Positions 1-64,000 of a stretch of DNA of 64,000 nucleotides are shown piece by piece (the first letter of the stretch is position 1; each line of letters starts with the position of its first letter). Source of the DNA: Eledone cirrhosa (taxonomy: Eukaryota); NCBI GenBank assembly GCA_964016885.1, contig OZ024740.1:359104001-359168000 (forward strand), read 5' to 3'. The notes under the pieces were generated by a model. That model made no database searches. It was not told the DNA's origin and saw only the letters and a program-made list of their open reading frames with translations. A program made the translations under genes and the position numbers.

Positions 1-126
1 ATTTTATCGACCTCGTAAGGATGAAAGGCAAAGTTGACCTCGGCGGGATTTGAGCTCAGAATGGAAAGGGCCGTAACTGTTTGCGTCAAAGCATGTGTTC
101 CGACCTTCTACCGATACTGCCAATCC
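1..126 (-). mobile_element. tRNA-derived SINE, cut by the window edge
   Basis: Reverse complement GGATTGGCAGTATCGGTAGA...GAGCTCAAATCCCGCCGAGGTCAACTTTGCCTTTCATCCTTACGAGGTCGATAAAAT matches the copies at 3718-4107, 21886-22035 and 63161-63322. Confidence 0.85.
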
Positions 127-3100
127 AAAAGAATAAATGCAATCACGGAGCTTGGTGTAGAATAAAGGCGTATATGAACCCATATAGTCTCGCTCTAAAT
201 ATTTAAGTTTTGATCATGCTATCGTTAATTACATCTAGCTGATCCAGCAAATAAACATCAACAGGATTGTATGTTTACAAAATCATGCAAGAACATATCT
301 CAGCATCTTGCAATAAGTTATCGGGAACTGACGAAATGTAATGAGACTAAATATTTGTTTTTTACACGCAAACAAATTGTATATGGATTCATATAAACTC
401 TTATTCTGAATCACTCTGTGTTAGTTATCACTAATCACGAGCATAAATATGTGTGCATATGTGTGCCTGTGTTACATGACGATATAACATTGAAGTGTAA
501 TGAAATATAAATGGATAGTGTATGTATTTCCTGATACTTTCCTATGCCAACTTTTCTATTATCTGTTACAGATTTGTTTCTGAATAACGTAGCATGAGAT
601 ACTGGTTAATTCTTTATCTAAAGCTGTCGTTAGAATGTGTTAGTAATCTAGATGGTAATCTATTTCTATATCAATGAGACTTTCTTTTATAGAATATATT
701 AATAGCATGCTGCAAATAAACCCATGAATCATCGACATTTTATGATTTTGAACGAAGCCATTTATTTCCACTGAATCGAGAAATGTGTTACTCACTGTTT
801 CATAGATGTGTGTAGTCCAATTAATCAATCCCACAATCGTGTTAATGAAGGATCTTATGTCGATATATTGACGGTGGTTTTTGCTAGACAGTTGATGTTT
901 TCCCCGTCTTTTTTATTCTTTAAAATGTTTATATTCAACATGTTACAGCCCTAAGTGAATAATTTATTGAATATAGACATTTATCAATAAAAGCGGAAGA
1001 TTGTTAGTAAATGAATTATTTCAATGTAGTTAGTTTAGTGTATAAAAAATAACATTGATTAACTATGTTGTATTTTTAGTGAGCAATAGAACGTGTAAAT
1101 GGCGATCACTTGCTTTATATACGTGTCGTCATAATTGCCTGACACCAAGTCATAAGATATCTTCTTGCAAAATAGGCCCATCATCCTACAAATCTGATCA
1201 CTTTATAAGGCATAAGGCTAGTTATATCAGCAACATTCAAAGTCTCAGAATATTAAGACAAGGCCCATCTAGTACGGCGTTTGGATTTAATTGATATTAA
1301 TATATTTTCTTTCGACAACGCACGAGGAAAATGTTATGACACAGGATGAACTATTTTTTCTAGTTTATTAAAAGTACTTATTAATTGCAGTAAGGTTAGA
1401 ACAGGGAAATTTATCGAGATGACAAAAAAGAAAAATTCAGTGTCATTAGTTATTCTAGGATTTCGAGATCGCATATAATCCACGTACATTCTTACTGGGA
1501 ATCATTGTGTGGTCCTATGTTCTCTTTCATACGTGTAATCTTTTAAGAACCTTTGAATATCAAAATTATGAAAGATGGTGAATGGAAGGAAGCGATGAGA
1601 AAAGAGAAATCTCTTCATCAGCATCAGTATTTTTGCTATCATCATAATTATCATGATTATGATCTTGATCAGAATAAATAAAATTCTATTGAGCGAAAAT
1701 ATAAAAGCGTTTTTTTTTTTGTCTTAATATTCTGAGAGTTTGAATATTGTAGAGTTGATTAAATTGAAATATTTGTATTGATATTTTATCGATTTTTATC
1801 AATTTAAGTTAAATGCATAGTAAACTCGATTACAAATGAGTTCGGTCATGGAAAAAAACACTGTGGTAAAATGAATATGATTAAGCACTAAGACAGAGTT
1901 AATATCATAATCACAATATCCATTTTTTTAAGAATGTAAATCATGATAGCTATACATGCAGGGTGTGAATAACCGATCTTGATCTACATCGTCTAATCAA
2001 ATTTATGTTGTCGGTTAAAGCCAAGAAATTCTTATTGAAAATAAATGGCAAATAACTAAGATGTAAAACAAAAATACATTATTACCATTGTGTAATTCGA
2101 TCTTTGTGATATTCTACTGATGGTGGCATAATGGTTAGACATAAGCAACATAAACCCTAGAATTTGTTTTTATAAAAGTACGTATTAGTATCGTTAAGCT
2201 AACAATATGATAACATAGAATTTGTTTCATACCCTAGATTTCATTTAATCGATAGCTTTCCTCCAAAAGTCTTGACATATACCATAAATCATATGGAATT
2301 TTCTCGGAAATATAACAATTATTTTTTTACCAATCAAGAATAAAACCCTTTTTTTTACATGAATCTGTTATATATAATGAATTGCATTTGAACGACTTTA
2401 TAATATAGCACTGAAGTAGTGATGACTCATAATTGCTCCACGATGCTACACAATGTCTATGTACACATCATTTAATCCTTGCTGATTCAGGCAAGCAAAC
2501 TATGGTCAATACGCAAATATATCTCGGGAAATTTATATTTCACATTAAATGTTTTGTCCAAATTTAGATTAATTTACATTATTATAATGACACTCTAGTG
2601 TGGTCGTATTTAAGCCATTCTGTCACCATCACGCCAATTTCAATGTCGAGGCAATATAAATTAATTACAATAATGTTAAGTAGCTATGAATAATGTGGAT
2701 TTTCTGTGCTTTATGTGGATTTATTATAAGTTGGAGTTATGAATTAGAATGCCAGAATAAACCAACATATCCCACAAACCTTGCTATCGAACATTTTGTT
2801 CGATTTAATGTTTCTTCTGAATGGATGTTTTATAAACGCGTCCAAACATCACAGACAAAATTGTGTTCATTAAAACTGATTGCTTTGACATCCTTGATTA
2901 CTTTCGTTTTCAGTTAATAGCTATTTACTACGTGTAAATATTTTTCGGTTGTTGAATCATGATGTTTAACATATATATATATATATATTGCGTACATTAG
3001 CACAGAGCTACAAAGTTGTAAGTGGACAATGATTGATTGAATCTATTCCTATATGTGATTAATGAGGGGAGGATTAAAACAAATTTCCCCCACTTTGTTC

Positions 3101-3717
3101 TTTATTCGGATTAATGAGCAACATAATTATTTACTGCGACGCCTTTACATCCGCATGTACAAGGTTTTTATGACACCAACATACTACGATAAGACATTTT
3201 ATAAAACGGAAAGATGCAGCCGAAAATGTAATCAGAAATACACTGAAATACGGCTGCAACAACTTTGAGAACAAGTCTACTCAATTATGGTTGGCATCAT
3301 CTAAAAGACTGTTATAAAATATCTCTGTATTTTCAGAATGTGTCTTTGCCAAAAGCATAATTTCTCTATATTAATGTAAAAACATATTTTGAGATAGCTT
3401 TCAATGACAATGCAATAAGCGTCATTTTTACATACACTCCACTACTGAAAATTAACATTTCGTCCGACCTAAAGATATTGCTATAAAAATGTATTATTTA
3501 AAATTGAGAGCCTCGCGGAAAATCAGTGGAACGTCAGACTAAATGACTGGTGGTACTTAGTTATGTCAATTTTTGTTATGAGTTATAAAGCCCACTGACT
3601 CGACTTTGCCTTACGTTCACCGGAGTTGATGAAGCCGTTAAATATTGGTATTGATCTAATCGACCATCCTTTCCCCAAATATTTGTAGTATCGAACTAAC
3701 ATTAACTGTCATTATTT

Positions 3718-4107
3718 GGATTGGCAGTGGATTGGCGGTGGATTGGCAGTATCGGTAGAGGGTCGGACGCCATGCTTTGACGCATAGAGTTACGGTCCTT
3801 GCCATTCTGAGTTCAAATCCCGCCGAGGTTTACTTTGACTTTCTTCCTTACGGGGTCGATAAAATAAAGTACCAGTAATGCACTGGATAATTGCTGGCCT
3901 TGTGCCAAACGTAGAAACAATTATTTGGATTGGCAGTATCAGTAGAGGGTCGGACGCCATTCTTTGACGCATAGAGTTACGGCCCTTTCCATTCTGAGTT
4001 CAAATCCCACCGAGATTTGCCTTTCATCCTTACGTCGATAAAATAAAGTACCAGTAATGCACTGGGTAATTGCTGGCCTTCTGCCAAAAAGTAGAAACAA
4101 TTATTTA
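3718..4107 (+). mobile_element. Head-to-tail dimer of the tRNA-derived SINE
   Basis: Two units (about 3718-3926 and 3927-4107). Each has a B-box-like GAGTTCAAATCC, a CTTTCATCCTTACG..GTCGATAAAATAAAGTACCAG-type core and a GGCCTT(G/C)TGCCAAA..GTAGAAACAATTATT tail. The first head has three copies of GGATTGGC(A/G)GT. Confidence 0.85.
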
Positions 4108-5401
4108 TAATAAATCTCGGAAGCCCCACACAAAGGATAGATATCACCTTACCTTCTTTTGACTAAACTATACAAAGGAGGGAGGTCGATGACAGAAACA
4201 TTTGAGCGTCAGATTAAATGTGTTGTTTACTTACAGCTTTCGCCTTCTGAGGTATAGCTGTCCTTTAATCCTTAAAATAAATAAAGTCACTGAAGTAAAT
4301 GCTAAAGTTAATATAATCGACTATTAACCCGACCCAAACAAATATGTATGGTGTGGTACTTATGTTACACATATATATAAACATTGATTTCTAATATATA
4401 AAACCAAACATATTCAAAAAAGGTACAATCGATTTATACGGGACCCTAGTTCTTGAGAATTATTTTATTTTATCGATTCTGGAAAACGGTTTAAATGTAA
4501 TGAACTGTAACTCAATACCGTAAGACATTTCGTCAAATATTACCGATCAAACTTATCAAACATTTCTCTATTTATTTGCATACAAGAAACGTTCGATGTA
4601 CAAGCAATTTATTTTACAACATAGTTTACTATTTCTTTATTTACTAGCTGAAAAAATTAATTGCCTTGTCCGATTACGCAATTTAGGGTTTGACAAAACG
4701 GCGTCACATAAATGTCAAGAACTAATGAGAAAATGTGATTCTAATCTAATGCATTATAATCTTCGTTATAAAATATATTATGAAATTGGACTCAAATATT
4801 TATTCAAATGAAGTATGTTTATCAAATGAATATTCACAAAATATTACAAACTTCATACAACTTCAGTTGCAGGTGTAAATTTGTTATTTATTTTAATCAA
4901 CAGACTATTCTGTTTTCAGAACTAGGAAAGAATAAGTTCTATGAGAGGCTTCGAGAATTAAATTTGATGAGAGATTAAAGTTTTAAAATGTTTCAATCGG
5001 ACCAAGAAAACAATATTTCCATTGCTACTACTCTATCAGTCGCAACTCCTGGAGAATAAAGGTGGAATTTGAAATGAGAACGCTCAGAGCCAGTTCATGT
5101 ATCATGGAACAGTCGACTCTTTAACAATTCTGCCAATATACAGTCTTGGACGAGTACTTTACTTATATAACACGAACGGAGAAAAAGCAAGATTGGCCGC
5201 GGTTGAATTAAAAGTTGGAACCTTTAAGTCGAAAAAATACTACGGTCTTTAACCTGACTCTGTAACAACTTTCCCAATAGACTGTCTCTAATTCAAAATA
5301 TTTATAGCGTATATTTTGAAAGTTTTCTTAGAATGTGAATTTAGTTTCCATGAAGAATTTATCAAATCTTCAAAAAAAATTTTTTATTCTCTTTTTGTCA
5401 G

Positions 5402-5473
5402 GTTTCTTCATGCCAATCAAATCCATTCCATTGAATATATGACATTCGCAAATTTGAAGAATTTAGATCATTT
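5402..5473 (+). CDS. LRR exon of an LGR4/5/6-type (rickets-like) leucine-rich-repeat GPCR
   Basis: Pyrimidine tract plus cag|G acceptor and TT|gtaagt donor. 72 bp, phase 2-2, encodes (L)FLHANQIHSIEYMTFANLKNLDHL, one 24-aa LRR. Confidence 0.85.
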
Positions 5474-5581
5474 GTAAGTATTCAAATTCCTTGGCCTGTC
5501 TCAGAATGTACTTCGATGAGGACTTATATGTGATTTTGCGGCTTTATTTATGTCCAGGTTTATGTATATATATTGTATATC

Positions 5582-5655
<74 letters not shown>

Positions 5656-6099
5656 TATGTATATATGTATATATGAGTGTGAGTTAGATATTTAGCTTAA
5701 ATGAAAATGTTTGACCTACAATTGATGTAAAACACTCATTTTATTCTAAGGTAAAATTATATCCCTAAATTTATGCACATTCGTGTGTCATATATCGTCG
5801 GTGTCATCTTGATTCTAAGCATTGGTTTCTGTTTAGATTCAGTTAAATATTGCCAGCATGATACCTATGATGGACAAGAATGCACACAGTTTGCTATAGA
5901 AGAGTCTGGAGACGGTTATAACACGTTCATCTTCATCCTCTTGTCAGTGTATCGTTGGTCATCATGGAGTCTTTGTTGGTTTTCGAAAGCATCTGTACCA
6001 TTAAAGATAGTTAGTTTCGCGTTTTACGATTTAGTTATCTCCTTTTAAATATATGGGATAATTCATGTTTGGATCAGAGATGACATGAGTTAGTACTTA

Positions 6100-6893
6100 A
6101 ACGTCGCTTGGGTGCCCCACGAAGCCTGGTGCCACTATTAAGTTTTCTCAAGAAAATGTGGGTCGGTGACAGTACATTCTGGCATCACATCCTGCCCAGT
6201 GTAAACAATGATGTATCAGATTCAATGCTGAGGATAGAAATTCTCAAGAGGACCTCATCGTTTGGGGTGAGATATTTCATCTTAATGTAGAGGGTGCGGT
6301 GCAGATTCGTTTGTTGGAATCATTCTAGCAGTCTTAAATTTCGATTGTACAAGCGTCAAGCAGGGTTGAGAGAACGATTGCTTTAAAAACTATGACTTTC
6401 GCGTTGAAAATAAGTCTGTGATGTTCAAAGACTATGAACGAGCCTGCCATATTTACTGTGGACAGCCATAAATCTATTATTGATATTATTTTCACTGGTA
6501 CTTTCAACTGACACGATGATAACAAGATATTAAAATTGTGACCTCGTGTAAGTACGTCAACAGCTCGTGCGATATATCTTGGCTGGATTAGAATCTTGTC
6601 AATGTTGACTTGCATTCCAAAACGATCATTTACTTGTTGATATTTGACATGCAACCCATATATGTTCGTGTCTATGTCCGTCATCTTTTAACGATTTAGT
6701 TCTTCATCTGTTGATGTTGCATTGTCATTTTGTATATTGTAGCTCATGCACTTCGTTGACAGTTGATTTTCCTTGGAACAGAAACGAGAGATATTGAACA
6801 ATCCACCGCTTAAGCAATAGCGGACATTCACACCATGAGTATAAGGAGGTAATTCGTTGGATATAGCAGCAAATAATGCTGGTGCCAACACAC
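6100..6893 (-). mobile_element. Degenerate RTE (BovB-like) LINE fragment
   Basis: Broken ORFs with LAPALF...GVNVRYCLSGGLFNISRF and AKVIVFKAIVLSTLLDAC, typical of the RTE/BovB RT and C-terminal region. Confidence 0.7.
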
Positions 6894-7193
6894 AGGCGCT
6901 CTAGAAATGATACCTAAGGGCTCTCATGATTACTTATCCCAAATCCCGAGAAACCCGTGTATAGAAGAGATACAAAAGATAGTACTAATGGGAACTGCCC
7001 ATATACTAAGGAAGATTCTGTCAATATAAATACATCACAAGTCTAAACACCTAAAGATGCATGTATGTGTGTATGTGTTGTTTCTTGAACATGGCGGACC
7101 TTGTTGTCTCTTGAGGTCACTGGTTGTGGCTTGGTGATAACTCGTATGAACATAAAGCAAAATAAATGAAATAATAATAATAATAATAATAAT
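6894..7193 (+). mobile_element. 3' fragment of R4/Dong-like RLE LINE family A with (AAT)n tail
   Basis: Encodes ...IQKIVLMGTAHILRKILSI*. Its 3'UTR is very similar to the reverse complement of 46352-46630 and it ends in (AAT)n. Confidence 0.85.
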
Positions 7194-10041
7194 GATTTCT
7201 TTATTGGCCACAAGGGCTGACATGAAGAAAAACATTAGAGACGGCACAGAACAGTAGAGGACGATACAAAGTGGGTTTTGGTCGTGTAAACAGGTTTTAA
7301 CAAAATCGGGCTAGAAATCCAAAAAAATTCAAACAACAAAAATTACCCAAGAAGGGTAAACCTCCGCGGGTCACTCATGGTGAAAACCACACAAAAGACC
7401 ACGGCCACCCTGACCACCATGGCAAGCGCCCTCTCTCACTTTTCCCATTCCTCAGTCTACAGGCGTATACTCAGAACGGGCCTATTCACTCGGACTAGAC
7501 TCGCCACTTTCACCCAGCTTTCAACAAACTTATTAAAAGACAGCACTTGTCTCTCCACCCTGATTTTCCTCTTCAAGTGAAACTTGAAAAAGTTAATCAA
7601 GGATTGGCCGGAGAGGAAAGTGTCCGTCTTCAACCCTTTCAATCTTGCCCACCACACAATCTCTTTCGTCATGGCCACCAGGCAGATGAAAACTGCCTGC
7701 CCTTCCACCTCTTTAAAGGAGGATGGCGGGGTTATCTGCACAATGGACTCAGTCGATAACCGGATCCGTCCTACAAGCGACAGTAGCTGTTCGACATAGC
7801 TCCACAAGTCAGCAATCCTCGGGCACTGAACGAGTGCGGGCAGGACGGTTTCGTTGCCCTGCGCGCATCTCGGACAGGCTCGGCTGACAGCACCTTCGTC
7901 CTTGTAGAGCTTATCCCGAACCCACAACGCTCCCCGGTAGCATTGCCAGGGATTTCTGGAAGTTGTCCATAGGCCCCGGTCTGAAAGTTCTCTTGAAGAG
8001 AGCGAACAGCTTATCGTCTTCGACGCGCAGGGTCTCCCCGAGATCGTCGTCACTCTTTCCCTCACCAAGCCCTCTATAGAACGCCGAGGTGAATATTCCA
8101 CTGATACTAGTGCCCAGCCGGTAGAGGGCGGTGAGCGCGTGGAGACATTCCGGCTACCAAGCGCTATCCCTCGGTCTTTTCCTGATCCAGGAATGGAGCT
8201 CCGTCAAGGAGACGAGCTGGGAAAAAGCGTGTCTGAGAAACGGCGACCATAGCTGTTCACCGTCAAGGAACCACCAGAGATGTCGCAGCCTCAGCGCATG
8301 TTTGCGCATCATCAGCCACGGCATGCCCAGCCCTTCACGCAACCCATTTATGGGTGAGAGAGGCCACCATGCTCTTCACCTCGCTCCAGTTTTTCTCCAT
8401 CTGGAGGTCCGGACCGAACCAGAACTCTAGCAATTTAACCGGTCCTTCCGTCCCGTGCCCCACGATGCAGTCGGACGGCATGGACTGGCCGCTCCAGGTG
8501 CCTAGTTGCAAGCCCACCGACTTTTCCGGCTTATATTTGCTCCTGTCACCGCTTCGTATTCATTGAGAGCGGTACTGAGCATCTGGACGTGTTTGGTGCT
8601 CGACACCACCAGGGTGACGTCGTCGGCGCAAGCTGACACGGATCTCCCGCATCCCAGTTCACATGAGAACCCCCTCATCGTCTCCAATTTGTGTAGTAAC
8701 GGCTCTAGGGCCAGTACATACAAGAGGGACCAGAGGAGGAAACCCTGGCGGACCGAGAGCATGATTCTGAAAGGCTGCGACAAGTGACCATTCACCCTCA
8801 CAATCGAGCAGATGTCGCTGTGCATCGCAGCGATCCAGCCCCTAAAAACAGGCCCGAATCCGGCCGCCTCGAGGACACAGACAGGTACTGATGGTCGACC
8901 CTATCAAATGCTTTAGATTAATCCAAGTCGATCACGGCCCCACTCGTGCCAGGTTCTTTAACCACCCTCTCTAGGATGTATCGCATGAGATGGAGGTTGT
9001 CGTGGATGGATCTGTCCGAAATGACGCATGTCTGCGCCTCTCCCACCAGATCACTGACAACAAGCGCCAATCTCTTTTCTAACACCTTGGCCAAAATCTT
9101 AAACTTTGCATTTAGCAGAGTTATGGGCCTGAAGTTGTCTATAACGTCCCCCTTGTTCAGGTCTTTTCTCAGCAGCGCCACCGCTCCCCGGCTCACAAAA
9201 CTGGGAATGCTCCGGTTCTGCTGCCAGTTGCAGTAGACATCTGCCAAAAGGTCGCCGAACAAGTCTGGCATATACGCATAAAGCTCGTAGGGCAGACCAT
9301 CCCCACCTGGCTATTTACCCCTTGTGCTGTCAGACATCGCTTCCCGTATTTCACCTGCTGTTATCGGCTTTTCGCAGCATTGCTCTGCGGTCTTAGTGAG
9401 CCGCGGCAGTCCGTCGAGGTATGCACCGAAGTCCATATTCCGATCCAGCCCGCCGCCGCTCCCGAACAATTGAGCAAAGTGCTGTTGAAAAGCCGCACAC
9501 ATCTGCTCGGGTTCGAGCAACATGCGCCCGTTTTGATCAGGCAAAGACCGAATTGTGGTCTTGTTGCCACGTCGCGCCTCCACCACCTAGGCCCATTGAA
9601 CGGCTTTCGTCCTTTCGTGTCCTAGAGCACGCGCTCTAGCTCTGACAACGCAGCCTTCATGCTTTGCGTTGAAGAATTGGTCGAGTGCCAATCTCGCCGC
9701 AAGCAGGTCGTTTGCGATGCCTGTCCTAAACGCCTCCTCTATCTCTACTCCTTTGCTAAACCTTATCGATTCTACTCTAATAGCCCTTTTCAGGGTAAAC
9801 CACCACCTGTTGTTGACGATCGCACCCATCAATGCACGCTTGACTAATTCGCTAATCCGGTCTCTGTAAGCTTTGCGCACCGGGAACGACGCCTTCAGCT
9901 TCCAGTAACCGGGCCCTTGCCTATGGAGTCTATCTAAGTCAACTTCACAGGTCACAAATGTGTGGTCCGTGTAGTCGACTACTTTAAATTGTCGACAACC
10001 TACACTAGCCTTATCTGTTTCCCTACAGAATACCCAATCTC
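7194..10041 (-). mobile_element. Tx1-clade LINE copy 1 (5'-truncated, diverged subfamily)
   Basis: Frameshifted ORF2 remnants: GPGYWKL, NFRPITLLNAKFKILAKVL, SACADDVT and C-terminal CPRCAQGNETV. 3' end CCCTTGTGGCCAATAAAGAAATC followed by (ATT)n; (ATT)n also lies at the truncated 5' junction. Confidence 0.92.
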
Positions 10042-10059
10042 AATAATAATAATAATAAT

Positions 10060-12613
10060 GCTTTCTTTATTAACCACAAGGGTTTACAGAGAGTAAAACA
10101 TTAAGGACAATACAGGACAATACAGGACGGTACAAATGGGCATTTCTGCGTGTAAAAAAAAAAGAAAACAGAGGATGTAACAAAAAAAGAAACAATGAAA
10201 AATTCTCCACTAGGGAGGAAACTTCCGAGAGACATTCGTGGAGAAAGCCCATTAAAAAAGCCACGGTGACCCTGACCACCAGGGCAAGTGCCCTCTCCCA
10301 GTTTTTCACCTTCAATTTATAGGCGCATACTCAGAGTAGGCCCATTCACTCGGGCCAGGCTTGCTTCTTTCACCCATCTTTCAACAAAATGCTGGGAAGA
10401 GAGCACTTCCCTCTCTACCCTGATTTTCCTTTTCAAATGAAATTTGATAAGGTTAATCAGGGCATCACCGAAGAGGTAAGTGGTCGTCTTCGGCCCTTTA
10501 AAACGTGTCCACCACACTATCTCTTTCGCCATGGCCACAAGATAGATAAAAACTGCCTGCCCTTCCCGGCTTAAAGAAGAGCGCGGAGCAATCCTCACAA
10601 TTGACTCAGCTGGTTGCCGGGTCCGTCCTACACGCGAGAGCAGGTGTTCGACATAAACCCACAAGTCAGCAATGCTCGGACACTAGACAAGTGCGTGCAG
10701 GACGGTTTTCGTCGCTCTGCGCACATCTCGGACATGCTCGGCTGACGGCACTTCCATGCCTGTAGAGTTTAACCCGAACTGGCAAAGCTCCTCGGTAACA
10801 CTGCCAAGCCAGAGATTTCTGGAAGTTGTCCATGAGTCCCGGCCCGAAAGTTCTCCCGAAGAGATGGGCTAGTTGATTTTCGTCGACGCCCAGAGTCTCC
10901 CCAAGGACGCCGTCGCTCTTTCCCTCCACTAAACCACTATAGAACGCCAAGGTAGAGTTTCCACCGATCGCATTGCCCGATTGGTCGAGGGCTGTAAGTG
11001 CCTGAAGACATTCCAGTTTCCAAGCGCTCCCTCTCGGTCTTCGTTTGACCCAGGACTGCAGCTCCGTCAAGGAGACGAGCTGGTGAAATACGCGTCTAGC
11101 AAACGGCGACTACACGTTATCACCGTCGAGGAAGAGGTGGAAATGCCGTAGCCTGAACGCATTTTTGCGCATCATCAACCACGGCATGCCCAGCCCTCCA
11201 TGTAGCGGGTGTTGACAGCAAACGGACTTCCTGACTGTCGGAGCGCGTCCCTTCGACAAAAGCGAAAGAGCAAACGCTCCAGCGTAGTCAAGCGAGGCTT
11301 AGGACAAGGCACGAAGGTCAGGTGGTAATAGATGACGAACTTTCAGGGATAGCTTCCTCTCGGCCCATTTCTGGGTGAGAGAGGCCACCCTGCTCATCAC
11401 ATCGTCCCAGTTTTTTTCCGTCTGGAGGTCAGGACCGAACCACATCCCTAGCAATTTGACCGGTCTGTCCAGCGCCCGATGACGCTGTTGGACGACATGG
11501 ACCTGCCTTTCCAGGTGCCGAGCTGTAGGCCCATCGACTCTTCCTGGTTAATCATTGCTCCTGTCACCGCCTCGTATTTTCTTAGTGTAGTGCCGATCGC
11601 CTCGATGTGTTTAGCATTCGACACCACTACGATGACGTCGTTGGCATATGCTGACACGGTTCTCCCGCATCCTAGTTCGCGCGGAACGCCGCTCACCGTC
11701 TCCATTTTGTGCAGTAATGTTCGAGAGACAATACGTACAACAGGGACTAGAGGGGATATCCTTGATCTAAATTGATCAAGGCACCTCCCGTGCCAGGTTA
11801 GTTAGCAACCCTCTCCACCATGTATCGCATAAGGTGGAGGTTGTCGTGGATGGATCTGTCTGGAATGGCACATGTCTGCGCCTCTCCCACCAGACCACCG
11901 ACGACAAGCGCCAACCTCTTTGATAGTACCTTGGTCAAAATTTTGAACTCTGCGTTTAGCAGAGTTATGGGCCTGAAATTATCTATCTTGTCTCCCTTGT
12001 TCGGGTCCTTTCTCAGCAGCGCTACCGCTCCACGGCTCACAGAGCTGAGAATTTTCCGGTCTGCTGCCATTTGCAGTAGTCGTTTGCCAAGACGTCTCGA
12101 ACAAGTCTGGCATGTGTACGTAAAGCTCGAAGGGCAGACGATCCAAACCAGGCGGTATACCCATCGTGCAGTCAATCATTGCTACTCGTATTTCAGCGAC
12201 TGTTATCGGCCTTTCGCAACGCTCCGTCTCAGTGGCCGAGAGCCGCGGCGGTCCGTCGAGGTAGGCGCTAAAGTCCATCCCGCGATCAGACCCACCGCTG
12301 CCCCCGAACAGCTGACCGAAGTGCCGCTGAAAAGCCGCACATATTTGCTCGGGTTCAAGTAACATACGCCCTTCGTAGTCCTCCAAAGACCGGATCGTGG
12401 CTTTGTTGCTATGTCACGCCTACGTCATTCGGGCCGATCGAACGGCTTTTGTCCCCTCGTTTCTGAGAGCACGCGCCCTAGCTCTGATAACGCAGCCTTC
12501 GTGCTTTGCGTTGAAGAATTGGTCGAGGGTCAATTTCGCCGCAAGCACGTCGGTTGTGATGCCTTTACTAAGCGACTGAACTAATTTTCTAACTAGTTCT
12601 CCCTCTGCTCTAT
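10060..12613 (-). mobile_element. Tx1-clade LINE copy 2 (3' part of ORF2 and 3'UTR)
   Basis: RT and C-terminal remnants, more decayed than copy 3, with an internal deletion near 11760. 3' end CCCTTGTGGTTAATAAAGAAAGC followed by (ATT)n at 10042-10059. Confidence 0.9.
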
Positions 12614-15600
12614 TCATTCGGCCCATACTTGCTTCTCTCACCCATCTTTCAACAAAATTCTGGGAAGAGAGCACTTCCCTCTCTAGCCTGATTTTCCTTT
12701 TCAAATGAAATTTGATAAGGTTAATCAGGGCATCACCGAAGAGGTAAGTGCTCGTCTTCAGCCCTTTCAAACGTGTCCACCATATTATCTCTTTCGCCAT
12801 GGCCCCCAGACAGATAAAAACTGCCTGCCCTTCCCGGCTAAAGGAAGAGTGCGGGGAAATCCTCACGATGGACTCAGCTGATAACTGGATCCGTCCTACA
12901 CGTGACAGCAGGTGTTCGACATAAACCCATAAGTCACCAATGCTCGGACACTGGACGAGTGCGTGCAGGACGGTTTCGTCGCCCTGTGCGCATCTCGGAC
13001 ATGCCCGGCTGACGGCACCTCCATGCCTGTAGAGTTTATCCCGAACTGGCAAAGCACCCCGGTAGCACTGCCAGGCCAGGGATTTCTGGAAGTTGTCCAT
13101 AGGCCCCGGCCCGAAAGTCCTTCCGAAGAGATTGGCTAGTTGATTTTCGTCGACGCCTAGAGTTTCTCCAAGTACGTCGTCGCTCTTACCCTCCACTAAT
13201 CCTTTATAGAACGCCAAGGTGGAGTTTCCACCGATCACATTGCCCGATTGGTCGAGGGCTGTGAGCGCCTGAAGACATTCCAGTCTCCAAGCGCTCCCTC
13301 TCGGTCTTCGCTTGACCCAGGACTGCAGCTCCGTCAAGGAGACGAGCTGGGGAAAACGTGTCTAGCAAACGGCGACCACACCTGATCACCGTCGAGGAAG
13401 AGGTGGAGATGTCGTAGCCTGAGCGCGTGTCTGCGCATCATCAGCCACGGCATGCCCAGCCCTCCACGTAGCGGGTGTTGACAGCAGATGGACCGCCTGA
13501 CGATCGGAGCGCGTCCCTTCCACAAGAAGCGAAAGAGCAAACGCTCCAGCGCAGTCAGGCGGGGCTTAGGACAAGGTACGACGGTCAGGCGGTAGTAGAT
13601 GGCGGACGCGATGTACGCGTTAGCCACCTCCGCTCGACCTTTCAGGGATAGCTTCCTCTCGACCCTGCTCGTCACCTCGTCCCAGTTTTTGTCCGTCTGG
13701 AGGTCTGGACCGAACCAGACCCCTAGCAATTTAACCGGTCCGTCCGTCCAGCGCCCGACGACGCTGTTGGACGGCATGGACCTGCCTCTCCAGGTGCCGA
13801 GCTGCAGGCCTACTGACTTTTCCTGGTTGATCATTGCTCCTGTCACCGCTTTGTATTCTCTTAGTGTAGTGCCGATCGCCTCGATGTGTTTGGCGTTCGA
13901 CACCACTACGGTGACATCGTCGGCATATGCTGACACGGATCTTCCGCATCCTAGTTCGCGCGGGACGCCCCTCAACATCTCCAGTTTGTGCAGTAATGGC
14001 TCGAGAGTCAATACGTACAATAGGGACGAGAGGGGACATCCTTGGCGAACCGAGCGCATGATGTTGAACGGTTCCGAAAGGTGACCGTACACTCTCACTA
14101 CAGAGCAGATGTCGCTGTGCATGGCAGCGATCCAGCCTCTGAAGACGGGCCCAAACCCAGCCGCCCTCAGGACTGTCGCTAGGTAACGATGGTCGACCCT
14201 ATCGAAGGCTTTCGACTGATCTAAATTGATCAAAGACCCACCTGTGCCAGGTTCCCTAGCTACCGTCTCTACGATGTATCGCATGAGGTGGAGGTTGTCG
14301 TGGATGGATCTGTCGGGGATGGCGCATGTCTGTGCCTCTCCCACCAGACCACCAACGACAAGCGCCAACCTCTTTGCTAGCACCTTGGCCAAAATCTTGA
14401 ACTCTGTGTTTAGCAGAGTTATGGGCCTAAAATGATCTATGTTATCCCCCTTGTTCGGATCCTTTCTCAGCAGCGCCACCGCTCCTCGGCTCACAGAGCT
14501 GGGAATTCTCCCGTTCTGTTGCCAGTTGCAGTAGACGTCCGCCAAGAGGCCTCCGAACAAGTCTGGCATTTGTACGTAAAGTTCATAGGGCAGACCATCC
14601 AAACCAGACGATTTACCCCTTGTGCAGCCAGTCATTGCCTCCCGTACTTCAGCGGTTGTTATCGGCTTTTCGCAACACTCCGCCTCAGTGGCCGAAAGCC
14701 GCGGCAGTCCGTCGAGGTAGACACTAAAGTCCATCCCTCGATCCGGCCCGCCACTGTCCCCGAACAGTTGAGCGAAGTGTCGCTGAAAAGCTTCACACAT
14801 TTGCCCGGGATCGAGTAGCATGCGCCCGTCGTAGTCCACCAAAGACCGGATCGTGGCTTTATTGCCACGACGCGCCTCCGCCACTCGGGCCCATTGAACG
14901 GCTTTCGTCCCCTCGTGTCTGAGAGCACGCACCCTAGCTCTGACAACGCAGCCTTCGTACTTTGCATTGAAGAATTGGTCAAGGGCCAATTTTGCCGCAA
15001 GTACGTCGGTCGCGATGCCTTTGCTAAGCGCCTCGTCTAATTTTCTAACTAATTCTCCTTCTGTTCTATTTTTCTCTATTGCTAAAGCCTTACTAAACCT
15101 AATGGACTCTATTCTAATTGCTCTTTTCAGAGCAAACCACCACTTGTTGTTGACGATGGCCCCCGTCAACGCCCGCTTAACTAGTTCGCTAATCCGGTCT
15201 CTGTAGGCCTTGCGCGCTGGTAAGGACGCGTTTAGCTTCCAGTAGCCGGGTCCTCGTCTATGAAGCCTATCTAAGTCAAGCACACAGATCACGAATTTGT
15301 GGTCCGTGTAGCTGACTATCTTGAATTGTGGACAGCCTATGCTAGACCTATCTATTTCCCTACAAAATACTCTATCTAGATATGATCTGGATGACCATAT
15401 GCGATTTGTCCAAGTCTACATCGGTACATTCGGGAAATCCATTCGGTACCTGTCAGACAGTTCGAAACGCCTGAGCAGGTTGGTGAGACTCTTGCACCCT
15501 CCTTCCCTATCCACTAATCCCACACAATCCCAGCGGGCATCTAAGATCCCGTTCCAGTCGCCCACTAACACTAAAGAGTGGGACGTTCCAAGAAAGGTCT

Positions 15601-15979
15601 CCAGACGCCGGAAGAAATCAGGCCGCCCTGCTCCTGTCGGGGCATAGACGGCCACTAACCTGAAAGCTTTCCCGTCTCCGCTAGTCACGTCCAGCACCAG
15701 CAACTTACCTTCTGGGTCCAGGAAGATGGCCCGTATGGCAAGATCCAAACCTCTCCGAAAAAGTACAGCAACTCCTCCCCACGATCCCGGACGGCTGGGA
15801 GATGCGTACACATCGTAGCCGCCGAAGATCGGTGCGAAGGCCCGTGCTTCGGAGATTCTGGTCTCGCTGATGGCCACTACATCTTTGTTTAGTGACCTGA
15901 GGTCGTTGAGCAGATGGCCCTGCTTCCATGACGACCCCAAGCCACAGGCATTTATGCTGCCTATTCTGAGTGAGGTCAT
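12614..15979 (-). pseudogene. Tx1 ORF2: APE endonuclease, reverse transcriptase and C-terminal Cys/His motif
   Basis: MTSLRIGSINACGL, VAISETR, LVGDWNG (APE); LDQSKAFDRVDH, SVRQGCPLS, SAYADDVT (RT); CPRCAQGDETVLHALVQC. Stop at 15416 (TAG where copy 4 has TGG) and a frameshift near 13335. Confidence 0.93.
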
Positions 15980-17966
15980 GTTGAAAAGGAGTGGAAAAGA
16001 TGGGAAAGACTACTTCCCTTACTTCTCGTAGGGGAAGGACGGTTTTTCCATCCTTTTCACTGCTTGTGGCCTCCTCAGGAAGGATGTCCTTATAAATCCT
16101 CCTGGAGAGTGCTTGTCGGAAGTCTCCGATATCTTTGGGGAATTTTTGTTTTAGTGTCATGTATGTTTTCTGTGTGATGCGAGTGATTTGTATGTGTGGA
16201 GGTGGTGTGAATTTTTGGGTTGTTGTGTAGTCCTTTTCTGTGATGCTGGTGTTGTGTTGGATGTAGTGTAATAATTGCTTGTTGTTCAAATTTAATGCTG
16301 TGTAGTGTGTATCGTTTTGGTTGTTTTGTTTTGTTTGCGTTTGTTGTGGGTTTGTTTCTGTTTCGCATTTTGGTGACTTTTGTGGTGTAGGTGATGGTGG
16401 TGTTGGGGTTAATGATGGTGATGGTGTTGGTGTTTGGGTTGATGGGGTTGGTGATGCTGGTGTGGATGGTGGCATATCTGTCCTAACTTTTTTGTTTGTT
16501 AATTTATTTGTTTCCCTCTGTATTTTGTTTTTGGAGGGGGAAGGAAGAGAATTTTTTCTTTTTTGGTTTCTTTTTTTTTTCCTGATACCGTTTCCCACTC
16601 CTCGTCGTCACAATCTGTCTCCAGTTGTGATAGGCCGGGGAGTGGAAAATCCTCCACAGGCGTTAGTTTTGGTTGTGGCGTGGTGGATGGTGTAGGCGCT
16701 GGTGCTAGTTCTGAAGCGTTGGGTGGTGGTGGTGTTGGTTTTGCTACTGTTGCTGGGGTTGTTGCTGTTATAGTTGCTTCTGTTGTTGCTGCTACAGTTG
16801 TTGCTGCCATCTCTGCTACTGGTGGTGTTGATGGTTGTGTCACTGGGGTGGGTAGGAGAGGTGGCCTCAACCTTTTAGCCTGAGGGCAGAAAGCCCTTAG
16901 GTGGGTTCCTTCACCACAAACGACACACCTAGGCCTTCTGCCTTCGACAATTACGGTGAGGTGGCTGCCGTCAGTGAGGTCTATTACCTCTGGGATCTCC
17001 TCGATGCTTTTTTGGTCCGCTTGGATCAGGAGCTCCATCCCAGATCCGGACCAGTTCTCCTGCTTTTCTTTTGCTATTGCTATTATCTTTGTGTTGGCTT
17101 CGATGCCGGCGAGGACGGCCGCTATTAGCCAGGGAATTTCGATGGCCGGTGGAACGTGGGTCACCCTGATCTTTACGAGTCTCTGGCCACAATAGCTTGG
17201 GACGAGTGTGAAGTCGTCACTTCTTAATGGGGCCATGAAGTGTTCTCTAGCCTCCTCTGGTGTTTCAAAGAACACGTCCACGGTTCCATACTTCTGTCCA
17301 CGTCTGATGTGGGTTTTTCTTGCCCACACATGTCCCAAAGCTTTTTGGATTTGGGACTCGGATGCCCGTTCCACTTGGCGCGATTTTACATTAATTGTTC
17401 GATACGACACGGTGCATAGGCGCCGATGCTCCATTTTATTAGGTGGGGGTGAGGCTGACCCTGTACCCATCTTTCTTTACCATTTTTTTGGCATTTTCTA
17501 ATTTTTCCTGAGTTACCGTAAATACTTCGCACTGTTTTGCTACTCTGGCAAAACTCAGGGTGGTTTTTTTAATGTCATCGTTGCTGTTGTTGTTATCGTT
17601 ATTTTTAATTTTAGTTTCAGTTGTGGTGGTGGTGCCGTCAGTGGTGTTTGGTCTGGATGAGTCCATTTTGGTTGAAAACATTTCGACATCACGAGTTGAT
17701 TTATTTTTTCCTTTTGTTTCTGTTGTCGCGGTGGTGGTGGTGGTGGGGGTTGTCACGGTGGTGGTGGTGGTGGCGGCTTTAACACCTGCAGTCATTGGTA
17801 ATGGCGGGAAATGAATGTCTGCCTGAGACAAATTTAAAATATTGCTACTGCTTATATTTTTTTTAGTGTTGGCAAACGTAGAAACATTTGCAATGGTGGT
17901 GTCGGTGTTAGGTGTTAATTTGTGATGAATGCTCTCAGCTGCTTGGTGCAGAGGTGCATTAGCCAT
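15705..17966 (-). pseudogene. Tx1 ORF1 (gag-like, zinc knuckle), split over three frames
   Basis: CVVCGEGTHLRAFC is a CX2CX4HX4C knuckle flanked by Thr/Pro-rich linkers. Frame changes fall near a C-run (~17445) and an A-run (~16575). Confidence 0.85.
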
Positions 17967-18186
17967 TTTTTTTCAAAGAAATCTTTTGATAATCATAAAA
18001 GTTTAAATTTTGGGCACAAGGCCCCAATCTTTTCGGAAACCAATGTATGTGCGCTTATATATAGTTAACAATAAAAATTTTCCATAAATGGCAATTTTTA
18101 ACAAATGGAAATAACAAACCTTTGCTGAGCTCACGATGATACGATTTACTACGTAGATCGCCAATAATAATAATAATAATAATAAT

Positions 18187-18739
18187 GCAAAGTAAACAAT
18201 TTACCACATTCTGAGAAGTGGTATGAGCATAAGCCAAAGTCGGTGATAGAAAACGAGCAGGTGAAAGTGTTGTGGGATTTTAGGATACAGACGGACAAGA
18301 AACTGGAACACAATAGACCTGACCTGGTGGTTTTGGACAAGGAAAAAAGATCGTGCCTGTTTGTGGATGTGGCCTGCCCATTCGACACGAGAGTGCAAGA
18401 GAAGGAGAGGGAGAAAATTAACCGATACCAGGACTTAAAGTGGGAGGTAAAAAGGATTTGGAACTGCCATGAAGTCAACGTGGTCCCGATTGTCATAGGC
18501 GCACTAGGTACTATCTCAAAGAGTTTCCAGGTATAGTTAAAGAAAATTGGCCCCGCCACGCTTTTTGGAACGCTTCAAAAGGCATGCTTGCTGGGAACAA
18601 CAAGAACCCTCCGATACGTCCTGAATATCTGAGGCTGCAGGTAGTGGCTTGATATTCATTTCAACAAACTTTCCAATTAACTAACATCAATGACTGAGAC
18701 TCAAAGAACAACAATAATAATAATAATAATAATAATAAT
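18187..18739 (+). mobile_element. 3' fragment of R4/Dong-like RLE LINE family B, (AAT)n on both sides
   Basis: VLWDFRIQTDKKLEHNRPDLVVLDK...VDVACPFD...EKINRY is a restriction-like endonuclease PD..D motif. Homologous to 45830-46327. Confidence 0.9.
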
Positions 18740-19569
18740 AGCAAACAGACTTGGGACTGATTAAAAAATCAATGTCTATCCATTGAAACTATGCAGGAGC
18801 TACATTTCAACCATAGTGTGTATAATCAAATGTTATCATGTAGGAATCAAGCATTCGATGAAGCATCTGACATTGATCGATTATAAACTCAGTTTCATTT
18901 TCAATGTTTTCTCTTTTACAAAATATATTTCTACATATTGTCTAATGCATTCTAAACAGAACCCTGACTATTTAATGACGGCATGTTATTCCAATAAAGA
19001 AATGCCTGTGTAATTATTATAACACTTTGAACAAATATTGTCATTGAGTACTATTTTTATGCTCACAAATTTATCGATATATTTATATTTTAATTTGTGT
19101 GTGTTTGTGTTTGAGCCTGTGTTCTTGTGTGTATGTGTGTGTATGTTTGCTCATGTTTGTGTATGCACGTGTGTATGCGTGTATTTGCGTATATGTTGTG
19201 AGAACCAATAAAATTTGCTTCTCTTCCATATATATTTTTTACATATGTTTTTACTATTTTCATTCATCTGACTACGATCATTCTGCAGCTTTGCGTCAAT
19301 TCAGTCGATAATATCGGTCACAGTACATATTGTTTCAAGACTAATACTTAGTTTATAGTTGCCTCTTTCGTGGAACTGCTAAATTATTGGGTACAGATAC
19401 AGACACAAACATAAACACATACATAGGTGGACACACACATACATTCAAACATATGCATACCCACAAACACAAACACTGATGCACACTCACACGCACAAAC
19501 ACCATTAAATTAATATATATCTTCATTGCACTGTATATTTTTGGTGTTGTTCATCCGTTTAGTTCTTGC

Positions 19570-19745
19570 ATATGTATATTCAAATACGACAAGTTTCTGC
19601 AGTTCCTGTCTACAAATTCCATTCACAAGGCATTAATTAGTCAGTCTGATGCTATAGTCGAAGACACTTGTCTCAGGAGTCACGAAGACTTGAACCAGAA
19701 CCAGATGGTTGTGAAGCGAACTCCTTAACTACATGGCAATATCTG
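19570..19745 (-). mobile_element. Degenerate SINE of a second family
   Basis: Plus-strand text GCTATAGTCGAAGACACTTGTCTCAGG...CTTGAACCAGAACC resembles the reverse of a tRNA head plus CORE-like segment; heavily diverged. Confidence 0.5.
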
Positions 19746-19858
19746 TGCTTTTCTGTGTACTCTTGTCATTTTTATATTTTGAATGAAATTATTTTTTCAG
19801 TACCCAAACAATCTACTTTTATTGAAATGGACACATTTACTGTTTGATTGTTTTACAG

Positions 19859-19927
19859 ACAACTCAGTGAAAACAGGTTATCTGAAATACCGAAAGCTAT
19901 TGAACAGTTACCAAACTTGGAAAAGTT
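19859..19927 (+). CDS. LRR exon of the LGR4/5/6-type GPCR
   Basis: ttttacag|A acceptor and TT|gtaagt donor. 69 bp, phase 2-2, encodes QLSENRLSEIPKAIEQLPNLEKL. Confidence 0.88.
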
Positions 19928-20428
19928 GTAAGTATATATATAATGATGCATCTTGCAATTATGGATAGACCTCATTCACCTCCTCAAATGAGTGTTCCAG
20001 TAATCAATCAACGGAACAACCTGCTCATGAATTTAAAGCATACGTGCCTGAACATTCCACAGACAAATGTAACCTTAACGTAATTCTCAGGGAGATTCAG
20101 TGTGACACGTCTAGCCCTTTGAAATACCGGTACAGTTCATGTGGCTGGGTTCCAAACAGTTTCCGGCTACCCAGCTTCTACAGAAAATGTTTTGGCAGTG
20201 TGTTTGTTTTAGTTGTATAGTTGACTATTGCATTACAGTATATATTAGTTATCTCGACGCAACATGAACCCTGCTGCAGCATAAACTCTGCCGCGATTTG
20301 GCAACCACCAGAAATATATCCTGCATCTATATCCAGCTCTGTTTATGTTGTTGCATCTTGTGAAATTAACGTGCAATTAACTGCGCATTCTACGAATACG
20401 ATTTCCATTAAAATAATTTCCGGGGATA

Positions 20429-20520
20429 TTCAAGATGACAAAGTGTCTTAACCCAATTCTCAGAGAGTTCAAGATGACAGAGTGTCTTAACCCAATTCTC
20501 GGAGAGATTCAAGATGACAA
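20429..20520. repeat. Short tandem repeat, ~39-40 bp unit, about 2.3 copies
   Basis: Unit TTCAAGATGACA(A/G)AGTGTCTTAACCCAATTCTC(A/G)GAGAG, lying within a SINE-like remnant. Confidence 0.8.
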
Positions 20521-20947
20521 GTTTGTGACAAGGCCGGGATTTGAATTGCAGATACGATACAGTTTGGGTAAAAGACTGGACTAGGGAAACGTGGAATAAA
20601 GCGTCTTACTTAATGGCACAACGTGGCTCTTGTATTGAACACCAGAACGTATGTTCGCGAGCCGCACACCCTAACCACACACCCACTCGTCTTGCCATAT
20701 CCAGCCGCTTGTTTTAGATAAGGTCAATCTAAAAGAGTTACTCAGTAGAGATACATAGCAAATACTTTAAATCAAAACCAAAACCAAAAAAAGAGCATCA
20801 AAATAAATAACAGCCGACATATTTGGTTTCATTCCTATAACAATGGCTACTATGAATGATATTTTTATTTGCAAGTAGAGAAAACCTTATCTCTAATATC
20901 ATGTTTTATTTGTAATAATCCTGATGTAATTTTGTATTATCTTGCAG

Positions 20948-21091
20948 GCAACTGAAGTCAAACAATATCATTTATATACCCGATCACAGCTTTATACATA
21001 ACCCACGTCTTATTGAGCTAGAGGTTAAAGGCAATTTCATCAGATCCTTCGGTTACCATGCTTTCAGTGGCATGCCAATGCTAGAACGAAT
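20948..21091 (+). CDS. Double-LRR exon of the LGR4/5/6-type GPCR
   Basis: cttgcag|G acceptor and AT|gtaagt donor. 144 bp, phase 2-2, encodes QLKSNNIIYIPDHSFIHNPRLIELEVKGNFIRSFGYHAFSGMPMLER. Confidence 0.9.
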
Positions 21092-21885
21092 GTAAGTATA
21101 ATAAATAATAATAATAATAATAAATACTCCGTAACTAAAATACACTTTAGGCATTGAGAAATAATTGTTTATATATGTATATGTGCATGTATGTATCTTT
21201 GTATGTATGTCTCGTTTTCTTAATTTTAATTATATTTTCTGGTGGCAGATTTGTAAGAGAAGGAAATTTCTGCCGTACCTTGTGCAACCGTTCATCATTT
21301 AAATATTAAGAATGTTTTACCGATTTTGAAAATTAACGAAACCGAATGCGATTTTTCCATGGGTGCCTAAATTCAGTCCGACTTTGGTCTAGTTAGTTTG
21401 ATATATATCCTGTAACTTCAATAATAATAACTATGAAACCGTGGGTACTCAATCTGCAAATTCCTCAACAAGAGTCCACATATATCTTCCGTCACTTGTA
21501 TGTTTACTTACATTAATATAGTGTGGGTAGCTGACTTTTTCAGCTGAGCAAGATTTGTATCTGTGACGCCAAACCACAATATCCATACCAAAACATTCTC
21601 TATAGGTGTTGGATTGAAGGAAACTGTTTGGAAGCCCATCATATGGACTGTATCTCTATTGTCACATGTTGGTAGTTCTTTTTATATGTATACATGTATG
21701 TATATATGTATGCACGCATGTATGTATATATGTTTTTAGATGGTAACTTACTTCTTACAGGAGTGTTTGTCACTATAACATCTGGCCCTTTCTTTTTTTA
21801 ACTAACACCCTATCCGACCCCACAGTAGAGGACCTAAGATACATTTGATGAGCTTTAATTACTGCTGTTAATACATAAGAATCAC

Positions 21886-22035
21886 AATAATTGTTTCTAC
21901 TTTTGACACAAGGCTAGCAATTATACTAGTACATTACTGGAACTTTATTTTATCGACCCCGTAAGGATGAAAGGCAAAGTTTAACCTCGGCGGGATTTGA
22001 ACTCAGAACTCTATGCTGGAAAGCATGGCGTCCAA
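21886..22035 (-). mobile_element. tRNA-derived SINE with internal deletion
   Basis: Same core and tail as 3718-4107. Confidence 0.8.
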
Positions 22036-24344
22036 TGATGTGTAAACACCCTTTCTTTCGTTTCATCTGCACGCAGAAAAACATAAGGGATTCCATTTAC
22101 GTATTTCGGATAGTTTTTCCCTTTTCCTTAAGGCTATAATTATCTCTATGATTCTGCTGTCGCTATTCATGTCAAGCAGGATATAAAACAGGACCGAAAT
22201 GGTCTGTCAAATTGGCATGAATTATCATTCAGCAATGATAATTTACAAGTTATACGTTTGGCGGCGTAATTACTTGATACTCAGTATCTATGCACAACAT
22301 AATAATAGAAGATATGGATCGAATTTATATTACATCATAACAGAATTCTGCACTCACATTTCGCGTATTGAATAACCCATATGGAGTACTGTTAATTCTT
22401 GAAAATTTGCATTATAAATATTGCCTGTATAAATATAGATATTTGAATTACGAAAAGCATTTTCCTAGTATATAAACAGTAAACAAAAAATTTGAAAATA
22501 TGTCCGCCGGGGCTGTGGGTGGGCCCCATCGCGTACCGTTGTAGTTGTTGTAGAAGAAACAGAAAGACAACAACTGGAAACTACATGGTGACATGGTGGG
22601 TACTGAAAATTTAATTAAAGCTGCCCAATTGCTTTGTAAGGAGGAATTGCTGATGCCACAAAAAGAACTCCCTGTTTGTATTGTAAGGTGGTTGATGTTA
22701 GGAATGGCACTGATCTATAGAAAACCAATCCAGAAATAGATCATATAAGCAAACTGTTGTCATCTGACCTGTTTATATAAAATGTGCGTGTATATATTCA
22801 TATTGAAACACATTTCATGTCAGACTTTTATTTCTACATATGAATATAAAACCAATGTTGTCAATGAGATACTTGACATGAAGCAAAATAGATTTCTGAT
22901 TCATACGAGATATGAAAATTTGAATTTCTGTACACCACTTTTAACTATATAATCAACATATGATATTAAAGTAATAAACATTTCTGTCATTGAAATATTG
23001 TTATGTGGATAAAGACAGTCATTTGTTACTTGAAATAATTGTTTGCGCTTGAGGAAAATTATTATTGGAAACGTTAAATATCAAAATGCCTTGCATGGTA
23101 TTTCTATTGTGGAGTAGGTATCATTCAGCAATGGTAATTTACAATAGAGAGGATTTTCAAGCATATAAAATGTTATACTTGAATTAAAACACGTATCACT
23201 TCATATGATATTCATGATCTTAAAATCACTTATGATATTTACAATAAGCTGAAAGATGTAGGCGTTTGCTGTTCATCTGATAAAATTTGACTTTCTTGCT
23301 ATTAGTTATTGTATCGATTTCATAAAGTAAAAAGATAAGGACAGCCAAGTAAAATGGATAGAAATATTACAAAATGCTGCAAGAATACAACAGAAAACAC
23401 AATATCAAACATGATAGTAGTAACATTAATTGATTATTGATAAAGTCATGTTACATGCAAAATTACTCTAACTAATTAAAACGATTTGCAGGATAAAGGC
23501 GATTACTTTTACAGTATCTGTAAAATAAAAGTTAATCTATTACAACTCTTCCATAACTTATAAGTCTTCTGTTTTTATAAAATGCTTGCAATATTTTTCT
23601 ACTGTTCTAAATAATACACCATGTCAAAATCTAAAAAGAAAAATTGAATTTTTAAAGAAATACATCTCGTGCTAATTGAGTTTCTGGATTTTTTCTTTTC
23701 CTTCCTGTTGAATACAAAATACTAACTCTGTTTTTCTCTTCAACACAATTACTGCTTTGCATGAAAACAATTATTTCCATTAGTAATTTTTTTTCTTCAA
23801 AACATCCAACAGTTCACACAAATGAAAGTGTGTTTTCAGAAACGATGAGCAGAATGTGAAATTTATGATGATGTCAGATATTTCATCGAATTTTTTTTTT
23901 TTTCAATAAAGAAATAATCTAAATAATAGTGCATATCGGTCCCACTTAACGGGGGAAAAACGAACATTAGAATCTGTGGGACACGAGGTGGTTTTGCATT
24001 AAGAGGGCTTATATGCCCTATTATTTAAAGTATTTCTCTATAATCAAAAACGGACCGGAAACACGAAAATATTGAAGGAAGCTTATATCCGAAATCTATT
24101 ACAATCCATACGACTCGAACCATTTCAGCTTGACGTACAATGAACAGCGGGATAAGGGATACACATTTATCCGGACAATAAAAGGTTTCGGTTCGATTCT
24201 AATGCATGCTGACACCCGTTTCTGTCCGTTTGAGGGACCAAGTTGACCAGTTGTTAGACTATTCTTTGTTGTCAATATACGGCGAAAGAAAATATTTCAA
24301 TTTTCAAATTTTATGTAGCTGCCTTATTTTAAACAAACGTGCTC

Positions 24345-24387
<43 letters not shown>

Positions 24388-24512
24388 GGAAAATGTTAGA
24401 CCCCCCCCCCCACCCGACGGCAGAGCTCAACCCGTTTCGACGGCTATTTCTGGACTGGACTCTACTACCTAAGTATTGAGTACTCTGGTGCGTTATGGTT
24501 CATCTGGTTCCA
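24388..24512. mobile_element. Half-hammerhead fold-back element, partly collapsed copy
   Basis: Short arm (CCCGACGGCAGAGCTCAACCCGTTTCGACGGCTATTTCTGGACT) fused to the distal part of the long arm, directly after (TA)n. Confidence 0.75.
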
Positions 24513-24588
24513 CGTTTGTTTAAAATATATACATATATATATAGATAGATAAATATACACGGGTGTGTATGATTGTTGATAGAAGATT

Positions 24589-24927
24589 GTATTAATAAGA
24601 GGAATTCCAACTTTGTCTGATTTACTTGTTTTATTTACAATCCTTTAAAATTTATAATGGTATTATAATGAAATAGTATGATAGAATATTAAATGTTAAG
24701 TGTTAATTGAACAAGTACGTTCATGCTTTCGCAATCTTCAGGTTCATAATGTGTGGTGACAGTCAAGTTTGCAATGACAATTGCAAACTTGACTGTCACC
24801 ACACATGTTCAATTAACACTTAACATTTAATATGCTATCATACTATTTCATTATAATACCATTATAAATTTTAAAGGATTGTAAATAAAACGAGTAAATC
24901 AGACAAAGTTGGAATTCCTCTTAATAC
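24589..24927. repeat. Fold-back (inverted repeat) Penelope-type remnant with a degenerate hammerhead at 24708-24746 (-)
   Basis: Arms are reverse complements around TTGCAA-TGACAA-TTGCAA. Only the left arm keeps, on the minus strand, TGAAC CTGAAGA TTGCGAAAGCAT GAACGTACTT GTTCA. Confidence 0.8.
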
Positions 24928-25007
24928 ATTTCTTTGTGTGCTTGTGCATGTATATATAAACGCACACATGCGCGTATGTATAATACGTATATATATATAT
25001 ATATATA

Positions 25008-25200
25008 TAACGAAGGAAATGTGGTAAGGAACCAGGTGGACCATAACGCACCAAAGTACTCAATACTTGAGGTAGTAGAGTGGGTAATAGGAACCAGTAA
25101 GACCCCGACAGCTGAGCTCAAGCCGTTTCGACGGCTAATTCTGGACTGAATTAGCCGTCGAAACGGCTTGAGCTCAGCTGTCGGGGTCTTACTGGTTCCT
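25008..25200. mobile_element. Half-hammerhead fold-back element, complete palindromic copy in (TA)n
   Basis: Long arm 25008-25141, loop TGGACT, short inverted arm 25148-25200; (TA)n on both sides. Confidence 0.85.
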
Positions 25201-25313
25201 ATATATATATATATACATATATGTGTGTGGGGGGGGGGGGGGTTCAATCGGGGGTAACCAGAGTATGTAAGGTACTCAATACATAGCAGAGTATAAATAT
25301 TTAATATAGAAAT

Positions 25314-25365
25314 GGCTTCTATAGGACTAGAACTGTTTCATTCGAAGGAAATCATCAGGAAAGCC
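25314..25365 (-). ncRNA. Hammerhead ribozyme motif (type I, Penelope-type)
   Basis: GGCTTTC CTGATGA TTTCCTTCGAAT GAAAC AGTTCTA GTC CTATAGAAGCC. Core intact; stem I pairs only distally. Confidence 0.6.
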
Positions 25366-25683
25366 GACTGTCAATGTGATATGGTGGTATTTATACATTT
25401 TCTGGTAGTAGGGAAGGTATGGATTGGGGTGAGTTGAGGTCATTTGCTGATGAATTTAAAGAATGGGGAATCTTTGAAAAATCTATATTTAGAGAAAAAT
25501 GCATAGTGATACATGATACAAATGCAAGCACTCCTAATTTTCAAGGTTCATTTATTCTAAGCAAACAAAGGGTTTTCATTAAGTGGTTGTATCAACATGC
25601 TCTGTTAAAGGATGGTGAGGTCTACAAAAATGATCAGGTGTCTACAATCACACACACACGAGCGCGCACACACATACACATAT

Positions 25684-25808
25684 GTCGAAACGGCTTGAGC
25701 TCTGCCGTCGGGGTTAAACTTTTTCCTGTTACCCACTCTACTATCCTAAGTATTGAGTACTCAGCTGCGTTATGGTCCATCTGGTTCCTTACCACACCTC
25801 CTTCGTTA
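25684..25808 (+). mobile_element. Half-hammerhead element, long arm only
   Basis: GTCGAAACGGCTTGAGCTCTGCCGTCGGGG...CCTTCGTTA followed by (TA)n. Confidence 0.8.
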
Positions 25809-25961
25809 TATATATATATAAAAGCAGAAGGGATATACAATTTGTTGGTAATTCAACAAATATAAATATTTATAACTGATTCAGAGCACTCGACAAGATT
25901 TCTGGAGTATAATATTCAATGATATTAAATGAATGGAAACTGTATTTATAAAACCATATTT

Positions 25962-26020
25962 ATACTATTATATATATTTCAAGGGTACCAAAATTTTGGT
26001 ACGCTATCATCAGATAAAAT
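25962..26020 (-). ncRNA. Hammerhead ribozyme motif (type I)
   Basis: ATTTTAT CTGATGA TAGCGTACCAAAATTTTGGTACCCTT GAAAT ATAT ATA ATAGTAT. Flanks can extend stem I (TATTTATAAAAC/GTTTTATAAATA). Confidence 0.7.
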
Positions 26021-26269
26021 ACATAATGTTTTATAAATATTTTACATAACCAAGGATAATATACCTTAACAGTTCAAGTTATCCCTCCTCTCTCTCTCTA
26101 TATATATATATCTATATATATAAGGATTAAAATACTGGAGCGTGTTTGGAGTTAAACACCCTCTTCGTATTATAGAAATGACAGTAAAAGGTATAGCTCA
26201 ATGTAATTAAACAGAGCCGATGAATTATGAAAGTAAAACAAAGAAGCCTTCAATACATCAAAAGTCTTT

Positions 26270-26314
26270 ATTAGCCAACAATGTTTCGTCCTATTAAGGA
26301 CTCATCAGGGCAAT
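26270..26314 (-). ncRNA. Minimal hammerhead ribozyme in the 3' pseudo-LTR
   Basis: ATTGCC CTGATGA GTCCT-TAAT-AGGAC GAAAC ATT GTT GGCTAAT. Confidence 0.8.
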
Positions 26315-27286
26315 TAAAACAACAAGAAGTATTATCGGCCAATACAAGCCGAAAACTCCGAAGAATATGGAGTGTACATACACTAAAGTATTGCAAGATT
26401 ATGGGTAAAAATATATAATAGAAATATATAATAAAAATCACTAAGGAGGTGTATAACATTTAGAACCATATTACAAATATAGTCCAAAGCAAAAAAAAAC
26501 TAGAGCTAAACAAAGGTGGTTATATAGAGCGGGAATTATATATAATACCATATAATATAATATAATATACTTGTAACAATATTAAAATTACAATAAAAAT
26601 TAAAAGGTACAATATACATATGTATATATGTACGCACACGTACGCACATATACACATACATCAATACACATATCCATCTTCAACAGCACAAATTAAACCT
26701 TATTAAGAGTTTAAATATAAATAAGCATGATAGGAATAAAAATAAAAATAATAATAATAATACGTATATCTAATATACATGAGGTAATAATATGATATGA
26801 TTATAAGCAGCACATATAATATATAATAAACTATACAATTATATACCATATAATATAATATAATAGATAATCACCGGTTAATTTACACAAACAATATAGA
26901 TGTCACAATAATACTATAATAATAATATAATAACATATATAATACATAACATATAATGGCATGCAAGTTAACAAATCAATTCATATAGAGTTACAGAGTA
27001 GGTGAGAAAAAATATAAATTGTACAATACCCAAAATTATGATGGTACAAAAATATAAACCTCTTACATGATATATAAAGTTCAACATATCATAATGGTAC
27101 AATATAATCAACGGTAAGTAATAAGGATCGATAGTACAATAACAAATATAATATAAAATAAAATAAAATAAAATAATTAACATAATATAATATATAATTA
27201 CTTATAATTACAAGGTTGGTAAACAGACATATATGTGGATGAGTGAGTAAGGGCCAGACAGTAAATAGAATGCACAGTAGTATTAA

Positions 27287-27317
<31 letters not shown>

Positions 27318-28049
27318 ATAGAATCAACCGGAAATTAAAAAAACAAGAACAAAAGTATATACTTAGGTCTCACATACAGTTAAGTAAAAACTTAGGAAAC
27401 AACCCCGGTAAATGACTCGAAAACCCTATTTGATAAATTAATATTAAAAATATTTATAATATCTAATAAGGCAATACAATATTAGCTATGGTTTAAGTAA
27501 TCAAAATTTATAAACGTTAGTATTTAACTACAAATATATATATAAGGAATGAAATTTTCTACTATCATTTACATAACGATATCTAAAAAAACTGACCTAA
27601 GCAGAATTATGGTAGGCTAATAGGGACAGAAAAAAGAAATGTATGGAGGATACAAAGGAGCATAAAATCAGTCAATATACTATATTAAATAATAGAAAGG
27701 AGCGTGAAAGGGGGGGATTAAATATAATCATAATCTATTTTAAGGGGTTGACAATAAGTTTATGTACGCATGGGGGGAGGGGGGGGGGGTTATCCAAAGA
27801 AGAATCCAAGTAAAATAAAATAAAATAAAATGAAATAAAATAAAATAATGTAAAATATATAATCAGATATATACTCATAAGATGTTAATAGTGAAAATTT
27901 AATGCGTAAGGAGATAGATATGGTATAGTAGCCAAAAGATTATGAGAGCTAGAATAAAGAGTTGTCAAAAACCAATGATAATAATGATGATAATAATGGT
28001 GGTAAACAAAAAGAACCTAAACTAAAAAATAAGTAATGGAATATATCAG

Positions 28050-30400
28050 CTAATGGATACAATTTATACTACTAGAACCTTTAGGTTTATAATAAAAGTA
28101 AGAATGAGAAATAGCGTGGGGGCAAGAAGAACATATCTCAGACTTTCTATTAAGTAAGGTTTCGCTAGAGAAAATTATAGAGTGTGTCTCGAGGATACAG
28201 AGATTACAAAATTTAGTATGTGTAGAAAGGTTATTAGAGCGTGCTACTAAACGCCAATTAAGGCTATATGGTATATTAGCCCCCTTAAGATCCCAGATAT
28301 AGTGTGCTAAAGAAGTAGAATTCTTAAACTTAACATTTTTGAAATTAGAGATATGAGAATTAAACCTAGTCTTAAAAGTGTTAGATGTAGAGCCTATATA
28401 AGTTCTATTAGAGGAATTAGTTGTAACTACGCAAGCATAGACGATGTTCTTAGAGAGGCAGTTACCGTTTAAAGGGCAGTTAGCACTCACTCTACAGTTA
28501 CACTTCCGGGTGCTATTGGTTGGCTGAAGTAGTGATGCATGACACGTAGGATTGCTATTAGATAAGGTCTGTTCTGGTGGTAAGGCATTTCCAGATTTGT
28601 TCAGACTAGTAGTATGTAGAGAGGAGAATCCATCCCTAATTTTCCTATTGTTAGTGCTAGCTAAATGAGAACTAATATTAGGGGTGGTAGAGAATGAAAG
28701 TCTAATAACATTTTTATTAAAAATACTATGGTATTTATGAGAAGGGGGGAAATTTTTCTCTAAGATAGAAAAGAAAGACCTAGGGATATTAGTTAATACT
28801 TCCTGATTATATGGCGGGTTAAAATAAGTATTTAGTCTCCTTCTATTTTTATCCTTACCGATTCTACCATTATCTAATATCCCACCATTAAGACTAGGGT
28901 TACTACAAGGATTAGTTAAAACCTTATTAGAATCAGCCAAAATTCCATTAAGTCTCTTACTGTTTCTACCTCCAGTAGATCTGCTGTCGTCTGGAATCCC
29001 ATCAAAAGGATTAGGGCCAATAATAGGATCAGTAGAAGCAACATTATTAGAATTAGATCTAGCAAAATTATCACCAATGAGTGAGCGCTCAGAGGGTTCG
29101 ACTTGTTTCCTAGAGGTATTATATTCCCTATTACGAGTCCCGTGGGTTAACTTATGGATGGGTTCAGATACACCTATGTAATTTTTACGGTTATTATGCT
29201 TCCTACTCCCATTCATAGCCATGTTATGTGATATTATGTTATTATTATTATAAGTAAGCGGAGACTTTCTAAGGTTACTATTATTATAATGTATTTTACT
29301 AGAGTAACTGGAATTTGCTAGGGCATTATTATAGTACTCCGCATGTTCATTAAATGTTCCTACGTCCTTAGAGAGTGTGGAAATCCTATTAGATACACCC
29401 TTAATTATAGAGCTTATCATAGATTTGGGGTGGTTAGAATTGGGACTAACATAAGAAAGTATTTCATTAGGCTTATGGAAGGGTTTAAAACTATTAGTGA
29501 CCAAGTCCAAAGTCACATCTAAAAAGTTGACCGCTCTATCGTTTCTATCTATCGTGATCGAAAGGTTATAGCTTTTAAAAAACTTATAAAGCTTCTTCTT
29601 ATTATGCTCGAGTTGGTGCTAGAGTTAATTACAAACAATGCATCATCACGATATAGTCTGCCTTTAAGGTGCGGAAAGGTAACATATAGTTCATTTAGGA
29701 GGAACAACCCAACAAGATCAGTTACCTGGGCCGAATCACTCGAACCCATTGTAACGTCGAAATTGTTGGGCGTGTTTTTACGGGTCCAAAATGTGTCCTC
29801 AAATTTAATAATAGTTCTACGGGCTGCTAGTATAATATCTACCTGTGATCGTGTAAGGCTGGACACTCTCATGGCCAACATTAAAGCTTTATTGAGGAGG
29901 ATGGGTGAAATCGATGTGTAGTAGGCATCAATATCGAATTGGATAAACTTATTAGATTCAAGTTTATTAATCCCAGAGAACCAATCTATAACTTCCTTAG
30001 TGTTCCCCCATAGGTTAAAATTAACTTTATCCCTAACATCTGGTATAATAAGGTCAAGGATTTTTTTACTGATTATGGCTATATCGGACTTAGAAGGACA
30101 GATGAGTCTAACAGAGGGGTTACTAATAAAATCTACCTTATGATCCTTAAGAGTGAATCTCGGTTCTCGAGGGTAATATGGCTGGGTATACTTATCGAGG
30201 CCGAGGTCAGAGACAATTTTAAGACCCTCACTATTGATGTGGTTCAAGTTATGAAGCGTAGTTTTTTTATAATTTCTATGTAGCTCCTTATAAATAAAGT
30301 CACGGTAAGCACTGTAATGGAGTATAGATTCTTAGTCTTATCCGCCGGGACAAGAATGGACTTATTCTCACCAAAACCCTTAACAATATTTTTAAGTCTA
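28050..30400 (-). pseudogene. Penelope RT plus GIY-YIG endonuclease (frameshifted)
   Basis: LVPADKTKNLY, FIQFDIDAYYTSI, FDVTMGSSDSA, LYRDDAL; CNCRVSANCPLNGNC; NIVY...YIGSTSNTFKTRFNSH; CNLCILE. Confidence 0.92.
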
Positions 30401-30630
30401 GACTGGAACTTATCAAATTTATTATAATTTCTATGTCTATTATTTGGCCTATACTTAATATTTTTGACAAGAGAGAGTAAGTCACTTTCAAAACTATCTA
30501 ATAGAATATTATGTGGTGGGCTCTTATAAGTTTTGAAGCCATAGTTATTAAAATTTGTTCTATTCCTGGGGTCCTTCCTATTCTTATTATTATCGGCTTG
30601 TATTGGCCGATAATACTTCTTGTTGTTTTA

Positions 30631-30675
30631 ATTGCCCTGATGAGTCCTTAATAGGACGAAACATTGTTGGCTAAT
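30631..30675 (+). ncRNA. Minimal hammerhead ribozyme in the inverted pseudo-LTR
   Basis: Exact reverse complement of 26270-26314; CTGATGA at 30637-30643 and GAAAC at 30658-30662. Confidence 0.8.
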
Positions 30676-30724
30676 AAAGACTTTTGATGTATTGAAGGCT
30701 TCTTTGTTTTACTTTCATAATATC

Positions 30725-30817
<93 letters not shown>

Positions 30818-30819
30818 TA

Positions 30820-32090
30820 TGCAGGAAACATTCTGTCATGACTTCGCTACCGATCTTAATCACAACTGTAAAAGTGACCTAGACGACTGCTTCATCTTTT
30901 CTGGAATAGAAGCCAAGAAGACCTGCAAAGATTCCATTCCATCATAAACAGTCTTCACGAAGCAATAAAATTTACCATGGAATGTAATCAATAGAAACTA
31001 CCGCTTCTGAATATCCTTATCATTAAAGAAAATATCAAAACAGACCTATTTTACAAACCAACAGACACACACCAATACTTGAATTTCCGATCAGTACACA
31101 CCTCACATACCAAACGGAACATTCCCTTTAACATGGCAATACGCATTTGCACCATAGTAACACACCCCACTTTACAGGAAAAAAGATTGTATGAACTAAA
31201 AGTGTTCCTTAAAAGACAATAATATCCGGCGAACCTCATCAACACAGCCATCTCCAAGGCCCAGAACATCCCAGTGACAACACTGAGAAAAACAAACCAA
31301 CATAATAAAAAGGGAAAAAGATATCCCTTTTGTCATCACTCACAATCTAAGGAACTTCAACATTGTGAAAGCCGCTAAACAGTATCTCCCGATTCTCCAG
31401 CAGCCCCCTAAAATGAATGCACTCGTAAAAGACTTACAAATAATATATAGTAGACGCCAAGCACCCAGCCTAAAAAAACTGCTTACCAAGGCAAAATTTA
31501 CGACTGATAATGAAACAATGCAAGTTAAGAAATGCGGGGACTCTCGATGCGGAACTTGTGAATACATTGAAGAGGATGGGAAAATCTCCTTTAAAAACAA
31601 TGATATTTTCAAAGTTAATGAATTGCAAAACCAAAGACATAATTTACTGTGCAACCTGCCCACAATGTAAAAAATACTACATTGGTGAAACCGGAACGGG
31701 TCTACATGACAGAGTTCGTGTACATAAACAACAAATTAGAGACCCCTCTGTCAGAAACACAACATGCAGTGAACACTTCGCATCATGCGGAAAGGGAAAA
31801 TTCACAATCTTCCCCTTCTTTAAGATATGGTCGGACAACGAACATTTCCGGAAACATAAAGAAGTATTCTTCATTAGAAAGTACAAACCGCTGCTGAACA
31901 CAAAAAATGATATTCCATCTTCAAATAACAGGATTCTCCCCACTTTCTCCTTTAATTTTTTTTTTTTTATCGCATATTGAAAAAAGAGAAATATCCAAAT
32001 AGAGGTTGACACCCGCACTTTCAAACATTCGGTCGTTGAAGAGGTACTCTACGATTTCATTAATTCCCCCTTCCCATCCCAATATATATG
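30820..32090 (+). mobile_element. Penelope-like element fragment (Neptune-like), end of RT plus GIY-YIG
   Basis: FYKPTDTHQYLNF.S.H, KCGDSRCGTC, IIYCATCPQCKKYYIGETG..L..RV..H; frameshifted. Confidence 0.85.
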
Positions 32091-32306
32091 TGAACTTTAA
32101 TACTTGAGTTGATGTGTATGTATGTATATATATGTATGTCTAGGTGCACAGGTATGTGTATGCATGTGTGCGTATGTATGTGTGCATGTATGTGTGTATC
32201 TGACTCGACATATATATATATACATGTAAATATATATATATATATAAGTTGAAATAAAATGAAAACGAAATTTTATTTCTCACTCTTAGTATACACACAT
32301 ACTTAC

Positions 32307-32351
<45 letters not shown>

Positions 32352-32356
<5 letters not shown>

Positions 32357-32471
32357 AAGATGAATATGAAATGAAAGTGCTTTTATAAAGGAATTTATTG
32401 AGTAAACCTACACGTACGCTGTTCATCTCTAACGTGACGATATATTATCACTACATTATTGATAACCTGAA

Positions 32472-32478
<7 letters not shown>
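32352..32478 (-). mobile_element. Short (TA)n-flanked element sharing the 3' end of the 55.9-58.3 kb Penelope element
   Basis: Ends AATAAATTCCTTT...AAAAGCACTTTCATTTCATATTCATC. Its 5' part recurs at 55808-55885 on the + strand. Confidence 0.7.
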
Positions 32479-32557
<79 letters not shown>

Positions 32558-32571
32558 ATATATATATATAT

Positions 32572-34230
32572 GTCGAGTCAGATCCCTGGAACGGGGCCGA
32601 GGAAATGGCTAGACCATTTTAGGACCCTATTTTTAGAGCCACCCTCCACAGCCCAGAGTACTGGTTAGATCTGGCGGGTGTTTGAGGAACTGGATATTGA
32701 GACAGAGCCCTTCACCAGAGAGGAGCTTCAGAGAGCCAAGAAGAGGATCAAGGAGGGCAAGGTTCATGGAGAAAATGGAATGGCATCAGAGGTGATGAAG
32801 AGGTGTGATTTTGATGATATCATCCTGGGGTTCTGTAACCGGGCACTGGAGAAAGGAGTTGCCCTGAATCAGTGGAAGATCAGGAACATCGTCCCAGTGC
32901 CAAAGAAGGGAGATCTCTCTAACACCAACAACTACAGGGGGGATCTCACTGACGTCACTTATGGCAAAGACCCTCAACAGGATGATTCTTAACAGGATTC
33001 AGCCTGAGATGGAGAAGAAGCTCAGGGACAACCAGAACGGCTTCAGAGAGGGAAGATCAACCACCAGTCACATCCTGATGCTGAGGGGGATATTAGAGGG
33101 AGCTAGAGCAAAGTCCCTTCCTGCGGTCATGGTTTTCATTGACTTTAGGAAGGCCTTTGATTCTGTGGACCGTCACAGCCTGAAGATCTTACAGGCTGAT
33201 GGAACCCCCAAGAAGATAGTGGACCTGATATCACTGTTCGACACCAACACCAAAGCCCAAGTCATTACACCTGATGGGATGACACAGTTCTTTGAGATAT
33301 TTGCTGGAGTGCTCCAGGGAGATACATTGGCTCCCTACCTTTTTATCATCGTAGTGGACTATTGTAAGCGCCTTGCACTGGAGAAACACCAGGACTCTGG
33401 CTTTACTGTAACACCGGCTCAGAGCAGGAGAGTTAAGGCGAATACGGTATCGGATGCTGAATTTGCCGACGACATAGTTTTGGTGACAAATACAGTGAAG
33501 GAGGCAGAGGATTTGTTGCGGGAGGTTGAGACTGTGTCGATGAGTTGGGGGCTGAGAATGAATGAGACTAAAACAAAATATCTGGTAAAGAATGTTGAGA
33601 AGCCAGACGGGATCACTAATGTAAGCGAGAAGCCGCTAGAATTGGTTTAGGGCTTCCTGTATTTGGGAGCAAATATTGGGAATACGGAAGATGATGTGGT
33701 TGAGAGGAAGAGCAACGCCTGGGCGACGTGCCACAGCTTGAGATCGGTGTGGAAGTCGGACCTTCGTAAAGACCTGAAAATCCGCCTCTTCGTTGCTATA
33801 GTGGAGCCTGTGCTGCTGTACGGGTCTGAGACTTGGACACTGACCAAGAAACTCACTCAGATGGTGGATGGGTGCTACACGAGAATGCTGAGGATGGCTC
33901 TGAACATTAATCAGTATACATTGAGGATGAAAAACTCAGAGCTGTATGGGAGCATCCCAAAAGTCAGGTCAAAAGTGACACAGAGGAGACTGAGGTTAGC
34001 TGGACATGCTCACCGACATCCAGAGATGACATTGCACTCAGTGCTCCTGTGGGAGCCCCTACATGGACACACTGGAAGAGGAAGACCACGGTTAACGTAT
34101 GTTGATGCCCTAAGGACAGACACTGGTCTGTTGGAGACGCAGGACATGGCAGCGATAATGAGGGACAGAGACCGCTGGAGAGAACTCGTCCATGGATCTC
34201 GGGAATTATACCCGCCCTAGATAGATAGAT
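32572..34230 (+). mobile_element. RTE-type LINE, 5'-truncated, (TAGA)n tail
   Basis: IVPVPKKGDLS, FIDFRKAFDSVD, GVLQGDTLAPYLF, EFADDIVL, LLYGSETWTLT, RLRLAGH, GRGRPRLTY. One frameshift and one stop. Confidence 0.9.
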
Positions 34231-34602
34231 ATATATATGTGCATATATGTGTAGATATAGGTACGTGTGTGTGTATGTATATGTGTGTGTGTGTGTATAT
34301 ATATGTATGTGTGTGTTTGTGTGTATGCATATTTATATAGGCCGTATATATGTTTACATGTAGGGAAATAAATATGTGAGTTAGCAACCCCCACCCACTT
34401 ACCCTCCCAAACCAATATCAACAACATACATTTCTGACAAATATTCCAAAACTATCCTTATTTTTCTATTTGCTGTAATCCTATTTTATCAAAAGACATG
34501 TATCTTACACCTCATTAACCCCACCACCATCACCCCTAGACGCCCCCCTCCCACCCAATTCATCTGTAATATATATATTTATCTTTTATATATATATAAA
34601 TA

Positions 34603-34819
34603 TAACGAAGGTAGTGTGGTAAGGAACCAGGTGGACCAAAATGCAGCAGAGTACTCAATACTTAGGGTAGTAGAGCGGGTAATAGGAAAATATTCAAGAC
34701 CCTGACGGCAGAGCTCAAGCCGTTTCGACGGCTATTTATGGTCCAGAAACACACACACATATATATATATGTGTGTGTGCGTGTGTGTGTGTATATGTGT
34801 GTATATGTACATGTTTATG

Positions 34820-34853
<34 letters not shown>

Positions 34854-34897
34854 ACGGCTTGAGCTCTGCCGTCGGGGTCATACTTTCTCTTATTTTT

Positions 34898-34900
<3 letters not shown>
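34603..34900. mobile_element. Half-hammerhead fold-back element with microsatellite in the loop
   Basis: Long arm 34603-34746, (CA)/(TG)/(TA) block, short inverted arm 34853-34900. Confidence 0.8.
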
Positions 34901-34936
<36 letters not shown>

Positions 34937-34939
<3 letters not shown>

Positions 34940-35120
34940 AAAAATAGGAAAAAGTATGACCTCCGACGGCAGAGCTCAAGCCGTTTCAACGGCTTTGTCT
35001 TAGAATAGCCGTCGAAACGTCTTGAGCTCTGCCGTCGGGGTCATACTTTTTACTATTATCCTAAGTATTGAGTACTCTGGTGCGTTATGGTCCATCTGGT
35101 TCCTTACCACAATTCCTTCG
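34937..35120. mobile_element. Half-hammerhead fold-back element, palindromic copy in the opposite orientation
   Basis: Short arm, loop near 34995-35006, then long arm ending TTCCTTCGTA; follows (TA)n. Confidence 0.82.
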
Positions 35121-35164
35121 TATGTGTATATATGTATGTGTATATGCAGAGGCACTAAAAATGT

Positions 35165-35500
35165 CTTCATTGGGAAATTATAAGTGAGACACTTTTAACT
35201 AGATTATCAGTAATACTTTGCGGGTGGTTCTAACTAACATCTATGTATCTAAGAGATTCGTTAGATTTGTGGTATGGGTAATAGAAGGAAGTGTCTAAAT
35301 CTAAAGTGACATCTAGTCATATATGATTCAATGGTGATTTAAAAGCCTAGATTACGGAAGGAAGAGTATAAGTTTTTCCGAAACCCATCAATGGTTCTGG
35401 GATTTACCTTGTGCAAAGCAAAAAGGCCATCATCGTGCTATAATCCTCCTGTCAGGTTTGCGAAATTATTCTTCCGGTGTTATAGGGTATACCACCTGAG
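35165..35500 (-). mobile_element. Penelope RT fragment
   Basis: Minus-strand translation gives DDGLFAL and LDVTLDLDTSFYYPYHKSNESLRYIDVS*NHPQSI, homologous to the RT near 29.4-29.6 kb. Confidence 0.75.
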
Positions 35501-36149
35501 TTCGATACATTCATTATAAAACAAAGCATGGAGGTTGCTATAATACTCTAAAACTGTTTAAGGTGGTGCTTCAGAATGATGACAGTCAAATGTTGTAACT
35601 AAGAGAGCATTGATATATCAACATGAGCTTCGAAGGTTAAAATAATAGCCACTGGGGGTTTTTTGTTGCTTAGGCTCGGCTAAACTCCAATTTATCGAAC
35701 TTATGACTGAAGCCATTCACATATTGTTTATCCAGTGGACTATATTTCCCATTATGTAGTTTTTTTTTTCATAGACGATATGGTGTAATCTAGACGAATA
35801 TTTAGTTGTTATTCCAGGCTGCCCAAACATTCTACCTTCCTTTTGAACATAGTGTAGCTAGAATTGTATAATTCAAAATGTCCTCTCTATATGAGATAGG
35901 GCAAGTTTTTAAAGTAAACTTCTCCATTATTTCCAACAGGTCGAATCACTCGCCGAAGCTCTTTCTTTGAATTGAAAAATATTACCATCATCCTGAAATT
36001 CATTTAATCAATTACGCTCCCTCCCAACAAAATTAGGTTCTTGTATCCATTCAACAGAAAAAAATATGCTAAATTAAACAGCACAGCACCAATGCGTATG
36101 GAAATTGTGCACGTTCGTATGTTTAAAAACATATTCGTATTTTTGAAAG

Positions 36150-37148
36150 ATATCGATAGACATAGAACTCGGATATCCCCAAGTTTAATTTATTTATCTA
36201 ACAATAGCCATTGTGTAGAAACATCGTCGAATTTTGCTTTAAGTAATTCCGCTGAATGCAACAGAAAATCGATACAGTATAACAGGTTACTTTTACTAAA
36301 ATTATATTCATGGAATATTTTCATAGAAACATCAGTGAATTTTATTTATGTTTTCATTTGTTGTAAATTTTAACGGAAATGTTATTACAACAATACTACC
36401 GTGAAACTGCTAGTAGTTCCTCTGTATATTTTTATTGATTATTAAACATTTCCCCTTACCATTCCATCGTACAGTTTTTCGCTCTATTCTTTATTAGTGC
36501 GTGATTATTTAAATGTGTTATTTCAATAGATTACCAGTACTGCTTAAATTTCACTTATTAGACAATTCGTCGTTCTCTTCATTCTATTAATTGCAATAGT
36601 TAAATAAAAACTAGTGGATAAATTTCTCGTAAATAATCTGAAATTTTGTGTCTCTCTGAAGTGACTCAGTTATGTGAGTGGAATATAAATGTTTTTATTA
36701 TCTTCATCACTATGAAATAAATATATAAGTAAAAATCTATAATTAAGCTTTATATATTTTAAACTGCGTCTGTACAAAAACATTATAAAGCTAGGTCCAA
36801 GTTAAAATCTCATCACACAGAATTTTGGGTAAGTCTGTTTTACTGTAGTGAACGGTGGAATGGGTGGAATCTGGTAGCTGGATTCCACCCTTTCCACCGC
36901 TGTGGAAGATATTTAAAAATATATCTATAAACATAGAACTAGGATACTCCCAGGTTTAATTTATTTGCCTACCGATTTTCAATATGTAGAAATATCGGCG
37001 AATTGGGCTTTTAGCAATTCCACTGAATGCCAAAGAAAATCGATACAATATAACAGGTCACTTTTCTTTTAAATTATATTCATGAAATATTTTCATAGAA
37101 ATATCATTGGGTTTTATTTATGTTTTCAACTGCTGTATTTTTTAACGG
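36150..37148. repeat. Diverged ~230-bp direct repeat (about 36150-36376 and 36915-37148)
   Basis: Shared CATAGAACT.GGATA..CC.A.GTTTAATTTATTT, CTGAATGC...AGAAAATCGATACA.TATAACAGGT and AAATTATATTCATG.AATATTTTCATAGAAA. Confidence 0.75.
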
Positions 37149-37199
37149 GTAACTTGTAAAAAGATAGACAGTAAAGCGTCTTTGGAAGTTCTTCAACTG

Positions 37200-37449
37200 T
37201 AGTCCGAGGGAGAGAGACTCCATCAGAGAAACAAGTGTCGGACGTGGAAACTATCAAGAAGGCCGTAACGACTCAAGTGCGGAAAATCCTAAGTGAATCC
37301 TTCCAGGAGTGTATGTAGGCGTTGTGGAGAGAGATGGGAAAGTGCGTTAGAATCGAGAACAATTATTTTTAAAGGGAAAAACTTGTAGTTTGGATTGGAA
37401 AATTTCTTCTGTGACTCCAGTCCTGTTTTATTTTCTAACACACCTCGTA
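37200..37449 (+). mobile_element. Mariner transposon 3' fragment with terminal inverted repeat
   Basis: DVETIKKAVTTQVRKILSESFQECM...RMGKCVRIENNYF, ending TTTTCTAACACACCTCG then TA. Confidence 0.7.
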
Positions 37450-37684
37450 AACAGTCCATTTTAGAAACTTTGAGTGTTAGGAAGTTCGAGAATTTGAAAC
37501 AAGCACCAAGTTTGATATATAAAACCTGAATACGGACAAGATTTTGTGCAGCGGTGCTGCTTATTTCAGATTTTCAAACACGTGCACACACACACACACT
37601 TATATATATATGAATGTATGTATAGTATATTTGGCAATATACCGTATGTTTAATTAAAAACATTTTGAAGACCATACGCTATCG

Positions 37685-37721
<37 letters not shown>

Positions 37722-37743
37722 TTGTTTGTGTGTGTGTGTATAC

Positions 37744-37912
<169 letters not shown>

Positions 37913-38024
37913 ATATATATACATTAAAAACAACACAGTTTTAATTTTGCCGAAACGCTATACGTATTTCAATGGCTCAGTTTCATCATTCAATCAAGAT
38001 GCAAGACTTAAGCGATTTCATCAT

Positions 38025-38580
38025 GTCTTCTTCTTCTTCTTCTTCTTCTTCTTCTTCTTCTTCTTCTTCTTCTTCTTCTTCTTCTTCTTCTTCTTCTTCG
38101 TCTTCGTCTTCTTCTTTACTCACTTATGTCTGAGAGGGTCATGTGGGAAGAGTCCTCAAACACTCCTTCCAGCGGGTCCTAACAGCAGCAACCGTCTCCA
38201 ACTGATCCAGCTGGTTCCCCAAGCAATACAAGCCAAGGTCATAGATATTATCCAACCATCTTGCTCGTGGTCTACCCTCGGATCTCATACTGGTTGGTTT
38301 TGCCCGTAAAACCTGTCAAGCGATTCTTACATAAGACCACAGGCCCATAATATCGCAGCTGGGATCTCTCAATTCGGAGAGGTAGTGGATATACCTGCAA
38401 TGACTCTCTGATCTTCGAACTACGCACTCTGTCGAGTAACGTTATTCCACACACCCTTCTGAGGAAGTCTATTTCGGCGCTTGTATTCGCGATCGTATTC
38501 TTTTGGTCATTAATCAAGTTTCATGGCCATAGGTAAGGGTTTGCACGAATACCGAATTGAAGATAGTGACTTTGACTTTT
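38025..38580 (-). mobile_element. RTE LINE 3' fragment with long (GAA)n tail
   Basis: AEIDFLRRVCGITLLDRVRSSKIRESLQV...IERSQLRYYG; (TTC)n at about 38026-38115 on the + strand. Confidence 0.8.
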
Positions 38581-38949
38581 ACACCTAGTTTTGGTTGAAA
38601 ACTTAGTTATAGAAGATAACAGAATTACAGCAAACACAAACAGAGAATAGATGATAGATTTAGTTCAAGGATAGCTCGCCAATTCAGAGTTATTGTAACA
38701 TTAAGCCATCCCCGGATGGCACATACGCAACAATGCTAACCATTGTGCGTTCGTAGGCGCGATAAAGTCGGGTGGGGTTGTTATGTGGCGACAGAAATTC
38801 TGATGCCATTCATTAATCAGAACCAAACATTCCACCGCTACAGCGGTCTACAGGTATTAAACTGTGTCAGTAGACATTGGCCGATAACCAGCCTAGTGTG
38901 ACGGTAAAAAATTAAGGTAAAGTAGCTACTTATATGTAATTTAAAATAT

Positions 38950-39260
38950 ATATGAATAAATAAATACAACAGTTAAGAAAAGGCACTCAATTCATGTGTG
39001 AAGGTGATGTCCGAATGAGTATCCCCCACAACCAACTAACTTACCCTCCACCTCTGGGTCCTGACCGACAGGATGAAGAATGTATTGCCCCGGAGGATGG
39101 CAAGGGAGACCCGCTGGAACAGCCACCCCTCGTCGCGAGGCTCGCAGCCTCGGGCAGCCAACACCACCCCGTAAGAGGCAAGCAGGGATGTGGATCGGGG
39201 GCGAAGAATACCGAAAGGCTCCACTTCTACAGGCTCTACCACAAACCTATCCGAAAGCGG
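38950..39260 (-). mobile_element. CRE-like RLE retrotransposon 3' fragment
   Basis: EPVEVEPFG...CEPRDEGWLFQRVSLAILRGN resembles the C-terminus of CRE-clade proteins. Confidence 0.65.
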
Positions 39261-40183
39261 CCGATGTATAAGATTATAGAAATTGTATAAAATGATAAAA
39301 GATAAAAAGTTATAAACAGATATAAAAACTTATAAAGATTACAAAAATTATATTTAACTCCGTTAACTACCCAACCACGCATGGGATACCACACCTACAA
39401 TGGTTGATTTACAAACATCTTGTGCTTTAATTTATTGCATCATCGTTTACTAACCGGAATGATCAGTTTTTCCATTTGGTAAACAATATAACATAACTGG
39501 TATGTATAGTACGAAATTAATATTTAGGTTGAGATCTTTTAAACTCATATGTAATGAACTAATATGTATGATTAGCAAACACATTACACAAAACTATTAG
39601 TAGTAACAAGCTAATAGGAGAGAGAAGGTAAGAGAGATGCGTGACAATAACTGCAAGTTGTATCTATCTTTAGTCAAGAATACTTGAAGTATAGGCATTC
39701 TACTTCACAAATGAAGATCTTTGCTTATAGTAATTTTTATATTGATAAACATTTTAATACATTCGGTTTATTTCATAGCTCCAAGTAAAAATACTTGTAG
39801 TGAATTTGAAGTATCCAGCATTTTGAGGTAATTATTATTGAAGCTAAAATATTAGGATATTGATTCGAAATACCTACATATCAACTACAGTATATATTGT
39901 GTTGTATATTAGGTACATCATCATGGTTTGCCCAGCAGCTAACAACGAAATTATTTTGGAAACATACCATAAATATAACATTTATTTCATTAAGTGACAA
40001 TCAACTGTGCCATTTTGAAACATTGTATGTGCAAACATATGTATACATATATGAATATTCTAAATTCATGCCCCCACGAATTTGTCCAAATACTGGACAT
40101 CTTTTAGCAAAAATGATTTATACCCCGCTGTTGCTTTGGCTGCCATCTTTAATGCATTAGTGCATTATTCTGTACGTATATAT

Positions 40184-40286
<103 letters not shown>

Positions 40287-41055
40287 TCAAATTAAAAAAG
40301 AAAAAATATATATAGAGAGAGAGAAAGAAAGAGAGAGAGAGAGAGAAATTAAAAGATGTATATCTATTTATTTATTTATACAAATACCTATATATATACA
40401 CACACAAGCACGCGTCACACACACATTGGACTAAGTATATTTTATGTATATTTTGACTTGCAGACAACAGAGTAAATGGACAGCAACAATCATAATTAAT
40501 CAGATTTTTTACTGGTTGTAGCCATTCGAGTGGTCTCTGGTCATACTGGGGTAATCTATTTTAATCTATTGCGTATTAAATCGATCTCTATTTGCTGGAC
40601 CACTAACGAAGTGAAATAGACAGAATGTGAAAGAGAGGGAGGGACAGCGTGAGAGAAACTGAAGACGGAGAATGAGATAGTGTAAGAATAGATAGATAGG
40701 CTGAGACAGAGAGTAAAAGACAAGGAAAGCAAGAGTGGAGAAGATAAGACGGGAAGAAAGAGAGAGAGAGAGGAGTGATTATGTGTAATAGAATACGAGA
40801 GAGAAAGGAAAATAGTGACAGACAGAGGAAAAGACAGACAAGAAAGAAATAAAGTGTGAGATAAAGAGAAACAGAATGAATAAACGATAGCACTGTATTT
40901 AAAATTTCAACTTGATGTTTTGTTCGTAAAACCGGTTAGCCACTACTCAATAGGAATCCCTTATGTCTGTACACATGGATGAAATAAACTGAATGCATCA
41001 TTTATTCACAAAATCTGTGGGGGTCAAGCCCTTTGGAACAATATACGACAATGCA

Positions 41056-41167
41056 AGAATGTTAAGTTATCTATCGGTGGATTCACATTTACTTCAGATT
41101 TGGCATTTAAATATATGTGTGGTTGGCTTGATCTTGTCAAGATTATTCGTTTTCTAATATTACGCGC

Positions 41168-41262
<95 letters not shown>

Positions 41263-41426
41263 CGTGTGTGTGTGTGTGTGCGTGTGTGTGTGTGAGTGTG
41301 TGTGTGTGTGTGTGTAATATTAGAAAACGAATTATCTTGACAAGATCAAGGTCACCACACATATTTAAATGCCAAATCTGAAGCATAAAATAAACGTGAA
41401 TCCACCGATAGATAACTTAACATTCT
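41056..41426. repeat. ~110-bp inverted repeat enclosing a (TG)n tract
   Basis: 41056-41163 and 41314-41426 are near reverse complements. Confidence 0.85.
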
Positions 41427-41503
41427 ATATATATGTGTGGGTGTGTGCATTGGTGCTCCGACTTAGCGATATACATATATATATTCGTATATATGTATAT
41501 ATA

Positions 41504-41603
41504 TAACGAAGGAAATGTGGTAAGGAACCAGGTGGACCATAACGTACCAAAGTACTCAATACTTAGGGTAGTAGAGTGGGTAATAGGGGTCCTACTCGTT
41601 CCT
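41504..41603. mobile_element. Half-hammerhead element with the palindromic centre deleted
   Basis: Start of the long arm (TAACGAAGG...GTAATAGG) joined directly to the end of the short arm (GGTCCTACTCGTTCCT); (TA)n flanks. Confidence 0.8.
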
Positions 41604-41681
41604 ATATATATATATATATATATTTATATGTATTTATATATATTTATATATATATAAATATATATAAATATATATAAATAC

Positions 41682-41710
<29 letters not shown>

Positions 41711-41712
<2 letters not shown>

Positions 41713-41911
41713 ACGAAGGAAATGTGGTAAGGAACCAGGTGGACCATAACGCACCAAAGTACTCAATACTTGAGGTAGTAGAGTGGGTAATAGGAACCAA
41801 TAAGACCCCGACAGCTGAGCTCAAGACGTTTCGACGGCTAATTCTGGACTATTTTAGTCCAGAATTAGCCGTCGAAACGGCTTGAGCTCTGCTGTCGGGG
41901 TCTTACTGGTT

Positions 41912-41914
<3 letters not shown>
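41711..41914. mobile_element. Half-hammerhead fold-back element, complete palindromic copy in (TA)n
   Basis: ...GACGGCTAATTCTGGACTA-TTT-TAGTCCAGAATTAGCCGTC GAAACGGCTTGAGCTCTGCTGTC GGGGTC... Confidence 0.87.
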
Positions 41915-41961
<47 letters not shown>

Positions 41962-42055
41962 TATATATATAGAGATATATTTATTAAAATAACAGATTAA
42001 AGTTTAAGCAAAGAATCGCTGCTCCTTGGATTTTAGTCTTCAAATTTATTATTAT

Positions 42056-42156
<101 letters not shown>

Positions 42157-42203
42157 TATATATATATATATATATATATGCATATATATATATATATATA
42201 TGC

Positions 42204-42240
<37 letters not shown>

Positions 42241-42293
42241 CATATATATATATATATATATATGCATGTATATATATATATATATTTACATAC

Positions 42294-42801
42294 TTTAGCA
42301 GAAAAAGCTTGGACGCTCAGGGATAGCGATCAGAAGTTTACCCTAAAATGGGAAAAATTAGCTAAAACCCAAAGCTTTTCCAGGAGCCAAAATTTCTGCA
42401 AATTGTGTAATCTTGAGATTTATTACATAATCACACACAAGAAGAAACTGCTGAATAACAGAATTGAACGAACATTATTCTGCCGTCACAGAACTAAAAC
42501 CCTTTTTTCCCACTACAAGCCGAATATTACATAAAAGAGGGACATCCCCCAACTATATAAACCTTAATCTAGTTAGAAAAATATAAAAACAATCTCTTCT
42601 CAACATATATTAATAACCTTAAATTATCACACTAATAATGGAAAGATATACTGATGAGAATAGGTGCAAATATGCGATAATGAATGTGTCTAAAAACGTC
42701 CATAAGTATGTATATATATGTGAAAATGTATATAAATAAGTAAATATATATATATGTTTGATGTGTATAGTTAGATGTAAGTGTATTCATGTATTAAAGT
42801 G

Positions 42802-42844
<43 letters not shown>

Positions 42845-43560
42845 GTGTATATGGACGTGTATGTATGTGTATGTGTGTACACATGGACTAGAGTATGTAT
42901 GTATATATGTGTGTGTCTATACGTGTGTATATAAAGATAAGTTGAGTATGAAAATGTATACACATGAGCGCGTATGTATGTACATGAATACATGTGTGTA
43001 TATATATGTGTATACATGTGTATATATATGTAAGTATGAATATGTGAATTGTGAGTATATGTATTTTGTAGAGGTGTGCAAATATATTTGTGTGTGAATG
43101 CGTGGGTGAAAGGATACGTACACTTGAAAGAAAAATTTAAGTCTGAATGTTAATTAAGTGCAAACACAAAACCAACCACGCATATCTTTACTATCTCTAA
43201 TCCTTCTATAGATTTAGAAAAATAACCAATAATATATTCTATAAAAAATGTCAAAACAACAGATGGGAATCTAATTACTCACTGCCACCAAGAATTCTCA
43301 CTGCTATCGAAAAACCACTCCTTCAACTATTCTTCTAACAACTTCACCCCTCCCTCCTAATATTCTCTATAAAAACTAAATAGGTCCTCAGTAATATTAT
43401 TCTGATGAAATGACAGTAAATAATAACATTGAAATATTGAATGTCTGCATAACTAAAAGTTTGTAGATAGCAGCTGTTTTAGGTTATGTAACTGTTATAG
43501 AAACACGTGTCAATAAATTCCTTTCAACTAAACTGTATCCATTCAAATCTTTCTATATTT
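42294..43560 (+). mobile_element. Penelope-like element 3' fragment (end of GIY-YIG, long 3'UTR, hammerhead)
   Basis: LAEKAWTLR...FTLKW...FCKLCNLE...[15 protein letters not shown], homologous to the 56.6-56.8 kb ORF; (TA)n on both sides. Confidence 0.82.
43397..43516 (+). ncRNA. Hammerhead ribozyme with ~91-nt stem II
   Basis: TTATT CTGATGA A ATGACAGT...ACTGTTAT A GAAAC ACGT GTC AATAA. Stem I 5 bp; palindromic loop III. Confidence 0.75.
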
Positions 43561-43641
43561 ACATATATATATATATATACATACATATATATATTTATAC
43601 ATACATATATATACATACATACATACATATATATATATATG

Positions 43642-43715
<74 letters not shown>

Positions 43716-44580
43716 TGCATTGGTGCTTCGACTTAGTGATATACATATGAATGTAAGTATTGAATATCTAATAGTATACAGGATGTTTATGAAAAGCATT
43801 GGAAGGCCTTTCGCTATCAATTTTAAGATGCGTGTTTGTACGATTATACAGGCACAATGGTATAAGAAGATCTGGGATGTTGTTATGAGATCAATTCATC
43901 CAAATAAAAATATATATATGCATAGAGGCATTGCCAAAGAAAATCCATATAGCAAATCAAAGAACTTACATAGATGGTAAACTTTCGATTTGAATTGTTT
44001 ATATTACTGTTCCTAATGCAATTTTTAAATTTATATTAGTAGAGCTAAATTTAGGTTCTAATAGTGACTACCTGTAACAATTTGTATAATCCATACATTT
44101 GTCAGCCAATATGATTAATTACTTTACGCATTAATCAATATTTTAATGCATGCATATATATACTTTTCTAAAAAAAAACCTGGCATTTCGAGCCACTTTT
44201 TTCCACATAAAACAGAAGTAACATTCGAACACCAACCAGATGCTAGAAAAACCACAAACCCTCCATCTCAATTCTACTACTGTGAAACCGGTAAAGGAAA
44301 CAAATGAATTTTCTTAAAAAGACTCCAGTCGCATTTTCGATTTCATCTTTTTTCCTTATACTTTCACTCGTGTAGGACATCTCGTTTTTTTTTGTTTTTT
44401 TTTTTCATTTAAAAAAAAACACCTCATTTTCATATATATTTATATATATTTATATAATTGGTGTTGGATACTTAAAGCGTCCGTATGCGGTAGGCCGTAT
44501 GAGCACTCGATGCCCTCATAGAGCAGAGTATTATATCACAGAAAAAAGACAATCAGTGTTGCGACGAAAGGAATTTATTC

Positions 44581-44675
44581 GACATATTACAATTGTTTCT
44601 CGGGTAACCAGCTCGAGGCACGTTCGATGTGGTGATCAAACCTGACTCTGAAATCGCACGGTCTTCGGATACGTC
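44581..44675 (-). ncRNA. Hammerhead-like motif with ~62-nt stem II and one core substitution
   Basis: GACGTAT CCGAAGA ... GAAAC AATT GTA ATATGTC. 7-bp stem I, followed by GAATAAATTCCTTTC. Lies in a short (TA)-flanked element at about 44457-44685. Confidence 0.65.
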
Positions 44676-45829
44676 TCGATATACATTTATATATATATAT
44701 TAGGGTGTCCCTTAGCAATAGGTAATTTTCGGAAATTTTTAAAGCTTGCTCCTCCCATCCACCCACTAATCCTGTCTCGATCAACAACAACACGGGGTGT
44801 GCAACATTTCATGCCAATCGAACAACTGTTAGGTGACCCTCAAACGCCTTGTATTTGGAATATAGTATACGCAACGATTAATTCTGTTCAAAAGCGGTAT
44901 ACTGTCCCCTATCTCGACCATTTTCTTTTTTCTTATTAGAGAAATTTATGTGGACACATCCAGGCAACCCCAGCAAATGTTTAAAAACATTCTGAATCAA
45001 ATTTACTAATAGTTAATTTGAAACATTCCTGAAATAACATGAAAAACTTAATAAATATTAGCTTTTCTTTATAAAACACACAACTTCTATAAGAGAAACG
45101 CATTTTTATTTACAACAATAATTTCTATAGAATCAAAAACATAATGTGAATACTGAGCACTGAATAATGAACATTATTTTTGCACGAAAGGATTCAGAGA
45201 CACATCGGTATGTTTTACGGTTTTCGTTAACGATCTATGAAACAAATCGTAACCTTAATCCCTAACCCTAATATATATATCAGAATGTGTTGGTCTAGTG
45301 AAAGAGTGGGATTTGTGAGAGAGATGTAGTGGGATATAGAGAGGAGGTGAGAGTTTATTAGTCTAGTGAGAGTGGGGATTTAAGATGTTCAAAGGGAGTG
45401 ATGTATGTAGGGGAATATAAAGGAGGGTGAGAGAATTTGGTGGTCTAGTGAGAGACCACCAAATTTGCTGGTTAATTTCATGAGTAGGCTGTTCCGTTGA
45501 TAGTATCAACTGGAACACTCGTCGTCGTAACTGATGGAGTGTATGTGCTTATATGTGTGTGTGTTAATATATGTGTATGCCTGTGCCTATATACATATGT
45601 GTGTGTCTATGTATCTCTCTATATATTAGGAGTTTCCCAAACACTGATTAGAATGGTGTTGAAGTGTGTATACATTTTTTGGGACACCCTCTATGTATGT
45701 GAGTGTGTATGTATATATATTTATTCATATATACACGCACACATATATATATATACAGATCGAACCTTTAGGTGATCAATAGCGAAACATGAGTCATTAC
45801 TCAATAAGCGTAATGATGACATAACAAAT

Positions 45830-46327
45830 TATCATTGTTCTTTGAGTCTCAGTCATTGGTGTTATTGAACTGGAAAGTTTGTTGAAATGAATATCAAACT
45901 GCTACCTGCAGCCTCAGATATTCAGGACGTATCGGATGGTTCTTGCTGTTCCCAGCAAGCATACCTTTTGAAGTGTTCCAAAAAGCGCGGCTGGACTAAT
46001 CTTCTTTAACCATCCTTGGAAATTCTTCGAGATAGTACCTAGTGCGCCTATGACAATCGGGACGACCTTGATTTTATGGCTGTTCCAAATCCTTTTTAAC
46101 TCCCACTTTAAATCCTGGTATCGGTTAATTTTCGCCCTCTCCTTTTCTTGCACTCTCGTGTTAAATGGGCAGGCTACATCTACAACCAGGCACGATTTTT
46201 TTCCTTGTCCAAAACCACCAGGTCGGGCCTATTGTGTTCTAATTTCTTGTCCGTCTGTATCCTAAAATCCCATAGCACCTTCACCTGATCGTTTTCTATC
46301 ACCGACTCTGGCTTATGCTCATAACAC
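45830..46327 (-). mobile_element. 3' fragment of R4/Dong-like RLE LINE family B
   Basis: YEHKPESVIENDQVKVLWDFRIQTDKKLEHNRPDLVV...GTARTIRYVLNI*. 5' junction lies at the (TTA)n tract 46328-46351. Confidence 0.9.
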
Positions 46328-46351
46328 TTATTATTATTATTATTATTATTA

Positions 46352-48364
46352 CAGTTGCATTTATCTTGCTTTATGTTCATACGAGTTATCACCAAGTCAC
46401 AACCAGTAACCTCAAGAGACAACAAGGTCCACCATGTTCAAGAAAGAACATACACACACACATGCATCTTTAGGTGTTATGACGTGTGATGTAATTATAT
46501 TGACAGAATTTTCCTTAGTATATGGACAGTTCCCATTAGTACTATCTTTTGTATTTCTCCTATACGCGGGTTTCCTGGGATTTGCGATAAGTAACCATTA
46601 GACCCCTTAGGTACCATTCCTAGAGCGCCTACAACCACTGGTATTGTTTTAGTTCTCAATTTCCACAGTTTTCCAATTTCTATCCCCAGGTCCTTATAAT
46701 TGCTCAATTTTTCAAATGTTTTTATAGATACATTCTTGTCTATTGGAACGGACATATCGATTAGCAGGCATACCCTCTTTTTAAAGTCCTTCAGTATTAT
46801 ATCAGGTCTATTTGCATCTATTTTTCGGTCTGTTTGGATGCAAAAGTTCCACAAGATTGAGATGTGATCTTTTTCAAGTATGGGAGGTGGTTGATGCTCC
46901 CACCAATTCTTTTGATGGAGCAGGTCAAAATGCTTACACATTATCCAATGTATGTATTGTGCAGCTCTGTCATGCCTCTTTAGGTATTCTGTTGGAGCTA
47001 TAGGACTGCACATTGAAATTATATGATCAATGGTCTCTGGTTGTTTTTTACATACACGGCATAATGGGTTGCATCCATTTTTTATTATGTTGGCTTGGTA
47101 ATTTTTTGTTGGCAGACACTGATCTTGTGCTGATATAATCAGTCCTTCAGTCTCCGATTTCAGTCCAGAGGATGCCAACCACTGATGGGTTAAAGTGTCG
47201 TCAACATCAGGATTGTTAGCTCTTTCTGGGTATTTTCCATACAGAGGCTTTTCTTGCCATTTCTTAGCCAGTTTCTGTAGCAGTTCTTTCTTTGCAGTTA
47301 CTTTTACCTGCTTTGCTTTTTTTGTGTTTTCCATTTCAGCAGTAAATAGGACTTCTGAAATTTGTAGTCCATTACTGTATCTTTGTGCATCTTTTGTAAT
47401 GGAGTATGATCTTTAGATGCTTTCATGTTTCAAAACGAGTTTGATCATCCAATCATGTGATTCACTTAGATATGGAGATAATTCAATTGTTGTAGTTTTC
47501 AACGCAATATCTAACTGGATTAACCCACGTCCTCCTTCTTTCCTAGGGAGATATATTCTATTTGTATCTGCCTTGGGGTGATGCATTCTCTGCATGGTTA
47601 AGAATTTTCTAATTTTTGTATCGAGACTACGGATCTCTGTGCTTGACCAGTTGATGACATTGTAACTCTAGGTTACTACTGGTATGGCAAGCGTGTTTAT
47701 GGCATCGATCCTATTCCTTGCATTCAATTCCGTTCTTAAGATTGCTCTTACTCTGCGGTAACATTCCTTCCTTATCCTTTCCCTCATTGTCGTGTGCTTG
47801 ATTCCGTCTCCTTCACAAACACCTAGATATTTGTAAGTTTCCTCTTGATCAAGTTCTCTTATCACATTCCCCCGATCAAGATTAATTTCTGAACTTTTCA
47901 GCAGCTTTCCTCTGGTGAACGTTGCTTTGGCGCATTTATCTAGTCCAAACTCCATTTTAATGTCATCACTGAACTGCTCCACAGTGGATAATAGCCCTTG
48001 CAATTGTTCATCATTTTTTGCAAATAGTTTCAGGTCATCCATGTAGAACAAGTGATTAATGGTTTTGTCATAGACTTTATATCCATGTTTTGTTTCATTG
48101 AGCATTTTACTTAATGGTATAAGTGCGATGCAGAATAAAAGCGGTGATAAATTCCACAATTAATATTAACTTCTCCAGCTTACAGTGATTTGTTTTTCAC
48201 TATTCAAAAGGAGTGTCGTTTTCCATGTCTTCATACTGAATGACAGGAACCTCCTGACAACGGGAGATATTTTGAAAATCTCTAAACATTTATTCAATCC
48301 AACTGTGAGGCAAACTATCGAATGCTTTTTTATAATCTATCCAAGCAATTGATAGATTTTTGTG
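46352..48364 (-). mobile_element. R4/Dong-like RLE LINE family A, 5'-truncated
   Basis: SIAWIDYKKAFDSLPHSW, HLFYMDDLKL (RT), CRVCKKQPETIDHIISMC (CCHC), RHD and NRPDII..D (RLE). (AAT)n at both ends in element sense. Confidence 0.92.
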
Positions 48365-48384
48365 TTACTATTATTATTATTATT

Positions 48385-51300
48385 GGCGACCTACGTAGGA
48401 AATCGTATCATCGTGAGCTCCGCAAAGGTTTGTTGTTTTCAGTTGTTTCAAATTACCATTTATGGAAAAAAATGTTTGTTAAGTGTTTATAAGGTCACAA
48501 AATTTGCTTTCGGAAAAGGACACTCAAAAAGATTAGGACCTTCAGCCCAAAATTTAAACTTTTATAATTATCAAACAAAAAATTAGTTTTAAAAAAACAT
48601 GGACGACTCACGGCTACACCAGGTGACAGCCTTCCTCACAAACTAACACCTCACACCAACACCACCATTGTAAATATTACTACGTTTGCCAACACTAAAA
48701 ATATAAGCAGTAGCAATAATTTAGATTTGTCTCATGCAGACATTCATTTCCCGCCATTACCAAAAACTGCAGGTGTTGAAGCCGCCACCCTCACCACCAC
48801 CACAGCGAAAACAGAAACAAAAAAATAAAAATAATTATCTCGTGACATCGAAATAGATTCACCCAGAATCGACTCTTCCACACCGAACACCACTGACGCC
48901 ACCACCACCACAACTGAAAATAAAAATAAAAATAACAAAAATAACAATGACAACAACAGCAACAACAACAATGAGAATAACAATACCGTGTCTTTGCCAA
49001 AGCAACCAAAAAATGCGAAACAATCCAGGTAACTCAGGAGGAATTGGATGAAGCCAAGAGAATGGTAAAGAAAGTTAGGTACAGGGTCAGCCTCAACCCC
49101 CCCCCCCACACACACACACACGCACAACTAATAAAATGGAGCATCGGCGCCTATGCACCGTGTCTTATCGGACGATTAACATAAAATCGCGCCGAGGGGA
49201 TGGGCATCCCAGTCCCAAATCCAAAAAGCTTTGGGACGTGTGTGGGCAAAAGAAAACCCACATCAGACGTGCGCGCTGAAATATGGAACCGTGGGCGTGT
49301 TCTTTGGAATACCACAAGAGGCCAGAGAGCACTACATGGCCCCATTAAGAAGCGACGACTTCACACTAGTCCCAAGCTAGTTTGGCCAGAGACTCGTAAA
49401 GATCAGGGTGACCCACGTTCTACCGGCCATCGAAATTCCCTGGCTATTGGCTGCCGTCCTCGCCGGCCGCATCGAGGCCAACACCAAAGTAATAGAAATA
49501 GCAAAAGAAAAGCAGGAGAATTGGTCCGGATCTGGGATGGAGCTCCTGATCCAAGTACACCAAAATAGCATTGAGGAGATCCCAGAGGTAACAGACCTCA
49601 CTGACGGCAGCCACCTCACCGTAATCGTCTAGGGTATAAGGCCTAGGTGTGTCATTTGTTGTGAGGGAACCCACCTAAGGGCTTTCTGCCCTCAGGCTAA
49701 AAGGTTGAGGCCACCTCTCTTACCCACCCCAGTGACTCAACCATCAACACCACCAGCATCAGAAATGGCAGTAACAACAGAAGCAACTGTAGCAGCAACA
49801 GTAACAAAACCAACACCACCACCACTCAACACGCCAGAACTAGCACCAGCGCCTACACCATCCACTACGCCACAACCAAAACCAACGCCTGTGGAGGATT
49901 TTCCACTCCCCGACCTATCGTAACTGAAGACACATTGTGGCGACGAGGAGTGGGAAACGAAGTCAAAAAAGAAAAAATCCTCTTCCTTCCCCCTCGAAAA
50001 ACAAAATACAGAGGGAAACAAATAAACTATCAAACAAAAATGTTAAGACAGCTATGCCACCATCCACACCAGCATCACCAACCCCATCACCACAAACACC
50101 ACCACCATCACCATCATTAACCCCAACACCACCATCACCAACACCACAAAGGTCACCAAAAAGCGAAACAGAAACAAACCTACAACAAACGCAAACAAAA
50201 CAAAACAACCGAAACGATAGACACTACACAGCATTAAATTTGAACACAACCAATTACTACACTACATCCAACACAACACCAGCATCACAGAAAAAGACTA
50301 CACAACACCCCAAAAGTTCACACCACCTCCACACATACAAATCACTTGCATCACACAGAAAACGTACACGACACTAAAACAAAAATTCCCCAAAGACATC
50401 TAAGACTTCCGACAAGCACTCTCCAGGAGGATTTATAAGGACATCCTTTCGGAGGAGGCCACAAGCAGTGAAAAGGATGGAGAAACCATCCATCCTCTAC
50501 GAGAAGTAAGGTAAGTGGTCTTTCCCATCTTTTCCACTCCATTTCAACATGACCTCACTCAGAATAGGCAGCATAAATGCGCGTGGCTTGGGGTCGTCAT
50601 GGAAACAGGGCCACCTGCTCAACGACCTCAGGTTGCTAAACATAGATGTAGTGGCCATCAGCGAGACCAGAATTTCCGAAGCACGGGCCTTGGCACCAAT
50701 CTTCGGCGGCTACGATGTGTACGCATCTCCCAGCCGTCCTAGATCAGGGGAGGAGTTGCTGTGCTTTTACGGAGAGGTTTGGATCTCGCCATACGCGGCA
50801 TCTTCCTGGACCCAGAAGGTAAGTTGGTGGTGCTGGACGTAACCAGCGGAGACGGGCAAGCTTTCAGGCTAGTGGCGGTCTATGCCCCGACAAGAGCAGG
50901 GCAGCCTGATTTCTTCCGGCGTCTGGAGACCTTTCTTGGAACGTCCCGCTCTTTAGTGTTAGTGGGCGACTGGAACGGGATCTTAGATGCACGCTGGGAC
51001 TGTGTGCGATTAGTGGATAGGGGAGGAGGGTGCAAGAGCCTCACCAACCTGCTCAGGCGTTTTGAACTGTCTGACAGGTACCGATTGGATTTCCTAAATG
51101 TGCCAATGTGGACTTGGACAAACCGCGTCGGGTCATCCAGATAATATCTAGATAGAGTATTTTGTAGGGAAATAGATAGGTCTAGCATAGGCTGTCCACA
51201 ATTCAAGACAGTCAGCTACACGGACCAAAAATTCGTGATCTGTTTGCTTGACGTAGATAGGCTTCATAGACGAGGACTCGGCTACTGGAAGCTAAACGCG

Positions 51301-53033
51301 TCCTTACCAGCGCGCAAGGCCTACAGAGACCGTATTAGCGAACTAGTTAAGTGGGCGTGGCTTGCTCTCAAAAGAGCGATTAGAATAGAGTCCATTAGGT
51401 TTTCTAAGGCTTTAGCTATAGAGAAAAATAGAGCAGAGAGAGAACTAGTTAGAAAATTAGACGAGGCGCTTAGCAAAGGGATCGCGACCGACGTACTTGC
51501 GGCGAAGACTGCGTTGTCAGAGCTAGGGTGCGTGTTCTCAGACACTACGGGCGCATGCTACTCGATCCCGGGCAAATCTGTGAAGCTTTTCAGCGACACT
51601 TCGCTCAGCTGTTCGGGGGCAGCGGTGGCCGGATCGAGGGATGGACTTTAGTGTCTACCTTGACGGACTGCCGCGGCTCTCGGCCACTGAGGTGGAGTGT
51701 TGCAAAAAGCCGATAACAGCCGCTGAAGTACTGGAGGCAATGACTGTCTGCACAAGGGGTAAATCGCCTGGTTTAGATGTTCTGCCTTATGAACTTTACG
51801 TACAGATGCCATACTTGTTCGGAGTCCTTGTTGGCGGACGTCTACTGAGGCGGAGTTTTGCGAAAAGCCGATAACAGCAGCTGAAGTACAGGAGGAAATG
51901 ACTGGCTGCACAAGGGGTAAATCGCCTGGTTTGGATGATCTGCCCTATTAACTTTACGTACAGATGCCAGACCTGTTCGGAGGCCTCTTGGCGGACGTCC
52001 ACTGCAACTGGCAACAGAACGGGAGAATTCCCAGCTCTGTGAGCCGAGGAGCTGTGGCGCTGCTGAGAAAGGATCCGAACAAGGAGGATAACATAGAAAA
52101 TTTCAGGCCCATAAGTCTGCTAAACACTGAGTTCAAGATTTTGGCCAAGGTGCTAGCAGAGATGTTAGCGCTTGTCGTTGGTGGTCTGGTGGGAGAGGCG
52201 CAGACATGCGCCATTCCCGACAGATCCATCCACGACAACCTCCACCTCATGCGATACATCGTGGAGAGGGTAGCTAGGGAACCTGGCACGGGTGGATCCT
52301 TGATCAATTTAGATCAGTCGAAAGCTTTCGATAGGGTCGACCATATTTACCTAGAGGCTGTCCCGAGGGCGGCTGGCTTTGGGCCCGTCTTCAGAAGCTG
52401 GATCGCTGCCATGCACAGCGACGTCTGCTCTGTGGTGAGAGTGAACGGTCACCTTTCGGAACCGTTCAACATCATGCGCTCGGTCCGCCAAGGATGTCCC
52501 CTCTCGTCCCTCTTGTACGTATTGACTCTCGAGCCATTACTGCACAAACTGGAGACGTTGATGGGAGGAGGTCCCGCGCGAACTAGGATGCCTGATACCC
52601 GTGTCAGCATATGTGGACGATGTCATCGTAGTGGTGTCGAACGCCAAACACATCGAGGCGATCGGCACTACACTGAGAGAATACGAAGCGGTGACAGGAG
52701 CAATGATCAACCAGGAAAAGTCAGTGGGCCTGCAGCTCGGCACCTGGAGAGGCATGTCCATGCCGTCCAACAGCGTCGTCAGGCGCTGGACGGATGGACC
52801 GGTTAAATTTCTAGGGGTCTGGTTTGGTCCGGATCTCCAGACGGACAAAAGCTGGGACGAGGTGACGAGCAGCGTGGCTTCTCTCATCCAGAAATGGGCG
52901 GAGAGGAAGCTATCCCTAAAAGGTCAAGCGGAGGTGGCTAACGCGCACATCGCGTCCGCCATCTACTACTGCCTCACCGTCGGGCCTTGTCCTAAGCCTC
53001 GCCTGACTGCGCTGGAGCGTTTGCTCTTTCGCA
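48385..53033 (+). mobile_element. Tx1-clade LINE copy 4: intact 5' end, decayed, 3' end missing
   Basis: Begins GGCGACCTACGTAG after (ATT)n and is colinear with 18162-13480. Has internal deletions near 51360-51545 and a ~160-bp tandem duplication at about 51690-51995; stops at LERLLFR. Confidence 0.93.
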
Positions 53034-53048
53034 GAGTTTTAGTAATAC

Positions 53049-53097
<49 letters not shown>

Positions 53098-53103
<6 letters not shown>

Positions 53104-53488
53104 TAAAATAGATGTTCTTGTGATCAATTAAATTTTATTATACATATATCAGAGGTACAACAGTACGTCCTCATAAGATAAAATAAAATGATACATGACA
53201 TACCCTGAGATCTTAGATGTTTAAGATTTAATCACTACCTTGATTAAATCTTAAACATCTAACATCTCAGGGAATGTCATGTATCATTTTATTTTATCTG
53301 ATGAGGACGTACTGTTGTACCTCTGAAATGTGTATAATAAAATTTAATTGATCACAAGAACATCTATTTTATTAATATTCGAATTTAATATTAATAACTC
53401 TGGAAATGTTTTTTTTTTAACTGTAGAGTGCTTCCAATCTACTGTAAAAGTCATTCTTTGATGTACTCATTGAATCTTGTTTAAACTC

Positions 53489-53492
<4 letters not shown>
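53098..53492 (+). mobile_element. Short fold-back Penelope-type element: (TA)n, inverted arm, arm with hammerhead, tail, (TA)n
   Basis: ~137-bp arms 53098-53234 / 53241-53377 around a 6-nt loop CTACCT; unique tail 53378-53492. Confidence 0.85.
53291..53343 (+). ncRNA. Hammerhead ribozyme (type I minimal)
   Basis: ATTTTAT CTGATGA GGACGTAC-TGTT-GTACCTCT GAAAT GTGT ATA ATAAAAT. Perfect 7-bp stem I. Confidence 0.8.
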
Positions 53493-53548
<56 letters not shown>

Positions 53549-54699
53549 GCGGCAAAATACTTGAAAAGTATGTGATGGACAAATAAAACTGTATGTGTCC
53601 TTTATCTTAATTGGTATATTTGTATCATCCAATATCAGATGTTAAAATAAGTGGCTTGTCGAATATTCCGTGATGGAACAACAAAATTGCGAATTCAAAT
53701 ATAAACGGCAGTTATACAATTAAATTATAATTTAAAAACCACTATAATTTGAAAAAAAAACTGTTTCCCTAAAGCAGAGAGGCGTTATATATCCAAATAC
53801 GGGAGTTGACCTACCGCTCCTAATCCTGCTGGTCGTCCTCGACACCTCAGACTCTCTGGCTCCGTGGACAGCCGTTTTCTTCCGCTAAGTCAAAGGTGTG
53901 CATCCCCCCTCTGATTTTCTATTCCTCTGTTTATTATCTTAATCCTTTGAAAAACATTACTTTCACCATTATTCACTTCTGTTCAACAATAAATTCATTT
54001 AATTCACTACTATAATGGAACAACCAAATTTTCAGTTACGACATAACTGGCAATTTTACAAATATTAGCATATAATTTGAAAATAAATTTTTTCTACTAT
54101 AAATAGCTCGATAATTAAAATAATAATTGTGTAAATTTTAATGTTTTGAAACAAGAGTGTAACGTTTTTGTCGTGTTTTTTGTAGTTAGCGTGATAAAAT
54201 TATATCATAGTTAACATAATTTCAACAATTAATACTCAGTATTAAATATTAATGCAATTATTTTCCATTTCATTAGACACAATTAATAAGCTAATCCTTA
54301 TTGGATAATTACATATCGGAGATTTTATCTAAGAAGTACATGAGTATCCAAATATATTTCCATGTGAATCTATTAATAATAAATTTCAGCCTACTATTAG
54401 AAAAACAATATATCTTTTACAATAATATCGTAAGTCATGTTAAAACGGTATAAGAATTAAAAGATAAGTGAACTGTATTATTATGGTGTTATATATGATG
54501 GTATTTTTGTTGTTTTACATAAGAAATGCTCTTAGAAAAACATGTCATTAGCTTACTCAATAATCAAATATTTGTATAACAGAGTGTGTCAGATTTTTAG
54601 GATATTTGTATAAATTTAGAAATGCTATATTTAGATACAAATTGGTACAAATATTATGTGCAATACATTTATTATATCTGTTCAATGAATTATCTGTTA

Positions 54700-55400
54700 G
54701 CTTGAATAACTGATCCAGTGCGGTGTCTGAAGCGTTGGCATGCCCGAATCAGATGATTTCTATCAATATTGGACATTGTGCTGATAAGATTCTATAATGT
54801 CGCGAGGTTGAGAATTGATCTCTTTCATATGTAATAAACAAGGGTATTGAGATCTGGTGAGTAGGAGGCCGTTTGTCTGGAAGAACGTGGTCACGGAGAT
54901 TGTTACGCATCCATGATGTGTAGTTTTGTCCTTATGAGAAGGCATGGAGCCTTGTTGGGAGACGAATAGTTTTCCGTTACTTATCTTGTCTATCTAGGGC
55001 TTGACAACTGTCTCCACCACCACTTTGTAGACAACAGCGTTTGACTATTAAATCCCGAGAAATAAATTAGGAGACATGGCAACTCTCTCGTTGCTGACGA
55101 CACCCAGAACCATTATAGTCGCAGGAAATTTGGTGGATATTACCGTTGAAACCTCAATTGGGTCTCTACATAACCATATATCGTCCCTTCGATTTACCTT
55201 TTGGTCATGATCAAAGCTTTTCTCATTAGAAACCAACCAAAGCAGTCCAGCTTCTCGATGTTTTATCTTATTCAGTACATTGCACGGATCAAAAAAATGT
55301 TCTTTTATCACATCCATATATGAATATACAAATATACACCTACCTAGCCGGTCACCCATTGTCACTTCCTGTATTGATCAACCCACACTCGCACGACACT
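54700..55400 (-). mobile_element. Tc1/mariner-superfamily transposase remnant
   Basis: SNEKSFDHDQKVNRRDDIWL, FPATIMVLGVVSNE, QQGSMPSH and PPT/YSPDLN-like motifs across frameshifts. Confidence 0.75.
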
Positions 55401-55758
55401 ACACTTCCAGCAACAACACTAGCTTTGTCACAGTTTGACATAGAAGACCTTCATACCTACATACCTTTACACAAATAAGCACACATACACATTCACACGC
55501 ACACACACACACACACACACACATATTAACTTAAAATATACAACGATTATCTCCCTTTTAAAAACTCTCATACATCTAGTCATATTCTGACTATCACTTC
55601 TCCAAAATAACTGACTAAACACACACTTGCATTTCCTCTGCAAAACGTGGTCTTTCTTTCCCTGAAAAACATCAGATATGTTAAGTCTCACTACTTTTTA
55701 TATCAAGCGTTATATATCTTCAGAGTACTATATCATTTCCCTATCTTCCTTATCCGTT

Positions 55759-55813
<55 letters not shown>

Positions 55814-55973
55814 TCAGGTTATCAATAATGTAGTGATAATATATCGTTACGTTAGAGATGAACAGCGTACGTGCAGGTTTGCTCAACGAGTATAAATTAT
55901 ATTCCGGAGAAATGTAGAAAGGATGAATATAAAATGAAAGTGCTTTTGTTAAAAAAGGAATTTATTAGGTATT

Positions 55974-56082
55974 GACATATGTTTCTGTAACAGACCGAAT
56001 ACCTATGTATCGCTGCTTGCGTAATCATATAATGTTAGCAAGTATTCGATAGCAAATGTATAATCAGTTGTCACTTCTTCAG
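55974..56082 (-). ncRNA. Hammerhead motif with ~90-nt stem II (3' pseudo-LTR copy)
   Basis: CTGAAGA A GTGACA...TGTTAC A GAAAC ATAT GTC; stem I is poorly paired. Confidence 0.62.
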
Positions 56083-58131
56083 AGATTTTGGATAAACTGG
56101 ATAAAATCAGAAAAATTGAAGTATTTATATTAGTAAAAGAGGAAGGAACAGAGGGGATAGAATATGACAGATGGTAAAATAATTTACTGCTAAACAAGTA
56201 TATAATGGGTTTTTAATGAGAATACCATGAGTAAATCTAAATAAGAATTTTGGGAGTGCCAATTTTAATCTCTACTTGACCAACTGGACAGTGGACAGGG
56301 CTGGTCATTTGGTGCAGTAGTATTAATTATAAAGTGTCAATTGGGGAAGGGGGAGATTTCGATTGCTACTAAATAACATCAATGCTAGTATCCAGCTGGT
56401 ATATGCACTAGGGAATTGAATCAAGAAATCAGAAATCTCATTTTATCTATAGCAGTTTGTATTAAAAGGTAAATAATAGAAGAGTTGATAGAATTAAGAC
56501 TAATAAAGAATGTTCATATCTATTTTGACAATCAAACGGGGATAGAGACAGGCGTTCAATCCTGGTAGTATTTATAATATGAAAATGTAGATTTTAAGCG
56601 ATGGTTACAGTATAACGATCGCTCTATTCTGTTATTTAATAAAATGTTTTTGGATTTCATAATACAAAATAATTCTACATTACATAATTTACAAAATTCC
56701 TGTCCATTGGAATATGGGGGGGCATCGCTATTATATCCCATTTTAGGTGAAATTGTTGGTTATTTTCACGCAGCTGCCAAGCCTTGTCTGCGAGTGTTGT
56801 TACATAACGCTGGTTTTCATGTTTTATCGAGTAACGATGTCTATAAAGGCGTGATTTGAAGGATGTGGCTGTAGATCCCACATAGTACCACTTCTGTCTA
56901 TCCGATTCGATAGTACATTTGTATACGATGTTGCGTTCAAGACACTGATTGTTCAACGGACACATTCCTGGTTGGACACAGTTGCAATTACAATTTTGCG
57001 TTGTTGTATTGCCATGGATGGGTTGATGAGGTTGCTTATGTAGGACAGGATGTTGTTTGTTGTTTTGTGATGTTATAGCTAATGTTTTACGTGTATTGTT
57101 ATGTGTTGGAAGGCGTTTATACAACCGTTTTGCGTTAAGCTTTTTTATATGTTGTTCAATATTAGGGGCGGTTGAATATGAAAGTCGAATAGTGTTAGGG
57201 TTTAAGATTTTATTATATTTATGTGATGTTGGAAAGTGTTTTCTAACTAATCGAAAGAATTTTGAGGGTAGATAGGTTTTAATAGATTTGTTATAGACCG
57301 GGTTGTACCAGATATACTCCTTACATCGCCTTCTGTTTGGTGGTGTGCGACTATTATTGTGTCTATTGCGGTAGTGTATGTATGGTGGTGATTCTGTGCT
57401 ATTTCTACTCCTATGTGATTTATTTTGGGTGTTTTGGTGATCATTGACTATATACTCTATATTATCTAGGTGACCGGCTTTCCTAAGTGCATCATCATAA
57501 TACTCGGCATGTTCTTTGAAGGTTTGTTGGTTGGACGATAGGCGGGAGATTCTAAGAGAAACATTTCTAGGGATGGATTTAATTATAGAGAGTGGATGGT
57601 TAGAACTCGTATTTACATATTTAAGGTTCTCATTTAGTTTATGGAACGGTTTAATCGTATCTGTATTGAGATTGAAAGTAACATCAAGGAAATTGACCTC
57701 TTTGAGGTTATATTCAAATGTAATATTTAATCCTATTTATTACAATATTTAATACAAACTGCTATAGATAAAATGAGATTTCTGATTTCTTGATTCAATT
57801 CCCTAGTGCATATACCAGCTGGATACTAGCATTGATGTTATTTAGTAGCAATCGAAATCTCCCCCTTCCCCAATTGACACTTTATAATTAATACTACTGC
57901 ACCAAATGACCAGCCCTGTCCACTGTCCAGTTGGTCAAGTAGGAATTAAAATTGGCAATCCCAAAATTCTTATTTAGATTTACTCATGGTATTCTCATTA
58001 AAAACCCATTATATACTTGTTTAGCAGTAAATTATTTTACCATCTGTCATATTCTATCCCCTCTGTTCCTTCCTCTTTTACTAATATAAATACTTCAATT
58101 TTTCTGATTTTATCCAGTTTATCCCAAATCT

Positions 58132-58240
58132 CTGAAGAAGTGACAACTGATTATACATTTGCTATCGAATACTTGCTAACATTATATGATTACGCAAGCA
58201 GCGATACATAGGTATTCGGTCTGTTACAGAAACATATGTC
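58132..58240 (+). ncRNA. Hammerhead motif with ~90-nt stem II (inverted copy)
   Basis: Reverse complement of 55974-56082. Confidence 0.62.
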
Positions 58241-58356
58241 AATACCTAATAAATTCCTTTTTTAACAAAAGCACTTTCATTTTATATTCATCCTTTCTAT
58301 ATATATATATATGGAGATAACCGACCATATATATATATATGTATATTGGTATATAG

Positions 58357-58403
<47 letters not shown>

Positions 58404-58519
58404 GATAACCGACCAGGGTGTTGTGCAATCCACATTTAAGTCGGACTCGGCTGTGATGCAGATAAAATGAAGCACTCAACGAGATGTATAAATGGTGCAA
58501 GCTGGAGCATTATAGAGTA

Positions 58520-59442
58520 CTAGCAGTCGTACCCGGCGTTGCACGGGATAAGGTATTTTGGAATGCGGGCCGCCAACAGACCTAATCGTGGAAAAACTGC
58601 ATGCCTGGACAATATGTAAAGAAAATAAACCGAATACTCTGATGGCTGGATAATCTTTAAGATTTTCCTCGATGAAGCAAGAAAAATGCAGGTTTTCACC
58701 TAATGCGAGTCCTAGGGGATCAAGAAAATAATTTTTTTTTATGTGCATAATATGCCTTGAAATTTCGGGAAAATCGGCTAGAAGTAACGCCTCCAAAAAG
58801 CCCTAAAAAGCTGAAAAAATTAAGTTTTTCACCTAAAAACTAGGCCATAAAAAAGTTGGATTTTCTTTGCTCACCGTATGAAGAAGAGACTGACTAATAC
58901 ATTTCAAGGAAATCGGTCTGACGTAACGCCTCAAAAAACCCCTAAAAAGCTTAAAAAATGCAGTTTTTCACCTTATGCGGGCCCTTGGAGATCAAAAAGT
59001 TGAATTTTTTATGTGCATAGCACTCCCTGAAACATAAGTAATACACATGTAAAGTTTGAAAAAGATCGGTTGGGTACTTCTCGAGTTTTAGGGATTCAAA
59101 CTCACAGACACACACACACACTCACACACACAGACAGACATCCTCAGGGAAGTGACCTATTGCAGACAGCCAGACATACAGACAGATATTATAAGGGCGC
59201 GACGTTATATGTATGTATCTATCTAAAAAGAGAAAGACTAAGAATTATAGAGAGAGATGACTAAATCGCCTAATGCGGTCCCTAGGGCATTGAAAATTTG
59301 AAATTCCTTTGCTCAGAACACTCCCTGAAACATAAGTATTATATGTGTAAAGTTTGAAAACAGTCGGTTGGGTGGTTCTCGAGTTTTAGGGTTTCAAACT
59401 CACACACACACAGACAGACATCCTCAGTTTTATATATAGAGA
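58520..59442 (-). mobile_element. Non-autonomous Helitron
   Basis: Minus strand starts A|TCTCTATATATAAAACTGAGGATGTCTGTCTG and ends with hairpin CCCG-TGCAACGC-CGGG, then CTAG|T. Contains an internal duplication (about 58965-59146 and 59268-59427). Confidence 0.85.
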
Positions 59443-59644
59443 TTAACTACATGGAAGGCCATGTTGTGTCCATGTCCAGGTTTATTTTCACCTCCATGAT
59501 ACATATTTGGTTGAGGTCGATGGCTAGGTAGTTTTCTCCCTACCCATTCCACCAGCCTGAATATGGTATAAAACTCTTTAAACCACAGGTTCTTAACCCA
59601 TTTCGGCCAAACGCCCCCTTTTTCCCCTCGAAATCACGAAACGC

Positions 59645-59677
<33 letters not shown>

Positions 59678-60263
59678 CTACCCTATTTTTTCCACTTTTC
59701 AATATACTACTGATTTTGATATTAACAGATTACTGAGCCAAATCAAGTTATGTTAGAATATTAATTGTTTAAAGTTTAAACATTTGCATAAAACCCTTTT
59801 TTTTTAAGTTCCTCAAAAAAATTCAATACATTCTTTTAAAAAAAAAGTATTTTTATTATGTGTGGGACGGGCAGTATGTGTTGATGTTTCTATGCCAGAA
59901 GACCTCTTTATGAACCCTAGTGCCGGGGTGGAAGTGTCGGTCTATTCATCATCTCATGTCACTTCAGGTGGATGTCAAAAATAGCGAATCATCATTAAAG
60001 GGACTAATTCTGCAAGTACCCTGCCTCTCTTCCACCAAGGTGTTTACTCGTCGGCAACACTATCATGCCATTAAGGTTATGTGGGGGAGGAGGGAATAAC
60101 TGTGAAAGAAGGGTTAGAATATACACAAAATAACATAAAATTGAGGATTAAATTGAGGATTAAATTAAATGGATATCCTTAAACATTAAAGATTAGCAAG
60201 AATAAAGTAGTCATATAATATATGAGTAATATATATTACACATACACACACACGCACACACAC

Positions 60264-60317
<54 letters not shown>

Positions 60318-60349
60318 AGAAAGAGAGAGAGGGAGACAATAAGGATAGG

Positions 60350-60745
60350 ATGGAAAAAATCAGAGAGCTACTCCGACTGTTGACCAAAAGAAGGTTTCTC
60401 CCTTCGTACGAAAGGGCGACTGTATGACGCCTGTGTTCGAAGTGCGATGCTACATGGTATTGAAGTATGGGCTGTGACTACAGAGGACATGCGTAGACCG
60501 GAGAGAAATGAAGCAACCATGATCCGTTGGATGTGCAATGTGAGTGTGAGAGAAAGGCAGAGCTCGAACGAGTTGAGGGTGAAGCTGAGTTTAAAGAAGA
60601 ATCCGAGGTTGTGAGTAGGAGAGATGAGTGAGTTGGTTTGGACATGTGATGCGCATGGACAATTATTTCGGGATGAAAGTGTGCCAGGAGATGTCAGTAG
60701 AAGAAAGCCGTGGTAGAGGTAGACCAAGAAAGGCTTGGGCACAGG
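60350..60745 (+). mobile_element. RTE LINE C-terminal fragment
   Basis: KGRLYDACVRSAMLHGIEVWAV...MIRWMCNVS, SWFGHVMRMD, GRGRPRKAW. Confidence 0.8.
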
Positions 60746-61010
60746 CATTGCTTTATATCTGGATATCTCTCTGCACTTGCCGTCACATGGTACCATGGGC
60801 CCAGCACTATGTGTCAATAATTGTCACAAGTGTAGTGTTTGTACCAGAGTTTTCAAGTCGCTGGCTGGACTAAAAAGTCACACTCGTTCAGCGCATCGGT
60901 AGGGGTTCTCCTACATGGATATAAGTAGTGGCCGTACTCGAAAACGAGTTGGCAGCCACCATGTATGTATGTATGTATGTATGTATGTATGTATGTATGT
61001 ATGTATGTAT
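60746..61010 (+). mobile_element. RTE/BovB-like 3' end with C2H2 finger and (TATG)n tail
   Basis: HKCSVCTRVFKSLAGLKSHTRSAHR*, short UTR, then (ATGT)n. Confidence 0.6.
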
Positions 61011-61300
61011 AGAACGTTGGATAAAATGATTTGCGGCATTCGTTCCGTCTCTCTACTCTTTGAGTTCAAATCCTGCCGAAGTCAACTTTGCCTTTCATCC
61101 CCTGCAGGTCGATAAAAAAAGTATCAGTCTAGGCCTGGGGAGGATACTTTCCCCAGATCTCATTTTCAGTTCTTTTCTCTCATTCTTTATCCTTCTCTGG
61201 GAGAAATCTGCTGTATTCAGGTTGAAAAATGCCTTAGAAACGCCGTATGTCAATATGGCGCTCATACATCCCCCTCAAGATTTATAGGTCCTTGCATACA

Positions 61301-61372
<72 letters not shown>

Positions 61373-61377
61373 AATAT

Positions 61378-62025
61378 AAATTGAAACAAAATGAAAACGA
61401 AATTTCATTTCTCACTCTTAGTATGGCACTTACTTAAATGTAAGTATGCATGTATACGTACATACATATATGTATACAGACGTACAGTAGCATGCACATA
61501 TATATATATATATATACATATGCATACAGGTACACATACATACATGCACGTATCAGTTTAGCGGCGCTTATTATAACGTCGCTTTGTTCGTTTGTAAATA
61601 AACTGAACAGCCTGAATTTATGCCATACGGTGTTAAGGCAACCACGTCACCTTTTTGTTCAACACTGACACAGGAACGATGTACTAGTTTCAAGCTTGTT
61701 AGCTATCATCAGCACCGTTTACCCATCTGCCAGATAGTTGAACGTTTGAAAGTATATACTTTCCTTATGAAAATTAACGGCTGAGCAGCCTAATTTGCAT
61801 ATTGAGTGAGTTAAATCGGTCAGGCATAAATTCAGGCTGTTCAGTTTGTTTACAAACGAACAAAGCGACGTTATAATAAGCGCCGCTAAACTGATACGTG
61901 CATGTATGTATGTGTACCTGTATGCATATGTATGTATATATGTATATATATATATATATATATGTGCATGCTACTGTACGTCTGTATACATATATGTATG
62001 TACGTATACATGCATACTTACATTT
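61378..62025 (-). mobile_element. Non-coding Penelope-type element with ~190-200 bp inverted arms and a hammerhead in the spacer
   Basis: Arms 61436-61624 / 61823-62025, tail 61378-61435 on one side only, (TA)n flanks. A collapsed relative lies at 32248-32310. Confidence 0.8.
61675..61719 (-). ncRNA. Minimal hammerhead ribozyme
   Basis: AACGGTG CTGATGA T AGCT-AACA-AGCT T GAAAC TA GTA CATCGTT. 7-bp stem I; palindromic ACTAGT at stem III. Confidence 0.82.
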
Positions 62026-62031
62026 ATATAA

Positions 62032-62138
<107 letters not shown>

Positions 62139-63160
62139 TGTGTGTGTGTGTACCACATATATTGATTACTTATGTTGATCTTAAAACAAGCTGTATTGAT
62201 ATCTGGACAGCTTTCGCTTGCTGTCAGATCATTGATAGCGAATAAATGTATACGAAAACAGCCTATTTGCAAACAACAACAGCTAAATAATGGAATCACT
62301 ATTCCGAAGACAAACTGAATATTGTATTAAAACTATTTTTGTTTATTTCTTTGAACCTTCTACTTAATCTACGTACTTGAAACTCTCTTAAGCCCTTTCC
62401 TTTTTCAGCTGTTTTTTCCTCTCTATTTCTAACGCTGTTTAAATACTCCTTAGAAACGACCTGCTATTTTAATGAATGGTGGATGACTTAAATATATCTA
62501 CACAAACATCTCGTTTCCCTTTTCGTCTATTGTTCAACATTCCTACAGTGTTGCTTTTGTGCCTGTCCACCAGTTTGTCCATTAAATATCTGACCAGTTT
62601 CTTGATGAGCAAGCAAATACGAATATAGTCCAAGACCAATACGTAATACACAGTTTCGGCAATAGTCCAGACACGAATGATAAATGTCATTATTACTGTT
62701 TAATGATTGAATAGTGACATGCTGCCCTTTCACGTTGTGTGGTGTGCTTGGTTTCGAATTGTTGTTCCCCATTGTAGGTAACTCTTCGTCACACCTTCCA
62801 ATCTGCAGTATCACCTTCAAGGTATTTGACAGAAAGTGCACAAGTATTTTGGAAGCGCCTCAGTTGATCTATCAAAAGCATTTTATATCAACCGAGATAC
62901 TATTGGCTGATGGGACTCCTTTATGTGGAATACGTGCCCTGTCCAGTGGAGAACGCGTTTTATGCTCATCGTTTGTGTTTATGGCATGCGCACGCCTCAG
63001 CATTTCAGTGTGAGGAAGTTTGTTATTCTACATGATTCCAAGGTTATGATGCAAACAGTAAATATGCTTCCTACGTTGAGATTTAATACTGGGCAGTCCA
63101 GCATTTTCACCCACACATCCGATTCAATGCGTTTGGTAAACATTAATCTTCATATAAAAG

Positions 63161-63322
63161 TGGATTGGCAGTATCGGTAGAGGGTCGGACGCCATGCTTT
63201 GCAGCAAAGAGTTACGGCCCTTTAGGGTTAACTTTGCCTTTCATCCTTACGGGGTCGATAAAATAAAGTACTAGTAATACACTAGGTAATTGCTGGCCTT
63301 GTGCCAAAAGTAGAAACAATTA
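63161..63322 (+). mobile_element. tRNA-derived SINE with the B-box region deleted
   Basis: Head, core and GGCCTTGTGCCAAAAGTAGAAACAATT tail as at 3718-4107. Confidence 0.82.
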
Positions 63323-64000
63323 ATCTTCATATAAAAATGATGGTTCAAGAAAACATGTGTGAGAAAACATCAGAACGCAGAAGAGGTTTGTTTGATTCGG
63401 TTATTAAGAACCCTAACATGGTTGCTTCATTAACGAGAATGCTGCCAAAATAGCTTAAAAGCAGGCGTGGCCGTTTGATGTATGAACAAATTCTATGGAG
63501 ATTAAAGACTTCCGTCAAAGCGATATTCTGCACATTTCCGTCGTTTACATCCATGCCTTATCCAGAGAAAATTTATATTTTGAAAAAGACAGGAGCAACA
63601 ACATATCTCTGTTTAACCTCAACCCCGATTCCAAAGAGCAGAGACTATTTGCCGGCCATACAGACTTTAGCCATTATTGCATTATCAGTGACATTATATG
63701 TGATGAAAATCGAGATTCCCGCACATCCTGATTCTTCCGATAGCAGTTCATGGTTACGCAAGTCACAGAAAGTAAAACTAATTTTTTTTCTGGCTCTTTT
63801 CAATATTTACCGGTCTACAAAAACTCCGCTGATTGTGCCATGCTGCGACCGATAGCAGCATTCAAACTTATGAATTACTCTTGACGTTATTCCGTTAAAT
63901 AAGCCTTCTGAGAGGGTGTGAGCGAGGATTTTTTCCTGTGATATCTAAAACAAATATGCAACGGCTTTTTCTACAATCAGAACTATCGCCTTTGCTTTTG

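Follow-up and report, generated by a model that had tools for sequence, protein, structure and literature searches.

Two clusters of LINE copies linked by (AAT)n tracts in Eledone cirrhosa, and a candidate microsatellite target for two endonuclease types

In a 64,000-nucleotide stretch of the Eledone cirrhosa genome (contig OZ024740.1, positions 359,104,001 to 359,168,000; hereafter the window), LINE copies lie end to end with short (AAT)n tracts between them, raising the question of whether these tracts served as insertion targets, whether some of the elements brought the repeats with them, or whether the arrays reflect chance accumulation or an old duplication.

Layout of the clusters and their junctions

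The eight copies form two clusters (6894-18740 and 45828-53033) and comprise four L1/Tx1-type LINEs with an APE endonuclease (Tx-1 to Tx-4) and four Dong/R4-like LINEs with a restriction-like endonuclease (RLE), the latter from two families, RLE-A and RLE-B (Table 1). On the forward strand, cluster 1 runs RLE-A1, (AAT)8, Tx-1(-), (AAT)6, Tx-2(-), Tx-3(-), (AAT)8, RLE-B1, (AAT)9; on the reverse strand, cluster 2 runs Tx-4 in antisense, (AAT)5, RLE-A2, (AAT)8, RLE-B2 and a degenerate tail. Re-derived coordinates bore out the order, strands and tracts of the original prediction. Of its three families the two RLE families stood, but the single Tx family gave way to at least three subfamilies, the Tx copies being pairwise 81-94% alike. 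The predicted strand rule, by which RLE copies read with AAT and Tx copies with ATT, holds in all eight copies without exception.

Table 1. Elements and tracts of the two clusters (window positions).
Feature	Position	Strand	Description
RLE-A1	6894..7169	+	3′ part of a Dong/R4-like element, with its final 44 codons and the 3′ UTR; 90% to RLE-A2; tblastn
T1 (AAT)8	7170..7193	+	tail-to-tail junction RLE-A1 / Tx-1
Tx-1	7194..10041	-	L1/Tx1-type, 5′-truncated; the Tx copy that diverges most (81-83%); 3′ UTR ends AATAAA + 6 nt + (ATT)n; deleted internally near 8340
T2 (AAT)6	10042..10059	+	Tx-only, head to tail: 3′ end of Tx-2 against truncated 5′ end of Tx-1
Tx-2	10060..12614	-	3′ part of second Tx subfamily; internal deletion near 11763; no tract at Tx-3 join
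Tx-3	12612..18162	-	near full-length; 5′ end intact; 3′ UTR lost; ORF1 (RNA-binding-like, CCHC) and ORF2 (APE, RT, zf-RVT; interrupted by stops and frameshifts)
T3 (AAT)8	18163..18186	+	head to head: 5′ end of Tx-3 against truncated 5′ end of RLE-B1
RLE-B1	18187..18712	+	5′-truncated Dong/R4-like, second family
T4 (AAT)9	18713..18740	+	RLE-B1 3′ end / unique flank
RLE-B2 degenerate tail AATGATAAT	45828..45836	-	after RLE-B2 3′ end
RLE-B2	45837..46327	-	5′-truncated; 90% to RLE-B1; truncation ~27 nt further 3′ than RLE-B1
T6 (AAT)8	46328..46351	-	RLE-A2 3′ end / RLE-B2 truncated 5′ end
RLE-A2	46352..48368	-	2-kb 5′-truncated copy; part of RT, CCHC knuckle, PD..D restriction-like endonuclease
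T5 (AAT)5	48369..48384	-	head to head: 5′ end of Tx-4 against truncated 5′ end of RLE-A2
Tx-4	48385..53033	+	5′ end intact, first base same as Tx-3; internal deletions; 160-bp tandem duplication; 3′ part lost beside (TA)n run and hairpin element

The elements adjoin the tracts to the base. The window holds 11 AAT/ATT tracts of at least four units, six of them at cluster junctions, and six of the eight element 5′ junctions adjoin such a tract, using four distinct tracts. Outside the clusters 107 of 44,947 positions (0.24%) lie within 3 nt of one, which gives a probability of 2e-9 for four or more of eight, uncorrected for the fact that the window itself was picked for its pattern. The exceptions without a tract are the Tx-2/Tx-3 join and the 5′ end of RLE-A1, the latter already flagged in the original prediction. 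The 3′ ends of both Tx-3 and Tx-4 are missing.

Could such arrays build up without any choice of target, as abundant LINEs accumulating in a repeat hotspot, with tracts that are 3′ tails and products of slippage, and an adjacency due to chance? Contig depth summed over the three families reaches 2e5-9e5, against 12-14 on the unique flank contigs, and Octopus vulgaris has TE hotspots as well as recently active Dong-R4 and L1-Tx1 families (PMC13282606); with each of the three families highly abundant in the species, adjacency of copies is to be expected. However, T3 and T5 are each bounded by 5′ ends on both sides and therefore are not 3′ tails, the tracts are met to the base at the probability given above, and the strand rule is kept at all six tract-bearing 5′ ends, while no such chaining is seen for the Penelope-like and RTE-like copies that the window holds outside the clusters. 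We thus regard an untargeted build-up as very improbable.

Element identity and the two halves of the pattern

RLE-A2 carries the motifs CRVC..H....C and RPD..D..K..Y, and RLE-B1 the second of these, conserved in the alignment; a CCHC knuckle together with a PD..D endonuclease motif is what we take to define the Dong/R4 clade. A full-length homolog of RLE-A2 (P0004, 56%) has no PDB matches other than R2 proteins (E 4e-34), and no APE domain was found in this homolog or in P0008. All four copies are 5′-truncated, in the part where the Dong/R4 clade has its N-terminal Myb-like domain and 5′ HDV-like ribozyme region, and the two families are 39% alike in amino acids over the endonuclease region. 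By their motifs, R2-group RT and (TAA)n insertion, both appear to be Dong/R4-like. Within the window, three of the four RLE 5′ ends lie at a sense-strand AAT tract. Among outside relatives in animal contigs (three bins; L007, E 7e-4, was excluded as doubtful), 15 of 36 homology-block 5′ ends have sense (AAT)3+ no more than 120 nt upstream and one has the reversed ATT, against a background of 0.2-0.4%, and RLE-AAT-RLE-AAT chains are present there too; a scan of viral contigs found no RLE relatives. Insertion of Dong at (TAA)n is already in the literature, and both RLE families fit the Dong/R4 targeting that had been invoked for them, in the window and in the relatives elsewhere. The RLE half of the pattern is known Dong behaviour. 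In G002, a ATTATTATTGGCGA match next to an RLE copy was rejected as chance, no Tx element following it.

The Tx ORF2 shows APE, RT and C-terminal zinc finger domains (PF03372, E 2e-9; PF00078, E 6e-28; PF13966, E 3e-8); the nearest solved endonuclease is that of L1, and the RT falls into the L1 group (L1 ORF2, E 2e-37, versus R2, E 3e-19). ORF1 contains CX2CX4HX4C, with Atlas matches to CCHC and ZCCHC3 RNA-binding clusters (0.90-0.93), and an RNA-binding domain plus CCHC in ORF1 presumably marks Tx1 rather than vertebrate L1. Domains, RT group and ORF1 suggest that the four copies are L1/Tx1-type. Scans of metagenome and viral collections returned neither Tx relatives nor the Tx 5′ motif, and three short window motifs were absent from the four of eight supplementary files of PMC9115989 that were searched. 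No Rfam family matched the window, and the Tx 5′ end showed no ribozyme-like fold (z-scores -0.2 and 0.9).

Where Tx ends survive next to a tract, they keep the register ATT-element-ATT throughout, at three of three tract-bearing 5′ ends (both full-length copies and one truncated copy) and two of two surviving 3′ ends, one of these five junctions being Tx-only. A target-specific family has been defined as one with a single sequence type in >20% of flanks genome-wide (PMC4494074); the window alone, with four copies, places three of four Tx 5′ ends and both surviving 3′ ends at ATT. Of the predicted common APE/RLE target, the RLE part is supported, and the Tx part holds at those three 5′ ends. 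No (ATT)n target for the Tx1 clade was found in the literature searched, and the Tx half is likely the new part: a Tx1-type family whose (ATT)n target, seen in four copies of one window, converges on that of Dong.

Alternatively, only the RLE families may target (AAT)n, while Tx would carry (ATT)n itself, as a 3′ tail and a 5′ terminal repeat, insert without target choice and so supply RLE landing sites, T2 having come from a template jump or from microhomology with the tail of another copy. This would account for (ATT)n standing directly before an identical first base in both full-length Tx copies; moreover, the partner in both head-to-head junctions is an RLE element, whose targeting has independent support, no Tx target duplication is seen, and distant Tx relatives from another animal (43-46% amino acid identity), whose copies finish with AATAAA and a short stretch after it, form arrays without ATT and show no preference for it. 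Yet (ATT)6 stands before the 5′-truncated Tx-1 in an unchanged register; this copy has tracts on both sides and belongs to another subfamily than the neighbouring Tx-2 (81% alike). As both neighbours of T2 are Tx copies, and of different subfamilies, a Tx element here encountered an ATT tract without RLE involvement. The 5′ repeat, varying from 5 to 8 units, is also more simply read as target DNA. We therefore consider a carried repeat unlikely.

Separate origin of Tx-3 and Tx-4

A different question is whether the clusters descend from one old inverted duplication, or from a chimera of antisense Tx, AAT and RLE-B that was mobilised as one unit, with later insertion of RLE-A and additional Tx copies. 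All three cross-cluster pairs are ~90% alike, both clusters read from a Tx 5′ end through a tract to an RLE-B of ~500 bp, and the RLE-B truncation points nearly coincide. However, Tx-3 and Tx-4 differ by 78 synonymous and 96 nonsynonymous single-change codons among 1005 (null fraction 0.28, p=0.0005), and all four coding segments taken singly show the synonymous excess (p 0.0005-0.04), whereas an internal tandem duplicate, used as a control, is neutral (4/11, p=0.46); for the RLE-B and RLE-A pairs the excess is not significant (p=0.053 and p=0.18). The Tx-3/Tx-4 pair is of independent origin. Furthermore, the flanks of the two clusters have nothing in common on either side, and each RLE-B copy shows a target-duplication-like repeat that matches its own 3′ flank: GCAAA after both tracts of RLE-B1 (18187-18191, 18741-18745; 5 nt, null 1.0%) and TGTTATG after the tail and after the 5′ tract of RLE-B2 (45826-45820, 46326-46320; 7 nt, null 0.08%), in a test devised after the repeats had been seen. 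Such repeats past the tract occur in these two of the four copies tested, and none was found at Tx-1 or RLE-A2. Because of the synonymous excess, the unshared flanks and the separate RLE-B repeats, the clusters are not one duplication, as had been predicted from their order and truncation points; the duplication and chimera readings are largely refuted and have little probability left.

Among the 15 listed of ~5,275 read joints, none was an empty-site joint, and loose-end piles at 14976 and 18415 in a RAD run were dismissed as library artefacts, lying at AATT sites with read starts at GCATGC sites. A contig from organism B, ~90% alike to the right flank over 18765-19070, extends another 218 letters to the left with no match listed there, which hints at an empty site.

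A candidate mechanism and its precedents

Taken together, we find it fairly probable that the two clusters are separate pile-ups of LINE copies via (AAT)n tracts, built by repeated targeted insertion. Dong/R4-like elements would insert reading AAT and an L1/Tx1-type lineage reading ATT, each insertion likely leaving a tract at both ends for the next element to use. In target-primed reverse transcription, the RLE enzyme would nick the ATT strand and the APE enzyme the AAT strand at the T-A step (AAT/AAT); pairing of the RNA repeat tail (UAA or AUU) with the nicked strand would fix orientation and register, short microhomology would serve to join truncated 5′ ends, and tail and target duplication would regenerate the tract. 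We infer rather than observe these steps, from strand nicking and tail pairing to microhomology and tract renewal. The original claim that every insertion leaves (AAT)n on both sides is not borne out at two joins without a tract, which may stem from later deletions, and at one degenerate tail. Two of eight 5′ junctions without a tract, and the small number of Tx copies (four, in a window picked for its pattern), weigh against this mechanism, which also leaves unexplained the parallel plan of the clusters, each with an RLE 5′ end facing an untruncated Tx 5′ end and, at the opposite extremity, an RLE-B of about equal length.

Dong/R4-clade elements (Bombyx Dong, DongAg, DongBg, Darwinula Dong1/2, Octopus Dong-R4) share the RT, C-terminal CCHC knuckle and restriction-like endonuclease, and the sense-strand reading with (TAA)n on both sides, whereas here two families 39% alike share tracts with an APE-type element. 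Microsatellite targets are known in the Tx1 clade from Kibi (TC)n, Koshi (TTC)n, the crocodilian (TTCC)n/(TTTC)n families and the telomeric Tx1-1_ACar, all with two ORFs, an ORF1 CCHC, an APE-RT-zinc finger ORF2 and a fixed orientation in a simple repeat; the window Tx differs in its (ATT)n target, its cephalopod host and the use of the target's other strand by RLE elements. A common target of APE and RLE lineages is already precedented by Keno and Utopia, which converged on U2 snRNA genes (PMC4640811), but both use one site within a gene, while the target here is a renewed microsatellite entered in opposite orientations. Opposite orientations are likewise precedented by SART and TRAS, which form arrays in Bombyx telomeric repeats (PMC10088271); both, however, are R1-clade APE elements at telomeres, unlike the interstitial arrays and different enzyme classes of the window.

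It is tempting to speculate, although we are slightly more doubtful than confident, that an octopod Tx1-type lineage has acquired strand-specific (ATT)n targeting, with a cut on the other strand of the microsatellite used by Dong, and has kept it across at least three subfamilies; with two Dong-like families, all of them very abundant, it would build self-renewing mixed head-to-head and tail-to-tail arrays genome-wide and be a general source of TE hotspots and AAT tracts in octopuses. If this is true genome-wide, (ATT)n would join the short list of APE-type LINE targets, and two unrelated endonucleases would use the two strands of one microsatellite, a pair with which one could cleanly decide whether site and orientation depend on the specificity of the enzyme or on RNA-tail pairing. 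It would also mean that AAT microsatellite markers in octopuses often lie at LINE ends, a warning for their use, and would provide a mechanism for octopus LINE hotspots that keeps abundant elements out of genes.

Triplet tracts at the junctions of eight LINE copies

Self-comparison and translation of the window resolved eight LINE copies across the two clusters, in the order and on the strands given by the original prediction. Four of these (Tx-1, Tx-2 and Tx-3 in cluster 1 and Tx-4 in cluster 2) are of the L1/Tx1 type, with APE endonuclease, reverse transcriptase (RT) and zinc finger domains and a CCHC knuckle in ORF1; their RT is closer to L1 than to R2, and its closest named homolog is from Argonauta hians (71% identity). 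The remaining four are of the restriction-like endonuclease (RLE) type and form two families, RLE-A and RLE-B (suffix 1 or 2 for the cluster), which are 39% alike over the endonuclease region; among solved structures, a full-length RLE homolog matches R2 proteins only.

Six of the 11 AAT/ATT tracts of at least four units in the window sit at LINE-copy junctions. Four distinct tracts adjoin six of the eight 5′ junctions, against a background of 107 of 44,947 positions outside the clusters within 3 nt of a tract. The probability of at least four of eight 5′ junctions lying at a tract is 2e-9, before correction for window choice, and a chance pile-up, which fits poorly, is very improbable. Surviving 3′ ends, which Tx-3 and Tx-4 lack, adjoin a perfect tract in five of six cases and a degenerate one in the sixth. 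At every tract the reading is AAT for RLE copies and ATT for Tx copies, as predicted. Tx-1 is flanked by a tract on both sides, as predicted for each insertion, but the RLE-A1 5′ end has no tract, as had been cautioned, and Tx-2 and Tx-3 join without one. The window is also rich in (TA)n and in Penelope-like and RTE-like remnants. Together with the Argonauta homolog, this content points to an octopod as the probable host.

Clusters and other repeats in the window
Feature	Position	Strand	Remarks
Cluster 1	6894-18740		
Cluster 2	45828-53033		
Tandem duplication inside Tx-4	51686-52004		90% alike
Penelope-like remnant	28050-30331	-	weak GIY-YIG match, 28053-29618
Penelope-like remnant	31474-31980	+	GIY-YIG match, 31474-31977
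Penelope-like remnant	42037-42534	+	
Penelope-like remnant	56675-57736	-	
RT-bearing LINE remnant of other type	32868-34220	+	not at an AAT tract; presumably RTE-like, by motifs
555-bp inverted repeat	55912-56466 and 57748-58302		99% identity; encloses Penelope-like reading frame
Hairpin (MITE-like) element	24459-25222		by (TA)n run
Hairpin (MITE-like) element	34853-35057		by (TA)n run
Hairpin (MITE-like) element	41790-41916		by (TA)n run
Hairpin (MITE-like) element	53097-53378		by (TA)n run; at Tx-4 cut-off point

Relationship between the two clusters

Each of the three pairs that match across the clusters is about 90% alike, which made duplication a serious alternative. However, Tx-3 and Tx-4 differ by an excess of synonymous changes (of 1005 codons compared, 174 carry a single change, which is synonymous in 78, against an expected fraction of 0.28; p=0.0005, the lowest value that 2000 permutations of the same substitutions can give), which is seen in each of four segments, whereas a control, the 160-bp tandem duplication inside Tx-4, evolves neutrally (4 of 15 synonymous, p=0.46). 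Tx-3 and Tx-4 therefore derive from different active lineages. The RLE-B (14 of 32, p=0.053) and RLE-A (5 of 13, p=0.18) pairs point in the same direction, short of significance. In addition, self-comparison found nothing in common between the flanks of the clusters, and each RLE-B copy has its own repeat extending beyond the tract on both sides, GCAAA at RLE-B1 (null 1.0%; also coding sequence of the element) and TGTTATG at RLE-B2 (null 0.08%), as expected for target duplications with 5′ microhomology. The same test, designed after inspection of the copies, gave no repeat beyond the tract at RLE-A2 and Tx-1. Duplication or chimera thus fits poorly and is barely credible, in keeping with the prediction; the chained clusters are real, neither artefact nor duplication.

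Targeting of the tracts by RLE elements and, probably, by Tx elements

The RLE elements resemble Dong in mode of working, and the TAA-repeat target given for Dong in the original prediction is in print: the sections covered of PMC3812793, PMC7998251 and PMC3774820 describe (TAA)n insertion in insects, molluscs and cnidarians. The RLE half of the pattern is therefore known Dong behaviour. RLE-A relatives on contigs of animal origin in three metagenome bins served as an outside sample. Of 36 5′ ends of homology blocks in these relatives, 15 have sense (AAT)3 or longer at most 120 nt upstream and one has ATT (background 0.2-0.4%); the 36 exclude eight further blocks at locus edges, and many blocks are internal parts of decayed copies. 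On the downstream side, AAT follows 17 of 44 blocks and ATT none, and RLE-AAT-RLE-AAT chains are present.

The main rival, which we regard as unlikely, is that the ATT at both ends belongs to Tx itself and that RLE elements alone target the tract. Two head-to-head tracts, T3 (Tx-3/RLE-B1) and T5 (Tx-4/RLE-A2), cannot be tails, since each separates two 5′ ends. At T2, an (AAT)6, the truncated Tx-1 5′ end meets the tail of Tx-2, a member of another subfamily (81% alike), and no RLE copy is present. The register ATT-element-ATT recurs at three of three tract-bearing 5′ ends and two of two 3′ ends, and Tx-3 and Tx-4, both full-length at the 5′ end, begin at the identical base. The head-to-head tracts, T2 junction and fixed register point to Tx targeting of (ATT)n; counting against it are the small number of copies (four) and one tractless 5′ end. 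Of the predicted shared target, the RLE half stands and the Tx half is likely. Also counting against Tx targeting, no Tx target duplication is visible, and Tx relatives from another animal (43-46% identity), in tandem arrays or dispersed, have no ATT at their ends, so ATT targeting would be specific to the present lineage.

Across four sequencing runs, Tx, RLE-A and RLE-B are all very abundant (summed depth, which is not copy number, 2e5-9e5 versus 12-14 on flank contigs), and the right flank matches the same species with zero differences. A related-organism contig (run X4, record 16) matches the flank at 18765-19070 at about 90% and then runs 218 letters leftward without a listed match, a possible empty site; RLE-B is scarce in this run.

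Some GTDB bins labelled as bacterial (L001-L006, G001-G003) are contaminated by the host: they include contigs of animal origin that bear LINEs and SINE-like repeats. In G002 (contigs C3-C19, e.g. L038-L049), intact L1/Tx1-type elements of several distinct families form long head-to-tail arrays, with an open 1158-aa ORF2, a period of about 6.4-6.8 kb and units 98-99% alike inside one array. No microsatellite separates these units, and truncated units start directly after the preceding 3′ end, suggesting self-targeted tandem insertion.

Proposed mechanism and published precedents

Both LINE kinds probably insert into (AAT)n by target-primed reverse transcription, on opposite strands. Judging from the register, APE would nick at a T-A step within the AAT strand, a type of bond cut by L1 endonuclease, and the (AUU)n tail of the Tx RNA would pair with the freed end; RLE elements would follow the mirror image. 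The tract on both sides would comprise tail and duplicated target, and may seed the next insertion.

In the sections covered, published Tx1-clade microsatellite targets comprise (TC)n, (TTC)n and (TTCC)n/(TTTC)n as well as telomeric repeats (PMC4494074, PMC10088271), Keno/Utopia provide a precedent for APE and RLE elements with a common target (PMC4640811) and SART/TRAS one for opposite orientations within one repeat (PMC10088271), and Dong-R4 and L1-Tx1 families are recently active in O. vulgaris (PMC13282606). The literature searched holds no ATT/AAT-targeting Tx1 family, which Kojima and Fujiwara 2004 and Repbase Reports, outside its coverage, may record, and no report of Tx1-Dong chains; the supplements of PMC4494074 and PMC13282606, likewise outside coverage, may record the target. 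Neither feature appears in the covered parts of PMC4640811, PMC3747384, PMC11203168, PMC10294476, PMC9004415, PMC8869645 and PMC9115989 (four of eight supplement files for the last). The Tx elements resemble Kibi/Koshi in mode of working and, on small numbers, (ATT)n is likely a new target for a Tx1-type lineage.
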